Below the pieces are notes generated by a model that had not been told where the DNA came from, did not search any database, and saw only the letters and a list, made by a program, of their open reading frames with translations. A DNA stretch of 35,979 nt from Deltaproteobacteria bacterium. Its GTDB lineage: Bacteria > Myxococcota_A > Polyangia > JACRCY01. This document shows, in pieces, positions 1 through 35,979 of the stretch. Positions within the stretch are counted from its first letter, which is position 1. Every line of letters begins with the position of its first letter. A program made the position numbers and the translations under genes. The stretch covers positions 1 to 35,979 of the forward strand of contig JACRCY010000056.1 in NCBI GenBank assembly GCA_016218785.1. The letters are read 5' to 3'.

Positions 1-1
1 C

Positions 2-472
2 CTGTCGCGCCTGACGCTGCCGGACGGCTCGGTCCAGTCGGTCCTGAACGCGCAGGGCAGGCTCGCGGCCTACCGTCCGGTGGCCCGCAACTGGACCGAG
101 TTCCGTCCCACTCCGCCCGACGAGTGGTTCTCGGACGACGAGCGGCTGCGCTTCCGCGAGTACTGGATGAAGGAAGCGCTGGTGCGGCTCAGCATCTGGT
201 GCGACCTGACCACGGCCAGCTGCCCCGACCAGCCGACGGTGGACCGGATCCTGGCGAGCCTCTTCGACGACGTGGCGCGGCGGCGGCCCGACGAGACCAT
301 CGAGGAGGTCCAGGCACGCTTCGATCGCTACCGGAAGAGCCGGGAGGAGTTCGTCCAGCTCTTCGGCGAGACCCCCCAGTCGATCTTCTCCTTCGCCGGC
401 CTCGAGCAGCACCGGGGGCCCGATGTCCCCAAGCCCCCGCTCGAGCCCGACGATCCCGACGGGGGCAGGTGA
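2..472 (+). CDS. hypothetical protein, 5'-truncated by window edge
   Basis: Frame 2 is open from the first bases to TGA 470-472; track ORF 80..472 is only its distal part, starting at an internal GTG. Composition is balanced (..WFSDDERLRFREYWMKEALVRLSIW..), unlike the Arg/Pro-skewed overlapping frames. No motif recognised. Confidence 0.5.
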   Translation: MSRLTLPDGSVQSVLNAQGRLAAYRPVARNWTEFRPTPPDEWFSDDERLRFREYWMKEALVRLSIWCDLTTASCPDQPTVDRILASLFDDVARRRPDETIEEVQARFDRYRKSREEFVQLFGETPQSIFSFAGLEQHRGPDVPKPPLEPDDPDGGR

Positions 473-475
473 CTC

Positions 476-2083
476 GTGTCATGGCTCAGGGGCAGCGTGG
501 TCCTCGCGGTGGTGGCGGTGCTGCTGGCGCTGGGCATCTTCCATGTCCGCGGCCGGGATCACGTGCCAGATTCGGCCGCCGACGCTGGTCTGCCGCCGCC
601 GCTCAGTTGGCTCCACGCCGTGCCCCCCGGTGACGTCGTGCCCACGCCGCTCACGGGGTCGGCGCCCTTCCATCGCCTGGATCTCAGGCTGATGGGCCTG
701 TCCAGGCACCGCGATCCCCATCTGGTCGGAAGGGTCGGGAGTGAAGAGATCACGACTCGCGAGATTGCCTCGCGCCACCCCGACCTGCTGGCGGGGCTCA
801 CCGAGCCGGCCATCGAGCACGCTCGCGGCCGTGGCGTGCGCTGGCTGGTCGAGCGCACGGCGCTGGAGCTCGAGGCCAAGCGCGCCCGGAGGAAGCTGCC
901 GGAGCTCCTGCTCCTGGCCTACGAATCGCTGCCGGCACCCGAGCAGCAGGAGCTCGAGCAGCTGCGCGCGCGCTTCGGCTCCGCCGACGATCCCGAGGTC
1001 GTGGCGGCGGCGCTGACCATGTGGCGCCTCGACCGCTGGAGACGCAATCGCTCGCTCATCGTGAACGCCGCGGCGCCCGCGAGCTTCCTCCGACGCGTGC
1101 GCCAGGACGAGCTCGATGGCGGGACCTCTCCGGGGGACACCCCGGTGCTGCGGCTGGGCGACCGGGTCCTGACCCAGGACGAGGTCCACGCCCTCGCGGG
1201 CATGAGCGAGCTGATGGTCCGCCGCGAGTACTACGACGTGGTCAAGCGGTACTTCGGCAAGCGCGTCTCCGAGCATGTCGCGCAGGAGCGGGCGAAGCTA
1301 CCGGACGGCTCGGCCGAGGCGGGCGAGACCGACGCCCTCCGGGATCTCCCGCCGGTGACGGACGAGGAGCTCGATGCGTTCCTGCAGACGCACCACGACT
1401 ACCAGAAGACGCTGGCGGGCCGCGAGCTGGCCCGCGAGCACATGGCCGTGGAGCGCCGCGAGCAGGCCCGCGAGGCGTACCGGCAGCGGCTCGTGCAGGC
1501 CGCCAGGGTCGAGTTCCTGCTGATACCGCCGAAGCCGCCCGTAGTCTCGTTCTCGCCCCTGGTCCCGCACGAGGTGGGACCAGCCAGGGCCAAGGTCCAG
1601 GTGGTCGCGCTCCAGGCCTTCGGCGCCGAGGCCGGCGTCCAGTTCGCCGCGGTGCTGGACTCGCTCTTCGAGGCGTATGGCGACCGGGTTCGCTTCGTCG
1701 TGCTGCCGCACTACCCGCAGATGGACGCGATCCGGCCCTACCGTGCGGAGATCGGTCTCTACTGCGCGCAGGAGCAGGGCCGTTTCCGCGACTTCTTCAC
1801 CAAGCTCCGCCGGGCCTACGAGCGTCCGCACGTGGGGGAGCTCGAGCGCAAGGCACGCCAGCTCGGGCTGGACGAGGCGCGTTTCAGGGCCTGCGTGAGC
1901 CAGGACCGCTACCTTCCCTTCATCTACGAGAACCGGCTGCTCGCCGAGCGCGCCGGCATCGAGGGCGGCGAGCCCGGCCTCTTCGTCAATGGACGGTTCG
2001 TGGAGGAGCCGAGCAGCCGCCGGAGCGTGCTCGATGCCATCGACCGGGCCCTGGACGAGGCGGGCATACCGAGGAATCGCTGA
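476..2083 (+). CDS. membrane-anchored DsbA/thioredoxin-fold protein lacking the CxxC active site
   Basis: GTG start 4 nt after the upstream stop. N-terminal hydrophobic anchor (VVLAVVAVLLALGIF). The C-terminal ~170 aa read like a DsbA-family domain (VQVVALQAF..VLDSLFEAYGDRVRFVVLPHYP..LYCAQEQGRFRDFF..GEPGLFVNGRF), but the CxxC position reads FGAEAGVQF. Confidence 0.6.
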   Translation: MSWLRGSVVLAVVAVLLALGIFHVRGRDHVPDSAADAGLPPPLSWLHAVPPGDVVPTPLTGSAPFHRLDLRLMGLSRHRDPHLVGRVGSEEITTREIASRHPDLLAGLTEPAIEHARGRGVRWLVERTALELEAKRARRKLPELLLLAYESLPAPEQQELEQLRARFGSADDPEVVAAALTMWRLDRWRRNRSLIVNAAAPASFLRRVRQDELDGGTSPGDTPVLRLGDRVLTQDEVHALAGMSELMVRREYYDVVKRYFGKRVSEHVAQERAKLPDGSAEAGETDALRDLPPVTDEELDAFLQTHHDYQKTLAGRELAREHMAVERREQAREAYRQRLVQAARVEFLLIPPKPPVVSFSPLVPHEVGPARAKVQVVALQAFGAEAGVQFAAVLDSLFEAYGDRVRFVVLPHYPQMDAIRPYRAEIGLYCAQEQGRFRDFFTKLRRAYERPHVGELERKARQLGLDEARFRACVSQDRYLPFIYENRLLAERAGIEGGEPGLFVNGRFVEEPSSRRSVLDAIDRALDEAGIPRNR

Positions 2084-2117
2084 GATGGGGCCCTCGTCCT
2101 GGGTCAAAGGAGGGACG

Positions 2118-2753
2118 ATGCAACGGATCGTGGCGCTTCCCCTGGTTGCCGCGCTGGTTGCGTGCTCGCCCTCGAGCCCGAGCAAGCCATCCCCGCCGGC
2201 GGCCACCGGCGTCACCGGGGTGGCGCCCGCATCCCAGCCGGCGGTGGCTGCCGCCGGGCCCGGCTCCCAGCCGTCCCCGGCGCCCGGCGTACCGGCGCCC
2301 GGCTCCCAGCCGTCGGCGACGCCCGGCGCGCGGGCGCCCGGCGCGGACGCGGTGCTCGAGGATCTCAAGGCCCTCAACTCGAGCATCAAGAGCGAGGTCA
2401 TGGGTGCTGGCCTGGCCCTGCGGATGCCGCGGCGCCAGGGTGCAGCGGACGAATGGCGCGAGGCGCTGTCGCGTGCGGCGCAGGCAGCGCGCAGGATCTC
2501 GCAGGGCTTCGACCGCTACAGCGCCAGGACCTCCGAGGTGCGATCGCTCTCCAAGGAGGCGGCGCGGGCGTGGGCCGCCCTCGGCGATGCGTACGCCCGC
2601 ATGAACACCGAGCTGGCCAAGGCCACCGGCGACGCGGCCGTCGACGAGATGGCGGCCTTGAAGGACGCGAAGGACGCCGCGGACACGGCCCGCAAGCAGG
2701 TCGACGAGGTCATGCGCCGGCTCGGGAAGCTCGCGGAGCGGCGCGGCCTGTAG
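2118..2753 (+). CDS. lipoprotein of unknown function
   Basis: ATG 2118 lies just after GGAGGG. Signal peptide with lipobox (MQRIVALPLVAALVAC/SPSS), then a Pro/Ser/Ala-rich linker and a helical Ala/Lys/Glu-rich C-terminal part. The upstream part of track ORF 1989..2753 overlaps the previous gene and is not used. Confidence 0.6.
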   Translation: MQRIVALPLVAALVACSPSSPSKPSPPAATGVTGVAPASQPAVAAAGPGSQPSPAPGVPAPGSQPSATPGARAPGADAVLEDLKALNSSIKSEVMGAGLALRMPRRQGAADEWREALSRAAQAARRISQGFDRYSARTSEVRSLSKEAARAWAALGDAYARMNTELAKATGDAAVDEMAALKDAKDAADTARKQVDEVMRRLGKLAERRGL

Positions 2754-2791
2754 CGCAGCCACCCGCCGCAGTCGTGCCCCCGACAAGTCAC

Positions 2792-2820
2792 TTGCCACGA
2801 CTTCGCGGCTTCACTACGAT
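2792..2820 (+). promoter_or_regulatory. sigma70-like promoter candidate (TTGCCA-17 nt-TACGAT), possibly giving a leaderless mRNA
   Basis: TTGCCA at 2792-2797, a 17-nt spacer, TACGAT at 2815-2820, and ATG at 2828 only 7 nt after the -10. No Shine-Dalgarno sequence lies between them. Confidence 0.3.
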
Positions 2821-2827
2821 CATCGAC

Positions 2828-3346
2828 ATGACTAGCCTCGACGGCATCAAGGTCGACGCCCGCAAGGGCGCCGCGTCGTTCGACGTGGACATGCGCATCT
2901 ACGGCATGGACGCCGTGCTGGGTGCGGCCTACGTCTTCATCAACCAGGCCTACGTCTTCCTCGACCAGCCCGGGCCCAACCGGATTCGGGTGCAGCTGTC
3001 CGGCAAGAGCGCGCTCGGCGCGGACGCCGTCACGGCCCTCTGTGGCGACTTCCTCAACGAGCTGCTCGGCCAGGTCCTGCGCGAGCGCACCTCGAAGCGG
3101 TACGGCAAGCTGCGGGAGGCGCTCCTGGCCAAGGCGCTCTTCGCGGCGGCACCGGGCCTCGCGACGGAGGGCACGGCGACGGCCGCGGCCGCGGCGGCGC
3201 CGGGCCCCACGATCGCCGAGCCCTCGCTCGCCGACCTCCCGGCCGACCAGGCGGACTTCCTCGATGACCCGCTGGGGATCGCGACGCCGTGGGAGGACAA
3301 GTACGGCAAGAAGGACGAGGGCAAGAAGGACGAGGGGCAGGGGTGA
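2828..3346 (+). CDS. HxsD-like small protein with an Ala-rich/acidic C-terminal tail ending in a KKDEG tandem repeat
   Basis: The N-terminal ~100 aa fit the pattern I recall for His-Xaa-Ser system protein HxsD: Y..DAVLGAAYVF.NQAYVFLD...IRVQLSGK...L.GDFLNELLGQVLRE...LREALLAKALF (compare the family's 'LLNDYxLRE' motif). Its stop TGA overlaps the ATG of the following HxsB-like rSAM gene (TGATG). Confidence 0.5.
   Translation: MTSLDGIKVDARKGAASFDVDMRIYGMDAVLGAAYVFINQAYVFLDQPGPNRIRVQLSGKSALGADAVTALCGDFLNELLGQVLRERTSKRYGKLREALLAKALFAAAPGLATEGTATAAAAAAPGPTIAEPSLADLPADQADFLDDPLGIATPWEDKYGKKDEGKKDEGQG
3305..3334 (+). repeat. perfect tandem 15-nt repeat GGCAAGAAGGACGAG x2 (encodes GKKDE-GKKDE)
   Basis: Read directly: copies at 3305-3319 and 3320-3334 are identical, in frame, and sit 4 codons before the stop of the HxsD-like gene. 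Confidence 0.9.
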
Positions 3347-4842
3347 TGGGGCGCGCGATGCCGAGGTCCAGGGTCACCAGGCTCCGGTCCAACGAGCCCG
3401 CGCCGCATCGCTTCCGCGCCGTGGCCGGGAAGTGGCTGGTCACGAACGACGTGGGGTCGTACGACTACCTCGATGCCGGCGAGTTCGAGGCCTGGCAGCG
3501 CGGCGAGCTCGCGGAGGCGGATCCGACCTTCGCGCGGCTCAAGGCCAAGGGGCTGGTCGGCGCGGGCTACGACGAGGACGCGGCGGCGGCGCGCCTGTGC
3601 CAGCGCAAGGGCTTCCTCTCGACCGGTCCCTACCTCCACATCTTCGTCGTCTCGCTGCGCTGCAACCAGCAGTGCATCTACTGCCACGCCAGCCGCGCGA
3701 GCATGAAGAGCGCGGGTCGCGACATGACGCCCGAGGTCGCGGACAGGTGCCTCGACCTGGCGTTCCGCACGCCGTCCCCCTACCTCAATATCGAGTTCCA
3801 GGGGGGCGAGCCGCTGGCCAACTGGGACGTGGTCCGCGGCATCGTCGAGCAGGCCACCGCACGCAACCGCGACGCGCGCAAGGAGCTGTCGTTCTCCCTG
3901 GTCACGAACCTGAGCCTGATGGACGAGGAGAAGCTCCAGTTCATTCTCGAACGCGGCATCCAGGTCTGCACCTCCATCGACGGGCCCGAGGCGCTGCACA
4001 ACCACAACCGCAAGTGGACGGAGGGCAACGCCCACGCGGCCACCGTCGAGTGGATGCAGCGGCTGAACGCGGGTTACGTGGCGCGGGGGCTCGACCCCGA
4101 CCTCTACCACGTCGAGGCGCTGCTCACCGTGACCCGTGAGAGCCTGGGCCACGCCCGCGCCATCGTCGACGAGTACGTGCGCCTGGGGCTCAAGGGGGTG
4201 TTCCTGCGGCCCCTCAACCCCTTCGGCTTCGCGGCGAAGACCGACGACAAGATCGGCTACGCCGCCCGCGAGTTCATGCCCTTCTACCGCGACGCCCTCG
4301 ACTACATCATCGACCTCAACCGGCAGGGGGTCGAGATCATGGAGCGGTGGGCGACCATCTTCCTGGCCAAGATCCTCACCGATCAGGATCCCAACTACGT
4401 CGACATCCGCTCGCCCTGCGGGGCCGGCGTCGGCCAGATCGCCTACAACTACGACGGCCAGATCTTCACCTGCGACGAGGCGCGCATGGTCTACCAGATG
4501 GGCGACCCGGCGTTCCGCGTGGGCCAGGCCGGCGAGATCTCGTACGACGAGGTCATCGACTCGAGCGTGGTGCGCTCGCTGCTGTTCGCCTCGACGCAGG
4601 AGGCGCTGCCGCACTGCTCCGAGTGCGCCTACCTACCGTACTGCGGCACCTGCCCGGTCTACAACTACGGCACGCAGGGGAACATCTTCGGCCTGATGCC
4701 GTCGAACCAGAAGTGCATCATGCACATGGCGATCCTCGACCGCCTGTTCGAACTGATGCGCGACGGCGGGGACGAGGTCTTCGGCATCTTCCGGCGGTGG
4801 ACCACCGTGCGGGACCGGCCCTACTACATCATCCACGACTGA
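3346..4842 (+). CDS. radical SAM/SPASM maturase, HxsB-like
   Basis: CxxxCxxC motif (SLRCNQQCIYCHA) and GGEPL. C-terminal SPASM-type Cys cluster (SPCGAG..FTCDE..HCSECAYLPYCGTCPVY). The N-terminal 'F..V.G.WLV.N..G.Y..L...EF' region with LKAKGLV resembles HxsB/HxsC. Start is coupled to the upstream stop. Confidence 0.8.
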   Translation: MGRAMPRSRVTRLRSNEPAPHRFRAVAGKWLVTNDVGSYDYLDAGEFEAWQRGELAEADPTFARLKAKGLVGAGYDEDAAAARLCQRKGFLSTGPYLHIFVVSLRCNQQCIYCHASRASMKSAGRDMTPEVADRCLDLAFRTPSPYLNIEFQGGEPLANWDVVRGIVEQATARNRDARKELSFSLVTNLSLMDEEKLQFILERGIQVCTSIDGPEALHNHNRKWTEGNAHAATVEWMQRLNAGYVARGLDPDLYHVEALLTVTRESLGHARAIVDEYVRLGLKGVFLRPLNPFGFAAKTDDKIGYAAREFMPFYRDALDYIIDLNRQGVEIMERWATIFLAKILTDQDPNYVDIRSPCGAGVGQIAYNYDGQIFTCDEARMVYQMGDPAFRVGQAGEISYDEVIDSSVVRSLLFASTQEALPHCSECAYLPYCGTCPVYNYGTQGNIFGLMPSNQKCIMHMAILDRLFELMRDGGDEVFGIFRRWTTVRDRPYYIIHD

Positions 4843-4876
4843 GCACACGTCCCCGAAGACTCGGGCCCACTTCCCA

Positions 4877-4891
4877 GCGCCCAAGGGGCGC
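4877..4891. terminator. small GC hairpin between convergent genes (weak bidirectional terminator candidate)
   Basis: GCGCCC (4877-4882), loop AAG, GGGCGC (4886-4891), located in the 71-nt gap between convergent stops at 4842 and 4914. The stem is short and there is no U-tract. Confidence 0.2.
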
Positions 4892-4913
4892 GACGCGCGT
4901 GCTCCGCCAGGGC

Positions 4914-5873
4914 TCACTCCTGAGCCCCGGGGCGGCGGCCGGAGGCGGGCGCGGAGGTGACCGGCACGAACTCGTCCCAGCCGTACGCGTCCAGGTACGT
5001 GCGCCACACGCCCAGGCAGGCGCGCGAGTAGCTGCACCGGTCGCACTCCGCGCGCTTGACCCGGTTCTTCTCTTCCTTGGTCACGCGGGTGGCCTGCAGG
5101 CGCACCACCCCGTCCTTGCCGGGCTCGTCGAACTTGGCCAGCTCCACGTAGCCGCGCACCTCGGCCGGCAGGCCCTCGGTGGTGCACAGGGGCAGGTCCA
5201 CCAGGTAGATCGCAGGCCGGGGCGCGGGCACGGTGTCGAGGAAGCGCCGGAACTCGGCCGCGATGTCCCGGTAGCGCGCCACGAGCTGCTCCACCAGCTT
5301 GCCGGCGCGGCCCAGCGGCTGCATCACGTTGAAGACGTACTCGTCGATGCGATGGGGCTCGAGCAGCCGGTACAGCTCGGCGAGGCGCCGGCAGTTCCGC
5401 TGACCCACGACGGTCGAGGTCTGGACGCGGAACGAGCCTTCGCCCTTGAGGCGGGCGAGCGTCGCGAGACCCGCCATGGTCTGCTCGAAGCTCCGCGGCG
5501 TGCGCGTCTGGCCGTCGTGGCAGCGGGCGTCGGGCCCATGGATCGAGACGACCACCAGGTTGAGCCCCTCGCCCAGGAGCTCGCGGGTGTAGGGCTCGTA
5601 CCCGAGGCGCCGGGCGTTGGTCGTGAGCCCGATGGTGCGGTAGCCGAGCTGCCGCGCCCAGCGGACGTAGACCGGGAGGTTCGGGTTGAGCGTCGGCTCG
5701 CCAGACGTGAACATGACGTCCCCGTCGGCCGCGTGCGCGCGGAGGCTGTCGAGCACCCGCCGCGGGGTGATGCGCGCGTGGAGCTGCATGCGCTTCACGC
5801 GGTCGTCCTCCATGCAGAAGACGCAGTTGTTGTTGCAGGTGGGCCCGGAGAGGATGTGGAAGCGCTCGTGCAC
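4914..5873 (-). CDS. radical SAM protein (short, twitch/SPASM-like C-terminal CxxCx5C tail)
   Basis: GPTCNNNCVFCME motif and SGEPTLNP. C-terminal CDRCSYSRACLGVWRTYLDAYGWDEFVPVT. Paralogous to the genes at 32907..33932, 14440..15783 and 29434..30525. Confidence 0.85.
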   Translation of the reverse strand: MHERFHILSGPTCNNNCVFCMEDDRVKRMQLHARITPRRVLDSLRAHAADGDVMFTSGEPTLNPNLPVYVRWARQLGYRTIGLTTNARRLGYEPYTRELLGEGLNLVVVSIHGPDARCHDGQTRTPRSFEQTMAGLATLARLKGEGSFRVQTSTVVGQRNCRRLAELYRLLEPHRIDEYVFNVMQPLGRAGKLVEQLVARYRDIAAEFRRFLDTVPAPRPAIYLVDLPLCTTEGLPAEVRGYVELAKFDEPGKDGVVRLQATRVTKEEKNRVKRAECDRCSYSRACLGVWRTYLDAYGWDEFVPVTSAPASGRRPGAQE

Positions 5874-5879
5874 GAGGTG

Positions 5880-7379
5880 TCACTCCGCGGCGGCGTCGGC
5901 GAGCCACCTCTGGACCGCGCCCAGCACCGCCTCGGTCTTCGGCGTCAGCGTGCCGCCATGGGAGAGGGCGAACTCCCCGGCGCGCCGGTAGTGGGGGCGG
6001 CCGTCCTGGAACGGCTGGATGACCACCTGCCCGCGGCGCTCGTGCTGCCCGGCGTCCTCGAACTCGACCACCACGTCCTGCAGCGAGGGCCGCACCTCCA
6101 CCTTGCGGGAGCGCTCGAGCCGTTCGATGAGGGGCTGCAGGACCGCCTGCTGCTCGCGCGAGAACAGCGGCCCGCTGTCCTCCTCCCGGGGGTAGAGGAT
6201 CGAGTAGACCTCCTTGCGCGCGCACTGGTACATCACCTTGTCGGGGACGAACTCGTAGTCCTGATCGAAGCAGGCGATCAGGTAGTCCGGCACCAGGGCG
6301 AGGTTGCAGACGCTGCCGAGCGCGAAGACGGAGGTGCCGACCCGCAGCGAGTTCGCACCGCTCGCGAGCCGCTTGAACACGTCCCAGTGGGGCTGCACCG
6401 CGCGGTCGAACTCGGGCGAGAAGAAGCCCACGGCCTCGACGGTGTTGCCGTGGGGGTAGACCGCGTAGCCCGCCTGCGCCGCCGCCGCCGCCATCCCGGC
6501 GCCGGTCTCCTCGAGGTATCGCTCCATGGTCGCGACCCGGTCGGGCGACGGCGCCGCCCCACCGTCCGCGAAGTAGTTGGCGTCGAGGAGGTTGACGATG
6601 ACCGAGTCGGGCCGGATCTCCATCAGGGCGCGGAAGTTCTCGAGGAACTGCGCGGCCGTCTCGTCGCGCAGGCCGAGCACCAGGTCCAGGTTGCAGTGGA
6701 TCCCGCGCGCCTGGGCGGAGCGCACGCGCCGGGCGAGGCGCCCGGGCTCGATCGCGAACATGGCGCTCGACCGGCGGGTGACGGGCTGCAGCGTCTGCAC
6801 GCCCATGCTGATCCGCGGGATCCCGAACTCCGCGAGCACGTCGAGGGTGGCGTCGTGGGCCGTCGGCACCGACATCTCGAAGGTGTTCACCGGGTTCTCG
6901 GCGCGCACCTCGAAGCGCTCGTGGAAGCGGGTGAAGAGGCGGCGCAGCTGCGCGGGGGAGAGGATGGAGGGGGTGCCGCCGCCCACGGAGAAGTAGCGGA
7001 TCGGCGTGTCGTGGAAGAGGGGCGCGAAGAAGTCCATCTGCGCGCAGACGAAGTCCACGAAGCGGTCGAGGAAGTTGCGCCCGTGCGCGAGCTTGAGGCG
7101 GAAGCAGCGGCAGAAGCTGCACGTGTGGGTGCAGAAGGGCACGTGGAAGTAGATGCCCACCGGGTAGTCGCTCGCCACGCCCGGGGTGGCGAGCTGGCGG
7201 CGCCACAGCTCGGCGAGCTGCGCCGGGGTGTAGCGGCCGTGCCGGTCGCCCCACGGCGGATCGTAGACGTCGAAGTCGACGAAGCACGGCCGGTCCAGGA
7301 TCCCCAGGTGCCCGGCCAGCCTCCAGCCATCGAGGAGCTGGCTCGGGCGCCGCCGCGGGACCGTGTCGCGGAGCCTCAT
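5880..7379 (-). CDS. HemN/HemW-like radical SAM protein with a C-terminal shared accessory domain
   Basis: YFHVPFCTHTCSFCRCF and SVGGGTPS, hallmark motifs of the HemN-like family. ATG 7379 overlaps the upstream stop (ATGA). The rest of track ORF 5880..7958 is Arg/Pro-rich and overlaps the U32 gene. The last 86 aa (5883-6140) are one copy of the shared domain. Confidence 0.85.
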   Translation of the reverse strand: MRLRDTVPRRRPSQLLDGWRLAGHLGILDRPCFVDFDVYDPPWGDRHGRYTPAQLAELWRRQLATPGVASDYPVGIYFHVPFCTHTCSFCRCFRLKLAHGRNFLDRFVDFVCAQMDFFAPLFHDTPIRYFSVGGGTPSILSPAQLRRLFTRFHERFEVRAENPVNTFEMSVPTAHDATLDVLAEFGIPRISMGVQTLQPVTRRSSAMFAIEPGRLARRVRSAQARGIHCNLDLVLGLRDETAAQFLENFRALMEIRPDSVIVNLLDANYFADGGAAPSPDRVATMERYLEETGAGMAAAAAQAGYAVYPHGNTVEAVGFFSPEFDRAVQPHWDVFKRLASGANSLRVGTSVFALGSVCNLALVPDYLIACFDQDYEFVPDKVMYQCARKEVYSILYPREEDSGPLFSREQQAVLQPLIERLERSRKVEVRPSLQDVVVEFEDAGQHERRGQVVIQPFQDGRPHYRRAGEFALSHGGTLTPKTEAVLGAVQRWLADAAAE

Positions 7380-8506
7380 CTCCTGCCCCGTGTTCCGGGG
7401 CGGTCGACCATCTCCGGGAGCTTCCTCCCGTCGGGCTCGATCGCGGCCTGCCGCGCCTGCCGCAGCGCCTCGACGTACGGCCCGGCGCCGTCGACGCGGA
7501 CGGCCCGCTCCGCGAGCTGGTCGCAGAGCGTGCAGGAGACCTCGCACTCCCGGGCACAGTCGATCGCGGCGACGGCGCCGAGGAAGCCGTCCAGGGCGCG
7601 GTTGTCCACGACGATGCGCGGCGGATCCATGCCGTCGCCGCTCCACATGCCGAGGTCCGAGAGGTCGACGAGGTTCCCGTCCCACCGCCGCTCGAGGTAG
7701 GCCCGGGCCGCCCGGAGCAGCCAGTCGGCGTCGCGGCCCCGGCCCGCGATCTTGATGAAGTCGATGCCGCGCTCCTCGTACGCCGCGACGTCCTCGGGAC
7801 GGATGAAGCGGGCCTTGAGCAGCTCGCCCGGGTGCACCATCCGCTCGAGGGAGCAGTTCATGTGGGGGTACTCGACGGGCGGCCGCGACGCGTGCTGCAA
7901 CGAGGCGTGGGACATCAACCCGTAGTGGTAGGGGCGCATCGGGCACTGGAACCGGCACATCTCGTTCGCCAGCAGCTCCAGCTCGAGGCCCGCCTTGTCC
8001 GCGAGCGAGCGCAGCAGGTCGAGGTCGCGGTTGATCCGCGTGGCGAGCGTGATGCGGCGGGCGCCGATCTCGCGGTAGGCGCGGACCGTCGCGAGGGAGT
8101 CGACGTGCGTGATGGTCGAGATCACCACCTCGATCCGGGGAGCCACCTCGCGGGCCAGCTCCACCAGGAGCGGGGTGGCGACCGTCACCGCGTCGGCGCC
8201 GATGGAGTCGACCCAGCGCAGCTGACGCACCAGGTCGGCGCGGCCCCGGGCGGTGAACTCGGCGCCGCCCGTGCAGGCGCCGTTCATGAGGTAGTTGAAC
8301 CGGATGCCGGCGGCGTGGGCCGCCGCCACGTGACGCCTCACGGCCGCGGCGGTGACGGGGGGGAGGAGCGCGGCGTCGCGCCCGCTCCCGGTGGCGCTGC
8401 GCGGCAGGGAGCCGAAGACCTCGTGCACGGTGGCGCCGGGGCGCGACAGCGCCGCCAGGCGCCGCAGGAACCCGTCGTCCCAGCAGGTCGCGATGCAGAT
8501 CCTCAT
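7376..8506 (-). CDS. peptidase U32 family protein (divergent; Fe-S type predicted)
   Basis: TIM-barrel-like U32 layout (MRICIATCWDD.., EVFGSLP...GSGR, AVTVATPLL, RITLATRINRDLDLL, LLANEMCRFQCPMRPYHY) plus a C-terminal Cys cluster CARECEVSCTLC. It does not carry the exact C-x4-G-x-C signature. Confidence 0.6.
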   Translation of the reverse strand: MRICIATCWDDGFLRRLAALSRPGATVHEVFGSLPRSATGSGRDAALLPPVTAAAVRRHVAAAHAAGIRFNYLMNGACTGGAEFTARGRADLVRQLRWVDSIGADAVTVATPLLVELAREVAPRIEVVISTITHVDSLATVRAYREIGARRITLATRINRDLDLLRSLADKAGLELELLANEMCRFQCPMRPYHYGLMSHASLQHASRPPVEYPHMNCSLERMVHPGELLKARFIRPEDVAAYEERGIDFIKIAGRGRDADWLLRAARAYLERRWDGNLVDLSDLGMWSGDGMDPPRIVVDNRALDGFLGAVAAIDCARECEVSCTLCDQLAERAVRVDGAGPYVEALRQARQAAIEPDGRKLPEMVDRPGTRGRR

Positions 8507-8516
8507 GCCGCTCCGC

Positions 8517-9878
8517 CTAGCCGCGCACCTCGTACGACTGGCCCCCGGCCCCGGCGGCAGCCACGATCTCGGCGCGGCGCAGCTCGTTGCTCATCCGCTC
8601 GACCAGGTTGACCAGCCCACGGAAGAACAGGAAGGGGCGTTCCTCGAGGACATGCGTGAAGTAGGAGGGGAACCCCAGCTCCAGCACCGCGGCCCGGATC
8701 GCGCGTGGGGGGTAGCCGATGCTGTTGGTCACGAGCAGGTCGCAGCGGCCCTGACCGACGAGCGCCATGGTGTCCCGCTCGAGGGCCCGTTGGGTCGGGT
8801 CGATCACCACGCCTGCCTCGCCGATCCGTGCGAGCAGCTCGCGCGCGTGCACCCGGCGGCAAAGCACGAAATGGCGCTCGAGCCGCAGGCCCAGCTCCTC
8901 GGCCACCGGCTCGAAGGCGAGGGCGAGGTGGGGATCGCCCACGAAGACGAGCGTGCGGTGCAGCAGGTAGTGGGGCACCGCCCACTCGATCTTGGGCACC
9001 GCGTGCTGCAGCTCGGCGTCGGTCACGGCCGCGAGGCGGCCGCCCCGCCCGAGCGCCTCGGCGACCTGCGCGAGCCACCGCTCGCTGCCGTGGAGCCCGA
9101 GGGGGAGGCCGGTCTCGACGAGCGGCACCTGGAGGCGCTCCGCCAGGATCCGGGCCGCGTCCCGCGCGTAGGGCAGCGAGACGATGGCCGACGCGTGGCG
9201 CACCGCGCGCAGGTCGGCCACCGAGCCACCCGAGAGCCACACCGAGCCCAGGCGCAGGCCGAGCGCCGCCAGCAGCCGCCGCAGCTCGGCGAGGTTGCCG
9301 CGGTGGTCACCCTCGGCCCGGTCCATGAGGTAGCCGACCACGGCCACGTTGCCGCCTTTCGGCTTGTGACCGTCGAGGTCGATGACGCGCGCGAGCACCT
9401 TGAGCGTGTCGGCGAAGCCGTCGAGCCAGTCGCCGGTGAGCCCGTTGCCCGGCACGTTCACGACCGGCTTCCCGATCTCGAGGCTCACGGGGCGCGTCAG
9501 CCGGTCGTAGTCGACGCCGGTGATGGTGGCCATGGGCATCGAGGTCACGAAGACGGCCCCGGCCCCCGAGTACGAGGCCAGCTCCTTGAGCATCCCTCCG
9601 ACCTGGTCGTCGCGGGCGGCGACGATCTTCCAGGGGTGGAGGTCGGTGTTGGCCACGCGGTGGATGCCGTCGACGCTGGTCAGCGTGGAGAACCAGTCGT
9701 GGTTGCTCTGGAGGTACTGGGTCTTGAGGTGGGCGCAGTCGGGCGCGTCGACCAGGAGGTACGCGTCGCTGATCGCGTTGACCGCGAGGTAGCAGCCGAT
9801 CGTGAACGAGAGCGAGACGCGGCCCGAGTAGTCCACCTCGGTCGTGGGGGCCGCCATCGGGTTCTGGGGGGCGCTCAC
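8517..9878 (-). CDS. nitrogenase component-1-like subunit (NifK/NifN/BchB-type)
   Basis: Oxidoreductase-nitrogenase architecture: LVDAPDCAHLKTQY, TDL....V...DDQVGGMLKEL, AVFVTSMPMATITGVDYD, VAVVGY and three Rossmann-like segments. GTG 9878 overlaps the upstream stop (GTGA). Alternative starts are ATG 9857 or the track start 9989, which would overlap the previous gene by 115 nt. Confidence 0.75.
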   Translation of the reverse strand: MSAPQNPMAAPTTEVDYSGRVSLSFTIGCYLAVNAISDAYLLVDAPDCAHLKTQYLQSNHDWFSTLTSVDGIHRVANTDLHPWKIVAARDDQVGGMLKELASYSGAGAVFVTSMPMATITGVDYDRLTRPVSLEIGKPVVNVPGNGLTGDWLDGFADTLKVLARVIDLDGHKPKGGNVAVVGYLMDRAEGDHRGNLAELRRLLAALGLRLGSVWLSGGSVADLRAVRHASAIVSLPYARDAARILAERLQVPLVETGLPLGLHGSERWLAQVAEALGRGGRLAAVTDAELQHAVPKIEWAVPHYLLHRTLVFVGDPHLALAFEPVAEELGLRLERHFVLCRRVHARELLARIGEAGVVIDPTQRALERDTMALVGQGRCDLLVTNSIGYPPRAIRAAVLELGFPSYFTHVLEERPFLFFRGLVNLVERMSNELRRAEIVAAAGAGGQSYEVRG

Positions 9879-11812
9879 GACCGCCGCTCCCTGGCCGGGC
9901 GCGGCGCCCTGGCCGGCCGTGGGGCCTGCGCCGGCCGCGCGGTGCCCGGCAGGAACCGGTGGTAGCGCCGGAAGAGAGGCAGCCGGCACACCTCGAGCAG
10001 GCGCTCGGCCGTGCGCAGCGCTCCCTCGACGCCCTTCTCGAACTCCTGGAGGTTGAACTGCGCCTTGCCGGCGGCGCCGAGGCGATGGTCGCCGACGTAC
10101 TCGGAGAAGACCGCGGCGAAGGTCCCCTCGGCGAGGAGCTTCCCCAGGCGGTCACGGTCCAGGAACGCCTTGATGCGGTGGCGCGCGGGCTCGGCGAGAA
10201 GCGCGTTCACCTGGGTGGCGGCCTGGCGCGCGGTCCCGCGGTCGGTCACGCGGATGAGCACGTCGAGCCCGAACCCCAGCTCCTCGCACATGGCGAGCAG
10301 CGGCACCCCCCAGGTGGCCGCCGGGTCGCAGAGGCGGTGCACCTCCTCGGAGCCGATGACGAACCCCAGGCGGTACCCGGCGGCCTCCCGGCGCAGCGCC
10401 TCCCACCGCTCCTGGTGCGGCGCCAGGCAGCGCGCCACGACCGCGCCCGTGTCGGCCTTGACCCCGGCCGCCTCGGCCACCGCCTCGAGCCACCGGCGGG
10501 TGCCGGCGAGCCCGTACGGGGCGGGGGGCTCGATGGAGCGGATGCCGGAGTCGAACAGGAGCTGGTCATAGAGGTTCTGCCACAGCGCGTTCGGGTAGAG
10601 CACGTGCAGCGGCGCGTGGGGCAGCTGCGGGATCACCGAGAAGTTCATCTGCGGGATGAACACGGCGTTCACGCGCAGACCGAGATCGCCGAGCAGGCCC
10701 GAGAGCTCGTCCAGGGCCGCGTCGCGTGCGAAGCCGATGAGGTTCACGGCGCGCGGGTCGGCCTTCCCCGCGAGCGCCGCCTCGGCCGCCTGCCGCTGCC
10801 GGACCAGCACCTCGCGGAACACCCCGAGGCTCGACTGAGGAGTGGTGGTCAGGTAGAAGAACGGCCGCTTCGTCCGGCCGCGGTAGCGCCTGACCACCGA
10901 TTCGACGTCCTCGCCCGTGACGAAGGGGACGCAGGTGCAGGAGAGGAACAACATGTTGTCGACGCCGCGCTCCATGACGTGGTCGAGCACGGTGGTGAGC
11001 TTGTCGAGCCCTCCCATGACCACGTCGCGCTCCCCGAGGTCGGTGGTGACCATCTGGTGCCGCTCGGGCGCGGGCGCCGCGGTGGGCGGCGCCGCGGCCG
11101 GGGAGGGCTTGCCGGCGGGCGCCGGGGGCACCCTGCCGATCCGCCGGAGGCGGTCGAGCCAAGGGTAGTAGACCTTGTCCACCATGGGGACGGCGGTGTG
11201 CGGCGTCACTTGGAGGCAGTCGCGGTCGCAGTGCTGGATGAAGCTGCACCGCTCGAAGATGTCGAGGGAGTCGAGCCGGCCCCGCGCCGTCTCCGCGACG
11301 GCGAAGAACTGGTACCACATGTCCTCGGAGGCCCAGGTGCTGAGCAGCGACTGCCGGTCGTAGGCGGCCTGGTCTTCGGGGTTGCCGCGCGGCAGGCGGT
11401 CGCGCACGGGGTCCACGTCGGTGTCCGCGGCGACGAGCGCCGCGAGGTCCTCGATGGTCCGGCTCTCGAAGCGCGTGAGGCCCACCGCGGCGAGCTTGAC
11501 CTCGAGGTCGGGCCACATGGCCGGGCCGCGGTAGTACAGGATCAGGTGGTCGCTCCGGCACAGGCTCGGCTTGTCGACCTGGTACCGGTCGAGGAAGAAC
11601 GTGACGACGTGGTCTTCGGCGCCGTCCACCTCGACCTCGAGGTGGTCGACCACCCAGCCGACCGCCCCCACCCGGGTCTCGCCCGGGCCGGCCTCGGGGT
11701 CGAGGTTGAGCAGGCGCGCGAACTCGGCGCGGGTGCGGGGTCCGCCCGCGAGGGTCCTGCCCTGCAGCCGCCCCCGGTCTGCGCCTTGCTCGCAGGCCGT
11801 CTGGCGGCTCAC
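9875..11812 (-). CDS. nitrogenase component-1-like subunit (NifD/NifE/BchN-type) with an N-terminal shared accessory domain
   Basis: CSFIQHCDRDC, TTDLGERDVVMGGLDKL, NMLFLSCTCVPFVTGEDVESV and VNLIGF. A Pro/Ala-rich insertion (PPAPAGKPSPAAAPPTAAPAP) is present. GTG 11812 overlaps the NifH-like stop (GTGA). This start is supported by homology of residues ~28-116 (11465-11731) to the shared domain; an internal ATG at 11518 would cut that domain. Confidence 0.72.
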   Translation of the reverse strand: MSRQTACEQGADRGRLQGRTLAGGPRTRAEFARLLNLDPEAGPGETRVGAVGWVVDHLEVEVDGAEDHVVTFFLDRYQVDKPSLCRSDHLILYYRGPAMWPDLEVKLAAVGLTRFESRTIEDLAALVAADTDVDPVRDRLPRGNPEDQAAYDRQSLLSTWASEDMWYQFFAVAETARGRLDSLDIFERCSFIQHCDRDCLQVTPHTAVPMVDKVYYPWLDRLRRIGRVPPAPAGKPSPAAAPPTAAPAPERHQMVTTDLGERDVVMGGLDKLTTVLDHVMERGVDNMLFLSCTCVPFVTGEDVESVVRRYRGRTKRPFFYLTTTPQSSLGVFREVLVRQRQAAEAALAGKADPRAVNLIGFARDAALDELSGLLGDLGLRVNAVFIPQMNFSVIPQLPHAPLHVLYPNALWQNLYDQLLFDSGIRSIEPPAPYGLAGTRRWLEAVAEAAGVKADTGAVVARCLAPHQERWEALRREAAGYRLGFVIGSEEVHRLCDPAATWGVPLLAMCEELGFGLDVLIRVTDRGTARQAATQVNALLAEPARHRIKAFLDRDRLGKLLAEGTFAAVFSEYVGDHRLGAAGKAQFNLQEFEKGVEGALRTAERLLEVCRLPLFRRYHRFLPGTARPAQAPRPARAPRPARERRS

Positions 11813-12630
11813 GCGCGGCCCTGCAAGAAGGCGAAGAACTCGTCGTCGGTCATGGTCTTGGGCGGCCCTATCGTGCTGGGGTCGAGGGCGAGGGCCTCGT
11901 CGGCGAGCGAGCGCACCGACCGGGCGAAGACCGAATCGGGGGCCCACTCGACGACGGTGCGGCGTTCCTTCTCGGCGGCGATCACGTCCGGGTCGTGCGG
12001 CAGGAATTGCGCGATCCGCGTCCCCAGCCGCGCCGCGAACCGCGCGAGCAGGTCGCGGTCCGTGTCGGGGAGGCACGAGTTGGCGATGATCCCGCCGAGC
12101 ACCACGCCGTTCGCGGCGTAGCGGCGGACGGCCCGCGTGATGTTGTTCGCCGCGTACAGCGACATGGGCTGCTCCGACACCACGATGTAGACCTTGCGCG
12201 CGAACCCGAGGCGGAGCGGCGCGGCGAAGCCGCCGCACACCACGTCACCGAGGACGTCGAAGACGACCACGTCGTAGATGCCGTTGGAGAGCACCCCCTG
12301 CTCGTCGAGGAACTCGATGGTCCGCGCCACGCCGCGGCCGGCGCAGCCGGTGCCCGGATCGGGGCCGCCGGCCTCGACGCAGTCGAGCCCGTGCCGGCCG
12401 CGGTTGATGATGGTCGCCACCGAGAGCGAGTCGGGGTCCTGGCCGATGAGGTCCATGACCGTCGCCAGGCGCCCCGAGTCGATCAACCTGATCGCGGAGT
12501 CGCGCTTGGGGTCGCAGCCCACGTGGAGCACGCGCTTCCCCGCCATGCCGTAGCACGCGCTGAGGTTGGTGGCGATCACCGACTTGCCGATGCCACCCTT
12601 GCCGTAGATCGCGATCTGTTCCACGTTCAC
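11809..12630 (-). CDS. NifH/BchL/CfbC-family ATPase (nitrogenase-like Fe protein)
   Basis: P-loop IYGKGGIGKS and switch I CDPKRDS. Both 4Fe-4S ligand contexts are present (GTGCAGRGV and FDVLGDVVCGGFA), followed by YIVVSEQPMSLYAANNI. GTG start. Confidence 0.92.
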   Translation of the reverse strand: MNVEQIAIYGKGGIGKSVIATNLSACYGMAGKRVLHVGCDPKRDSAIRLIDSGRLATVMDLIGQDPDSLSVATIINRGRHGLDCVEAGGPDPGTGCAGRGVARTIEFLDEQGVLSNGIYDVVVFDVLGDVVCGGFAAPLRLGFARKVYIVVSEQPMSLYAANNITRAVRRYAANGVVLGGIIANSCLPDTDRDLLARFAARLGTRIAQFLPHDPDVIAAEKERRTVVEWAPDSVFARSVRSLADEALALDPSTIGPPKTMTDDEFFAFLQGRA

Positions 12631-12795
12631 GCCGTCGCTTCGGGTGCCCGCCGCGGGCGCGAGTTCGCGGCTGCCGCAGCGCCGGGAGGACCGCCCGTCC
12701 GATGATTGTGTGGGCCCCGGCCGACGGTGTCAAGGCGAAGGGACCGTCGCCGGGACCGTCGGCGCGGGGCCCTGGCGAGCGTGTAGAATCGAGGC

Positions 12796-14352
12796 ATGTG
12801 GCTCCGCCCCTCCCTGCTCCCGGTGCTGGTCACGCTGGCCCTGGTCGGCGCGGCAGCAGGCTGCCACCGAGCCGGAAACGCGGCCCCGGCGCCCGGCGAC
12901 GCCGGGCCGTGCCTCGTGGACGCGGCTCCGGCGGAACCGGCGCCGACCCCGCCACGCTTCGACGTCGAGGGGCGCTTCCGTCCGGTCCAGTTCGACCTCA
13001 AGGCCGCCCGCGAGACCCGTGACCTCGGGCTGACCGAGCTGCCTGGCGCCGCGCGCGTGGTCGACGGAGTGGCCGTTCGCGAGATCAGGTTCCTTTCCTC
13101 TTCGTGGGACGCCACCGGCCGCGTCCGCCCGATCCGCATCCAGGGCTACCTCGCCATCCCGCCTGGCGCCTACCCCGAGCACACCAAGCCCGCCGTCATC
13201 CTCGCCCATGGGCTCGGCTGGCATGGGACCGCGCAGGAGGCCGTAGAGGTCTGCCGCAACATCGACGTGGTGGCGCTCTCGATCTCCGCACCCGGCCTCG
13301 GCGGATCGGAGGGCGTGGGCGTGACCCCCCAGGAGCCGCGGCCGCTCTTCGCGACGGTGCCCGACATCCGCCAGAGCTGGCTCTACGCCTACGTCTACAC
13401 GATCCTGCGCGCCGTCACCCTGGTCCAGACGTTGCCGCAGACCGACCCTCGCGGGATCGTCCTCAGCGGCGTCAGCATGGGCGGCGTCTCCAGCCTGGTC
13501 GCCGGCGGCGTCGACGATCGCATCCGCGGCGTCATGGTCCTGAGCGCGGCGGGTGGCTTCGAGGACGCGGAGCGCCAGGGCGCCTGGTGGCGGCGCCTCG
13601 TGGCCTCGTCGGCCGGCTTGAAGCCCGGGGATCCGGCCGCGCAGGCGCTCTTCAAATCGCTCGACCCGCTGGGGTACGCCCCGCGTCAGCACGGCGCCGT
13701 GTTCATGGTCGTCGGTGCGCAGGACGAGTTCTTCCCGATCGACCGGGTCATCTCCACCTACGAAGCGATCCGCGCGCCGGCGAAGTCCCTGGAGGTGGTC
13801 GCCGACTACGACCACAGCTGGTACTTCGGCTCGGGCTGCCCGGCCCGCTGCATGCCAGGGGCGCGGCCCCGGCCGAAGGAGTGCCCAGCGGCACCCACGT
13901 GCCCGACGCGGTGCCCGCCACGTGCGAAGCCACCCTACTGCGGCCCTCAGGGGAGCTACAACAACCAGGACAACTTCATTCCCCGGTGGGCGCTCCTGCT
14001 CCGGTCCCTCGTCGCGCAGCACGCCGCACAGCCGCCACGGCCATTCAGCCCGCCGCCCGGCGTGCCGACCGTGGAACGGCGGCCGCGCGACATCGTCGTG
14101 CGTCCGGCGCCGGGGCCCGCGCCCAAGGCCGTGCGCCTCGCCTTCAGCGACAACCACGGCTACACGTACGGCCACGTGACGCTCAAGCGCGGGCCCGACG
14201 GCGCCTACCACCTGGGCCGCGGCCTGCCACCCAAGGTGAGCCTCTTCATCGCCGAGGTGGAGGCCGAGGACGGCGCGGTCGCGACGTCCATCCCGACGCT
14301 GCCGCGGGACTACAGGCCACCGGTACGGCCCTTCGGGCCCCAGCCTCGGTAA
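12796..14352 (+). CDS. secreted lipoprotein, alpha/beta-hydrolase (esterase/dienelactone-hydrolase-like) with a Cys/Pro-rich insert
   Basis: Signal peptide with lipobox (LVTLALVGAAAGC). HG motif (AVILAHGLGWHG), nucleophile elbow GVSMGG, later GAQDEFFP and DYDHSWY. Six-Cys segment CPARC..C..C..C..C at about 13828-13953. Confidence 0.65.
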   Translation: MWLRPSLLPVLVTLALVGAAAGCHRAGNAAPAPGDAGPCLVDAAPAEPAPTPPRFDVEGRFRPVQFDLKAARETRDLGLTELPGAARVVDGVAVREIRFLSSSWDATGRVRPIRIQGYLAIPPGAYPEHTKPAVILAHGLGWHGTAQEAVEVCRNIDVVALSISAPGLGGSEGVGVTPQEPRPLFATVPDIRQSWLYAYVYTILRAVTLVQTLPQTDPRGIVLSGVSMGGVSSLVAGGVDDRIRGVMVLSAAGGFEDAERQGAWWRRLVASSAGLKPGDPAAQALFKSLDPLGYAPRQHGAVFMVVGAQDEFFPIDRVISTYEAIRAPAKSLEVVADYDHSWYFGSGCPARCMPGARPRPKECPAAPTCPTRCPPRAKPPYCGPQGSYNNQDNFIPRWALLLRSLVAQHAAQPPRPFSPPPGVPTVERRPRDIVVRPAPGPAPKAVRLAFSDNHGYTYGHVTLKRGPDGAYHLGRGLPPKVSLFIAEVEAEDGAVATSIPTLPRDYRPPVRPFGPQPR

Positions 14353-14386
14353 CGACGGCGCACGTCGCACCGTCCCTGCAGGCGGC

Positions 14387-14420
14387 GGGGCGGGGGCCGT
14401 CGTTTGGCGGCCCCCGTCCC
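14387..14420 (+). terminator. strong GC hairpin after the hydrolase gene (intrinsic-terminator-like)
   Basis: GGGGCGGGGGCCG (14387-14399) pairs with CGGCCCCCGTCCC (14408-14420): 13 bp with one G-U pair and an 8-nt loop TCGTTTGG. It lies 35 nt after stop 14352 and 20 nt before ATG 14440. No U-tract follows, which is common in high-GC genomes. Confidence 0.45.
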
Positions 14421-14439
14421 TGCCTGCTAGACTCAGCGG

Positions 14440-15783
14440 ATGGCTGCACGTGCGCCGCGCAGGACGCGCCCCCGGGGGGGCCCGCGCTGGCTGCAGGCGC
14501 TCGTCGAGGAGCTCCGGTGCGCGAGCGCCCCAGCCCGCTCGGCGTCCGCCATCGGCGGGGTGCTCAAGGTGGAGCTCTCCGGGCCCGCCGAGCTGACGGT
14601 CGAGGTCAAGCCGATCGAGCCGGGCCGCGAGTACTTCTGCCAGACCGCTCGCTTCGGTGTGAGCTACTGCGGGTCCCGCAACCTGACGCCTCCCCAGGAG
14701 GCGGCCCTGGGCCGCTTCACGGAGGTGCTGCGGCGCGTGGAGGCCGAGCTGCCGGAGGTCCTCGAGGCGGCCGTGGGCGTCGGGGCACCGGGTGAGCGCG
14801 CCGCGGGCGACGCGCCCGCGCACACGGTGGAGTACTCGCAGAGCGCGAGCGGCGACGAGCGGTCGTGCGAGCTGCTCCTCCGGCTGACCTCGCGCTGCAA
14901 CCAGGACTGCCCCTTCTGCTCGGCGCCGCCGCCCCACGCCGAGCCCACGCTCATGGCGGCGCTGACGTTCCTCGACGGGGTGCTTCCGCGGCTGCCCCGG
15001 CCCATGGTGACGCTCACCGGCGGCGAGCCCACGATCTGGCCGCACCTGCGCGAGCTGGTCGAGCGTCTCCTCGGGCGGCCGGACACCCCGCGCGTGAGGG
15101 TCCAGACCAACGCCGTCGCGTTTGCCGACCCGGGCGCGCTCGATGGCTGGCCCCGCTCCGACCGCCTCTCCTTCTTCGTGTCGTTCCATGCGGCGGAGGC
15201 CCGCCTGTACGACCACATCACCGGGAGCACCGGTCACCTCGAGCGCGCGGTCGCGGGAACCCGGAACCTCGCGCAGACCGGCTGCCCGGTCGTGCTCAAC
15301 CTGGTCGCCACCCGCTTCAACCTCGATCACGTGCTCGACTGGGTGCGCGCCGTGCCCGAGCTGTTCCCCGCACCGGGCACCCCTACGATCCACTTCTCGA
15401 TTGCCATGTGCCCGGAGCACCGGCCGGGCGCGCTCGACTGCCTCGTGCGCTACACCGACCTAGCCCCGCGGCTCCAGGCGGCCGCCGCGCTCGCCGCGAG
15501 GCTCGGCGTCGACTGCGAGCCCCTGCTGGCCTCGTCGCACGCCGCCATCCCGCCGTGCCTCCTCGACGAGGAGTACCGGGTGCGGGGGGGCTCGTGCGGC
15601 GCGGGCCGGGGCGCCCTGCCGGTGCAGCGCCGCGACGAGGTCGGGATCGAGGACCTCCGCAAGCCCTGGATCAAGGCGCGGACCTGTGCACGCTGCACCG
15701 AGGACCCCTTCTGCCTCGGGCTGCCGCGGCCCTACGTGGCCCGCTTCGGCCTGGGGGAGCTGCGACCCATCGAGCGGACCTGA
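14440..15783 (+). CDS. radical SAM protein with an N-terminal shared accessory domain and a CxxCx5C tail
   Basis: RLTSRCNQDCPFCSA and LTGGEPTIWP. C-terminal CARCTEDPFCLGLPRPYVARFGLGELRPIE. Residues 17-101 (14488-14742) are a copy of the shared domain. Confidence 0.85.
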   Translation: MAARAPRRTRPRGGPRWLQALVEELRCASAPARSASAIGGVLKVELSGPAELTVEVKPIEPGREYFCQTARFGVSYCGSRNLTPPQEAALGRFTEVLRRVEAELPEVLEAAVGVGAPGERAAGDAPAHTVEYSQSASGDERSCELLLRLTSRCNQDCPFCSAPPPHAEPTLMAALTFLDGVLPRLPRPMVTLTGGEPTIWPHLRELVERLLGRPDTPRVRVQTNAVAFADPGALDGWPRSDRLSFFVSFHAAEARLYDHITGSTGHLERAVAGTRNLAQTGCPVVLNLVATRFNLDHVLDWVRAVPELFPAPGTPTIHFSIAMCPEHRPGALDCLVRYTDLAPRLQAAAALAARLGVDCEPLLASSHAAIPPCLLDEEYRVRGGSCGAGRGALPVQRRDEVGIEDLRKPWIKARTCARCTEDPFCLGLPRPYVARFGLGELRPIERT

Positions 15784-15788
15784 GCCGG

Positions 15789-17489
15789 ATGCCCGACGTG
15801 GCCTTCGTCTCCGCGCCCATTGACCTTCACCCTGTCGGAGCCGTCCCGCGGCCGTCGTCCCGCCCGGCATCGCGCCGGAGCGGCAGCCGCCGGGCCGCGC
15901 GGCCGAGGGCGGCCGGCCAGGCCCGTGCCCGGGCTGGCGCGAAGCCGCCGCGCCCCGGGCTGCTGCTCGTGGAGGCGCGGCGACCGCCCCGGCTGGGGGA
16001 CGCCAACGCCGAGCCGTTTCCCTTCATCGCCGGCTACGCCGAGAGTCGACGCGTTCCGGTGCGCTGGATCTGCTTCCCGCACGAGGCCTGGGCCCCGGCC
16101 CCCAGCCCCTTCCTGCTCGACCTGACCTCCCGGGCCCGGCAGCAGCTGCTCGCGCAGGTCGCGGCCTGCGGAGCGTCCCACCTGATCCTCTCCGAGGTGC
16201 CCGCACCGGCGCTGCGCAGGTTCCTCTCGCGTGAGCGGCCCGGGCTGCAGGTCCGGCACTGTGCCTCGCCCCGCAGCTCCTACTCGAGCGACTGGCTCGC
16301 CGCCTGGCTCGGCATCACCGGCGAGCGCGAGGGCTTCCTTCCGGACCTGGCCTCGCCTTCGTACCGGTCCGTCCCTGCCGGCGGCCCGGTCCCCGCGGCG
16401 CCGACGCCCGTGATCGGCTCGGCGCCGTGCCTCTATGCGGCACCCCTCGGTGACAATCCCGCGTATGGCGACGTCGACCTCTCCGGCATCGAGCGCAAGT
16501 TCGCCTGCGCGTTCTGCCCGGGCCCGCCGGATCTCAAGTACCGCTACCGCACGCCTCCCCTCGACCTGGCGATGCGCCAGATCGCGGCCGTGCGCGCCGA
16601 GCCGGAGACGGTGTGGAGCCGCTCCCAGTTCGTGATCCGCTCGGCCGCCGTCTTCTTCGCCATGTCGAAGCTGTTGCAGCGCCTGGAGCTGGAGGCGGCC
16701 GCGCCCGTCTCGCTGTTCTTCGGTTGCCGGGCCGACGAGGTCCTGGCGCGCGCGGACGACATCGCCGCGGCGCTGGCCATCGCGCGGCGCTGCGGGCACG
16801 CCATCCACGTCTTCTCCATGGGGGTGGAGAGCTTCTCCCCCCCCGAGAACGAGCGCTTCAACAAGCGGCTCTCCGCCGCCACCGTCGGCGCGGCCCTGCG
16901 GCGCTTGCGCGAGTGGGAGCGCGAGTACCGCGGCACCTTCTTCTTCACTCGTCATGGCGGCCTGGGGTTCATCCTGTTCACGCCCTGGACGACGCTCGAG
17001 GACCTGCGCCTGAACCTGGCCGCCGCGCGGGAGCTGGGCCTCGAGGAGGATGGCTTCTTCCTGACCCGGCGGGTCATGCTCCTCGGCGACACTCCGCTGC
17101 TGCGCCTGGCCGAGCACGACGGCCTGGTCGACCCCTCCGCCGCGCAGGATCGGGCGCTGTTCGAATGGCTCCAGCGGCACTGCGACCCGGGATGCCGCCG
17201 ATTCTTCGAGGAGCAGGACCGCCCGTGGCGCTTCCGCGAGGCCGTCACCGCGCGGGTCTGCGCCATCACCGTGCGGATGGCGAAGCTCGACGCCATCGTC
17301 GAGGACGACCCCCATCACCGGCGGATCGTGGAGGCCGTCCGGTCCTCGAGGGTGCGCCTCCTCGATGCCTTCTCGGCGCTGCTCGGGATCGCCGAGGACC
17401 ACCGCGAGGCCCCCCTCAAGGTGCTGCTCGAGGGCTGGCTCGATTGGCTGCGTCGTGCCCCGGCGGGCGCGCGGGGCGACCGGCCGTGA
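15789..17489 (+). CDS. radical-SAM-like (class-B-like TIM barrel) protein with a non-canonical Cys motif
   Basis: SMGVESFSPPENERFNKR and GFILFTPWTTLEDLRLNL resemble the rSAM core of B12-binding/Elp3-type enzymes. The cluster motif, however, is PC-x25-CAFC rather than CxxxCxxC. ATG start 5 nt after the upstream stop. Clear paralog of the gene at 34091..>35979. Confidence 0.6.
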   Translation: MPDVAFVSAPIDLHPVGAVPRPSSRPASRRSGSRRAARPRAAGQARARAGAKPPRPGLLLVEARRPPRLGDANAEPFPFIAGYAESRRVPVRWICFPHEAWAPAPSPFLLDLTSRARQQLLAQVAACGASHLILSEVPAPALRRFLSRERPGLQVRHCASPRSSYSSDWLAAWLGITGEREGFLPDLASPSYRSVPAGGPVPAAPTPVIGSAPCLYAAPLGDNPAYGDVDLSGIERKFACAFCPGPPDLKYRYRTPPLDLAMRQIAAVRAEPETVWSRSQFVIRSAAVFFAMSKLLQRLELEAAAPVSLFFGCRADEVLARADDIAAALAIARRCGHAIHVFSMGVESFSPPENERFNKRLSAATVGAALRRLREWEREYRGTFFFTRHGGLGFILFTPWTTLEDLRLNLAAARELGLEEDGFFLTRRVMLLGDTPLLRLAEHDGLVDPSAAQDRALFEWLQRHCDPGCRRFFEEQDRPWRFREAVTARVCAITVRMAKLDAIVEDDPHHRRIVEAVRSSRVRLLDAFSALLGIAEDHREAPLKVLLEGWLDWLRRAPAGARGDRP

Positions 17490-18376
17490 GCACCCCGGCG
17501 GCGGGGCAGCCCGTGCGGAGCCTGTACCCGCACGTCGTGCTGCGACGGCTCCCGGCGGACGCGCCCGCGAAGATCGCCTGCCTCACCGTGGACTTCGAGT
17601 GCGACTACGGGGCGCGCACGGGCCAGTTCCGGCTGGCCCGACACGAGGACGAGCTGCAAGCGCTCCGCTCCTTCCTCCGCCGCGAGCGGATCCCCCTGTC
17701 GCTGTTCGTGGTCACCGAGATGCTCGACAAGTGGTCCGCCGCCGCGCCGCTCGCGCGCCTCCTCGGCGACGACTGGCACTCCCACTCGCACACCCACCGC
17801 CCGGCGTGCCCCGACCTGAAGGCGGAGATCGCGGCGAGCCGCGAGGGGTTCCGGCGGCACTTCGGCCGCGGGCCCGCCGGGTATCGGGCGCCGATGGGCC
17901 TGCTGCGACCCGAGCATGTCCCGCTGCTGGCGGAGGCGGGCTTCTCGTTCAGTGCCAGCATCTTCCCCAGCCTGCGACCCGGGACCTACAACCATCTGGG
18001 GCAGTCGCTGTTGCCGCTGCGCTACGAGAACGGGCTCATCGAGCTGCCCTTCGGCGTGGTGCGCGGGCTGCGGGTCCCGGTCGCGATCAGCTACTTCAAG
18101 CTGCTCGGCCCGGGGCCGGGCAGGTGGCTGCTCAAGCTGCTGGGCGTGCCCCGCGTCCTCGTCGTCAACTTCCACCTGCACGACGTCGTGGTCGACGAGG
18201 AGAGCCTCGCGCAGCTCACCGGCGGCGTGCGCGCCGTCTACGGGATCCGCAAGCACGGCGGGCGCGCGGTGCTCGAGGCGCTCGTGCGGCACCTGCGCGC
18301 CGAAGGCTACACGTTCCTGACCATGACCGAGCTGTACGACCTCTGTGCGAACGCCACCGGCGATGCGGGCGCGTGA
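17486..18376 (+). CDS. polysaccharide deacetylase (NodB/ArnD-type) family protein
   Basis: ACLTVDFECDYG (motif-1-like Asp pair), WHSHSHTH (His-His metal motif) and GYRAP (motif 3). GTG 17486 overlaps the upstream stop (GTGA). Confidence 0.65.
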   Translation: MSTPAAGQPVRSLYPHVVLRRLPADAPAKIACLTVDFECDYGARTGQFRLARHEDELQALRSFLRRERIPLSLFVVTEMLDKWSAAAPLARLLGDDWHSHSHTHRPACPDLKAEIAASREGFRRHFGRGPAGYRAPMGLLRPEHVPLLAEAGFSFSASIFPSLRPGTYNHLGQSLLPLRYENGLIELPFGVVRGLRVPVAISYFKLLGPGPGRWLLKLLGVPRVLVVNFHLHDVVVDEESLAQLTGGVRAVYGIRKHGGRAVLEALVRHLRAEGYTFLTMTELYDLCANATGDAGA

Positions 18377-18388
18377 CCGCGCGGCGCG

Positions 18389-18406
18389 GAGGTGGCTTGC
18401 CACCTC
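18389..18406 (+). other. intra-operon GC hairpin
   Basis: GAGGTGGC-TT-GCCACCTC perfect inverted repeat, 13 nt after the deacetylase stop and 36 nt before the next start. Could be an attenuator or processing site. The 2-nt loop means the effective stem is shorter. Confidence 0.25.
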
Positions 18407-18441
18407 GGCGGCCCGGCGGTAGAGTCGGGCGTCGAGGTACC

Positions 18442-20061
18442 GTGAAGCGGCACCCGCTGCGCAACTCGCTCGCCACGCTGATCGAGGACGGTCGGGCGCT
18501 CGTGGTGGAGACGCCGGCGCACGAGCGGTACCCCGTCGACACGGGCGTCCTGTCGCTCACCTCGCGCTGCAATCTCGGCTGCGTGATGTGTCTCGAGCCC
18601 CGCGGGCCGGAGCCCGTCGATCTGCCGTTCGACGAGGCGAGGCGCTTCGTCGAGATCTTCGCCGGCCGCGTCCCCAGGATCTGGACCTGTGCCGGAGAGG
18701 CGCTCCTCTACCCCCGGTTCTTCGAGCTCGGCCGGGCGATCTTCCAGCGCGGCACGCGACTGGGCGTCGGGACCAACGGTCTCGTGCTCGGCAACCCGAA
18801 GGTCCTGCAGCGTTGCGCCGACGCCGGCGTCCGGTGGCTGCACGTCTCCTGCCACACGTCCCGGCCCGAGCGGTTCATGCGCTTGACGGCGACCACCGAC
18901 CGGCGGCGCTTCGACCAGTTTGTCCGCGGCCTCCGGAACGTCGACGAGTGGAACCGCGACCACGGGCCCGACCGCCGCTTCGACGTGCTCCTCCAGCTCG
19001 TGCTGATGAGGCCTTTCGACGAGGAGATCGAGGAGTACCTGGACTTCGTCGTCCGGCACCTCGCCCACAGCCCCCTGATGATCCGGGTCGAGCCGATGCA
19101 GCCCATGAACGCGGGCGCGGAGCACCCGGAGCTCCAGTACGACCTGGCCGAGCTGGGGCGGATCGTTCGCCACCTCATCGAGGAGCACTCGGGACGCGTC
19201 AAGCTCGAGTTCAAGTCCATCCCGCTCTGCATGCTGGACGGCTCCGAGGGGGCGTCCGAGGACCTCTGCACGCGGGCCGCGGGGACCGTGGTCGTGGGCA
19301 ACCTGGGACACCAGTCGGGCGGGCTGCAGCTGCAGTGCCCGATCGGCGACCCGGCGGACAGCGCCTGCGCCGCCACCTGCAGCGGGTGCCGCCTCGGGTG
19401 CCTCTGCCCCGGGGTCATGGACAACCCGGTGCCCGAGGGGTGCGCGTGGCCTCGGCCCGTCTCCGCGTCCGCGGTGCAGCTGCTGGCCCGACTGGGCCTC
19501 CGGACCGACTTCGCGGAGCGCAAGTTCTCGCTCGTGTACCCGCGCCGCTTCAACGCACCGGACCCGGAGGCACCAGAGCCGCCTGCTCGGCGGTCTCTCG
19601 CGGCGGCCCCGCCGCGCGAGGGCACGGTGGCGGGCCTGAGCGACGAGCAGCTCGGGCTGGGGCCCGAGTCGCCGCGGCGCTTCACGTCGGCCGAGATGGG
19701 CCGGATCGAGGGGATCGTCCGCGCCCTGGCGCGCGAGGACCTGGTGGCGGAGTCACGGGTCTCCCACCGGTTCGCGGCGCTCTCGCTCCGGACCGCGGAT
19801 CGCCCGTCGGGGCCCTGCCTCGTGATCCTCGAGCCCGCGCGAGCCTCGACCCCGTGCTGCTTCGCGGCGGCGGGGGTCGCGGTCCGCTACAACGGCCAGC
19901 TGACCCTAGCCCTGCAGGGGCACCTCGATCGTATCCGGCGCCTCCTCGCGTCGGCCGGCTTGCCGGGGCCGGCGGTCACCGGTCGCGAGGGCGCGGGCAC
20001 GCGCCGGGTGCGGAGCCGGCGCCAGCCTCGCGGGCGCGCCCGGTCGAGAGGCCGTTCCTAG
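18442..20061 (+). CDS. radical SAM protein with a Cys-rich twitch/SPASM-like region and a C-terminal shared accessory domain
   Basis: GTG 18442 preceded by GAGG. LSLTSRCNLGCVMCLEP. Cys cluster CPIGD..CAATCSGCRLGCLCPGV. Shared-domain copy at 19702-19959, then an Arg-rich tail. Confidence 0.82.
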   Translation: MKRHPLRNSLATLIEDGRALVVETPAHERYPVDTGVLSLTSRCNLGCVMCLEPRGPEPVDLPFDEARRFVEIFAGRVPRIWTCAGEALLYPRFFELGRAIFQRGTRLGVGTNGLVLGNPKVLQRCADAGVRWLHVSCHTSRPERFMRLTATTDRRRFDQFVRGLRNVDEWNRDHGPDRRFDVLLQLVLMRPFDEEIEEYLDFVVRHLAHSPLMIRVEPMQPMNAGAEHPELQYDLAELGRIVRHLIEEHSGRVKLEFKSIPLCMLDGSEGASEDLCTRAAGTVVVGNLGHQSGGLQLQCPIGDPADSACAATCSGCRLGCLCPGVMDNPVPEGCAWPRPVSASAVQLLARLGLRTDFAERKFSLVYPRRFNAPDPEAPEPPARRSLAAAPPREGTVAGLSDEQLGLGPESPRRFTSAEMGRIEGIVRALAREDLVAESRVSHRFAALSLRTADRPSGPCLVILEPARASTPCCFAAAGVAVRYNGQLTLALQGHLDRIRRLLASAGLPGPAVTGREGAGTRRVRSRRQPRGRARSRGRS

Positions 20062-20090
20062 CTCGCGCCTGACGACGCGCTGGCGCGGAA

Positions 20091-20116
20091 CCCCGGCCCC
20101 GGACCGTGGGCCGGGG
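20091..20116. terminator. GC hairpin between convergent operons (bidirectional terminator candidate)
   Basis: CCCCGGCCC (20091-20099) pairs with GGGCCGGGG (20108-20116): 9-bp perfect stem, 8-nt loop. It lies in the 70-nt gap between stops at 20061 (+) and 20132 (-). Confidence 0.4.
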
Positions 20117-20131
20117 CGCGGCGTGCGGACG

Positions 20132-21046
20132 TCAGTCGTCCCCCCGCGGCAGCCGCCGGATGTACGAGAAGTGGTCGGCGAACAGGCCCAGGAAGAGCAG
20201 CAGGATCCCGACGAAGAGGGAGAAGTGCCCGTCGGCGCGGGAGGTCCAGGCGAAGACGTCGGTGAACAGCCGCACCGCGCCGAACAGGATCAGGAGGAAG
20301 CTCACGGGAAGGAAGACCCGGAGCGGGCTGAACAGGGCCACGATTCGCACGATCTGCAGCACGATCCGCAGCCCGTCGCGCAGAGGCGTCACCTTGCTCG
20401 CGCCGGTGGACCTCGGCCGCACCGTCTCCCACGGCACGAAGACGACCGGGTGACCGGCCCGCAGCAACGCCAGCGTCATGGTCGTCGAGGCCGAGAAGCC
20501 GTTGGGCAGGAGGCGGAGGAAGGGGAGCAGGACCTGGCGCCTGATGGCGCGGAGACCCGATGTCAGGTCGGGGATCCGCCGGCCCGCGATGTAGCTCGCC
20601 ATCCAGGACAGCACGGTGATGGCGATCGCGCGGCCGAACAGCCCCTTTGCCTTCCACGGCCGTGCGGCCACCACCATGTCGTAGCCCTCGAGGTGCTCCA
20701 CGAGCCTCGCGATGTCGCCCGGATCGTGCTGGGCGTCGGCGTCCATCAGGACCACGACGGGCCTGGCGGCCTGCCGGACGCCCTTCCGGATCGAGGCGCC
20801 GTACCCGATGTTGTAGGGGTGGCGGATGACCGTGGCGCCGGCGGCCCGGGCGGCCTCGGCGGTGCCGTCGGTCGAGCCGTCGTCGACGACGACGATCTCG
20901 TGGTCGATGGGGAGCGCCCTCAACCCCTCGATGATGGGGCCGATCGTGTGCCGCTCGTTGAACGCCGGGATCACGATGCTGGCGCCGAGCGGCTTCCCGG
21001 ACGGCGGCGGCGGTGCCTCTCTCGGCTCCGGATCGTGCGGCTCCAT
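20132..21046 (-). CDS. family-2 glycosyltransferase, polyprenyl-phosphate sugar transferase type (ArnC/GtrB/DPM1-like)
   Basis: SIVIPAFNE, VVVDDGSTDGT and LMDADAQHDP (DxD), with two C-terminal hydrophobic helices (LRIVLQIVRIVALF.., VFLPVSFLLILFGAV.., FVGILLLFLGLF). No processive QxxRW motif. Confidence 0.85.
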   Translation of the reverse strand: MEPHDPEPREAPPPPSGKPLGASIVIPAFNERHTIGPIIEGLRALPIDHEIVVVDDGSTDGTAEAARAAGATVIRHPYNIGYGASIRKGVRQAARPVVVLMDADAQHDPGDIARLVEHLEGYDMVVAARPWKAKGLFGRAIAITVLSWMASYIAGRRIPDLTSGLRAIRRQVLLPFLRLLPNGFSASTTMTLALLRAGHPVVFVPWETVRPRSTGASKVTPLRDGLRIVLQIVRIVALFSPLRVFLPVSFLLILFGAVRLFTDVFAWTSRADGHFSLFVGILLLFLGLFADHFSYIRRLPRGDD

Positions 21047-21109
21047 CGATGCCTCGGTCGAACCCCCTCCGTTCGGCGAGCCGGCGCCCGCGCCGGAAGC
21101 GCGGAGCGT

Positions 21110-23143
21110 CTACCCGGCCCGGGCCCGGGCCCCAGCGCCCGACATCCCCTTCAGCTTCGGGATCCGGTTGATCGTCCTGACGGCGTGCTGCATGTCGACG
21201 CCTATGGTGTCACCATACCACAGGAGCGACTCGGCTCTCGGCTTGTTCCAGATGACGCTCTCCTCGAGCGCCTGGTCGCGGGTCATGCGCCCCTCGCGGA
21301 CCAGGTTGCACAGGAAAGTGTCGTGCTCGCTGAAGCCGCCGACGGTGAAGTAGATGTAGTTGTAGAAGGAGGCGGTCCCGTCGTCGATCCGCCACGAGCT
21401 CCCGGAGTCACGCGACGACTCCCAGTGGTACTCGCGGCGCAGCGTGCCGACGACCGTCGGCTCGTCCCAGCGAACGTAGTCGTAGAGCTTCAGGTAGTCG
21501 TGCGGCAGCACGTAGAAGGAGACGAACGCGTCGAGCGTGTCCCACAGGGAGTGGTTGAGGTAGGCCGTGTTCAGCAGGTACTCGCGGCCATAGAAGAGCA
21601 GCATCCTCAGCCGGTCGGGCGTGGGGATCGAGTACGCCATCGTGCCCAGCCTGGTGAGCCTGGCGCCGGCGTAGCCGACCTTGAAGCTCGTCTTCTCCAG
21701 GGCGTGCTCCCCGTAGAACATCAGCTTCACGCCGAACTGCCGCCGGAGGACGTACGAGATCCGATAGAACTGCTTGTCGCCCGCCATGAAGAGCGGCACG
21801 GTGCCGAGGTGCGGGTGGCGCAGCCAGGCGAGCACGTTGGCGCGGATGTAGGCCCGCTTGCGCGGGATGTCGGCCGACACCAGGATGTGCTCGGTACCGG
21901 TGCCGGCGCACATCCGCGACACGTTGCGGCGCCCCTCGTCGGTCATCATGCCCCAGTCGTAGGTGAACGCGACCTGGTGCATGCCGAGGACCTTCGTCAC
22001 GTAGTGCAGGGTGTAGCTCGAGTCGCGCCCGCCGCTGATGGCGACGAGGCAATCGGGGCGGTCCCCGTTGCCGCGGTGGGGGCGCACCAGGGCCTCCAGC
22101 GCGTCCGTGCCCTTCACGGTGACGGGGCGGTGGCTGCGGCAGAAGCTGCACACGCCGTCGGCGTCGAACGCGATGAACGGCATGGTCTCCGGCAGGATGC
22201 ACCTGGTGCACCGCCGCAGGCCGCGCTCCGGCTCGTACTCGACGTCGAGGATCCTCCGTTCCGGGCCCCGGCGGGCGCCGCCCACCTCGTGAGTTCCCGG
22301 CGCGACGCTCGGATAGCTGGAGCAGTCGACGATCGCGACGGGCCGCGCGGCGCGCGGCGCGCGCCCGGCGGGGAGGCCGCCCGGGCCGGTCGTCTCCAGG
22401 CGGAAGTACTCGGCGCGGGCCGTGCCGCCCTGGACCACGCAGCCGTCGCCGGCCTTCAGCTGCCTGACCGGGGCGTGCCTCGTGAACGTCCCGCCGGAGA
22501 GCAGCCGACGCAGGAAGATGCTCTCCGAGGCGAACACGACCGCCCGGAGCTCCTCGTCGTGGCAGACGTAGAGGGAGCCGTTGTTCGTCGCGAGGAGGAG
22601 CTGGTCCGCTCCGGGGAAGAGCACCGCGATGGAGGCCATCCCCTCGAGGTCCGAGTAGAGGCTGGCGGCGGCCAGAGGGATGGAGCCGTGCTCGGCCTGT
22701 AGCTTCTCCAGGGACCAGAAGAGGGCCTCGGAGTCGACCAGCGCCGTGCGCCCCGGAGTGCCGTGCCTGCGCCAGAGGTCCTGGTCGTTGGTGATGATGC
22801 CGTTGTGGACCCCGACGAGCACGTCGCTGAACAGGGGCTGGTTGTTGTGGTTGTCGGCCGGCGTGCCATTCGTGGCCATGCGCGAGTGGCCGATGATGCT
22901 CAGGCCGCCCGCCGCCCGTTCGACGTGGCCCATGATCTCGCGGTACGGCGACGACTCGACGAGGAGGGCCGCGGCCTGCTGGCTCCTGAGAACCCGCACC
23001 GTGTGGCCGTCCCCGACGGCGATCCCGGACGACTCCATGCCGCGCGATTCGGAGAGCCTGAGGAGGTCGCCGATCGCGCGCCCCAGCGCCTTGCCCCGCA
23101 GCGGGGAGCCGTCAGCGGTGACGATTCCGAGGATTCCGCACAT
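21110..23143 (-). CDS. fusion protein: class-II (Ntn) glutamine amidotransferase domain + WbpG-like N-acetyl-sugar amidotransferase (PP-loop) domain
   Basis: Starts MCGILGI (Cys2 nucleophile), with GHSRMATNG and HNGIITN. The C-terminal half has CTRCILPE..DGVCSFC (zinc ribbon), the PP-loop VAISGGRDSS, then FTYDWGM..GTEHILVSAD. The track ORF start at 23188 was rejected in favour of the MCGI start. Confidence 0.8.
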   Translation of the reverse strand: MCGILGIVTADGSPLRGKALGRAIGDLLRLSESRGMESSGIAVGDGHTVRVLRSQQAAALLVESSPYREIMGHVERAAGGLSIIGHSRMATNGTPADNHNNQPLFSDVLVGVHNGIITNDQDLWRRHGTPGRTALVDSEALFWSLEKLQAEHGSIPLAAASLYSDLEGMASIAVLFPGADQLLLATNNGSLYVCHDEELRAVVFASESIFLRRLLSGGTFTRHAPVRQLKAGDGCVVQGGTARAEYFRLETTGPGGLPAGRAPRAARPVAIVDCSSYPSVAPGTHEVGGARRGPERRILDVEYEPERGLRRCTRCILPETMPFIAFDADGVCSFCRSHRPVTVKGTDALEALVRPHRGNGDRPDCLVAISGGRDSSYTLHYVTKVLGMHQVAFTYDWGMMTDEGRRNVSRMCAGTGTEHILVSADIPRKRAYIRANVLAWLRHPHLGTVPLFMAGDKQFYRISYVLRRQFGVKLMFYGEHALEKTSFKVGYAGARLTRLGTMAYSIPTPDRLRMLLFYGREYLLNTAYLNHSLWDTLDAFVSFYVLPHDYLKLYDYVRWDEPTVVGTLRREYHWESSRDSGSSWRIDDGTASFYNYIYFTVGGFSEHDTFLCNLVREGRMTRDQALEESVIWNKPRAESLLWYGDTIGVDMQHAVRTINRIPKLKGMSGAGARARAG

Positions 23144-25007
23144 CGGCGCTCCGTGCTGGCGGTCTATCGGCCAGGCGCGCGGCGGCACCGGCCCGGCGCC
23201 TCGCTGGCGCCGCGCCCCCGGCCTTCTCGATCAGGAAGTCGCCGATCGCGAGCGCATCCATCCCGGTCCCGAAGAAGCAGCGCAGCGCATCGGCAGGGGA
23301 GCAGACGATCGGCTCGCCCTTGACGTTGAACGAGGTGTTGAGCACCGCCGGGATGCCCGTCAGGCGGCGGAAGCCGTCGATGAGGCTCCAGAAACGTGGG
23401 CTCGTCGCGCGGCTCACCGTCTGGGGGCGGGTGGTCTTGTCGACCGGCTGCATGGCGCTCACGATCTCGGGCGCCTTCGCCGGCACGACGTCGTAGGCGA
23501 CGATCATGAACGGCGCCGGGCCCGGCCGGCGCAGGTACTCGCCGGCGTGCTCCTCGAGGATCGAGAGCGCGAACGGCCGCCACGGCTCCCGGAACTTCGC
23601 GCGGTCGTTGACGAGGTCCTTCATCCCGGGGCGGCTCGGATCGGCCAGGATCGAGCGGCCCCCGAGCGCGCGGGGGCCGGCCTCCATGCGCCCCTGGAAC
23701 CAGCCCACGATCCGGCCCGCGGCCACCAGCCGCGCCGCGGTGGCGGCGATGTCGCGCGGCCGGCGGAACGGGATCTGGTTCCGACGGAGGACCGCCTCGA
23801 TCTCGGCGTCGCCGAAGTCGGGGCCCCAGTAGAGGTGATCCATGGTGAAGCGGCTGTCGTCGCCGCGCTCCAGGGCGAGGACCTGCGCGGCCCCCAGGGC
23901 CGAGCCGGCGTCGTGGGCCAGGGGCTGCACGAAGAGCCGGCGCGCGAGGCCCTGGCGGTGGATCTCGCCGTTCATCTTGCAGTTGAGCGCGACGCCGCCG
24001 GCGAGGCAGAGGTCGGGGCTGCCCGCCAGGCGCAAGGCGCGCCGGGCCAGGTGGATCGCGGCCTCCTCGAGCCGACGCTGCACGGCCCAGGCGATGGCGC
24101 GATGACGGTCGGTGATCGGGTCGTCGACGCCGCGCGGTGGTCCCAGCACCCTCACGATGGCGTCGCCGAAGCGCGTGCCGCGGCTCCGGCGCCCGTAGAA
24201 GAGCTGGCTCGCGTCCACCCGGAGCCCGGTCTCGGTCAGCGTGACCATCCGCTCCACGTGGCGGACGATGGCGGCGTCGGCGGCCCCGTACGGGGCGAGC
24301 CCCATCAGCTTGGTCTCCCCCTCGTTGGGGCTCCACCCGAGGTACTCGGTGAAGGCCGAGTAGAACCAGCCCAGCGAGTTGGGGACGTCGATCTCCTGCA
24401 GCAGCTCGAGCCGCCGGTCGGCGCCGCGCCAGATGGTGATGGCGTTCTCCTCGCCGTGCCCGTCGAAGACCAGCACGGCGCTGTCGGCGAAGCCGGACGA
24501 GTAGAAGGCGCTCGCGGCGTGGGCCCGGTGATGCTTCACGAAGACGATGGGGGGGACCCGAGCGGCGCCGTGGCCGGCGTCGCGCAGCCCGACGACGATC
24601 TTCTCGGTCAAGGCCCGGGGGTGGAAGCTGGCGAGGCTGCGGATGCCGGCGGCCACGGCCGAGCCCAGCGCCGGCCGACCCTCCTCCGGCGGCGCCGGGG
24701 GGACGGCGGTACCCGTCAGGCGCTGCCGCAGGAACGAGCCGGCGAGAAAGAGCGGAAAGCGCCAGCGATACGCGGTCGCGTCCCAGCCAAACGCGATGGC
24801 GTCGACGCCGTCGAGGCGGAGCCCGGCGCGCGCGAGGCAGAAGCGGACCGCGTGGCTGGGGAAGTAGCCCCAGGCCTGCTTGACGCGGACGAAGCGCTCT
24901 TCCTCGGCGAAGGCGACCAGCCGACCGTTCTGCAGCAGGCAGGCGGCGGGCTGGCCACCGGTATCCGACGCGATGAGGCCGAGTACGTTCACCGTGGCGG
25001 TCCGCAT
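23112..25007 (-). CDS. carbamoyltransferase (NodU/CmcH/TobZ family)
   Basis: VLGL...DTGGQPAACLL.NG, FVKHHRAHAASAFYSSGF, GETKLMGLAPYG, LAGGVALNCKMNG, QPLAHDAGSALGAA, GRMEAGPRALGGRSILADP and NTSFNVKGEPIV. Its 3' end overlaps the next gene's start by 32 nt. Confidence 0.9.
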   Translation of the reverse strand: MRTATVNVLGLIASDTGGQPAACLLQNGRLVAFAEEERFVRVKQAWGYFPSHAVRFCLARAGLRLDGVDAIAFGWDATAYRWRFPLFLAGSFLRQRLTGTAVPPAPPEEGRPALGSAVAAGIRSLASFHPRALTEKIVVGLRDAGHGAARVPPIVFVKHHRAHAASAFYSSGFADSAVLVFDGHGEENAITIWRGADRRLELLQEIDVPNSLGWFYSAFTEYLGWSPNEGETKLMGLAPYGAADAAIVRHVERMVTLTETGLRVDASQLFYGRRSRGTRFGDAIVRVLGPPRGVDDPITDRHRAIAWAVQRRLEEAAIHLARRALRLAGSPDLCLAGGVALNCKMNGEIHRQGLARRLFVQPLAHDAGSALGAAQVLALERGDDSRFTMDHLYWGPDFGDAEIEAVLRRNQIPFRRPRDIAATAARLVAAGRIVGWFQGRMEAGPRALGGRSILADPSRPGMKDLVNDRAKFREPWRPFALSILEEHAGEYLRRPGPAPFMIVAYDVVPAKAPEIVSAMQPVDKTTRPQTVSRATSPRFWSLIDGFRRLTGIPAVLNTSFNVKGEPIVCSPADALRCFFGTGMDALAIGDFLIEKAGGAAPARRRAGAAARLADRPPARSADVRNPRNRHR

Positions 25008-25257
25008 ATCGAGTCTACCGACGGTGCGCAGCCCATGTCAAACACACGCCCCGGGCTGGCAGGGTGGACGGCGTCGTTCGGCGCCGTTCCGGGGGATTTG
25101 TGATTCCCTCGCGGCACGTCTATCATGGCAACGAGTCGACGTTGGCCGGGCGGCTGAGACAGAGTCAGGGGGCCCCGCCAGCGGGGACCGTGGGAGACGA
25201 GTGACGCCGGGGAGTTGTCCGGCGCCGGTTTCGGGGCTTGGTTGTTGGGGGTTGGAG

Positions 25258-26982
25258 ATGGCGATGCACGCCCGCCGGGTCGCTCTCCTTTGTCAGAGCC
25301 CGCTCGAGGACGAGGGGATCTCGAGCATCAGCTACGCCGCGTACCGGCTGCAGGCCGCGCTCCTCGCGTCACCACGCCTCGCCGGCCTCGAGGTGCGTCT
25401 GATCGAGCTGCCCAGCGGCGACGTCGAGGGGTTCGTGTCGCAGGTCGAGGCCTTCGACCCGGACATCGTGGGGGCGTCGGTGTACGTCTGGTCGTTTCCG
25501 GCCCTGATCGAGGTGGCACGGCGGCTCCGGCGTGCGCGCCCCGAGACGCTGCTCGTCCTGGGGGGCCCGTCGGCCCGGCCGGAGATGTTCGACGCGCCGC
25601 GCTTCGCCGACGCGCGCTCCTGCGTCGACGCCATGGTCGTCGGCGAGGGGGAGGAGGTGGCGGTGGACATCGTCGCCATCGCCGGACGGCGGCGGGAGAA
25701 GCTCGCGGAGGTCGCCGGGCTCCTCCTCCCGGCCGCGAACGGCTGGCGGCCGACCGCGCCGCGGACGGAGCGCGCCCACCCCGATCACCTCCCGTCCCCG
25801 TACCAGATGGGGCTCGTGCCGCACGGCCGCAAGGGGAGGCTGGAGACCTTCCGCGGCTGCCCCATCGGGTGCACCTTCTGCCAGGTCTCCAGCACCGACC
25901 CGATCTGCCGCGTCCACTCGAAGGAGCACCTGGTCCGGGAGCTCGGCGCGCTGCGCGCGTCGGAGCCCAACCGCGTCTTCCTCATCGACGCCGCCATCAA
26001 CCTCAGCCCGCAAGCCTTCAGGAACCTGCGCGACGCCGAGCGCGAGGTGGGCCTCTTCCAGGAGCAGGAGCTGCTGATGGAGGTCTTCCCGTCGCGCCTC
26101 ACCAGGGCGCACCTCGACTTCCTGCACCACATCCGCTCCTGCCGGATCGCCATCGGCATCCAGTCGTTCACCCCGTCGGCGCTGGCGTACCTGCGCCGCC
26201 CGTTCGACGAGAGGAAGTTCGAGCAGGTGGCCCGCGCCGTGGCGGGATTGGACGTGAGCCTCGAGCTGGTGATGGGCCTGCCGTTCGATGATCCACGCGC
26301 CTTCCTCGAGGGGGTGGATCGGTTGATCGACCGGCGCTTCTCGGTGCTGATCAGCCACTGCCTGGTGCTGCCCGACACGTTCCGGCGGCCCGGCATGCCG
26401 GAGGCCAACCTGCGCTTCGAGGAGGACACGCTGCGGATGATCTCGTGCGCCGGCTGGCCCGAGGAGACGCTCCGGGAGACGCGCGCCCGGCTGGACGACA
26501 GGGCCCGGGAGCTCGGCGGGCGGATCGCGGCCTTCTCCTGGGAGTTCTTCGCCCCATCGGGCGGGCACCGCGTGGCGCCGGCCGGCTCGCCGGGACGCGG
26601 GCAGCGCTCCGGGGAGGGCCCGCCACCGGGCGGCTCGTCCGGTAGCGTCGAGGCCCGTCCGCCGGGCGCCGTGGCCAGGCTCCCGCGGGCGCTCGAGCGC
26701 GCGCTGGAGGTCGCCGTCGAGCAGGCCAGCGGTGGCCAGTGGCGCCTCGACCGCGCCACGCTCGACGAGGAGGCGCTGGTGGCGAGGGTGAAGACGCCGG
26801 GGGGCGACCTGGTGGTGGAGGCCCGCCGGGCGCAGCCCGGCGCGCGGAGCTACCGCGAGCTGGACGGGGTGGCCTGGAGCTACCGGCTGGTCGGCGACGT
26901 GCCCGCGGAAGCCGTGCTCCGCCAGTTCGACCGGGTCATCGCCGAGCTGCGACTCCTCATGTCGCGGGTGCTCAAGCGCTAG
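25258..26982 (+). CDS. B12-binding-domain radical SAM protein (class B) with a C-terminal shared accessory domain
   Basis: N-terminal Rossmann/B12-like part (VALLCQSP..DIVGASVYVWSF..LLVLGGP..VVGEGE). ETFRGCPIGCTFCQV, then IGIQSFTPSALAYLRRP and LVMGLPFDD. Shared-domain copy at 26689-26979. ATG 25258 preceded by GGAG. Confidence 0.85.
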   Translation: MAMHARRVALLCQSPLEDEGISSISYAAYRLQAALLASPRLAGLEVRLIELPSGDVEGFVSQVEAFDPDIVGASVYVWSFPALIEVARRLRRARPETLLVLGGPSARPEMFDAPRFADARSCVDAMVVGEGEEVAVDIVAIAGRRREKLAEVAGLLLPAANGWRPTAPRTERAHPDHLPSPYQMGLVPHGRKGRLETFRGCPIGCTFCQVSSTDPICRVHSKEHLVRELGALRASEPNRVFLIDAAINLSPQAFRNLRDAEREVGLFQEQELLMEVFPSRLTRAHLDFLHHIRSCRIAIGIQSFTPSALAYLRRPFDERKFEQVARAVAGLDVSLELVMGLPFDDPRAFLEGVDRLIDRRFSVLISHCLVLPDTFRRPGMPEANLRFEEDTLRMISCAGWPEETLRETRARLDDRARELGGRIAAFSWEFFAPSGGHRVAPAGSPGRGQRSGEGPPPGGSSGSVEARPPGAVARLPRALERALEVAVEQASGGQWRLDRATLDEEALVARVKTPGGDLVVEARRAQPGARSYRELDGVAWSYRLVGDVPAEAVLRQFDRVIAELRLLMSRVLKR

Positions 26983-26997
26983 GCCAGACGTGGCCTA
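26980..26997. terminator. perfect 7-bp inverted repeat that contains both convergent stop codons
   Basis: TAGGCCA-GACG-TGGCCTA. TAG 26980-26982 is the stop of the + gene and CTA 26995-26997 is the stop (TAG) of the - gene. The two genes are only 12 nt apart. Confidence 0.35.
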
Positions 26998-28242
26998 CAG
27001 TCGCTTGCCCGCCAGCTGCTTCGAGAGGACGGCGATCTCGGGCTCGCTCACCTCCGCCGGCAGCTCGACCCACTGCAAGGTGCGGCACTCCGGCCGGTAG
27101 CTCCGCACCGCCTGCGCGGACATCGAGCGCACGATCTCGCAGCGGCGGGCCCGCTCCTCGGGGCCGAACTCGTCCTTCATGGTGAAGGCCCGGGTGTTCT
27201 CGTGCCGGCCGAAGACCACCAGGTTCCAGTGGTCGAAGAGCTCGACCAGCTTCAGCGAGGCCTCGAACTCCTCTCGGGTCTCGGTGGGGTAGGCGATCAC
27301 GAAGTCGGTCTCGATCCGCAGCTTCGGCGCCGCCTGCCGCAGCTCCCTGACGACCCGCAGGAAGTCCGCGACGCGGTACTTCCGGTTCATGGTCTTGAGC
27401 ACGCGGTCACTGCCGGATTCGATGGGCAGGTAGATCCAGTCGATCCGGCACTTCTCGAAGTACGGCTTGAGCCGCGGGAAGTGCTTGATGAACCGTGACG
27501 GCTCGAGCGCCTTGAGCCCCACGCCGAGGTCGGGCCGTCCCTTGAACGGCCCGGAGAAGAGGGCGGCGAAGAGGTCCGTGACGTCGCAGCCCAGGTCGTG
27601 GCCGTACGAGCAGACGTCGGTCGCCCCGATGAGGAAGTTCTTGTACCCCTTGCGCACCCCCTCCCGGCACCGTGCCACGACCTCGGCGAGCGGCACGCTG
27701 TGGACCTTGGGGAAGAGGTTCTTCTCCAGGCAGTAGTGGCAGCGGCTCAGACAGCCGGTCGCCACCAGCACGCTGTACGGCCGGTCGAAGACCGCCTTCT
27801 CGTTGCCCAGCGACCGGACCTCCTGGTCCTCCTCGGCCGTGCTGACCGGCGACACGTCGCGCAGCCGGACGGCGGGCTCGAACAGCGCGTCGAAGTCGTC
27901 CCGCCGCGACATGGCGACGTAGGTCACGTTGGGCGCGTCGACCAGGTCCTCCTCGACGAAGCAGCCCGTGACGATGATCCGCTTCTTCGGGTGGCGCCGC
28001 ACGAGGTACTCCACCGTGGCCACGACCCCGCGCCGGTACTCCACGAGGATGCTGCAGGAGACCAGGATGATGCAGTCCGCCGACTCGGCGTCCGTGAACG
28101 CCCAGCGGTTCTCCACCACGTAGTTGTGGAGCTGCGTGGCGAGGTCGAGGTTGGCCGGGCAGCCGAGCTGCCGGCTGCAGAGGAAGACGGAGCGCGGCTT
28201 CCCCTGGCCGCCGCGCCCCTCGGGCCCGGGCGCACGGGTCAC
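26995..28242 (-). CDS. methylthiotransferase-like radical SAM protein (MiaB/RimO-type N-terminal domain, no TRAM domain), paralog 2
   Basis: UPF0004-like N-domain Cys (FLCSRQLGCPANL, LVSCSI, VTGCFV). rSAM motif VATGCLSRCHYCLE. PIESGSDRVLKTMNRKY and FVIAYPTETREEF. GTG 28242 overlaps the upstream stop (GTGA). Confidence 0.8.
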   Translation of the reverse strand: MTRAPGPEGRGGQGKPRSVFLCSRQLGCPANLDLATQLHNYVVENRWAFTDAESADCIILVSCSILVEYRRGVVATVEYLVRRHPKKRIIVTGCFVEEDLVDAPNVTYVAMSRRDDFDALFEPAVRLRDVSPVSTAEEDQEVRSLGNEKAVFDRPYSVLVATGCLSRCHYCLEKNLFPKVHSVPLAEVVARCREGVRKGYKNFLIGATDVCSYGHDLGCDVTDLFAALFSGPFKGRPDLGVGLKALEPSRFIKHFPRLKPYFEKCRIDWIYLPIESGSDRVLKTMNRKYRVADFLRVVRELRQAAPKLRIETDFVIAYPTETREEFEASLKLVELFDHWNLVVFGRHENTRAFTMKDEFGPEERARRCEIVRSMSAQAVRSYRPECRTLQWVELPAEVSEPEIAVLSKQLAGKRL

Positions 28243-29453
28243 TTCGGCACCTCGAGGACGGCGAACCCCTGGCCGCCGAGCGGCGAGGGCAGGCTGATGT
28301 CGATCCGCGAGCGGCACTCCGGGCGCTCGTGCTCGGCCTGGTTCTGCTGGAGGGACTCCATCACCCGGCGCCGGCGCTCCGCCTCCTCGTCGGTGAAGAC
28401 CCGCTTCAGCGTGGCGGCCTTCGTGTCGTCGTGCAGCTCGAACGGCAGCATCTGCACGTGGTCGAAGTACTCGAGCATCCTCATCGACGCTTCGAAGTCC
28501 GCCGCCGTCTCGGTCGGGAAGCAGATGATGAGGTCGGTCTCGATCCGCAGGGCGGGCGCCACCTGCCGCAGCTCCTTGATGACCTTGATCACGTCCGCGA
28601 TCTTGTACTTCCGATTCATGCTGCGCAGCACGCTGTCGCTGCCGGACTGGACGGGCAGGCAGAGCCAGCTCACCCGGCCCGACTCGAAGGTGGCCTTGAG
28701 CCGATCGAAGTACCTGATGAACCGCGAGGGCTCGAAGCCCTTGAACCCGACGATGAGATCCGATCGGCCCGCGAACGCCTTCGTGAACAGCGCGTCGAAG
28801 AGATCCGTCACGTCGCAGCCCAGGTCGTGGCCGTACGAGCCGACGTCCGAGGCCCCGATGACGAAGTTGGTGTACCCCTGGCGCAGCCCCTCCTGGCACT
28901 GGGACACGATCTCGTCGAGCGGCACGCTCTTGACCGTGGCGAACACGCTCTTGCCGATGCAGAACGCGCAGTGGTTCAGACACCCCGCCGCGACCATGAC
29001 GTTGAACGGCCGGGTGGCCGCGGCCCGGCCGGCGCCGAGTGCCTTCACCTCGCGATTGTCCTCGACGGTGGCCCCGGACGGGATGCGGCGCAGCGGGACG
29101 GTGGGGTGGAAGATCGCGTCGAACTCGTCGGCCTTCTCCAGCGGGATGTAGACCAGGTTGGGCGCCTCGACCGCGTCCCGCTTCGCGAAGCAGCAGGTGA
29201 CGACGACCTGCTTCGATGGATAGCGCTGCGCGAAGTACTCGGCCGCGGCCTTCACCGACTGCCGCCACTCCGGGAGCGTGCTGCAGGCGACGATGATGAT
29301 GTAGTCCGCCGCCTCGATGTCCCGGAACTCCCACTTGTTCTGCACCACGTAGTTGTGGAGCCGCGTGGCGAGGGACAGGTTGATCGGGCACCCCGGCTCC
29401 CTGGTGCACATGAACACGCCGGGGGTCTTGGTGCTACGGGCGCGCTTCTTCAC
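28239..29453 (-). CDS. methylthiotransferase-like radical SAM protein (no TRAM domain), paralog 1
   Basis: FMCTREPGCPINL, IVACST and VTCCFA. rSAM motif VAAGCLNHCAFCIG, then PVQSGSDSVLRSMNRKY and LIICFPTETAADF. Collinear with its neighbour at both protein and DNA level. GTG 29453 overlaps the upstream gene by 20 nt; ATG 29411 is an alternative start. Confidence 0.8.
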   Translation of the reverse strand: MKKRARSTKTPGVFMCTREPGCPINLSLATRLHNYVVQNKWEFRDIEAADYIIIVACSTLPEWRQSVKAAAEYFAQRYPSKQVVVTCCFAKRDAVEAPNLVYIPLEKADEFDAIFHPTVPLRRIPSGATVEDNREVKALGAGRAAATRPFNVMVAAGCLNHCAFCIGKSVFATVKSVPLDEIVSQCQEGLRQGYTNFVIGASDVGSYGHDLGCDVTDLFDALFTKAFAGRSDLIVGFKGFEPSRFIRYFDRLKATFESGRVSWLCLPVQSGSDSVLRSMNRKYKIADVIKVIKELRQVAPALRIETDLIICFPTETAADFEASMRMLEYFDHVQMLPFELHDDTKAATLKRVFTDEEAERRRRVMESLQQNQAEHERPECRSRIDISLPSPLGGQGFAVLEVPK

Positions 29454-30525
29454 TGGCGACGGGCTCCCACGCGGCGACGAGCGACTGGACCTTGGCGTCG
29501 GCGTATTGCTCCAGCACCCCCGGGCAGTAGAGCCCGTGAGGGCAGATCGCGCACTTCGACCAGTAGGCGGCGGCGTCGCGCAGCTGCGAGCGCTCCACCG
29601 TACCGCTGTCGATGTCCACCTTCCACTCGGCCGCGTACAGCTCCGCGACGTGCTGCTCGTGGCCAGGGAGCAGGCACGGCGGGAAGCCGAACGTGAAGGC
29701 GGCCACGCCCACCTTGCACGCCCGCTGGAGCGCCTTGACGGTGAGCTTCGCCGCCTCGGGCATGCTCAGCGTCAGGGCCCGCTGCTCCGGGCCCTCCCGG
29801 GCGGGCTTCTGCAGCACGCACAGCATGACGCCGACGGGCTTCTGGTAGCGGACCTGCAGCTTGTCGACCTCCTCCATGTAGCCCGGCAGGAGCCTGGCGT
29901 TCTGCGCGGTGATGACCGCCGACACCAGCACCTCGACCGGCGGCGCCGCGAGGGCGTGGTGCAGCCCGGCCAGCGCCTTGCTGAGGGAGGCGCGGCCGCC
30001 GTAGAGCGGCTCCTGGACCTTCGGGTCGAACGCGTCGAGCGAGGTGCAGACCGCGTTGATGCCCGCGTCGAAGAGGCGGGCCGCGAAGTCGCCGTCGTGC
30101 AGCTTGATGCCGTTGGTGCACAGCATCTGGCACGTGAAGCCGCGCGATTTCGCGTGGCGGACGACGCGCTCGAACGCGGGGTGGATCGCCGGCTCGCCCC
30201 CCATGTAGCCGATGCCGCGGTGGCCGAGCCGGGCCAGCCCGTCGACGAGCCGGCAGAGCGACGCCTCCGGCTGCAGCGGCGGGCCGTCGGCGCCCACGCA
30301 GCAGTAGACGCACGAGAGATCACAGGCGCTGCCGGTCCGGATGATGGGGCTGCCCCGGCACAGCAGCTCGACGGCGGCCCGCACCGCGGCGTCGTGCGGC
30401 AGGCGGTCGAGGCTCCCGTTCATGGCCAGCAGGGGGATGGGGGGCGGCAGGTCGGGCCCCGGGCCCCTCGACTCGACGCCACGCTCCCCGGGGGGGCAGG
30501 AACTCTCGTCGGCGTTCCTGGCCAT
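29434..30525 (-). CDS. radical SAM protein (short, CxxCx5C tail)
   Basis: RTGSACDLSCVYCCV, YMGGEPAIHP and C-terminal CAICPHGLYCPGVLEQY. ATG 30525; ATG 30423 is an alternative start. Only the distal part of track ORF 29434..32121 is coding. Confidence 0.8.
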   Translation of the reverse strand: MARNADESSCPPGERGVESRGPGPDLPPPIPLLAMNGSLDRLPHDAAVRAAVELLCRGSPIIRTGSACDLSCVYCCVGADGPPLQPEASLCRLVDGLARLGHRGIGYMGGEPAIHPAFERVVRHAKSRGFTCQMLCTNGIKLHDGDFAARLFDAGINAVCTSLDAFDPKVQEPLYGGRASLSKALAGLHHALAAPPVEVLVSAVITAQNARLLPGYMEEVDKLQVRYQKPVGVMLCVLQKPAREGPEQRALTLSMPEAAKLTVKALQRACKVGVAAFTFGFPPCLLPGHEQHVAELYAAEWKVDIDSGTVERSQLRDAAAYWSKCAICPHGLYCPGVLEQYADAKVQSLVAAWEPVASEEARP

Positions 30526-30599
30526 GTCCCGGAAGTATACGCCCCGACCGAGACGTCGCAAGGCACGGCCGCGCCGGGCGTTCCCCGTCGCCGGGAGCC

Positions 30600-32015
30600 T
30601 CAGGCGCGCGGGCGCTGGAGCCAGCCGACGAGGTTCGCGATGAGCCGGGCGATCCGCGGCGTCAGCGCCGTCCCCGCATACGACAGGCCGAGGTTCCCAC
30701 TCCGCGCGTAGCAGCTCGCGGCCCGGTCGACCTTGGCCACGGTGACGCGGGAGGTGCCGTCGGGCTGGGCGTCGTCCGGGAAGACGAGCTCCAGACGGTC
30801 GCCGGCCCACCGCAGGTCGATACCCTTGCCGGCGAGGGCTTCCGCCATGCCGAGCAGGCGCGCACCGTCGGGGTCGCCGGCGTCGGGTTTCGTCCCTGCC
30901 GCGGCGGGAGGCGGGGCCGCGCCGCCCGCGAGCGAACCGTCCGGGACCGGCACCGCGTCCCGCGCAGGGGCCTGGAAGCGAGCCGCCGCCGCGAGATCGT
31001 CGAGCGTGACCCGTCGGGGCCGCGAGCGGCCCGGCTTCGCGCGCGCGAGGTCGTCGCGGAAGTAGCACAGGTACGTGCTGTCGCACAGGAGGGGGGTGTC
31101 CTTCAAGGCTCGGGCGCGCTCGGCGACGACCTCCGCGGGGTCGCCCCCCTCGACCCAGTCCAGCACCGTCCGCACGAGTCTCAAGCCGCCGAGCCGGAGC
31201 GCGGTCGAGTACTCCCGCCCCGGCACCTTGACGTAGCCGACGCCCGCGGCCTTCAGGCCGGCGAGGGCGCACACGCCGCACGGGCCGTTGGGGATGCCCT
31301 GGGGCGAGACCGTGCCGCCGGGATGGTCGAGGAGGCCCATGAGGTGCCGGTAGGCCCTCCAGTTCTCCTCCCACCCCGCAACCGGCTCCGGCCCGACCTC
31401 CGGGCGCCAGTCCATCTGACACATCGGCCCGAAAGGTCGGTGCACGTTCAGGCAGAGGCCCTCCTCGAAGCCGCACCCGTCGTTGATGACGAAGACTTCG
31501 TAGTCCACGGGCACGCCCGCCGCGCACAGGCGGGCTATCTGCCGGGTCGACAGGTACCGCGGGAGGATCACGCGCTGGATGCCGATATCGGCGAAGAAGG
31601 CGGCGGCCTCGGAGTTGTAGCAGGTGGCCACGCTGGAGAGGTGGAGGTCGACGGCTATGCCGGCGCGCCGGATCGCGAGGATCAGCGCGAGGTCGGTGAC
31701 GATCAGGGCGCGAGCGCCCGCGGCCACCAGCGTACCGGCCAGCTCCACCAGGGTCGGGATCAGCGCCGGGGCGTAGGCATGCTCGTTGAGCGTCACGGCC
31801 ACCGGGACGTTCTTCGCGGCGGCGCGCTTCACGACGCCCGCGAGCTCGGCGAGGTCGGCGAAGTTGGCGCCCGGCTCGTAGCGACGGTTCAGCCGGGATC
31901 GCCCGAGCCCGTCCACGAAGGCCTCGGGCACGACGCCGCAGAAGAGCTCGTCGGCTCCGGCCTCGATCAGGGGCTCCACCTCCTGCGCCGTCGCGAGGCC
32001 GGTCACGATCTTCAT
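30600..32015 (-). CDS. peptidase U32 family protein, UbiU-like, with a C-terminal shared accessory domain
   Basis: MKIVTGLATAQEVEPLIEAGADELFCG, VTLNEHAY, LIVTDLALI, LHLSSVATCYN and RVILPRYLS. U32 signature core EVFVINDGCGFEEGLCLNV (C-x4-G-x-C), plus further Cys (PMC, GPCGVC). ATG 32015 overlaps the upstream stop (ATGA). Shared-domain copy at 30603-30863. Confidence 0.78.
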   Translation of the reverse strand: MKIVTGLATAQEVEPLIEAGADELFCGVVPEAFVDGLGRSRLNRRYEPGANFADLAELAGVVKRAAAKNVPVAVTLNEHAYAPALIPTLVELAGTLVAAGARALIVTDLALILAIRRAGIAVDLHLSSVATCYNSEAAAFFADIGIQRVILPRYLSTRQIARLCAAGVPVDYEVFVINDGCGFEEGLCLNVHRPFGPMCQMDWRPEVGPEPVAGWEENWRAYRHLMGLLDHPGGTVSPQGIPNGPCGVCALAGLKAAGVGYVKVPGREYSTALRLGGLRLVRTVLDWVEGGDPAEVVAERARALKDTPLLCDSTYLCYFRDDLARAKPGRSRPRRVTLDDLAAAARFQAPARDAVPVPDGSLAGGAAPPPAAAGTKPDAGDPDGARLLGMAEALAGKGIDLRWAGDRLELVFPDDAQPDGTSRVTVAKVDRAASCYARSGNLGLSYAGTALTPRIARLIANLVGWLQRPRA

Positions 32016-32899
32016 GGGCGACCCACCGGGCCAGGGCGGAGGAACGAACGGTCGACGTCCGTGTCGAGGTCGTAGACGAGCCGGGCGACGTCCGGCCGGG
32101 CCAGCGGCGGTCCGCCGACACCGCGCGCCGCGAAGAAGGTGTTCTCCCGGAGGAGGAGCGGAGCGCGGCACGCGGGGTGGTGGAGCCTCACGGCGCGGCC
32201 GCGACAGGGGGCCCGACAGGGCCGGTCGGGGCGGAACTTCTCCTCCACCGGGCGGCCCAGCCCGCTCAACAGGCACAGGCTCCCGCTGGCCACGAACGCG
32301 AAGGGAAGATGCAGCGCCAGGGCGATGGGGGACGCATCGTCGGGCAGGCAGTCGGCTTCGACCAGATCGACTCCCCAGCGGGCGAGCAGGTCCAAGGTCT
32401 CCGGGGACATGGCGCCCGACATCGCGAGCTCCCCGACCCGGGGGTCCTTCTTCTGCCGACGGAGGCATCGCCCCAGGATCGGTCTCAGGCCCGGAAACCG
32501 TCGGTGCACCAGCCGCAGCGTGCCCCAGTCGTTGGCCACCACCTCGGCGCCCTGCACGCCCGAGAGCGCGCGCAGCACGATCGCGAGGCGAGCGAGGGCC
32601 TCTTCCGTCACCGGCGGGGTCCGCAGCGTGACGGGGACGCGGCGCCGCCGGGCCAGGGCCAGGACGGCGGTCCACTGCGCCCGGCTCGGGATCAGGTGCC
32701 GACAGAACTCGGCCCCCGCATAGAGCCTCCTGAACAGCACCGACTCGCCGCTGGCGAGGGTCGTCGACCAGCCGCCGTCCACCGGCCGCAGGGAGCCCGC
32801 GGCCTCGGCGGCCCTGATCTCCCGGACCCCCGCGCCCACCGCCCACTCCGGTCCCGGAGTGGCGGCCGTGCCGGCGACCGGCTGCGAGACGGCGGCCAT
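32012..32899 (-). CDS. U32-related protein, UbiV-like
   Basis: RLYAGAEFCRH (compare UbiV 'vYlGe.vC'), EVVANDWGTLRL and LHLPFAFVASGSLCLL-x-PCRAPC (C-x18-C-x3-C). This resembles the four-Cys Fe-S pattern of E. coli UbiV. ATG 32899 lies 8 nt after the upstream stop. The Ser/Thr/Ala-rich head of the track ORF was rejected. Confidence 0.55.
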   Translation of the reverse strand: MAAVSQPVAGTAATPGPEWAVGAGVREIRAAEAAGSLRPVDGGWSTTLASGESVLFRRLYAGAEFCRHLIPSRAQWTAVLALARRRRVPVTLRTPPVTEEALARLAIVLRALSGVQGAEVVANDWGTLRLVHRRFPGLRPILGRCLRRQKKDPRVGELAMSGAMSPETLDLLARWGVDLVEADCLPDDASPIALALHLPFAFVASGSLCLLSGLGRPVEEKFRPDRPCRAPCRGRAVRLHHPACRAPLLLRENTFFAARGVGGPPLARPDVARLVYDLDTDVDRSFLRPGPVGRP

Positions 32900-32906
32900 G
32901 CGCGGC

Positions 32907-33932
32907 TCAGCGCTCGCCCGGCGACGGGCGCGTGACCGGGTGGAACTCGCCCCAGCCGAACTGGTCGACGTAGTTGCGGTAGACGCCGACGCAGATGTCG
33001 TCATGGCAGCACTCGCCGCAGCGCGGGCCCTTGGCGAGCATGGGGCTCTGCACCGACGCCAGCTCCGCCGCGCCCAGGTCGACGCAGTACTCCACGAGGT
33101 TGGCCTCCCAGGCGTAGGCCTCGTACCCCGGCGTCTGGCAGGGCGGCAGCTCCTTGTGGATGATCGGCAGCCCGCGCTCGAGGCCGAGCCTGACGGCCGC
33201 GACGATGGCCGCGGCGGCCGCGCCGATGGGCTCCACCAGCAGGTCGCGGTTCTCGTAGGCGAACGTGATCGGCTTGAGGTGGGTGAAGATGGCTGGGATC
33301 GGCGCGCCGCGTCGTGCGCCGAGCGCCGCCAGTCTGTCGAGGTAGGCGGGCAGGTGCCTCCGGTTGACGCGGGTGACGACGGCGAGGAAGAACAGGAACA
33401 GGTCGCGGTGCGGCAGCAGGTGCTCGACCGCCTGGTCGAGCAGCACGTCGGCCTGGTCGTTGGCGCTCAGCGTGCGCTGGGTCGCCGCGTCGAAATCGTC
33501 GAACGAGAGCTCGAGGCCCGTCAGGCCCGCGTCGAGCAGGCGGCGCAGGTACCGCTCGTACGAGAGCATCAGGCCGTTGGTGGCGATGAAGACGTCGGGG
33601 ATGCCCCGGGCGCGCGCGTGCCCGATCAGCGCGGGGAGGTCGCGCCAGATGGTGGGCTCACCGCCCACGAACATCAGCCGACGGATGCCGAGCTCGGCCA
33701 TCCGGTCGACCCGGGCGCGGGCGTCCTCCGGGGTCAGGCTCGTGACCGGCTCGCGCGGGGTGTCGCAGTAGATGCAGCGCTGGTTGCAGATGTTGCCGAC
33801 GAAGATCGACGACATGCCGCCGACGCGCTCGAAGAACCTGGTCACGTGGGCGGCGGGCTCCGCGAAGGGGAACGGTCGGCGCAGCCTGCTGGTGCTGATC
33901 CGTTGATCGAGAACCAGGCGCTGCGGCTTCAC
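32907..33932 (-). CDS. radical SAM protein (short, CxxCx5C tail)
   Basis: FVGNICNQRCIYCDT, FVGGEPTIW and C-terminal CGECCHDDICVGVYRNYVDQFGWGEFHPVT. Closest paralog of the gene at 4914..5873. Confidence 0.85.
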   Translation of the reverse strand: MKPQRLVLDQRISTSRLRRPFPFAEPAAHVTRFFERVGGMSSIFVGNICNQRCIYCDTPREPVTSLTPEDARARVDRMAELGIRRLMFVGGEPTIWRDLPALIGHARARGIPDVFIATNGLMLSYERYLRRLLDAGLTGLELSFDDFDAATQRTLSANDQADVLLDQAVEHLLPHRDLFLFFLAVVTRVNRRHLPAYLDRLAALGARRGAPIPAIFTHLKPITFAYENRDLLVEPIGAAAAAIVAAVRLGLERGLPIIHKELPPCQTPGYEAYAWEANLVEYCVDLGAAELASVQSPMLAKGPRCGECCHDDICVGVYRNYVDQFGWGEFHPVTRPSPGER

Positions 33933-34036
33933 GCGTCCACCTGGAGCGGAGCAGTCTTCATCGGCCGTCTCCCCGTGCGCCGTGCTGTCAGCGTAGCACT
34001 CCTTGGCCCGCCGACCCAGGGCTCCGCTGATGTGAC

Positions 34037-34052
34037 TGGTCCCTGCACTGCT
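34037..34052 (+). promoter_or_regulatory. sigma54-type (-24/-12) promoter candidate
   Basis: TGGTCCCTGCACTGCT: GG at 34038-34039 and GC at 34050-34051, with the canonical spacing of TGGCAC-N5-TTGC. About 40 nt upstream of ATG 34091. Only the core dinucleotides and the flanking T match. Confidence 0.25.
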
Positions 34053-34090
34053 TGCCTGACGGGGACCTTTCTGCCAAGGTGAGTGGGACG

Positions 34091-35979
34091 ATGGTCCCGC
34101 GGAGATCGCAGCGGAGGGCGGGGCGGCTGCGGCAGGCGGCGACGAAGCGCCTGATGCTCATCGAGTTCTTCCCGGGCGCTCTGCGCCGGAACGAGAAGGG
34201 CATGCTCTTCCCGTTCCTCAAGGGCCTGGCCCAGGAGTGCGGGCACGAGGCGCTCCGGGTCTGCTTCGGGGGGACGCTGGCGCCGGCGGCCGAGGGCTAC
34301 GGCGGACGGATGCTGCGCGCCCGGCTGGCCGACGAGGACCTCCGGACGCTGGCCCGGCACCTGGACTCGTTCTGCCCCACCCACGTGGTGACCAGCGACC
34401 TGCTCGGCGCGCCCGTCAGCGCGCTCCTGGACGCCCGCACGCCGCCGCCCGAGCAGCTGGTGATGCCGACGGTGAGCGATCTGATCTTCGGATCCCCCGA
34501 GGCGACCGGCATGGCGCGGCCGCACGCGCTCATCTCCGCCGATCCCGACCGGCGCGACTACCTCGGCCGCGGTGCGTGGTTCCTCGACTGGCTGGGGGTG
34601 AAGGACCCCGTCCTCGCCCGACGTCACCTCGTCCCGCACGTCGCCCCCGACTACGCCGCGGTGATGGCCAACGCCGCGGCCCTGACGTCGGAGTCGCCCG
34701 TCAGCATCGTCAGCGGGGGGCTCTGCGGCAACCGGCGCGGCCTGGTGAAGAACCGCTGCTTCGCGGGCGTGGACCTGGGCCGGTTCCGGAGCCACCGTGG
34801 CTGCTCGTTCTGCATGAGCGCCACGATGCCACCCTACACGCCCTGGAGAGTCGACCCCCTGGCGCTGTGGGAGCGCCAGTTCCGCCGGATCCTCGAGACC
34901 GCCAGCCCGGGCGGGGAGACCCGGGGCATCTACGAGTTCTTCGACTACCGCGCCTTTCGGCGGATCGACGAGGTCGCGGCGCTCGTCCTCCGTCTCGGGC
35001 TGCCGCCGTCGGTGCTCATGTTCAATCCCCGGATCGACGAGGTGCTGCACGCGCGCGAGCGGCTGGAGCGGGTGCTGCCGGCGCTGGCCGGGGCGGGCCA
35101 CGAGGTCCGCATCCTCAGCATGGGGGTCGAGAACTTCTCGGAGACGGAGAACACGCGCCTCAACAAGGGGATCACGCTGGACCAGGTGGACGAGTTCCTG
35201 GCCCTGGCGCGGCGGTGGGAGGTCGAGTACCCGGGCGTCTTCATGCCCTTCAAGGCGGGCCGCGACGAGATCGAGCTGGGCTTCATCCTGTTCACGCCCT
35301 GGACCACGCCGGCGGACCTCCGGTTCAACCTGGAGTGCGCCGCGGCACGCCGCTTCTCCCCCACGGGCTACTGGCTGTACTCGACGCTCGACATCCAGGA
35401 GATGGAGCCCATGTACCGCCTGGCGCAGCAGGCCGGTGACCTCCTGGTCGAGCGCTTCCCCGATCGGGGGCAGTTCTACGGTGTCTTCCTCAACGAGACC
35501 GAGGTCGGCCACCTGATCCCTTGGCGATTCCGGGACCCGAAGGTCGCCGACTACTTCGCCATGGTCGTCCGCGTCTGCGCCGCCGAGCGCGAGGGCGAGG
35601 ACTGCGCCTTCTTCCGGGACGACCCCGAGTTCCCGCTGATCGAGAGACCGTACCGCGAGGCGAAGCGGCGGGCGAGGACCACGCCGCTCGAGGTCGCGCG
35701 CGCCCTGCTCGACGTCATGGAGGCGGCGCGGCCACCCTGCTCCCGGATGGCGCTGCTGCAGGAGGTGATCGCCCGCATCGCGGACGCGCCGCGGCCGGCG
35801 CCGGAGGCCCGCGCCGCCGCGCCGGCGCGCTCCCTCTCCCCGATCGCCGGGACCGTCGCGCGGGTGGTCGAACGGCTCGTCCGGGACGGCCCCGTGACCG
35901 TCCCGGGGGTGAAGCTCCGGGGGATCGAGGAGCTCGGTCCGCCGGACGAGCGGCGGATACGGCTGGCCCGGTCGCTCGC
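34091..35979 (+). CDS. radical-SAM-like protein with a non-canonical Cys motif (paralog of 15789..17489), 3'-truncated by window edge
   Basis: Not in the ORF track because the frame runs off the window. I translated it by hand: MVPRRSQRR..LMLIEFFPG..GGLCGNRRGLVKNRCFAGVDLGRFRSHRGCSFC..ILSMGVENFSETENTRLNKG..LGFILFTPWTTPADLRFNL.. The last ~45 aa (35843-35979) look like the start of another shared-domain copy. Confidence 0.6.
   Translation, partial: MVPRRSQRRAGRLRQAATKRLMLIEFFPGALRRNEKGMLFPFLKGLAQECGHEALRVCFGGTLAPAAEGYGGRMLRARLADEDLRTLARHLDSFCPTHVVTSDLLGAPVSALLDARTPPPEQLVMPTVSDLIFGSPEATGMARPHALISADPDRRDYLGRGAWFLDWLGVKDPVLARRHLVPHVAPDYAAVMANAAALTSESPVSIVSGGLCGNRRGLVKNRCFAGVDLGRFRSHRGCSFCMSATMPPYTPWRVDPLALWERQFRRILETASPGGETRGIYEFFDYRAFRRIDEVAALVLRLGLPPSVLMFNPRIDEVLHARERLERVLPALAGAGHEVRILSMGVENFSETENTRLNKGITLDQVDEFLALARRWEVEYPGVFMPFKAGRDEIELGFILFTPWTTPADLRFNLECAAARRFSPTGYWLYSTLDIQEMEPMYRLAQQAGDLLVERFPDRGQFYGVFLNETEVGHLIPWRFRDPKVADYFAMVVRVCAAEREGEDCAFFRDDPEFPLIERPYREAKRRARTTPLEVARALLDVMEAARPPCSRMALLQEVIARIADAPRPAPEARAAAPARSLSPIAGTVARVVERLVRDGPVTVPGVKLRGIEELGPPDERRIRLARSL

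Follow-up and report, generated by a model that had tools for sequence, protein, structure and literature searches.

The window analyzed here is an entire contig of 35,979 nucleotides, and it carries a 33-kb island of an uncultured myxobacterium. Because the G+C content of the window is 72%, genes were called by third-position GC, which yielded 27 genes (g01 to g27); those of the island are given in Table 1. Ten of the encoded proteins (g05, g06, g07, g13, g16, g20, g21, g22, g23, and g26) score above the Pfam Radical_SAM gathering score of 29.5 bits, and every one has the CxxxCxxC motif, as had been read in an initial annotation made from the letters alone. The starts given there for these genes and for two further radical-SAM-like paralogs all match the best gene models, including that of g21 at 28242 and that of g22 at 29453 on the minus strand. 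The two paralogs, g14 and g27, are 31% identical. By hhalign (probability, 94.6%; E, 7e-8), their family matches the B12-binding radical-SAM family of g20 in an alignment of 308 columns, and they are, as judged from this alignment, divergent B12-radical-SAM-like proteins in which the canonical cysteine triad has been replaced; g14 had no Pfam or NCBIfam match.

Table 1. Genes of the island, with positions in the window
Gene	Product	Position	Strand	Evidence
g04	Long HxsD-family protein, 172 aa	2828..3346	+	TIGR03976, PF27806
g05	HxsB, radical-SAM/SPASM peptide maturase	3346..4842	+	TIGR03978; Pfam Radical_SAM + Fer4_12
g06	HxsC4-like radical-SAM enzyme	4914..5873	-	NF038332
g07	HemN-like (class C) radical-SAM enzyme, shared domain at C terminus	5880..7379	-	Pfam Radical_SAM
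g08	U32-family protein	7376..8506	-	Pfam Peptidase_U32, 60 bits
g09	NflK-like subunit, nitrogenase-like reductase	8517..9878	-	Oxidored_nitro, 136 bits
g10	NflD-like subunit, shared domain at N terminus	9875..11812	-	Oxidored_nitro, 95 bits
g11	NflH, ATP-dependent Fe-protein homolog	11809..12630	-	Fer4_NifH, 271 bits
g12	Alpha/beta-hydrolase lipoprotein (AXE1-like)	12796..14352	+	Pfam AXE1, 30.6 bits; lipobox AAGC
g13	Radical-SAM enzyme (HxsC/MoaA/PqqE-like, 16 Cys), shared domain N-terminal	14440..15783	+	
g14	Divergent B12-radical-SAM-like protein (CX25CX2C)	15789..17489	+	hhalign vs g20 family
g15	NodB-type polysaccharide deacetylase	17486..18376	+	Polysacc_deac_1, 24.3 bits vs cut-off 23.1 (marginal)
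g16	Radical-SAM enzyme (18 Cys), shared domain near C terminus	18442..20061	+	
g17	GT2 glycosyltransferase, polyprenyl-phosphate-sugar synthase type (AglJ/PpgS/ArnC-like)	20132..21046	-	Glycos_transf_2, 103 bits
g18	Class-II glutamine amidotransferase fused to WbuX-like PP-loop amidotransferase	21110..23143	-	GATase_6/7, TIGR03573
g19	NodU/CmcH-type carbamoyltransferase	23112..25007	-	Carbam_trans_N, 156 bits; Carbam_trans_C, 210 bits
g20	B12-binding radical-SAM enzyme, shared domain C-terminal	25258..26982	+	Pfam B12-binding + Radical_SAM
g21 + g22	MiaB/RimO-like methylthiotransferase homologs	26995..29453	-	UPF0004 + Radical_SAM
g23	Radical-SAM enzyme (HxsC/MoaA-like, 16 Cys)	29434..30525	-	
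g24	U32 protein, closest family UbiU, shared domain C-terminal	30600..32015	-	Peptidase_U32, 91.5 bits
g25	U32-fold protein	32012..32899	-	AlphaFold model, PDB match
g26	Radical-SAM enzyme (HxsC4/MoaA-like)	32907..33932	-	Radical_SAM, 79.8 bits
g27	Paralog of g14 (CX14CX2C), cut ~40 codons short by contig end	34091..35979	+	

The methylthiotransferase homologs g21 and g22 are 51% identical to each other, score 170 bits against TIGR00089 (cut-off, 251), and had no detectable TRAM domain. The HemN-like g07 fell below the respective cut-offs of the HemN, ChuW, and STM4012 families, and its homolog in a close relative is fused to a U32 protein. Three U32 genes had been proposed; Pfam recognizes two of them, g08 and g24, the latter with a UbiU score of 72 bits, which is below the cut-off of 440. 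The third, g25, had no Pfam or NCBIfam match and is U32-like by its fold only: the best and only significant PDB match of its AlphaFold model (pLDDT, 75.9) was the U32 protein Mk0906 (5d88; E, 5.5e-4). The g25 family has four invariant cysteines, and g25, whose stop overlaps the start of g24 by 4 nt, is probably its partner.

The glycosyltransferase, deacetylase, carbamoyltransferase, amidotransferase fusion, and hydrolase lipoprotein that had been reported were all recovered, and the accompanying statement that every catalytic family uses Fe-S chemistry was overstated, as these five do not. The NCBIfam scores of g17 against AglJ (124 bits) and of g18 against TIGR03573 (WbuX; 120 bits) lie below the cut-offs; g18 begins at 23143 with Met-Cys. 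The lipoproteins are g03 and g12, and a homolog of g12 adjoins the nitrogenase-like genes in an 89%-identical relative. Neither a protease nor an exporter was identified in the window. No window protein reached the cut-off of an NCBIfam equivalog for nif, DPOR/COR, Cfb, PQQ, or mycofactocin, in agreement with the initial view of an uncharacterized pathway.

Related contigs carry the same sets of genes, and this synteny shows that the co-localization of the island genes is not due to chance. The initial annotation regarded the island as not closed at position 35979, which is formally true; beyond the g27 homolog of the homologous locus L034 (668 amino acids, 76% identical, with a weak C-terminal match to the shared domain described below), however, the genes are unrelated, which shows g27 to be the last gene of the island.

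Group VI nitrogenase-like genes

The NifH/D/K-like triad of the initial annotation is confirmed (Table 1), and g09 to g11 belong to the Group VI nitrogenase-like (NFL) family. Nitrogenase paralogs of Group VI adjoin up to 13 radical-SAM genes, and such suites occur in Elusimicrobia and in Myxococcales, the latter with 14 genomes (Méheust 2020, bioRxiv 10.1101/765248). The island represents a genuine, conserved anaerobic cluster of a published type ("Group VI nitrogenase-like plus radical-SAM"), which was unexplained as of 2026, and the novelty that had been implied for the combination does not hold. Homologs of g10 were retrieved from two genomes listed in Table S2 of that study as carriers of Group VI nifH, namely those of L018 and probably L011. 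The g10 family comprises 68 protein clusters and is present in 23 of 185,579 species genomes, all 23 of which are metagenome assembled; in one NflD/K pair from Elusimicrobia, the subunits share 34% and 41% identity with g10 and g09, respectively. Homologs of g09 always adjoin those of g10, and the commonest companion of the nitrogenase-like genes is g13, homologs of which adjoin NflHDK in at least 11 loci.

The only invariant cysteine of NflK (g09) is Cys48, and those of NflD (g10) are Cys199 and Cys294; g10 also has a conserved FIQHCDxEC segment, and g11 has a Walker A motif (GKGGIGKS), Cys96, and Cys132. The closest solved structure to g10 is chain A of 9fmg/9d9u (E, 7e-18), deposited under the name "Nitrogenase" only. 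Where that chain has a cysteine (segment GFCYTLSTYM), g10 has a proline, at what we take to be the position of NifD Cys275. The cysteine pattern of g10 and g09 fits the description of Group VI in PMC13474568. These ligands would be of the simple [4Fe-4S] type, with a FeMo-co-like cofactor ligand missing, and the role of NflHDK would be low-potential reduction.

One reading of such a reductase, proposed from gene context by Méheust et al. (bioRxiv 10.1101/765248) and in a 2026 review, is that NflHDK reduces a tetrapyrrole, which radical-SAM enzymes, HemN-like and B12-binding ones such as g07 and g20 here, then convert to a new cofactor. The Hxs genes would on this reading be neighbors or would mature a protein that carries this cofactor. 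The simple-[4Fe-4S] NFL enzymes with a confirmed substrate (DPOR, COR, and CfbCD) all reduce tetrapyrroles; isethionate reductase, for which such clusters are only predicted, does not. In addition, g18 could amidate carboxylates. The window, however, has no gene of the pathway itself (chelatase, uroporphyrinogen methyltransferase, or CobB/CfbB-type amidase), and g18 combines a class-II amidotransferase with a WbuX-type PP-loop domain and is not of the CobB type. Peptide natural-product pathways, too, commonly include HemN-like and B12 radical-SAM enzymes. Scores of window proteins against the BchL/N/B, BchX/Z, and CfbC/D equivalogs were far below the cut-offs, and g11 did not reach those of NifH, CfbC, or BchL. 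The same radical-SAM types surround long HxsD and HxsB in loci lacking Nfl genes, and a domain appended to so many enzymes, among them a 2-oxoglutarate (2OG) oxygenase and a halogenase-like protein, is unusual for a tetrapyrrole pathway. We regard this explanation as unlikely.

An Hxs-type module with a long HxsD

The initial annotation set the island apart from Hxs clusters, but an Hxs-type module consisting of HxsB, an HxsD, and an HxsC4-like enzyme is present. The HxsB score of g05 (TIGR03978) is 527 bits, above the cut-off of 370, and its start overlaps the stop codon of g04. The most likely start of g04 is at 2828 and not 2792; g04 scores 49.4 bits against TIGR03976 (cut-off, 50), and PF27806 (HxsD) is on record for this same protein (P0105). 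The HxsC4 model NF038332 matches g06 with 325 bits over positions 13 to 335 of 335, the cut-off of 500 not being reached, and a 57%-identical homolog in L026 adjoins HxsD/HxsB. In the window g06 lies 6 nt after the stop of g07, as the last gene of a tightly spaced, co-oriented minus-strand string (g11-g10-g09-g08-g07-g06).

Whereas canonical HxsD is a tailless protein of 72 amino acids encoded along with a separate HxS-repeat protein, HxsA, the window lacks HxsA, and the 172 residues of g04 comprise an HxsD domain, a low-complexity linker, and a C-terminal tail, DFLDDPLGIATPWEDKY (about nt 3254 to 3307). The tail (family consensus, DFLDDPLGIAxPWE(D/E)K(Y/F)) is invariant across 23 g04 homologs whose overall identity is only 34 to 81% and whose preceding linker is variable, and 74 of 80 metagenome relatives retain it. 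No HxS-repeat open reading frame was found in the window, and the gaps between its genes are too short to accommodate a small precursor gene. The tail may stand in for HxsA, and no other candidate for a substrate was found; g04 would be substrate or scaffold, although the tail could instead be a docking or regulatory motif. No signal peptide was found in g04.

In the window and in L003, L009, and L026, no more than 10 kb separates long HxsD and HxsB from NflDK, with a different gene order in each of the four, and the HY906 and JARKOL01 assemblies also contain both families. About 20 of about 26 Nfl loci have no Hxs module within 10 kb, and the shared domain is absent from the Elusimicrobia NflD mentioned above; the Nfl core may thus have another substrate. 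Conversely, none of 80 metagenome long-HxsD loci has Nfl genes nearby and only 5 have the shared domain, so that the Hxs-variant module works without them. The link between the Hxs and Nfl genes was assessed on fragmentary metagenome contigs. Elsewhere, long HxsD/HxsB, not reported before in such a setting, forms the core of clusters with two to nine radical-SAM genes, the gene types being the same as those seen in the window, among them HxsC-like paralogs, HemN-like and B12-radical-SAM enzymes, and a GT2.

A shared domain and the proposed maturation pathway

Six, and probably seven, enzymes of the window, among them NflD, radical-SAM enzymes, and a U32 protein, have in common a very rare alpha/beta domain of about 85 residues that has not been described before. 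It was located at residues ~411 to 499 of g07, ~34 to 115 of g10, 12 to 107 of g13, and 416 to 512 of g16, and C-terminally in homologs of g14 from other loci. A profile of the six window copies found only 36 representative clusters among 1.84 billion proteins. The fusion partners of the domain are radical-SAM, Oxidored_nitro, B12-binding, and U32 domains, along with a 2OG oxygenase and a halogenase-like protein. The domain was detected in 63 of the 68 g10 homologs, some of which have two copies, and an independent profile, based solely on NflD copies from other organisms, gave as its five best non-self matches in the window g24, g13, g20, g16, and g07, at the expected positions. Its model is confident (pLDDT, 87.5) and matched no Pfam family or PDB fold, nor did it resemble known peptide-recognition (RRE) folds. 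The domain also adjoins long-HxsD modules without Nfl genes, in L065 and L066 on a radical-SAM gene in the HxsC position and in L043 and L044 on a multi-pass membrane protein that we judge to be GT-C-like and whose copy appears to be periplasmic.

This distribution bears on whether the island is a juxtaposition of separate systems, namely a self-contained variant Hxs module (g04 to g06) that may be anti-phage, an Nfl/radical-SAM pathway of Group VI with an unrelated substrate, and a module for envelope glycans (g15 and g17 to g19). The canonical HXS system is anti-phage (PMC13128918), the long-HxsD/HxsB module mostly occurs alone, glycan pathways typically employ GT2, NodB-, WbuX-, and NodU-type enzymes, and one metagenome has the Nfl part on a contig other than that of the U32/methylthiotransferase part (L001 and L034). 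Yet a pair of very rare families lies side by side in four loci, each with its own gene order, and g06 closes the Nfl gene string. Of the six divergently oriented strings of genes between nt 5,880 and 35,979, four and probably five include the shared domain, which also adjoins Hxs-variant modules of other lineages. Carbamoyltransferase and glycosyltransferase genes also recur next to long HxsD (L026 and L031). Mere juxtaposition seems to us quite improbable.

The domain could also be a docking or scaffold module that gathers the Fe-S enzymes into a single complex in order to channel a labile small molecule, such as an aromatic or quinone-like one or a polyprenyl-phosphate-linked sugar, with g04 as an accessory chaperone, the part that HxsD plays for HxsC. 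UbiU/V-like U32 proteins work on small aromatic molecules. One protein (P0088) is made up of eight copies of the domain in tandem, which fits a scaffold at least as well as substrate recognition, and some NflD homologs have paired copies; no small precursor open reading frame is conserved across Nfl loci, and HxsD binds HxsC in the canonical system (PMC13128918). The invariant tail of g04 behind its variable linker would then be left unexplained, the apparently periplasmic copy fits recognition of a travelling substrate better, and no pathway to a small-molecule precursor is encoded in the window. A scaffold of this kind is, in our estimation, rather doubtful.

Most likely, the island encodes an anaerobic pathway in which many enzymes take part in the maturation of a peptide carried by a protein. 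The observation underlying the initial annotation is confirmed and its interpretation is supported in part: a modified peptide is a serious candidate product, and a peptide or protein substrate is better supported here than the tetrapyrrole, quinone, and lipid-linked-sugar products also listed. To the complete reading, in which a Polyangia-type Group VI Nfl and radical-SAM cluster has merged with an expanded Hxs variant around a protein-borne substrate, we give about an even chance. The best candidate for this substrate would be the g04 tail, standing in for HxsA, and its modification would be begun by HxsB (g05) and the HxsC4-like g06. Oxygen-sensitive tailoring enzymes would then act on the same substrate, six or probably seven of them recruited by the shared domain. 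They may comprise the HxsC-like radical-SAM paralogs, the HemN-like and B12-dependent radical-SAM enzymes, the two RimO/MiaB-like methylthiotransferase homologs, UbiU/V-like U32 proteins as oxygen-independent hydroxylases, and the ATP-driven NflHDK reductase. Amidation (g18), carbamoylation (g19), and glycosylation via a polyprenyl-phosphate sugar (g17 and g15) would be finishing steps in the order that we infer, and a periplasmic stage is possible given the two lipoproteins. The long HxsD with its invariant tail is, like the shared domain, new, and the tie to a peptide-maturation module would provide a testable candidate substrate for a cluster of the Group VI type.

Gene content of the contig

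Because the window, an entire contig of 35,979 nt, has a G+C content of 72%, plain open reading frame lists are mostly noise; gene calling from third-position GC and start-codon context gave 27 genes (g01 to g27, in coordinate order), arranged as alternating, tightly packed gene strings. The initial annotation had described an island of radical-SAM and other iron-sulfur enzymes, and this observation is confirmed. Pfam Radical_SAM is matched above its gathering score in ten genes (g05, g06, g07, g13, g16, g20, g21, g22, g23, and g26), all of which contain CxxxCxxC and start where that annotation had placed them. The two radical-SAM-like paralogs, g14 and g27, share 31% identity and have abnormally spaced cysteine triads; their family aligns with that of the B12-binding radical-SAM protein g20 (hhalign, 94.6%, E value of 7e-8, 308 columns). 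The nitrogenase-like triad is present as a NifH-like protein (g11) and two proteins resembling nitrogenase component 1 (g10 and g09). A GT2 glycosyltransferase, a NodB-type deacetylase, a GATase plus WbuX-like amidotransferase, a NodU-type carbamoyltransferase, and a hydrolase lipoprotein were all found as well.

Three U32 proteins had also been proposed. Two of them, g08 and g24, match Pfam U32, and g25, which has no family match, is U32 by model match: the only significant PDB match of its AlphaFold model (Foldseek) was the U32 protein Mk0906 (E value of 5.5e-4). The g25 family has 13 members and four invariant cysteines. Single-sequence hhalign of g25 against U32 was powerless, as the two Pfam U32 proteins also failed to match each other, and PDB sequence searches with g14 and g25 returned nothing useful. 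UbiU/UbiV are oxygen-independent hydroxylases, a U32 pair in which each protein binds a cluster through four cysteines. The g24-g25 gene pair, with overlapping stop and start codons, resembles UbiU/UbiV in that the closest family to g24 is UbiU and its neighbor has the U32 fold and four invariant cysteines. However, g24 scores 72 bits against the UbiU cutoff of 440 and carries a domain shared with other island enzymes, and no ubiquinone-pathway genes lie nearby. The paralogs g21 and g22 have the UPF0004 and Radical_SAM domains of MiaB/RimO but no TRAM match, with a TIGR00089 score of 170 versus a cutoff of 251.

An Rfam scan of the window found no RNA family. Repeats in the window are limited to the paralogous genes g21 and g22 and to a short tandem within the coding sequence of g03, where a 39-nt duplication encodes a Pro/Ser/Ala-rich lipoprotein linker just upstream of g04. 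Genes g01 to g03, whose products include this lipoprotein as well as a DsbA-like thioredoxin membrane protein, were not matched by BLAST in the related loci compared and are not counted as island members.

Positions of features in the window and in related loci on other contigs
Feature	Sequence	Positions (nt)
g03	Window	2118-2753
39-nt tandem duplication in g03	Window	2258-2335
Pro-Leu-Gly-Ile-Ala in the g04 tail	Window	3266-3295
Stretch tied together by the shared domain	Window	5,880-35,979
Two NflD/K sets, each with a g13-type radical-SAM gene	L002 (GCA_029210625.1)	4210-13806
Two NflD/K sets, each with a g13-type radical-SAM gene	L018	2838-13761
Short HxsD-like gene (HxsD_rel)	L003	8671-8931
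Short HxsD-like gene (HxsD_rel)	L028	10551-10766
Short HxsD-like gene (HxsD_rel)	L030	10466-10702
Membrane protein with shared domain	L043	4095-6203
Membrane protein with shared domain	L044	733-2865

A Group VI nitrogenase-like system

Clusters of Group VI nitrogenase-like (Nfl) genes with suites of radical-SAM genes were described by Méheust et al. (2020, ISME J 14:2907; bioRxiv 10.1101/765248) and have been reviewed (Chem Rev 2026, PMC13474568). The former found Group VI in groundwater Elusimicrobia, two Gracilibacteria, and 14 Myxococcales genomes and predicted tetrapyrrole reduction as its function (bioRxiv 10.1101/765248); according to the latter, the function is still unknown, and gene context gives little beyond a tentative tetrapyrrole link (PMC13474568).

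The cluster in the window is a further member of this kind. NflH (g11) scores 271 bits against Fer4_NifH and has both the P-loop (Walker A, GKGGIGKS) and the two [4Fe-4S] cysteines by which NflH is recognized (Cys97 and Cys132 of NifH), here Cys96 (GCAGRG) and Cys132 (VVCGGFA). Of the six P-cluster cysteine positions, NflD (g10) and NflK (g09) retain no more than four. The cysteines invariant in their families are Cys199 and Cys294 of g10 and only Cys48 of g09; the Cys195 position of g10 is Cys or Ser, and its Cys609 is at least 90% conserved. NifB was not found among the NCBIfam matches listed for the 27 proteins (the best 25 families for four of them). The system thus resembles Group VI in its NifH-like protein with Walker A and both cluster cysteines, in its few P-cluster cysteines, and in the absence of NifB from these matches, as well as in its many radical-SAM neighbors (ten plus two genes, B12-binding and HemN-like types among them) and its occurrence in Myxococcales metagenome-assembled genomes. 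Group VI NflD/K are also highly divergent and lack the FeMo-co ligands (Cys275 and His442 in NifD); for g10, the comparison covered one position, occupied by a proline. In the alignment with the closest solved structure, this proline (LHVLYPNALW) is paired with a cysteine of 9fmg chain A (GFCYTLSTYM) that we presume to be a cofactor ligand and the counterpart of Cys275 in NifD. Pro407 and Asn408 of g10 are at least 90% conserved in the family. Because these sequence features fit the Group VI description, NflHDK most likely works as a reductase that is driven by ATP and has a simple [4Fe-4S] cluster at the junction of its subunits.

The structure matched best by g10 is chain A of 9fmg and 9d9u (E value of 7e-18), named in the file only as "Nitrogenase" and presumably MarD of the methylthio-alkane reductase MarHDK (Group IV-C). 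The window system differs from MarHDK in the proline at the chain A cysteine and in lacking a NifB/MarB homolog, and the match is confined to the central part of the chain. NflH scores about 222 bits against true NifH and against 9fmg chain D alike, higher than against BchL. As for the nitrogenase-like enzymes of tetrapyrrole metabolism (DPOR, COR, and CfbCD), the window holds no equivalog: CfbC (273 versus 402), BchL (193 versus 345), and BchN (40 to 46 versus cutoffs of 324 to 420) fell short, and BchL/N/B, BchX/Y/Z, and CfbC/D all remained below cutoff. For the rival reading, the tetrapyrrole substrate predicted for Group VI NflHDK (bioRxiv 10.1101/765248), the window offers neither a tetrapyrrole gene nor an equivalog match, and its context favors a protein-borne peptide instead.

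The g10 family is rare, comprising 68 protein clusters among 5.8 billion, every one metagenomic, and occurring in 23 of 185,579 species genomes. All 23 are metagenome assembled, and they belong to Polyangia, Myxococcales, "Deltaproteobacteria," Oligoflexales, and Bdellovibrio. A full-length g10 homolog was retrieved from the locus of Deltaproteobacteria B64_G9 (L018), which is listed among the Group VI nifH carriers in Table S2 of Méheust et al. and whose adjacent NifH-like genes are 51 to 58% identical to g11. Another came from locus L011 (isolate ..._66_101, scaffold SR-2_...), which is probably the Table S2 entry SR2-17_..._Deltaproteobacteria_66_101. At an Elusimicrobia locus, NflD is 34% identical to g10 and NflK is 41% identical to g09, and a g06-like radical-SAM enzyme is encoded there as well. 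In two loci, one of them that of B64_G9, NflD/K occurs as two neighboring sets, and a g13-type radical-SAM gene accompanies each of them. The cultured marine myxobacterium Enhygromyxa salina SWB007 (GCA_002994635.1), for which Table S2 lists a Group VI nifH (bioRxiv 10.1101/765248), was not retrieved by a pattern scan for g10 relatives; should its cluster be similar, it might become an experimental model.

Three features of the window go unmentioned in the Group VI papers examined: a domain of about 85 residues common to NflD and partner enzymes, an adjoining Hxs-type module, and the U32 and methylthiotransferase-like genes. A literature search found no paper joining nitrogenase-like enzymes, radical SAM, and U32; those naming both nitrogenase-like enzymes and RiPPs were unrelated to this system.

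The Hxs-type module and the tail of the long HxsD protein

The initial annotation had read the island as an anaerobic pathway distinct from Hxs clusters; this reading is partly supported, but the island does contain an Hxs-type module. HxsB (g05) scores 527 bits against TIGR03978 (cutoff of 370). Directly upstream, g04 (172 amino acids) scores 49.4 bits against TIGR03976 (cutoff of 50) and has PF27806 HxsD on record. The third gene, g06, is HxsC4-like, with 325 bits against NF038332 (cutoff of 500) and 67.7 bits against TIGR03977 (cutoff of 267.9), and lies on the strand opposite to HxsB. Canonical HXS systems are anti-phage systems in which HxsB, HxsC, and HxsD mature HxsA, a protein with HxS repeats; their usual order is D-B-C-A, and 99.7% of them occur in Pseudomonadota (Li et al. 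2026, PMC13128918). The window resembles them in an HxsB above the NCBIfam cutoff, an HxsD-family gene directly upstream of it, and an HxsC-related radical-SAM enzyme nearby. It differs in its Myxococcota host and in its HxsC-type enzyme, which scores below cutoff and sits on the other strand inside the Nfl gene string, so that no canonical HxsC stands beside HxsB. It also lacks HxsA, as a six-frame search of the window for repeated H-x-S found none, whereas canonical HxsA does show His-Xaa-Ser repeats. Finally, its HxsD exceeds the canonical form by about 100 residues and has an invariant tail at its end (at a canonical plasmid locus, HxsA has 91 amino acids and HxsD has 72). NCBIfam models exist for parts of the variant system (HxsC4, NF038332; HxsD_rel, NF038315), and no study of it was found in the literature. 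In three related loci, a second, short HxsD-like gene (HxsD_rel, 71 to 86 amino acids) lies beside the long HxsD; tblastn found none in the window.

The long HxsD proteins, g04 and all its relatives, have 148 to 215 amino acids and consist of the HxsD domain, a low-complexity linker whose length varies, and, at the C terminus, the invariant motif D[FY]L[DE]DPLGIAxPWE[DE]K[YF]; the C-terminal peptide of g04 contains DFLDDPLGIATPWEDKYGKK. A metagenome scan found 214 relatives, and the tail is kept in 74 of the best 80, which come from organisms of 33 to 76% G+C. The precursors of PQQ and mycofactocin have conserved cores, which the invariance of the g04 tail behind a variable linker recalls. Like the PQQ (PqqA/D/E) and mycofactocin (MftA/B/C/E/F) systems, the window combines a radical-SAM/SPASM maturase and its small partner protein with a GT2 and with an invariant motif at a C terminus, where Trp, Glu, Lys, and Tyr are frequent and chemistry may take place. 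Its matches to PqqE, MftC, and MftF were weak, and none reached an equivalog cutoff. It differs from these systems in having many more enzymes and no PqqD-type recognition element that could be found, and its candidate core belongs to a folded protein of 172 residues, as the tail, rather than to the product of a small precursor gene. The intergenic gaps of the window are too small for such a gene, and clustering of small open reading frames (26 sequences) gave only alternative-frame artifacts of large genes. The g04 tail is the best candidate for a protein-borne peptide substrate.

The invariant Pro-Leu-Gly-Ile-Ala within this tail resembles the classic cleavage motif of collagenases and MMPs, Pro-Leu-Gly|Ile-Ala, and the U32 family originally took its name from collagenase-like peptidases. 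The resemblance may be a coincidence or a pointer to proteolytic release of the tail.

A shared domain and the probable coherence of the island

The domain of about 85 residues, so far undescribed, is C-terminal in g07, g16, g20, and g24 and N-terminal in g10 and g13. A profile of these six copies, searched exhaustively against 1.84 billion representative proteins, matched only 36 clusters. The fusion partners of the domain are radical-SAM, Oxidored_nitro, B12-binding, and U32 domains as well as a 2OG-Fe(II) oxygenase and a halogenase-like protein. After iteration, the profile recovered it from 63 of the 68 g10 homologs, some of which have two copies, and from proteins of the g14 type at other loci; the NflD that was examined from Elusimicrobia is without it. 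A profile built solely from NflD copies of other organisms returned g24, g13, g20, g16, and g07 as the top five non-self matches in the window, at the right positions. Tandem pairs were seen in some NflD homologs (P0044, P0080, and P0087). The AlphaFold model of the domain (pLDDT of 87.5) has an alpha-beta4-alpha arrangement. Foldseek against the PDB gave a best E value of 0.3, with type III secretion chaperones and Bet v 1 as weak top matches, and Pfam gave nothing consistent at E values up to 1. The domain is not a fused HxsD (hhalign probability of 0.8%) and is absent from canonical HxsC.

Within the window, the domain occurs in four, probably five, of the six gene strings and thereby ties nt 5,880 to 35,979 into one functional unit. 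The alternative that the island is a juxtaposition of independent systems is contradicted by this spread. It is also contradicted by the position of g06, which starts 6 nt past the g07 stop and closes the co-oriented string g11-g10-g09-g08-g07-g06, whose neighbors overlap or lie no more than 10 nt apart. Finally, the adjacency of Nfl and Hxs genes recurs, with long HxsD and HxsB within 10 kb of NflDK in the window and in three other loci (L003, L009, and L026), under four different gene orders. Both families are likewise found in the assemblies HY906 and JARKOL01. Against the link, no Nfl genes were found in the best 80 of the 214 metagenome long-HxsD loci, and most Nfl loci have no Hxs module within 10 kb. 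In five loci without Nfl genes, the shared domain occurs near a long-HxsD module. In two of these (L065 and L066), it is carried by a radical-SAM gene directly after HxsB, and in two others (L043 and L044) it follows the signal peptide of a multi-pass membrane protein of about 700 amino acids, encoded about 4 kb upstream of the long-HxsD/HxsB module; in the fifth (L076), it is likewise nearby. Because the copy lies directly behind a signal peptide, it is probably periplasmic, and by its sequence the protein looks like a glycosyltransferase of the GT-C/PMT type. These features hint at export of the substrate and at its glycosylation beyond the cytoplasm.

Of the metagenome loci with long HxsD, 33 are at least 10 kb long; 13 of them have no more than a pair of radical-SAM genes, nearly always HxsB and one HxsC-like gene, and 16 have three to nine, including tandem HemN-like genes, HxsC-like paralogs, B12 radical-SAM genes, and a g17-like GT2, which are the enzyme types of the window. 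Carbamoyltransferase and glycosyltransferase genes recur near long HxsD in L026 and L031. Long-HxsD/HxsB clusters with seven to nine radical-SAM genes were seen in L098 (36% G+C), L084 (38% G+C), L104, L110, and L065, whose hosts are unrelated and partly low-GC organisms; L098 combines four tandem HemN-like and four HxsC4-like genes and has no nitrogenase-like genes. Radical-SAM-rich long-HxsD clusters look like a widespread, unstudied family.

In one metagenome, an Nfl locus 70% identical to that of the window (L001) and a string corresponding to g27 | g26-g25-g24-...-g23-g22-g21 at 76 to 84% identity (L034) lie on different contigs, and units of the island can be separated in the genome. Two extra radical-SAM genes are inserted in the latter string, one a methylthiotransferase homolog with the shared domain, and its g27 homolog has a weak copy of the domain. 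Because the genes past this g27 homolog are unrelated, the right edge of the island is essentially complete in the window. It is very likely that the island encodes one coherent, conserved, anaerobic pathway of Group VI Nfl and radical-SAM enzymes.

A possible route of peptide maturation

We propose a model of peptide-centered maturation, to which we give about an even chance. A cytoplasmic protein-borne peptide, for which the g04 tail is the best candidate, would be worked on by oxygen-sensitive enzymes docked on this common substrate through the shared domain. HxsB and the HxsC4-like enzyme would start the modification. C-C or C-X bonds, methyl groups, and methylthio groups might then come from the HxsC-like paralogs, the HemN-like and B12 radical-SAM enzymes, and the two RimO/MiaB-like enzymes. 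The UbiU/V-like pair g24/g25 and g08 would carry out oxygen-free hydroxylation, and NflHDK would provide a low-potential reduction. Amidation by g18, carbamoylation by g19, and addition of a lipid-linked sugar from g17 with g15 could complete the product.

The shared domain could instead be a scaffold or metabolon module for a pathway with a small-molecule substrate. A 993-residue protein with eight tandem copies, each of about 120 residues including linker (P0088), speaks for this reading and could be a scaffold or a multivalent binder of the same system, but a scaffold leaves the invariant g04 tail unexplained. The more specific proposal is that Group VI reductases act on a ribosomally made, protein-borne peptide, the long-HxsD tail, rather than on a tetrapyrrole, and that a new domain for substrate docking would bring them to it along with the radical-SAM, U32, and other tailoring enzymes; we advance it tentatively, judging it somewhat less probable than not.

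Group VI is one of the remaining groups of the nitrogenase family without a known function, and the locus adds a concrete, testable hypothesis to this question. It offers three handles: a candidate substrate, the 17-residue invariant tail of long HxsD; a candidate targeting domain on NflD and partner enzymes; and a link to a widespread, unstudied Hxs variant with 2 to 9 or more radical-SAM genes per cluster. Should the link fail, the locus would still represent the Myxococcota branch of these clusters in nearly complete form and with clear limits. If the proposal is true, this would be the first nitrogenase-family enzyme in posttranslational peptide maturation; a previously unseen recognition domain would be defined with it, as would a new family of oxygen-independently made products, either heavily modified peptides or cofactors derived from peptides. 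Should the link hold, peptide chemistry would come within the reach of ATP-driven reduction of the nitrogenase type, and a new class of anaerobically made natural products or cofactors would become accessible.

Follow-up and report, generated by a model that had tools for sequence, protein, structure and literature searches.

The window analysed here, a stretch of 35,979 nt from a Deltaproteobacteria bacterium, raises the question of why radical SAM (rSAM) enzymes, a nitrogenase-like subunit and a peptidase U32 protein, all encoded close together, should begin or end with what appears to be the same segment, and what this segment might do for its carriers.

A nitrogenase-like and radical SAM gene cluster

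The cluster spans 33 kb; 7 of its 24 genes carry the segment, hereafter called the module, and 17 do not. Thirteen rSAM or rSAM-like genes are present in the window. The border and the type of the cluster are given by the following genes:

2828-3346, plus strand: G4, HxsD of the left border (NCBIfam TIGR03976, 49.6 bits), without module
3346-4842, plus strand: G5, HxsB of the left border (NCBIfam TIGR03978, 527 bits), without module
4914-5873, minus strand: G6, HxsC4-like rSAM of the left border (NCBIfam NF038332, 325 bits), without module
8517-9878, minus strand: G9, NifK/N-like (Pfam PF00148/PF00142 set), without module
9875-11812, minus strand: G10, NifD/E-like (Pfam PF00148/PF00142 set), carrying module copy 2
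11809-12630, minus strand: G11, NifH (Pfam PF00148/PF00142 set)

Judged by comparison with the sister locus L017, which is common from HxsD onward and has nothing in common upstream, G4 to G6 (2828..5873) form the left cluster border. The nitrogenase-like trio G9-G11 (8517..12630) marks the cluster type: NifH/D/K-like genes adjoin multiple rSAM genes and show orthology to Elusimicrobia/Myxococcales loci. Orthologs of G27, G9, G10, G11 and G19 are located side by side in groundwater Elusimicrobia MAG contigs, and G11 shows 42-54% identity with NifH-like proteins encoded by the Elusimicrobia/Myxococcales loci, the cluster type being assigned from gene content and orthology. Loci with group VI nitrogenase-like (Nfl) and radical SAM genes were described in Elusimicrobia/Myxococcales (Meheust et al. 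2020, 10.1101/765248); they combine NifH/D/K-like genes with a large rSAM suite including B12-binding and HemN-like members, and their product has been guessed to be a tetrapyrrole-type cofactor (10.1101/765248; review PMC13474568). The genomic context is the same as in the present cluster, and these sources make no mention of a shared accessory domain, an HxsD/HxsB association, or U32 or MiaB-like members.

Seven copies of one autonomous module

The window contains six intact copies and a seventh that the contig end truncates (host gene models GC3-based, host identities checked with Pfam/NCBIfam). In the leave-one-out comparison each complete copy was scored with an HMM built from the remaining five, with 20,000 composition-matched shuffles as decoys:

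5886..6149, minus strand: copy 1, C-terminus (aa 411-498) of G7, HemN-like radical SAM (gene 5880-7379); HMM 124 bits; leave-one-out 36.8 bits, 0/20000 decoys as high
11435..11722, minus strand: copy 2, N-terminus (aa 31-126) of G10, NifD/E-like (gene 9875-11812, start codon somewhat uncertain); leave-one-out 10.1 bits, 5/20000 decoys equal or better
14485..14754, plus strand: copy 3, N-terminus (aa 16-105) of G13, HxsC-like radical SAM (gene 14440-15783); leave-one-out 26.1 bits, 0/20000 decoys as high
19702..19962, plus strand: copy 4, near the C-terminus (aa 444-530) of G16, radical SAM (gene 18373-20061), followed by an Arg-rich tail; leave-one-out 13.4 bits, 1/20000 decoys as high
26695..26958, plus strand: copy 5, C-terminus (aa 499-586) of G20, B12-binding radical SAM (gene 25201-26982); leave-one-out 11.2 bits, 1/20000 decoys as high
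30603..30863, minus strand: copy 6, C-terminus (aa 385-471) of G24, UbiU-like U32 (gene 30600-32015); leave-one-out 21.1 bits, 0/20000 decoys as high
35855..35977, plus strand: copy 7, first ~41 residues only, C-terminus of G27, divergent rSAM-like (gene 34091 to >35979, cut by the contig end)

These segments of about 85-95 residues are copies of one previously undescribed domain. The peptides quoted for six copies in the original prediction were all found at their positions in the sequence, and pairwise phmmer comparison gave reciprocal matches among the G7, G13 and G24 copies and matches at the right positions for the others. With a larger HMM of 101 sequences the copies on G10, G16 and G20 reached 42.6, 40.2 and 44.7 bits, respectively. 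Moreover, copy 1 is kept in the G7 orthologs P0001 and L017 and copy 5 in the G20 orthologs P0037 and P0084, identity within the module is 63% for the G16 ortholog P0020 and 68% for the G24 ortholog P0005, and NifD-like orthologs with the module are P0075, P0091, P0049, P0069 and a 685-aa protein of L031. The truncated copy 7 scored 11.6 bits against an HMM of the modules of G27 orthologs, beating 5000/5000 shuffles, and its partial match is colinear with HMM positions 3-41. It is confirmed by a 76% identical full-length ortholog of G27 (L029, 4489-6495, 668 aa), which runs on into a complete module (aa 600-660, 34.6 bits); a complete module is found at the corresponding place in the G27 orthologs L029, L001, L002, L004, L005 and L012. 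An HMM search in all frames of the window revealed no eighth copy. Taken together, the HMM coordinates, the phmmer and leave-one-out results and L029 bear out the seven predicted occurrences, including the truncated one in the last gene. Of the claim that seven enzymes from five superfamilies are involved, the former number stands, whereas the hosts in the window belong to three superfamilies, namely radical SAM (five hosts of different subclasses), nitrogenase component-1 and peptidase U32.

The opposite reading, that there is no shared domain and the segments are either a compositional coincidence of a 72% G+C genome or normal parts of their host families, has next to no credibility. It could draw on the enrichment of Ala, Arg, Gly and Pro in such a genome and on pairwise identities of only 19-31% between window copies on different hosts. 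However, it is refuted by leave-one-out scores above nearly all composition-matched decoys, by phmmer cross-matches of which the best always fell at the predicted positions, by the confident single fold that AF2 returned for a mixed alignment, and by copies on unrelated hosts that resemble each other closely. The occurrence of host paralogs and orthologs without the module and the family models that leave it uncovered speak against it as well.

The module is autonomous, position-independent and separable from the catalytic folds of its hosts, in agreement with the prediction of a mobile element outside the catalytic fold. It has a fold of its own and is attached to either end of many of the cluster's Fe-S enzymes, often via Pro/Ala/Gly-rich linkers, and the Pfam/NCBIfam catalytic matches of the hosts stop before it or begin after it. 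The paralogs G8, G14, G6, G23, G26 and G9 are without it, and the Elusimicrobia NifD-like orthologs gave no match to its HMM; thus, the refutation originally proposed, that each segment is a normal conserved part of its host family, failed. The module of the MiaB-like protein P0036 is 54% identical to that of the U32 protein G24, and identities of 51-54% to U32-type modules for the MiaB-like proteins P0036 and P0047 indicate shuffling between host families. The module is under purifying selection, with dN/dS values of 0.30-0.74, compared with 0.32-0.56 in the catalytic parts. The ~100-residue pre-rSAM region of canonical HxsC was rejected as a form of the module, based on two sequences only: with the 101-sequence HMM, the bit scores of the proteins from Aeromonas (L026) and Novosphingobium (L027) are below zero.

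Fold, conserved surface and comparison with known domains

The AF2 model of the module, built on only 9 sequences, has a pLDDT of 87.2 and a pTM of 0.75, with secondary structure elements H4-13, E17-21, E26-31, E39-46, E55-57, E60-65 and H70-88. The predicted topology is alpha-beta5-alpha: an amphipathic helix at the N-terminus, then five strands in an antiparallel sheet, and a further helix at the C-terminus. The signature reads P-x-[FY]...h-x-h-[S]-[YH]-x-G...L-[TS]-P. Conserved are Tyr64 (84% of the copies), Gly66 (71%), an aromatic residue at position 54 (78%) and Pro46 (64%). These conserved positions gather on the beta4-beta5 hairpin, which is therefore a candidate binding surface. His, Phe or Trp takes the place of Tyr64 in 16% of the copies (His in G7), Cys53 occurs in only 29% and Ser63 in 39%; no invariant nucleophile or modifiable residue was found among the aligned copies, so that a binding surface fits better than a catalytic or attachment site.

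No sequence match to the module was found in Pfam, NCBIfam or PDB, and hmmscan of 14 copies against Pfam-A at E<=10 gave only isolated chance matches (DUF1918, DUF4369 and NMB0537_N). The model has no significant Foldseek neighbour and hence no functional precedent to rely on; the best matches were AMPK-alpha C-terminal and KA1 domains (E 0.12-0.5, TM 0.44-0.49, 8-14% identity). The SOS2 C-terminus was also among the weak neighbours. The KA1/AMPK-alpha CTD fold was rejected, with a best E of 0.12 and TMq of 0.46-0.49 against thresholds of TM > 0.5 and Foldseek E < 1e-3. These are likewise small two-layer alpha+beta domains at protein termini, serving assembly or membrane/partner binding, but they belong to eukaryotic kinases, the matches are non-significant and no homology is claimed. 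The module thus lies outside known families, as had been predicted, and its modelled fold is apparently new or very divergent.

RiPP recognition elements (RREs) are winged helix-turn-helix domains of beta3-alpha3 topology, in which a three-stranded sheet is followed by three helices. The module resembles them in its ~85-90 residues, its placement at either terminus of different enzyme superfamilies of one biosynthetic cluster, its frequency on radical SAM enzymes outside the catalytic fold, and its presumed role of bringing several tailoring enzymes to one substrate. Nevertheless, membership in the PqqD-like RREs does not hold: the PF05402 profile matched neither the 14 module copies (hmmscan, Pfam-A, E<=10) nor the full-length hosts, and the AF2 model (pLDDT 87) shows a helix, five strands and a helix. 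The systems differ further in that no precursor peptide was found in the window and that seven carriers in one cluster are far above what is usual for RREs.

A distant link to HxsD (TIGR03976 / PF27806) had also been considered conceivable. In E. coli HXS, HxsD binds the rSAM protein HxsC and is needed for HxsA maturation (PMC13128918); like the module, it is a small alpha/beta, non-catalytic accessory partner of rSAM enzymes, of similar size and encoded in the same cluster (G4). Kinship is contradicted by hhalign, which gave a probability of 0.35% (E 0.17) for 101 modules against the 120 HxsD sequences collected and 0.04% for A1 against G4. The HxsD motifs LYW and LLNDYxLRE are absent from the module. 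Moreover, the HxsD model (E7-10, E15-21, H27-36, E41-49, E52-59, H65-107) follows the order beta-beta-alpha-beta-beta-alpha(long), and its Foldseek neighbours are Rpb11- and Pcc1-type subunits, in contrast to the weak KA1/AMPK matches of the module.

Distribution and possible role

A profile search of 1.84e9 representative proteins gave 99 matches at E<=1e-3, about 80 of which were confirmed with a module-only HMM; the search profile (A3) held ~40 positions of a G13-specific linker, which inflated G13-type scores, and P0045 was discarded as a coiled-coil false positive. To judge from these matches, the module is confined to clusters of the "group VI nitrogenase-like + radical SAM" type in Myxococcota and Elusimicrobia. 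Its hosts worldwide are of the G13 type, the commonest with about 60 representatives, the G7, G24, G16, G20, G10 and G27/G14 types, MiaB-like rSAM enzymes and a Trp-halogenase-like flavoprotein with two copies. Further variants are two-copy hosts (P0049, P0056, P0069, P0082, P0008), natural fusions (NifH-module-NifD in P0100, NifK-module-rSAM in P0024, G14-module-rSAM in P0014 and P0034, B12-rSAM-module-rSAM in P0070) and the compact cluster L031, in which only a NifD-like protein and a G13-type rSAM bear the module. P0035 consists of eight tandem module-like repeats with linkers between them and has no enzyme domain; hhalign related these repeats to the module at 89.6% (E 1.9e-6; reversed control 0.1%). 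This array is a scaffold-like relative of the module, and its gene is located between those of an HxsC4-like rSAM, 34 nt upstream, and a TPR protein.

As for the role of the module, we lean slightly towards a common docking or recognition handle, in line with the tethering proposed in the original prediction, as the best reading. It would bring its carrier enzymes to one shared partner, which might be either the pathway protein or peptide that bears the substrate or further proteins with the module, and the tailoring enzymes would work as one assembly on one intermediate, a function analogous to that of RREs or scaffold/docking systems achieved by an unrelated fold. The natural fusions of carriers and the compact L031 cluster speak for joint action of the carriers, and the fusions and the all-module array P0035 lend the handle indirect support. 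Similarly, cohesin-dockerin scaffoldins and PKS/NRPS docking domains are short, linker-joined modules on many enzymes of one pathway, and P0035, made only of tandem copies, recalls a scaffoldin; unlike in those systems, the same domain type, not a complementary pair, is found on enzymes and array, the setting is cytoplasmic with Fe-S enzymes, and binding is predicted only. Against the handle stand the 17 genes without the module, including five other rSAM enzymes (listed as G5, G6, G21-23, G26), whose lack of it would need explaining if the handle were obligatory, and the fact that no precursor-peptide or HxsA-like gene was recognisable in the window.

A special case of docking without a separate partner would be homotypic assembly, in which modules bind one another, e.g., by beta-sheet extension, and polymerise the enzymes into a metabolon with array proteins as scaffolds. 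The two-copy hosts, the P0035 array, the fusions, the restriction of the module in L031 to exactly two proteins of interacting type and the protein-assembly nature of the weak Foldseek neighbours (AMPK-alpha CTD, KA1, SOS2 C-terminus) would all suit this reading; we still consider it unlikely, as no all-module array protein was found in the window or the sister cluster and the identities between window copies are low for a conserved self-interface. Equally doubtful is the broadest version, a universal connector of new fold for an anaerobic multi-enzyme assembly line, through which enzymes from four or more superfamilies (radical SAM, nitrogenase-like, U32, flavoprotein) would be coupled to one another or to scaffolds made of modules alone.

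Two other roles are weighed lower than these. The module might be a target modified by a maturase-type rSAM of the cluster (HxsB, HxsC-like) and thereby provide a cross-link, a radical site or a prosthetic group that its host needs, comparable to glycyl-radical, lipoyl or biotinyl domains. The position of the P0035 gene is that of the repeat-bearing substrate HxsA in canonical HXS loci, carrier domains typically occur as tandem arrays and terminal fusions, the Tyr-x-Gly on the beta-hairpin is highly conserved and HxsB/HxsD/HxsC4 flank the cluster, but the variability of Tyr64, Cys53 and Ser63 and the many module-carrying clusters with no HxsB/D within reach make this quite improbable. Slightly less credence still is given to the idea that the module supplies Fe-S enzymes in need of reduction with a dedicated low-potential electron donor, e.g., G11, the NifH-like ATPase, or a ferredoxin/flavodoxin. 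Although all hosts are redox enzymes (rSAM, Fe-S U32, NifD-like, flavoprotein) and P0100 has the module directly between NifH and NifD, the rSAM enzymes without it have an equal need of reduction, P0035 lacks any redox domain that a donor could serve, and in nitrogenase-like systems such as NifH/BchL the H partner docks onto the D/K components directly.

The module offers a concrete entry to the group VI nitrogenase-like clusters and their product: it marks genes as members of the pathway, its HMM is a specific probe for such clusters in metagenomes, and as bait it should fetch what the enzymes have in common, be it a substrate carrier, a scaffold or each other. In terms of domain databases, the module is a new family. 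If the docking role is true, enzymology would gain a second, structurally unrelated answer to the problem that RREs solve, one that covers nitrogenase-like and U32 proteins besides radical SAM enzymes. Should the universal connector prove true, the module would be a cytoplasmic, homotypic counterpart of cohesin-dockerin for Fe-S enzyme metabolons and a physical key to the product of group VI nitrogenase-like clusters.

Gene content and limits of the cluster

The window is the entire contig (35,979 bp), and since its G+C content is 72%, ORF lists alone were useless; the 27 gene models were built by third-position G+C and frame analysis, with Pfam and NCBIfam.

Genes of the window, in order (rSAM, radical SAM; U32, peptidase U32 family)
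G1 to G3, unrelated genes ahead of G4
G4, 2828-3346, HxsD (TIGR03976, 49.6 bits)
G5, HxsB (527 bits)
G6, HxsC4-like rSAM
G7, HemN-like rSAM
G8, U32
G9, NifK/N-like
G10, NifD/E-like
G11, NifH
G12, esterase-like
G13, HxsC-like rSAM
G14, 15789-17489, no family named, G27 paralog
G15, deacetylase-like
G16, rSAM
G17, GT2
G18, amidotransferase
G19, carbamoyltransferase
G20, B12-rSAM
G21 and G22, both MiaB-like
G23, rSAM
G24, UbiU-like U32
G25, 32012-32899, no family match
G26, rSAM
G27, 34091-35979, divergent rSAM-like, cut by the window end

A sister cluster from a different metagenome lies on two contigs, L017, which matches the window from HxsD to G10 (77-90% identity), and L029, which matches it from G27 to G19 (60-84%). 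Since everything from HxsD to G27 is common to both and nothing beyond is, the cluster was delimited as G4 to G27, about 33 kb. Gene content is fluid between these close relatives, as the sister cluster has an additional 840-aa rSAM and an additional 882-aa protein (L029 10001-12649) with two Pfam Radical_SAM stretches, a MiaB-like C-terminal part and then a U32-type module.

G21 and G22 (26995-29453) are tandem MiaB-like methylthiotransferase paralogs, about 50% identical and both without the module. G25 is a Cys-rich protein of 295 aa, 77% conserved in the sister cluster and translationally coupled to G24, and may be a UbiV-like partner. G14 and G27, together with proteins of loci L001-L012, form a divergent, unnamed rSAM-like family with a core of about 560 aa and a CxxC-type Cys motif, whose Pfam Radical_SAM score is under the gathering threshold. 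Between the divergent genes G19 and G20 lies a gap of about 200 bp with lower G+C (25008-25200); as it gave no Rfam match and holds only an unconvincing 46-aa ORF (25064-25204), a promoter region is the probable reading. Rfam matched nothing anywhere in the window, and the idea of a regulatory RNA ahead of the B12-rSAM gene was rejected.

One module on seven enzymes

The original prediction held that a single module, an accessory domain of about 85 residues, recurs on G7, G10, G13, G16, G20, G24 and G27. The six peptides quoted for it were all found in the window sequence, and a common origin was borne out by reciprocal phmmer matches of G7 with G13 (E 5e-5) and with G24 (3e-4); when each segment was searched against the 27 window proteins, G16, G20 and G10 were joined by weaker top matches, always at the predicted positions. 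An absence of similarity among the segments was not what was found: HMMs of five copies scored the sixth at 36.8, 26.1, 21.1, 13.4, 11.2 and 10.1 bits, with 0, 0, 0, 1, 1 and 5 of 20,000 composition-matched shuffles scoring as high, respectively, so that nearly all decoys were beaten. That the resemblance is a coincidence, or that each segment is an ordinary part of its host family, is effectively excluded, and NCBIfam matches of the host proteins are confined to their catalytic parts. HMMs of 8, 17 and 101 copies recovered the same six complete copies, and no others, from the six-frame window translation; early phmmer hints of extra copies at the G14 C-terminus, in G25 and G23 and at the G27 N-terminus were not confirmed by these HMMs.

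The seventh copy, in G27, comprises only its first 41 or so residues because the contig ends there; it is colinear from HMM position 3 and scored 11.6 bits against an HMM of G27-ortholog modules, above all of 5,000 shuffles. The full-length G27 ortholog of L029 (76% identical) runs on into ...RRIRLSLSLGGLDLVVDLLEGDGPCFLRSRHFRVVYHQETP..., a clear module (34.6 bits), as do G27 orthologs in Elusimicrobia and one Myxococcales MAG into theirs. The hosts had been assigned to five superfamilies, a count that has to be lowered to three in the window, namely radical SAM (five hosts of different subclasses), nitrogenase component 1 and U32.

In G16 the module is followed by a strongly basic tail (19963-20061, RVRSRRQPRGRARSRGRS), which is missing from the other copies. 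The start of G10 (11672-11812) is uncertain: a GTG at 11812, in a 4-nt overlap with the stop of G11, agrees with the frame plot, while the orthologs P0075 and P0091 start about 45 residues later, and with such a later start the G10 module would be without its first helix.

AlphaFold2, given a nine-sequence alignment of the six window copies and three database relatives, returned a confident model (pLDDT 87.2, pTM 0.75) with the order helix 4-13, strands 17-21, 26-31, 39-46, 55-57 and 60-65, and helix 70-88. Foldseek with this model found nothing in the PDB at E < 0.1, the best matches being the AMPK-alpha C-terminal domain, KA1 and the SOS2 C-terminus (TM 0.44-0.49); the module profile had no match below E 0.04 among PDB sequences and none in Pfam even at E <= 10. 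Sequence or fold tests for membership of the RiPP recognition element (RRE), HxsD and KA1 families were all negative, and for P0001 and P0003, two module-bearing fragments, the precomputed Pfam annotation is empty, although it includes the recent HxsD family PF27806. These Pfam, PDB and Foldseek searches agree with the original statement that the module could not be placed in a known family; it is a real, previously undescribed domain family, its fold probably new or very divergent. Window and sister-cluster copies of the module share 57-66% identity and the remainder of each protein 63-84%, with dN/dS of 0.30-0.74 and 0.32-0.56, respectively; these sequence comparisons indicate that selection on the module is purifying but somewhat relaxed.

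Hosts and distribution of the module

Word-indexed database searches with module profiles recovered only three fragments because their prefilter is too insensitive for the module. HMMER, run exhaustively over 1.84 billion representatives, gave 99 proteins at E <= 1e-3, with a profile that carried about 40 positions of G13-specific linker and favours G13-type matches; a module-only HMM confirmed about 80 of the 99. P0045, listed with eight stretches, is a false positive, its repeats being coiled-coil.

Hosts and fusions of the module among the database proteins
G13-type rSAM, N-terminal module, about 60 proteins
G7-type, 7 proteins
G16-type, 5 proteins
G10-type NifD-like, 5 proteins, some with two copies
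G24-type U32, 3 proteins
G20-type, 2 proteins
MiaB-like, 2 proteins
G27/G14-type
Trp-halogenase-like flavoprotein (P0082), two copies
Hosts without assigned type, several
Fusion NifH-module-NifD, P0100
Fusion NifK-module-rSAM, P0024
Fusions G14-module-rSAM, P0014 and P0034
Fusion B12-rSAM-module-rSAM, P0070

No convincing stand-alone module was found among the database matches, the candidates (P0003, P0041, P0068, P0087, P0071 and L004 14129-14530) fitting short-contig fragments or split genes. In a nearest-neighbour analysis copies mostly clustered by host type, which points to old fusions inherited with the host; clear exchanges are seen in the MiaB-like hosts, whose module shares 51-54% identity with that of the U32 type, and in some G16-type hosts, which carry a G7-like module. 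The proposed mobility and position independence are thereby supported, as the module is joined by linkers to either end of enzymes of several superfamilies and has been exchanged between hosts.

In groundwater Elusimicrobia MAGs, G27 orthologs adjoin NifH/D/K-like genes. For such loci Méheust et al. (10.1101/765248) described a new nitrogenase paralog, "group VI", which co-occurs with numerous rSAM proteins and is found in Myxococcales and Gracilibacteria as well; their guess was tetrapyrrole reduction. According to a 2026 review, group VI is without a characterised member (PMC13474568). Neither of these papers mentions a shared domain or the HxsD/HxsB, U32 and MiaB-like members, and literature searches for such a shared domain found nothing. 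Within the 20 kb seen of the Elusimicrobia loci the module occurs only on G27-family paralogs, and the NifD-like proteins there gave no module match; up to three G14/G27-family paralogs stand side by side, this family being the main carrier. In the compact cluster L031 (8001-16630, 62% G+C), which encodes NifH, a NifD-like protein, a 902-aa protein with a NifK-like C-terminal half, another NifK-like protein and a G13-type rSAM, the NifD-like and G13-type proteins are the sole module carriers, which suggests that these two are a conserved core pair. From its host range, exchanges and distribution, the module is accessory, mobile and specific to the group VI nitrogenase-like and rSAM cluster type.

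The HXS genes and the possible role of the module

The left border of the cluster (2828-5873) consists of the HxsD-HxsB pair and the HxsC4-like rSAM. The kinship of module and HxsD that had been considered conceivable was not upheld: hhalign was negative with a single sequence and with deep profiles (0.35% for 101 modules vs 120 HxsD sequences), and the AlphaFold2 topologies are unlike. The module was also rejected as the N-domain (about 100 residues) of canonical HxsC, the binding partner of HxsD, two annotated HxsC proteins scoring negative bits. HXS was recently shown to act as an antiphage system of E. coli, where HxsD binds HxsC (PMC13128918). In view of this binding, of its 120 homologs (the nearest named ones in Polyangia MAGs) and of its retention together with HxsB in the sister cluster and one Elusimicrobia locus, HxsD is a genuine cluster member; in Patescibacteria HxsD loci canonical HxsC is absent. 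An HxsA-like His-Xaa-Ser repeat protein is absent from the window, and the position of the HXS maturase genes inside a biosynthetic cluster suggests that they act on a different substrate.

The HxsD model (beta-beta-alpha-beta-beta-long alpha, pLDDT 80) is similar to RNA polymerase subunits of the Rpb11/AC19 type and to Pcc1, the Kae1-binding KEOPS subunit (Foldseek E about 2e-3, prob 0.99). Among the loci compared with the window (L019/L020 and L024/L025), a carbamoyltransferase with a Kae1/TsaD-like N-domain, G19 in the window, directly follows HxsD-HxsB in those of Polyangia, and those of Patescibacteria have a TsaD gene near HxsD. A Pcc1:Kae1-like pairing of HxsD and the carbamoyltransferase is possible.

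For the module it is established that it is one homologous autonomous domain, maintained by selection and restricted to one cluster type, and that its carriers are repeatedly fused to each other in other genomes. We slightly favour the view that it is a shared handle for docking or recognition, through which the carrier enzymes would be brought to a single partner or to one another and might act jointly on one intermediate. RREs and docking domains are of the same general kind, that is, accessory domains common to enzymes of one biosynthetic cluster. Weak points of the docking proposal are that most cluster genes are without the module and that the module has no structural precedent. Neither a partner nor a precursor gene was found either; in the search for a precursor peptide or HxsA-like gene, G1-G4, G14 and G25 showed no HxS repeats, and intergenic gaps, all below 250 bp, offered no convincing candidate.

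Conservation over about 100 copies is highest at Tyr64 (84%), at position 54, which is aromatic in 78%, and at Gly66 (71%) and Pro46 (64%), besides L-[TS]-P opening the last helix and Leu83; the conserved polar and aromatic positions gather on the beta4-beta5 hairpin, and there is no invariant nucleophile. That the module docks an electron donor is improbable in our estimate. Modification of the module itself by the maturase-type rSAM enzymes of the cluster is an explanation to which we give a small chance, marginally above that of the electron donor. P0035 (993 aa) consists of nothing but eight tandem repeats of about 124 residues, a distant version of the module (hhalign 89.6%, E 1.9e-6; reversed control 0.1%), with Pro/Ala linkers, and its gene stands between that of an HxsC4-like rSAM and that of a TPR protein. 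These three genes (L014 4962-11389, on a 73% G+C contig) overlap or lie 34 nt apart, the rSAM having two weak module-like regions at its C-terminus, and may represent a minimal system showing what the module does.

Follow-up and report, generated by a model that had tools for sequence, protein, structure and literature searches.

A Group VI nitrogenase-like gene triad in a radical-SAM island of Myxococcota and the accessory domain that its D subunit shares with neighbouring enzymes

What might a triad of NifH-, NifD- and NifK-like genes do when it is surrounded, within 36 kb, by at least 12 radical-SAM (rSAM) genes? The first-pass annotation of this locus, made from the sequence alone, proposed an ATP-driven low-potential reductase serving the substrate of the island. 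The question was followed up here over the window, that is, the whole 35,979-nucleotide stretch of contig JACRCY010000056.1.

Gene layout and family membership

The start/stop-coupled triad lies on the minus strand (Table 1), and its third-position GC of 0.88-0.95 together with the Pfam matches established three genuine genes where the first-pass annotation had placed them. The GTGA overlaps that it had reported at 11809-11812 (H/D) and 9875-9878 (D/K) were read directly in the sequence, and the four motifs that it had quoted, CSFIQHCDRDC, LSCTCVPFVTGED, TSMPMATITGVDY and LVDAPDCAH, were all found. The triad heads a six-gene operon which runs, also as described, without a break into U32, HemN-like rSAM and HxsC4-like rSAM genes, the distances downstream of the triad being at most 10 bp or overlaps. 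A pair of HxsD-like and HxsB maturase genes (2774..4842) is convergent with this operon. The divergent rSAM-like gene g14 has a paralogue in the window at 34034-35977 and homologues in Elusimicrobiota. Two U32 proteins, two MiaB-like enzymes and sugar-type genes (GT2, deacetylase, amidotransferase and carbamoyltransferase) are also encoded. Across the 36 kb, the searches turned up no accessory genes of nif, bch or cfb type, in agreement with the earlier view that this is none of those contexts.

Table 1. Features of the triad and its island, in positions of the window
Feature	Coordinates	Strand	Evidence and remarks
HxsD-like gene	2774-3346	+	TIGR03976, 49.3 vs cut-off 50
HxsB gene	3289-4842	+	TIGR03978, 527 vs cut-off 370
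HxsC4-like rSAM gene, last of the operon	4914..5873	-	NF038332, 325 bits vs cut-off 500
HemN-like (class C) rSAM gene, triad operon	5880..7379	-	Pfam, NCBIfam
Accessory domain, C-terminus of HemN-like rSAM	5883-6167	-	domain comparison
U32-family gene, triad operon	7376..8506	-	Pfam
nflK-like gene	8517..9878	-	453 aa; GTG start overlaps D stop codon; Oxidored_nitro 136 bits
nflD-like gene	9875..11812	-	645 aa; N-terminal accessory domain and nitrogenase component-1 core; GTG start overlaps H stop codon
SCTC, D aa 291-294	10931..10942	-	homologue alignment
Pro/Ala-rich insertion, D aa 228-252	11057..11131	-	AF2 and homologue alignment
FIQHCDRDC motif, D aa 191-199	11216..11242	-	homologue alignment
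Accessory domain of D, aa ~18-130	11423..11761	-	four beta strands and helices; AF2
nflH-like gene	11809..12630	-	273-aa NifH-type ATPase; Pfam Fer4_NifH 271 bits
g13, HxsC-like rSAM gene	14440..15783	+	Pfam, NCBIfam
Accessory domain, N-terminus of g13	14482-14814	+	hhalign
g14, divergent rSAM-like protein without Pfam match	15969..17489	+	rare; C-x25-C-x2-C
Accessory domain, near C-terminus of rSAM protein (gene 18373-20061)	19675..19977	+	
Accessory domain, C-terminus of B12-binding rSAM protein (gene 25024-26982)	26641..26979	+	
Accessory domain, C-terminus of second U32 protein (gene 30600-32015)	30603..30893	-	

The triad belongs to the Myxococcota branch of nitrogen-fixation-like (NFL) Group VI and is not a new branch of the superfamily. 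This clade has been reported from Elusimicrobia, Gracilibacteria and Myxococcales, with many rSAM neighbours as part of its description (Meheust et al., 2020, bioRxiv 10.1101/765248 / ISME J); the context is thus a recognised one, published in 2020, and an rSAM-rich neighbourhood is typical of it. Group VI is so far without a characterised member (Chem Rev 2026, PMC13474568, section 7), and genomes that carry Group VI systems only have no NifB (same source). One homologous locus comes from MAG B64_G9, which is named as a Group VI nifH carrier in Dataset 2 of Meheust et al. (2020), and both of its H copies group with the window H, as do the H proteins of D-linked loci. In a tree with neither CfbC and IsrH nor Group VI H proteins from Elusimicrobia, this H family was monophyletic against NifH, VnfH, MarH, BchL and BchX in 100/100 bootstraps. 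Outside Myxococcota, the closest relatives of D and K were found in Elusimicrobia MAGs. The curated NCBIfam equivalog models for Nif, DPOR, COR and CfbCD all scored far under their cut-offs, including nifD (20.7 against 653.6) and nifE (47.6 against 505), and no clustering within a characterised clade was observed.

Of the 27 related loci surveyed, 25 have D and K side by side, and in the other two the contig ends at D. About half of the loci lack an H gene within 10 kb, and where H is not adjacent the gene directly upstream of D encodes a B12-rSAM protein. Every related locus with H and a long enough flank also has a g13-like rSAM gene, and g14-like genes recur in about nine loci. In one relative, a U32 protein is fused to an rSAM domain (917 aa) and encoded two genes after K, preceded by a 512-aa ORF without a Pfam hit.

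Cluster ligands and the accessory domain

The H protein retains the P-loop (GKGGIGKS), switch I (CDPKRDS), switch II and both cluster cysteines, Cys96 (GTGCAGRG) and Cys132 (DVLGDVVCGGF). As the first-pass annotation had stated, these motifs match solved NifH residue for residue in an alignment that also included MarH, and C39, C96 and C132 are invariant across the H family. With all of its motifs intact, H is predicted to be competent as an ATPase. It falls under the cut-offs of the nifH, CfbC, BchL and BchX equivalog models, with profile scores of 223 bits to NifH, 221 to MarH and 154 to BchL.

In the D protein, the Pfam Oxidored_nitro match (95 bits) is confined to aa 252-471, and nearly all of the 69 homologues retrieved are 590-690 aa long. 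The AF2 model (pLDDT 86.3, pTM 0.85) gave MarD, NifEN and NifD as the best structural matches in Foldseek; by sequence and predicted fold, D is nearest to MarD and NifE/NifD and not to DPOR. Of its cysteines, C199, which aligns with NifD Cys88 and BchN Cys51, and C294, which aligns with NifD Cys154, are invariant (both in 100% of homologues), as is H194, while D196 is nearly so. C195 is kept in 75% of homologues at a position that is non-canonical relative to P-cluster ligands, C292 is a cysteine in 38% only, and neither C189 nor C292 is conserved in the family. The alignment placed Pro407 at the FeMo-co cysteine position (NifD Cys275). The Pro/Ala-rich insertion noted earlier is real; it is predicted to be disordered (pLDDT <50), and homologues largely lack it.

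K is covered over its full length by Oxidored_nitro, and its sole invariant cysteine (100%) is C48 (codon 9735-9737), which aligns with NifK Cys95, the BchZ cysteine and BchN Cys51; C29 is specific to the K of this window. Family-conserved cysteines thus occupy three of the six P-cluster positions (C199 and C294 of D, C48 of K), and none was found in the alignment at those of NifD Cys62, NifK Cys70 and NifK Cys153, the last reading TSMPM in K. These counts and Pro407 bear out the earlier argument against a P-cluster/FeMo-co nitrogenase, and on sequence grounds the D/K ligand set supports a simple inter-subunit [4Fe-4S] cluster. The DPOR/COR-type arrangement of three ligands from D and one from K that the first-pass annotation had inferred stands in part. 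Two D cysteines are invariant, but the third, C195, is non-canonical and incompletely conserved, D has no cysteine at the NifD Cys62/BchN Cys26 position, and K C29 could make the ligation 2 + 2. A 3 + 1 pattern would suit NifEN just as well, its [4Fe-4S] site having a 3 + 1 cysteine ligation. Kinship to DPOR/COR itself was not borne out, given the position of D near MarD and NifE/NifD and the stronger match of H to NifH than to BchL.

The shared accessory domain that the first-pass annotation had seen at the N-terminus of D, about 110 aa long, has homologous counterparts on five other enzymes of the window, making six copies (Table 1). The D and g13 N-terminal domain families matched in hhalign with a probability of 95.2% and an E-value of 2.7e-8. 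Modelled alone, the domain reached a pLDDT of 85.5; Foldseek returned no PDB match at E<=0.001, no likeness to RRE/PqqD was found, and Pfam gave nothing at E<=10. It is rare, with 37 carriers among 1.84 billion representatives. Pfam matches on 32 of the 37 revealed fusions to rSAM, NflD-like, B12-rSAM, U32, MiaB-like, ABC-ATPase and halogenase-like proteins, and stand-alone proteins also occur. Its sharing within the window suggests that D and the five enzymes all work on one common substrate. The most likely role of the domain, conjectural since neither RRE/PqqD nor another significant structural match was found, would be to bring all six proteins to a shared substrate, carrier or complex.

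Proposed function and alternatives

The most reasonable reading, which we consider probable, extends the one already put forward: NflHDK is an ATP-dependent two-component low-potential reductase of Group VI that does not fix N2. The mechanism is drawn wholly by analogy with the characterised members of the superfamily, Group VI itself having none. An H homodimer would hold a bridging [4Fe-4S] cluster through Cys96 and Cys132, bind and hydrolyse MgATP, dock on the D/K heteromer and inject electrons singly. The acceptor would be one inter-subunit cluster of [4Fe-4S] type where nitrogenase has its P-cluster, ligated by Cys199 and Cys294 of D, by Cys48 of K and probably, as the fourth ligand, by D Cys195, a role that His194 or Asp196 may take in homologues without Cys195. 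The electrons would then serve to reduce an intermediate in the making of the island's product, which the conserved partner rSAM g13, the g14 protein and other tailoring enzymes may also process. A ribosomal peptide or protein is the leading candidate for the substrate because HxsB/HxsD-type maturases occur in the island and HxsB/C/D mature a protein (Nat Commun 2026, PMC13128918).

The GT2, deacetylase, amidotransferase and carbamoyltransferase genes would also fit a sugar-bearing small molecule, and the lack of a precursor peptide or His-Xaa-Ser repeat ORF in the window counts against the peptide. The many related loci without a nearby H are a further point against the reading as a whole.

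A tetrapyrrole role has been proposed for Group VI on the strength of its place in the phylogeny and of its HemN_C and B12-binding neighbours (Meheust et al., 2020, 10.1101/765248; Chem Rev 2026, PMC13474568). D/K would then reduce a porphyrinoid C=C bond, and the HemN-like and B12-rSAM enzymes, both present here, would tailor the macrocycle into a novel cofactor; the BchZ-like ligands of K (a single cysteine, none at the NifK Cys153 position) are in keeping with this. It is nevertheless unlikely, as no tetrapyrrole biosynthesis gene was found across the 36 kb, the HemN-like protein matches the rSAM core alone in Pfam with no match to HemN_C, and a B12-binding domain points to a cofactor, not a substrate. 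D is closer to MarD/NifE than to BchN/BchY, and H to NifH than to BchL; the protein-maturase types (HxsB/HxsD, HxsC-like, RimO/MiaB-like) and sugar-modifying genes also speak against it. Quite unlikely is an electron-injection module in which NflHDK has no small-molecule substrate and serves as an ATP-driven activator of the island's rSAM and B12-rSAM enzymes, the accessory domain docking them to D. The rare domain is indeed common to D and five redox or radical enzymes that need a reduced [4Fe-4S]1+ cluster or cob(I), the B12-rSAM gene stands directly upstream of D where H is not adjacent, and the window showed neither a flavodoxin nor a ferredoxin gene. However, general flavodoxin/ferredoxin systems normally reduce rSAM enzymes, and the occurrence of the domain on ABC-ATPase, halogenase-like and stand-alone proteins fits recognition of a substrate or carrier better. 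The superfamily also offers no precedent, its characterised members all reducing a bound substrate (PMC13474568).

A NifEN-like scaffold, with D/K and an rSAM partner building a metallocluster for another island enzyme, would accommodate NifE as the second-best relative of D in sequence and structure, the 3 + 1 cysteine ligation and the conserved rSAM gene beside the triad. This is very improbable, since no NifB-type protein (rSAM plus NifX domain) was found in the window, as in genomes with Group VI systems alone (PMC13474568), D has proline in place of the cofactor-binding cysteine, and the rest of the island resembles tailoring chemistry. As for a divergent but functional nitrogenase, the intact H and the H-D-K arrangement are all that recommend it; with no family-conserved cysteine at three of the P-cluster positions, proline at the FeMo-co cysteine position, the low nifD score and no nifB, nifE, nifN or nifV in the window, it is effectively refuted.

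Comparison with known systems

MarHDK (Group IV-C; PDB 9d9u, 9fmg) gave the best match to D both in structure (Foldseek E 2e-16) and in sequence (family profile 86 bits), although identity is only 19%, and like the proposed NflHDK it is an ATP-driven two-component reductase of a non-N2 substrate. Mar retains P-cluster-type ligation and needs the NifB-like MarB (Chem Rev 2026, PMC13474568), whereas here three of the six positions are without a family-conserved cysteine, a NifB-like gene is absent, and the H family was separate from MarH in 100/100 bootstraps. NifEN comes next, at 77 bits and a Foldseek E of about 1e-14, and its P-cluster site is occupied by a simple [4Fe-4S] cluster, as proposed for D/K; the triad differs in its low nifE score, in the absence of a NifB and in having proline in place of the cofactor-site cysteine.

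DPOR (BchLNB) and COR (BchXYZ) of Group V likewise carry a single inter-subunit [4Fe-4S] cluster in place of the P-cluster, and COR BchZ resembles K in having its one cysteine where NifK has Cys95 and none where NifK has Cys153. In contrast, D has no cysteine at the BchN Cys26/BchY first-cysteine position and K has one where BchB uses Asp36; NCBIfam scores were far under cut-off, the bch context is absent, and D is closer to the Mar/NifE/NifD side than to BchN or BchY. The HXS antiphage system (Nat Commun 2026, PMC13128918) shares the order HxsD then HxsB. HxsB is above the trusted cut-off and HxsD borderline, and several HxsC-like rSAM paralogues occur in the window. HxsA or a His-Xaa-Ser repeat ORF and a canonical HxsC (best 67.7 against 267.9) were not found, the Hxs-type genes sit within a 36-kb tailoring island, and the PADLOC match was to generic rSAM similarity only.

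The closest likeness is to Group VI NFL itself: intact H ATPase and cluster motifs, no NifB, very divergent D/K that keep at most four cysteines at the six P-cluster positions and lack FeMo-co ligands, and a setting rich in rSAM genes, B12-binding and HemN-like types among them. The one Elusimicrobia D homologue retrieved (P0067, 432 aa) lacks the accessory domain. The island goes beyond the clade in carrying this domain on five more enzymes, HxsB/HxsD-type maturases, two U32 and two MiaB-like proteins and sugar-modifying genes, features unmentioned in Meheust et al. (2020, 10.1101/765248) and Chem Rev 2026 (PMC13474568). Relative to the published descriptions of Group VI, the accessory domain of D is a new detail.

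Triad, operon and radical-SAM island

The nitrogenase-like genes encoding H, D and K lie in tandem on the minus strand of the window, which has a G+C content of 72%, and real genes were distinguished from the numerous spurious ORFs by a third-codon-position G+C of 0.84-0.97. Both D and K start with GTG, overlapping the preceding stop codon as GTGA. Three further genes of the same operon follow K, all spaced by no more than 10 bp or overlapping, with the U32 and HemN-like genes (5880-8506, minus) sharing 4 bp. The triad, its GTGA overlaps and its unbroken run into U32, HemN-like and radical-SAM genes are thus confirmed in full, exactly where the first-pass annotation had placed them. In line with the gene context described there, the 36-kb window was found to lack accessory genes of the nif, bch and cfb types, and none of NifB, NifE and NifN was found within it.

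U32 proteins are O2-independent hydroxylases. In a relative's locus (the contig of P0001; 89% identical), U32 and Radical_SAM domains were observed fused in one protein of 917 aa, which suggests that U32 and radical SAM form a functional unit.

The rest of the window encodes an HxsD-like protein and HxsB, the HxsC-like radical-SAM protein g13, the paralogues g14 and g27, more radical-SAM proteins, a B12-binding radical-SAM protein, two tandem MiaB-like methylthiotransferases and a second U32 protein. Also present are an esterase, a carbamoyltransferase, a GT2 glycosyltransferase, an amidotransferase of the GATase/WbuX-like type and a protein resembling polysaccharide deacetylases. The island extends past the right-hand end of the window. 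Radical_SAM was matched by at least 12 proteins in the 36 kb, in addition to two divergent radical-SAM-like genes, and the related loci of other genomes have similarly radical-SAM-rich surroundings. A defence-system reading of the island was rejected, PADLOC having returned merely generic similarity of radical-SAM proteins to viperin.

The two methylthiotransferases share 51% identity (E 1e-156), and both scored under all tRNA or S12 equivalog cut-offs. Directly upstream of the second U32 gene, and overlapping it, is an ORF that may encode a divergent U32 partner, comparable with the UbiU/UbiV pair.

Positions of genes and accessory-domain copies in the window
Feature	Position	Strand	Remarks
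H gene	12630-11809	minus	273 aa; Pfam Fer4_NifH, 271 bits
D gene	11812-9875	minus	645 aa; Pfam Oxidored_nitro, 95 bits, aa 252-471 only
K gene	9878-8517	minus	453 aa; Pfam Oxidored_nitro, 136 bits, full length
U32-family gene, NFL operon	8506-7376	minus	
HemN-like radical-SAM gene, NFL operon	7379-5880	minus	
HxsC4-like radical-SAM gene, NFL operon	5873-4914	minus	
HxsD-like and HxsB pair	2774-4842	plus	order HxsD then HxsB; converges on NFL operon end
Lipoprotein-like ORF	2118-2753	plus	directly upstream of HxsD
g13	14440-15783	plus	HxsC-like radical-SAM gene
g14	15969-17489	plus	paralogue of g27, 31% identity
g27	34034-35977	plus	paralogue of g14
Tandem MiaB/RimO-like genes	26995-29453	minus	
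ORF upstream of second U32 gene	32012-33004	minus	330 aa; no Pfam match
Accessory domain, NflD N-terminus	11423-11761	minus	
Accessory domain, g13 N-terminus	14482-14814	plus	
Accessory domain, second U32 protein C-terminus	30603-30893	minus	
Accessory domain, B12-binding radical-SAM C-terminus	26641-26979	plus	
Accessory domain, HemN-like radical-SAM C-terminus	5883-6167	minus	
Accessory domain, another radical-SAM protein C-terminus	19675-19977	plus	

Related loci and membership of Group VI

A search of 5.8 billion clustered proteins found only 69 homologues of D. Almost all are 590-690 aa long, and they originate from metagenomes and from MAGs of Myxococcota (Polyangia, 'Deltaproteobacteria'), Oligoflexales and Bdellovibrio. 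An Elusimicrobia MAG supplies one shorter homologue (P0067; 432 aa, 33% identity), which there adjoins a K of 41% identity with a radical-SAM gene adjacent; we infer that these D and K genes are 'Group VI'.

The neighbourhoods of the closest homologues were surveyed, as the first-pass annotation had proposed. By tblastn, K adjoins D in 25 of 27 related loci, the two exceptions being contigs that end at D, and K is adjacent to D in L028 and L029 as well. H lies within 10 kb of D in about half of the 27, every locus with H and a sufficiently long flank also has a g13-like radical-SAM gene, and about nine loci hold g14-like genes. Long ORFs had raised the suspicion of g13-g14 fusions in other genomes, but the g14-like genes there are separate ORFs. 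The 826-aa protein of locus L033 may be a D-K fusion.

In a second type of locus (L003, L009-L015 and L021), H is missing from the 10 kb around D-K. Most of these H-less loci (L003, L009-L011, L013-L015, L021) carry a B12-binding radical-SAM homologue, located immediately upstream of D in L003. In a Deltaproteobacteria MAG (L001; GCA_029210625.1, JARGFU010000018.1, 4210-13806), one H gene is flanked by two D/K pairs, and the 789-aa D of this locus (P0044) contains the accessory domain twice in tandem.

The g14 family has no Pfam model and 14 homologues in 5.8 billion proteins, two of them from Elusimicrobiota MAGs. Its invariant features are C-x25-C-x2-C and the radical-SAM-like motifs SMGVENFS and GFILFTPWT. 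The Elusimicrobiota members are a second, independent link of this locus to those of Elusimicrobia.

Group VI NifH paralogues were defined in Elusimicrobia, two Gracilibacteria and 14 Myxococcales genomes, where they co-occur with up to 13 radical-SAM genes, B12-binding and HemN-like ones included, and tetrapyrrole reduction was proposed as their function (Meheust et al. 2020, bioRxiv 10.1101/765248). The group has no NifB, no FeMo-co ligands and at most four Cys at the six P-cluster positions; among NFL clades it alone has had none of its members characterised, and what uncharacterised NFL enzymes do is named as a main open challenge (Chem Rev 2026, PMC13474568). The MAG 'Deltaproteobacteria bacterium B64_G9' is listed for Group VI nifH in Supplementary Dataset 2 (Meheust et al. 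2020, bioRxiv 10.1101/765248), and a scaffold of this MAG (L020) was among the related loci, with a pair of H genes at 58% and 51% identity to the H of the window, one D gene (37%) and a pair of K genes. Enhygromyxa salina SWB007, which is in culture, is likewise listed for Group VI nifH.

In the neighbour-joining tree of H, whose sampling does not extend to CfbC, IsrH or H from Elusimicrobia, the H of the window groups with all H proteins encoded in D-linked loci, the two from B64_G9 among them, and this family was monophyletic in 100 of 100 bootstraps against three NifH, VnfH, MarH, BchL and BchX. For H, the phylogenetic placement advised in the first-pass annotation revealed no clustering with any of these. 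The family is invariant for GKGGIGKS, C96 and C132 (the reference cluster cysteines being Av Cys97 and Cys132), and the NifH-type ATPase is intact; D and K are highly divergent from NifD and NifK (17% and 15% identity by hhalign).

The NCBIfam equivalog scores of H against the respective cut-offs were 283/394 for nifH, 273/402 for CfbC, 192.7/345 for BchL and 159/331 for BchX. Those of D were 20.7/653.6 for nifD, 48/505 for nifE, 32.7/420 for BchN and 26.4/268 for CfbD (TIGR03282). Of the other models, N2-ase-Ialpha gave 31 and 38 (486), BchB 28.7 and 36.7 (490) and BchZ 22.8 (529), and a second BchN score in the window, 39.9, is likewise under 420.

Based on the grouping of H with B64_G9, equivalog scores far under the cut-offs and the g14 link, the triad is classed as NflHDK of Group VI, Myxococcota branch, and would work like other NFL reductases. 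Its D/K/radical-SAM pattern is accounted for by Group VI as published in 2020. The initial view of a triad in no nif, bch or cfb context stands, and the triad lies outside the characterised clades compared, whereas its class and radical-SAM-rich context had already been published; it is therefore a further member of a known, uncharacterised kind, and leaves the Group VI classification unchanged.

Cluster ligands and the accessory domain

Annotated NifHDK, BchLNB and BchXYZ from public plasmid records were aligned by hhalign to profiles built from 64 D and 29 K family sequences. The position of NifD Cys62 (BchN Cys26) is taken by Ala171/Phe170 in D, with no Cys in the family, while those of NifD Cys88 (BchN Cys51) and Cys154 are occupied by the invariant Cys199 and Cys294. 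In K, Cys48 corresponds to NifK Cys95 and the BchZ cysteine and is the sole invariant Cys; NifK Cys153 falls within TSMPM, with no Cys, as in BchZ (TGSIAEMIGG); and NifK Cys70 aligns tentatively with Cys29 (codon 9791-9793), a Cys in 3% of homologues. Three canonical P-cluster positions (D C199, D C294, K C48) thus have a family-conserved Cys. The position of the FeMo-co ligand NifD Cys275 is Pro407, a nearly invariant Pro, and that of His442 is Tyr572 in the window and His in the family consensus, in a stretch where the alignment is unreliable.

The alignment excludes a P-cluster. It returned no full P-cluster/FeMo-co ligand set, and the earlier dismissal of a P-cluster/FeMo-co nitrogenase is upheld by the three of six positions without conserved Cys and by Pro407. 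A single inter-subunit [4Fe-4S] cluster on D/K would be the natural reading, in agreement with the 2026 review on Group VI.

Four residues ahead of D Cys199 is Cys195, present in 75% of homologues, with His194 invariant and Asp196 nearly so. In this window's enzyme in particular, the cluster might be ligated 2 + 2 via K Cys29, rather than 3 + 1, that residue being a Cys in just 3% of the family. A 3 + 1 arrangement would resemble NifEN just as well. For these reasons, and since the proposed third D ligand, Cys195, is non-canonical in position and not universal, the DPOR/COR-type 3 + 1 pattern claimed earlier is only partly supported. Cys189 and Cys292 of D, previously counted as well, are found in just 25% and 38% of homologues.

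Residues 1-190 of D are not part of the nitrogenase fold. The N-terminus is predicted by AF2, with confidence, to form an alpha/beta domain (pLDDT 86.3 at full length, 85.5 for the domain alone), and a profile of this domain (60 homologues) gave weak matches to five other window proteins, making six copies of about 70-110 aa. A common motif recognizable by eye runs through two strands, followed by C[FY]....G.a.SY.G and then LTP.....L. An all-vs-all BLASTP of the window proteins missed the shared domain, which was found by profile methods only. When the domain families of D and g13 were compared profile to profile, the probability was 95.2% and E was 2.7e-8 across 107 columns, so the two are homologous; the shared accessory domain first noticed at the D N-terminus is therefore substantiated.

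The domain is very rare. Only 37 of 1.84 billion representative proteins matched the profile of the six window copies at E<=1e-3. Pfam assigned Radical_SAM to 12 of the 32 carriers analysed, Oxidored_nitro to five, B12-binding to three, Peptidase_U32 and UPF0004 (MiaB-like) to two each, and ABC_tran and Trp_halogenase to one each; several further carriers are stand-alone proteins of 68-199 aa. P0067, the one Elusimicrobia D homologue retrieved, is without it.

Pfam at E<=10 gave no relevant match and has no model for the domain. A Foldseek search of the PDB with the AF2 domain alone yielded nothing at E<=0.001: the top match stood at 0.49, and T3SS chaperones, KA1 and stefin came in at E ~1. 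Its identity as an RRE/PqqD domain was accordingly rejected, and no relation to HxsD was detectable. RiPP recognition elements place one module on many tailoring enzymes of a pathway, and the accessory domain is likened to them as a rare module on many tailoring enzymes of one pathway.

Candidate substrates and comparison with known enzymes

On the model of DPOR, COR, CfbCD, Mar and Isr, the H component (as H2) would hydrolyse MgATP and deliver single low-potential electrons to the inter-subunit [4Fe-4S] on D/K, which would then reduce an intermediate of the island's product, while the accessory domain may recruit D, together with the other enzymes, to one shared substrate, carrier or complex.

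A peptide or protein is the leading candidate for the island's substrate, with the chances for and against it about equal. This is because HxsB scored over its trusted cut-off (527 against 370) and HxsD borderline (49.3 against 50), because g13 and three other radical-SAM proteins of the window are HxsC-like, and because MiaB/RimO-type enzymes, which include protein-modifying members, are present. HxsC itself scored under its cut-off (67.7 against 267.9), and no precursor or HxS-repeat ORF exists in the window. The sugar-modifying genes would, however, also fit a glycosylated small molecule; a small molecule other than a tetrapyrrole is considered rather unlikely as the substrate. The published tetrapyrrole hypothesis is very unlikely here: the window has no tetrapyrrole pathway genes, the HemN-like protein matches the radical-SAM core only, and the B12-binding domain indicates a cofactor, not a substrate. 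This only published functional guess is thus weakened, since the context is dominated by protein-maturase-type and tailoring enzymes. An electron-injection or scaffold role with no substrate at all is considered just as improbable.

If the peptide or protein reading is carried further, the Group VI NFL of Myxococcota would become the first homologue of nitrogenase to act on a ribosomally made peptide/protein or scaffold-tethered substrate, with D recruited via an undescribed recognition domain of about 110 aa; this extended proposal is rather unlikely. The domain would then be common to radical-SAM, B12-binding radical-SAM, HemN-like, U32 and MiaB-like enzymes, and elsewhere to an ABC ATPase, and would be an RRE in function with another fold. 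ATP-driven electrons of nitrogenase-grade potential would be used for reduction in the maturation of a peptide natural product or effector. Were the substrate a peptide, RiPP/effector maturation would gain a new reaction class with such ATP-coupled low-potential reduction.

A six-frame scan of the window for clustered H-x-S motifs found none, and an HxsA-type precursor was rejected. The lipoprotein-like ORF upstream of HxsD has a signal peptide with Cys and a Pro/Ala/Ser-rich region with three SQP repeats; it belongs to no known family, is not conserved in related loci and is, speculatively, a substrate candidate.

Literature after 2020 yielded nothing relevant on Group VI function or on nitrogenase-like enzymes in RiPP pathways. 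The accessory domain of D and its sharing across the island appear undescribed in Meheust 2020 and Chem Rev 2026, as do the Hxs-type maturases of this branch and the g14 family common with Elusimicrobia. While the existence of the locus is no surprise to a specialist, its features make Group VI function more directly testable. The conserved core of H, D, K, a g13-like radical-SAM protein and a g14-like protein could be co-expressed, and the very rare domain on D and neighbouring enzymes can be bait for the real substrate.

The HXS antiphage protein-maturation system comprises HxsB, HxsC and HxsD, which have been shown by experiment to mature the protein HxsA (Nat Commun 2026, PMC13128918), a His-Xaa-Ser repeat effector, whereas the window lacks HxsA and a canonical HxsC. 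The triad itself is outside the Nif, DPOR, COR, CfbCD and Mar families, since each fails at least one defining test. Mo/V/Fe nitrogenases have six P-cluster cysteines (alpha 62/88/154, beta 70/95/153), of which alpha62, beta70 and beta153 are without a family-conserved Cys here, and the triad scored under the nifH, nifD and alpha-subunit model cut-offs. The DPOR NB-cluster is held by three Cys of N (26/51/112) and Asp36 of B, whereas D lacks the first Cys and K has Cys48 at the BchB Asp position. The ligand pattern of K resembles that of BchZ in COR, yet both BchX and BchZ scores are under cut-off. CfbCD has a single homomeric catalytic subunit, in contrast to two distinct component-1 genes here. 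MarHDK has a P-cluster-type Cys set and a NifB-like MarB, whereas the Cys set of the triad is incomplete, the window has no NifB-like gene, H is apart from MarH in 100/100 bootstraps and D is 19% identical to MarD. In overall similarity, the nearest relatives of D are MarD (86 bits; Foldseek E 2e-16) and NifE/NifD, not BchN or BchY, and H is nearer to NifH (223 bits) than to BchL (154 bits).

Follow-up and report, generated by a model that had tools for sequence, protein, structure and literature searches.

Two paralogues with a split cysteine motif in a Group VI nitrogenase-like locus probably belong to an uncurated branch of radical SAM enzymes

Can a protein of the radical SAM (rSAM) type do without the first cysteine of the CxxxCxxC motif if a remote cysteine completes its [4Fe-4S] cluster, or do proteins of this kind serve as non-catalytic scaffolds or partners? 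The question is raised by a 35,979-nucleotide stretch of deltaproteobacterial DNA (the window), in which an initial annotation had pointed out two paralogous rSAM-like proteins, P1 and P2. The two genes and the motifs discussed below are placed as follows.

15789..17489, + strand: P1, 566 aa, member of a split-motif rSAM-like family (translated ORF, BLASTP against P2, AlphaFold2/Foldseek)
34091..35979, + strand: P2, at least 629 aa, P1 paralogue; the ORF runs past the window end
16428..16517, + strand: P1 cluster loop C214-x25-C240-x2-C243, with insert motif N-P-A-Y-G-D-V-D-L (family alignment)
34724..34813, + strand: P2 cluster loop C212-x25-C238-x2-C241 (family alignment)
16815..16994, + strand: P1 core, with beta4 motif SMGVESFS..ENERFNK and beta5 motif GFILFTPWTT, which hardly vary across the family
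35117..35308, + strand: P2 core motifs SMGVENFS..ENTRLNK and GFILFTPWTT (family alignment)

The paralogy is directly supported. The peptide pairs on which it had first been proposed, SMGVESFSPPENERFNKR / SMGVENFSETENTRLNKG and GFILFTPWTTLEDLRLNL / GFILFTPWTTPADLRFNL, were recovered in the two translated ORFs, and BLASTP aligned P1 with P2 at 31% identity over ~400 aa (E 4e-33). Both ORFs are intact and carry a strong coding signal in GC3 frame analysis. Window GC is 72%; a Streptomyces or natural-product reading of this composition was dropped, the homologues being Elusimicrobia and Myxococcota MAG proteins. Start candidates for P1 are ATG at 15789 and GTG at 15798; the database gene call, GTG at 15969, drops a conserved first strand, 'LLLVE', that all homologues keep. 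The domain order of P1 is an N-terminal Rossmann-like domain, an rSAM core and a C-terminal helical domain; P2, whose full-length relatives measure ~640–700 aa, has one more module at its C-terminus, which is missing from P1.

Scanning of the whole translated sequences revealed no CxxxCxxC anywhere in P1 or P2, in line with the reported absence of the first cysteine of that motif. Each protein has a single C-[AS]-F-C whose first Cys is preceded, exactly 26 positions earlier, by another Cys. When 244 domain instances from 249 proteins were aligned to a family profile, all three motif cysteines were kept in 244/244, and the proposed conservation of a Cys 25 residues before the CxxC thus held throughout; the invariance of the triad in so many aligned domains puts the C-x25-C-x2-C pattern far beyond chance. 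Cys1–Cys2 spacing varies from 22 to 35 residues with a mode of 25 (148 cases), and the F between Cys2 and Cys3 is 97% conserved in the same instances. The insert has the consensus C-x-Y-R-R-x-L-x-x-N-P-x-[FY]-x-G-[VL]-D in the family alignment, and its own motif, N-P-x-[FY]-x-G-[VL]-D, indicates that it is more than a random linker. No other conserved Cys was found in this alignment, leaving three, a number that, judged from sequence, would suit a site-differentiated [4Fe-4S] cluster (C-x22-35-C-x2-C, 244/244). An additional Cys occupies the canonical CxxxCxxC position in only 4/249 relatives (for example, CHDGCAFC) and lies six positions ahead of the CxxC in about 6 of 249. The remote Cys is retained in every one of these relatives, and it might therefore have another essential role.

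Non-canonical cluster motifs are already known: QueE, with CX14CX2C, is a precedent for an extended Cys1–Cys2 loop, and others occur in HmdB (CX5CX2C), PhnJ and ThiC (PMC4389238). QueE resembles the present family in that the loop from its first to its second cluster cysteine is lengthened at a site that is otherwise canonical, but it is unrelated in sequence and architecture, and the family insert is longer (22–35 residues), family-wide and endowed with its own motif.

The motif is carried by a sizeable family. A word-indexed search yielded 14 relatives of P1 and 170 of P2, nearly all of them unnamed metagenomic proteins, the named ones being 'hypothetical protein' entries from Elusimicrobia MAGs. 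A profile built from 78 members and searched against 1.84 billion cluster representatives retrieved 1123 proteins at E<=1e-3 and 628 (~630 clusters at 50% identity) at E<=1e-30. The 78 family loci found in a scan of species-representative genomes belong to Myxococcota (Polyangia, Anaeromyxobacter, Bradymonadales), Elusimicrobia, Oligoflexales and Binatia; five cultured Polyangium genomes are represented among them. The family is uncurated, being captured by neither Pfam nor NCBIfam thresholds. The missing curated match, together with a P1-type subfamily of only 14 close relatives, could be read as a sign of degenerating pseudo-enzymes, in which the motif arose by chance or as a peculiarity of one lineage. 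We consider this highly improbable, as 244/244 conservation over several phyla contradicts it, and the intact ORFs, strong GC3 signal and confident structure predictions also count against it.

Links to known families were faint at the sequence level. Pfam gave no Radical_SAM match for P1, and for P2 a PF04055 match of 22.7 bits against a cut-off of 29.5, covering profile positions 9–138 and beginning at the CxxC. Of the models that the initial annotation had proposed for hmmscan, Radical_SAM was touched by 27/78 members, every one below threshold, and B12-binding (PF02310) was matched by 0/78 members at E<0.1. UPF0004 (PF00919) and TRAM had no Pfam matches in the family. The NCBIfam CUAEP-tail rSAM and ArsL models were rejected for P1 and P2, their weak C-terminal matches falling far below the cut-offs. 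A sequence-profile search of the PDB returned one match, MgmA, at a marginal E of 0.015, in which GCSFC is paired with CTFC and GVENFS...NKG with GIESGS...KKG.

The window encodes a class B enzyme of its own.

24880-26982: B12-rSAM (class B)

Against this enzyme as a single sequence, hhalign produced only a 46-column match; against a 40-sequence class-B alignment of its family the match extended over 476 columns (E 1e-3), at a probability of 20%. At that 20% probability, the two N-domains correspond, the CxxC lies opposite Cys2/Cys3 of C-P-L-S-C-x-F-C, GVENFS opposite GLQSF, and ILFTPWTT opposite IIxGLPGDxP. The segment between Cys1 and Cys2 is not modelled as an insertion, so the alignment supports the putative motif equivalences without settling whether the loop is one.

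AlphaFold2 models built on family alignments scored pLDDT 94.0 and pTM 0.92 for P1 and pLDDT 90.4 and pTM 0.87 for P2. In the modelled core, beta1 (P0001 residues 144–149) is followed 5 residues later by C154, then by a long loop with C180 and C183 ahead of helix alpha1, and then by alternating strands and helices; a beta/alpha Rossmann-like domain flanks the core on the N-terminal side and a helical domain on the C-terminal side. For both models, the top PDB match by Foldseek was the cobalamin-dependent rSAM OxsB (E 9e-9 and 1.8e-9; TM to query 0.44–0.51 over >600 aligned columns), with MgmA (1e-5), MiaB (2e-4), MtaB (9e-5) and then Elp3 and HemN among the further matches. The top matches are all rSAM enzymes, supporting a partial (beta/alpha)6 TIM-barrel core and bearing out the expected structural similarity, and the matched OxsB, MgmA and MiaB structures have an N-terminal Rossmann-type domain. 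The position of the remote Cys directly after beta1, together with its invariance, led us to place it tentatively at the cluster site.

Comparison with these enzymes indicated what is shared and what is distinctive. OxsB (PDB 5ul2/5ul3/5ul4) has in common with the family a Rossmann-type domain, an rSAM core and a helical C-terminal domain, but is only 12–13% identical to P1 and P2, and is cobalamin-dependent and solved with cobalamin bound (PDB entry titles), whereas the family has the split C-x22-35-C-x2-C motif and no detectable B12-binding signature. Among class B rSAM methylases, MgmA (PDB 9ccb) is the one PDB profile match, and the relatives of the window's 24880-26982 enzyme align with the split-motif family over both domains and pair with it at the CxxC, beta4 and beta5 motifs; the scores are marginal (E 0.015 and 1e-3), PF02310 is absent in 78/78 family members, and the family residue aligned with the canonical Cys1 is not a Cys. 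MiaB and MtaB (PDB 7mjw, 9a6d) share the N-terminal Rossmann-like domain and rSAM core, with fold matches at E 1e-4, but the family N-domain has no conserved auxiliary-cluster Cys and neither UPF0004 nor TRAM. The predicted architecture is the three-domain layout of OxsB and class B enzymes and, for the first two domains, that of MiaB. The N-domain aligns structurally with OxsB and MgmA and, by hhalign at 20% probability, with the class-B B12 domain. The earlier description of the proteins as class-B-like thus applies to the fold (OxsB and MgmA matches) but not to the sequence (no Pfam B12-binding match), and any cobalamin use would be putative, the models resembling Cbl-dependent enzymes and the sequences showing no detectable signature.

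Other elements of the core may reflect SAM binding. The equivalents of beta4 (G-V-E-N-F-S...N-K) and beta5 (I-L-F-T-P-W-T) align to class-B motifs and are 87–100% or more conserved; near-invariant positions (P0001 numbering) are R254, D256, G285, E287, K299, P339, W340, T341 and W420, with G285, E287, K299, P339 and W340 conserved at >=98% in the family alignment. The near invariance of these beta4 and beta5 equivalents argues for retained SAM binding. The GGE-like motif that the initial annotation had suggested looking for did not emerge, the family alignment containing no conserved GGE-type motif after beta2; this absence and the persistence of the remote Cys beside a canonical one are the main caveats.

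Taken with the motif and the fold, these features make it probable that P1 and P2 are rSAM-type Fe-S enzymes with an extended cluster loop, an uncurated branch of the superfamily that acts beside canonical rSAMs. The [4Fe-4S] site would most likely consist of the Cys after beta1 (C214 in P1, C212 in P2) and the C-x2-C pair 25 residues downstream, a conserved 22–35-residue loop replacing the canonical three-residue Cys1–Cys2 spacer. We infer that the enzymes would bind and cleave SAM and carry out radical or class-B-like methyl-transfer tailoring, working alongside adjacent canonical SPASM-type rSAMs on a substrate of the Group VI NflHDK reductase.

The proteins could instead be rSAM-derived Fe-S proteins that no longer make a 5'-deoxyadenosyl radical, acting as TsrM-like polar methyltransferases or as non-catalytic scaffolds or partners for neighbouring rSAMs. 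The unconserved GGE-like motif and the divergence from Pfam Radical_SAM would be consistent with this possibility, as would the repeated fusion or adjacency of family members to canonical rSAM/SPASM enzymes and the multiple copies and tandem fusions expected of structural partners. At least seven family proteins, including a 944-aa Polyangium protein, have a canonical rSAM or rSAM/SPASM domain as fusion partner, and in P0131, P0132, P0137 and P0149 two or more complete family domains, with the Cys triad in each, are joined in tandem. The existence of natural fusions of complete domains suggests that paralogues may act as (hetero)dimers. Over ~630 clusters at 50% identity, the three Cys and the beta4/beta5 equivalents are near-invariant, as is typical where selection maintains an active site. 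This conservation and the full triad kept in both halves of fusions led us to judge the non-radical or scaffold explanation unlikely and to favour, on the sequence evidence, a remote Cys that completes the cluster. The 944-aa ORF of Polyangium jinanense SDU13 (L051, 9455-12289) comprises a C-x24-C-x2-C family domain and a C-terminal canonical CxxxCxxC rSAM domain; four other loci from cultured Polyangium (L046, L048, L055 and L056) match the family core by tblastn over the same part only.

The surroundings of P1 and P2 link the family to a nitrogenase-like system.

8517-9989, - strand: NflK-like (nitrogenase-like)
about 9875-11800, - strand: NflD-like (nitrogenase-like)
11809-12630, - strand: NflH, NifH-like (nitrogenase-like)
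12796-14352, + strand: esterase, first gene in the order of the P1 operon
14440..15783, + strand: canonical HxsC/MoaA-like rSAM, the gene of the P1 operon that directly precedes P1
17486-18376, + strand: polysaccharide deacetylase, directly downstream of P1
18373..20061, + strand: canonical rSAM, past the deacetylase in the P1 operon
32907..33932, - strand: canonical HxsC4/MoaA-like rSAM, divergent from P2, a pairing conserved in locus L002

The NflHDK block (8517..12630, - strand) is divergent from the P1 operon, which reads esterase–rSAM–P1–deacetylase–rSAM with a 5-nt gap ahead of P1 and 4-nt overlaps at the two later junctions; P1 is translationally coupled to the upstream rSAM (stop 15783) and the downstream deacetylase (start 17486). 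A long - strand ORF (9875-12238) overlaps the nifH-like ORF, and the true NflD start therefore probably lies near 11800. The initial annotation had placed the two copies near opposite ends of the island; P1 is in fact mid-window, whereas P2 appears to come last in the cluster, as its homologue does in L002, a syntenic locus. The window contains at least ten Pfam-recognisable rSAM genes: an equivalog-level HxsB, several HxsC/MoaA-like genes of SPASM type, one HemN-like, one B12-rSAM and two MiaB-like.

Several of the other genes merit description. The HxsB rSAM maturase (3289-4842) scores 527 bits against a cut-off of 370, an HxsD-like domain protein (~2828-3346) scores 47 bits against a cut-off of 50, and an HxsC4-like rSAM lies at 4914-5873 (- strand); no His-x-Ser repeat (HxsA-like) precursor ORF was found in any frame of the window. 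HXS has recently been reported as an antiphage system (PMC13128918). Two peptidase-U32-family proteins (7376-8506 and 30600-32030, both - strand) each lie among rSAM genes; a conserved hypothetical gene (32012-33004), which L002 has as well, comes after the second. Tandem MiaB/RimO-like methylthiotransferase paralogues (26995-29453, - strand) have UPF0004 and rSAM domains and no TRAM match. Sugar- or glycan-type tailoring genes (20132-25007, - strand) encode a GT2, a GATase with a WbuX-like N-acetyl-sugar amidotransferase, and a carbamoyltransferase; together with the deacetylase and esterase, they do not obviously fit the tetrapyrrole-cofactor hypothesis for Group VI loci.

Group VI loci are themselves known. 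Passages on rSAM genes in Méheust et al. 2020 (10.1101/765248) describe a Group VI nitrogenase paralogue with a suite of radical SAM genes in groundwater Elusimicrobia, Gracilibacteria and Myxococcales, and the window matches the kind of NflHDK and radical SAM cluster set out there, with NflH/D/K-like genes among many rSAM genes and with named relatives in Elusimicrobia and Myxococcales MAGs. The proteins described in those passages are Pfam-recognisable rSAM, B12-binding and HemN_C proteins, whereas the split-motif family, annotated as 'hypothetical', is not mentioned in them. A 2026 review (PMC13474568) still lists the function of Group VI as unknown.

The association with Nfl genes is recurrent. 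By tblastn, Nfl-like genes lie <=10 kb from family genes in 29/85 sequences (84 loci and the window): 13/19 of the Elusimicrobia loci, 13/54 of the other Myxococcota/'Delta' loci and 0/5 of those from cultured Polyangium. Single-linkage clustering of neighbours (82 loci and the window) was dropped, multidomain fusions having chained families together. Direct adjacency was seen in at least 12 of the 29 Nfl-linked sequences, with 2–5 family copies at many loci. In L083, the operon reads family–NflH–NflD–NflK–rSAM with overlapping stop and start codons; L007 and L030 also have the family–NflH–NflD–NflK order, and a family gene directly follows NflH in L003 (NflD–NflK–NflH–family) and L015. Within 20 kb, L083 (1-21998) has Nfl genes in three separate sets, among them the gene for a 788-aa NifH–NifD fusion. 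Neighbourhoods of the close homologues P0007, P0011 and P0082 are unrelated. P0007 (L001, 10001-11782), 56% identical to P1, sits among the housekeeping genes rpsP, trmD, rplS and rnhB without an rSAM/Nfl cluster, and a HEM4 (uroporphyrinogen-III synthase) gene lies ~7 kb away.

Such gene orders raise the possibility that, in Group VI systems, the family takes the place of the 'B' component (NifB/MarB/IsrB), either maturing or serving NflDK or being reduced by NflH through its insert. The order in L083, L007 and L030 mirrors BHDK operons, and a family gene right after NflH in L003 and L015 agrees with it; moreover, organisms with Group VI systems only have no NifB homologues, and IsrB is described as an rSAM-only 'B' of unknown role (2026 review, PMC13474568). 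However, the likeness to NifB-type components is one of gene order only: NifB models are absent among the NCBIfam and Pfam matches of P1 and P2 and show no sequence similarity. Loci have 2–5 family copies, the window having two for one Nfl set; neither window copy adjoins NflH, and cultured Polyangium and many Myxococcota loci have no Nfl genes nearby. We therefore regard a 'B'-component role as quite improbable. It is similarly doubtful, on our estimate, that the family is the missing dedicated rSAM partner of Group VI, filling the 'B' slot of BHDK operons, with the 22–35-residue insert a docking surface for electron or cofactor exchange with ATP-driven NflH or NflDK; if true, this would be a new coupling of nitrogenase-type reductase to radical SAM chemistry.

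What is new here is the sizeable uncurated rSAM branch, its family-wide split motif and its specific linkage to Nfl genes. Surveys that rely on motifs or on Pfam overlook the split-motif family, and rSAM counts in these loci, Group VI clusters included, are therefore probably too low. The family insert of ~25 residues exceeds that of CX14CX2C in QueE (PMC4389238) and so provides a natural test of how variable the Cys1–Cys2 loop can be. Together, close linkage to NflH/D/K, in some cases with translational coupling, and the existence of homologues in cultured Polyangium make the Group VI question accessible to experiment.
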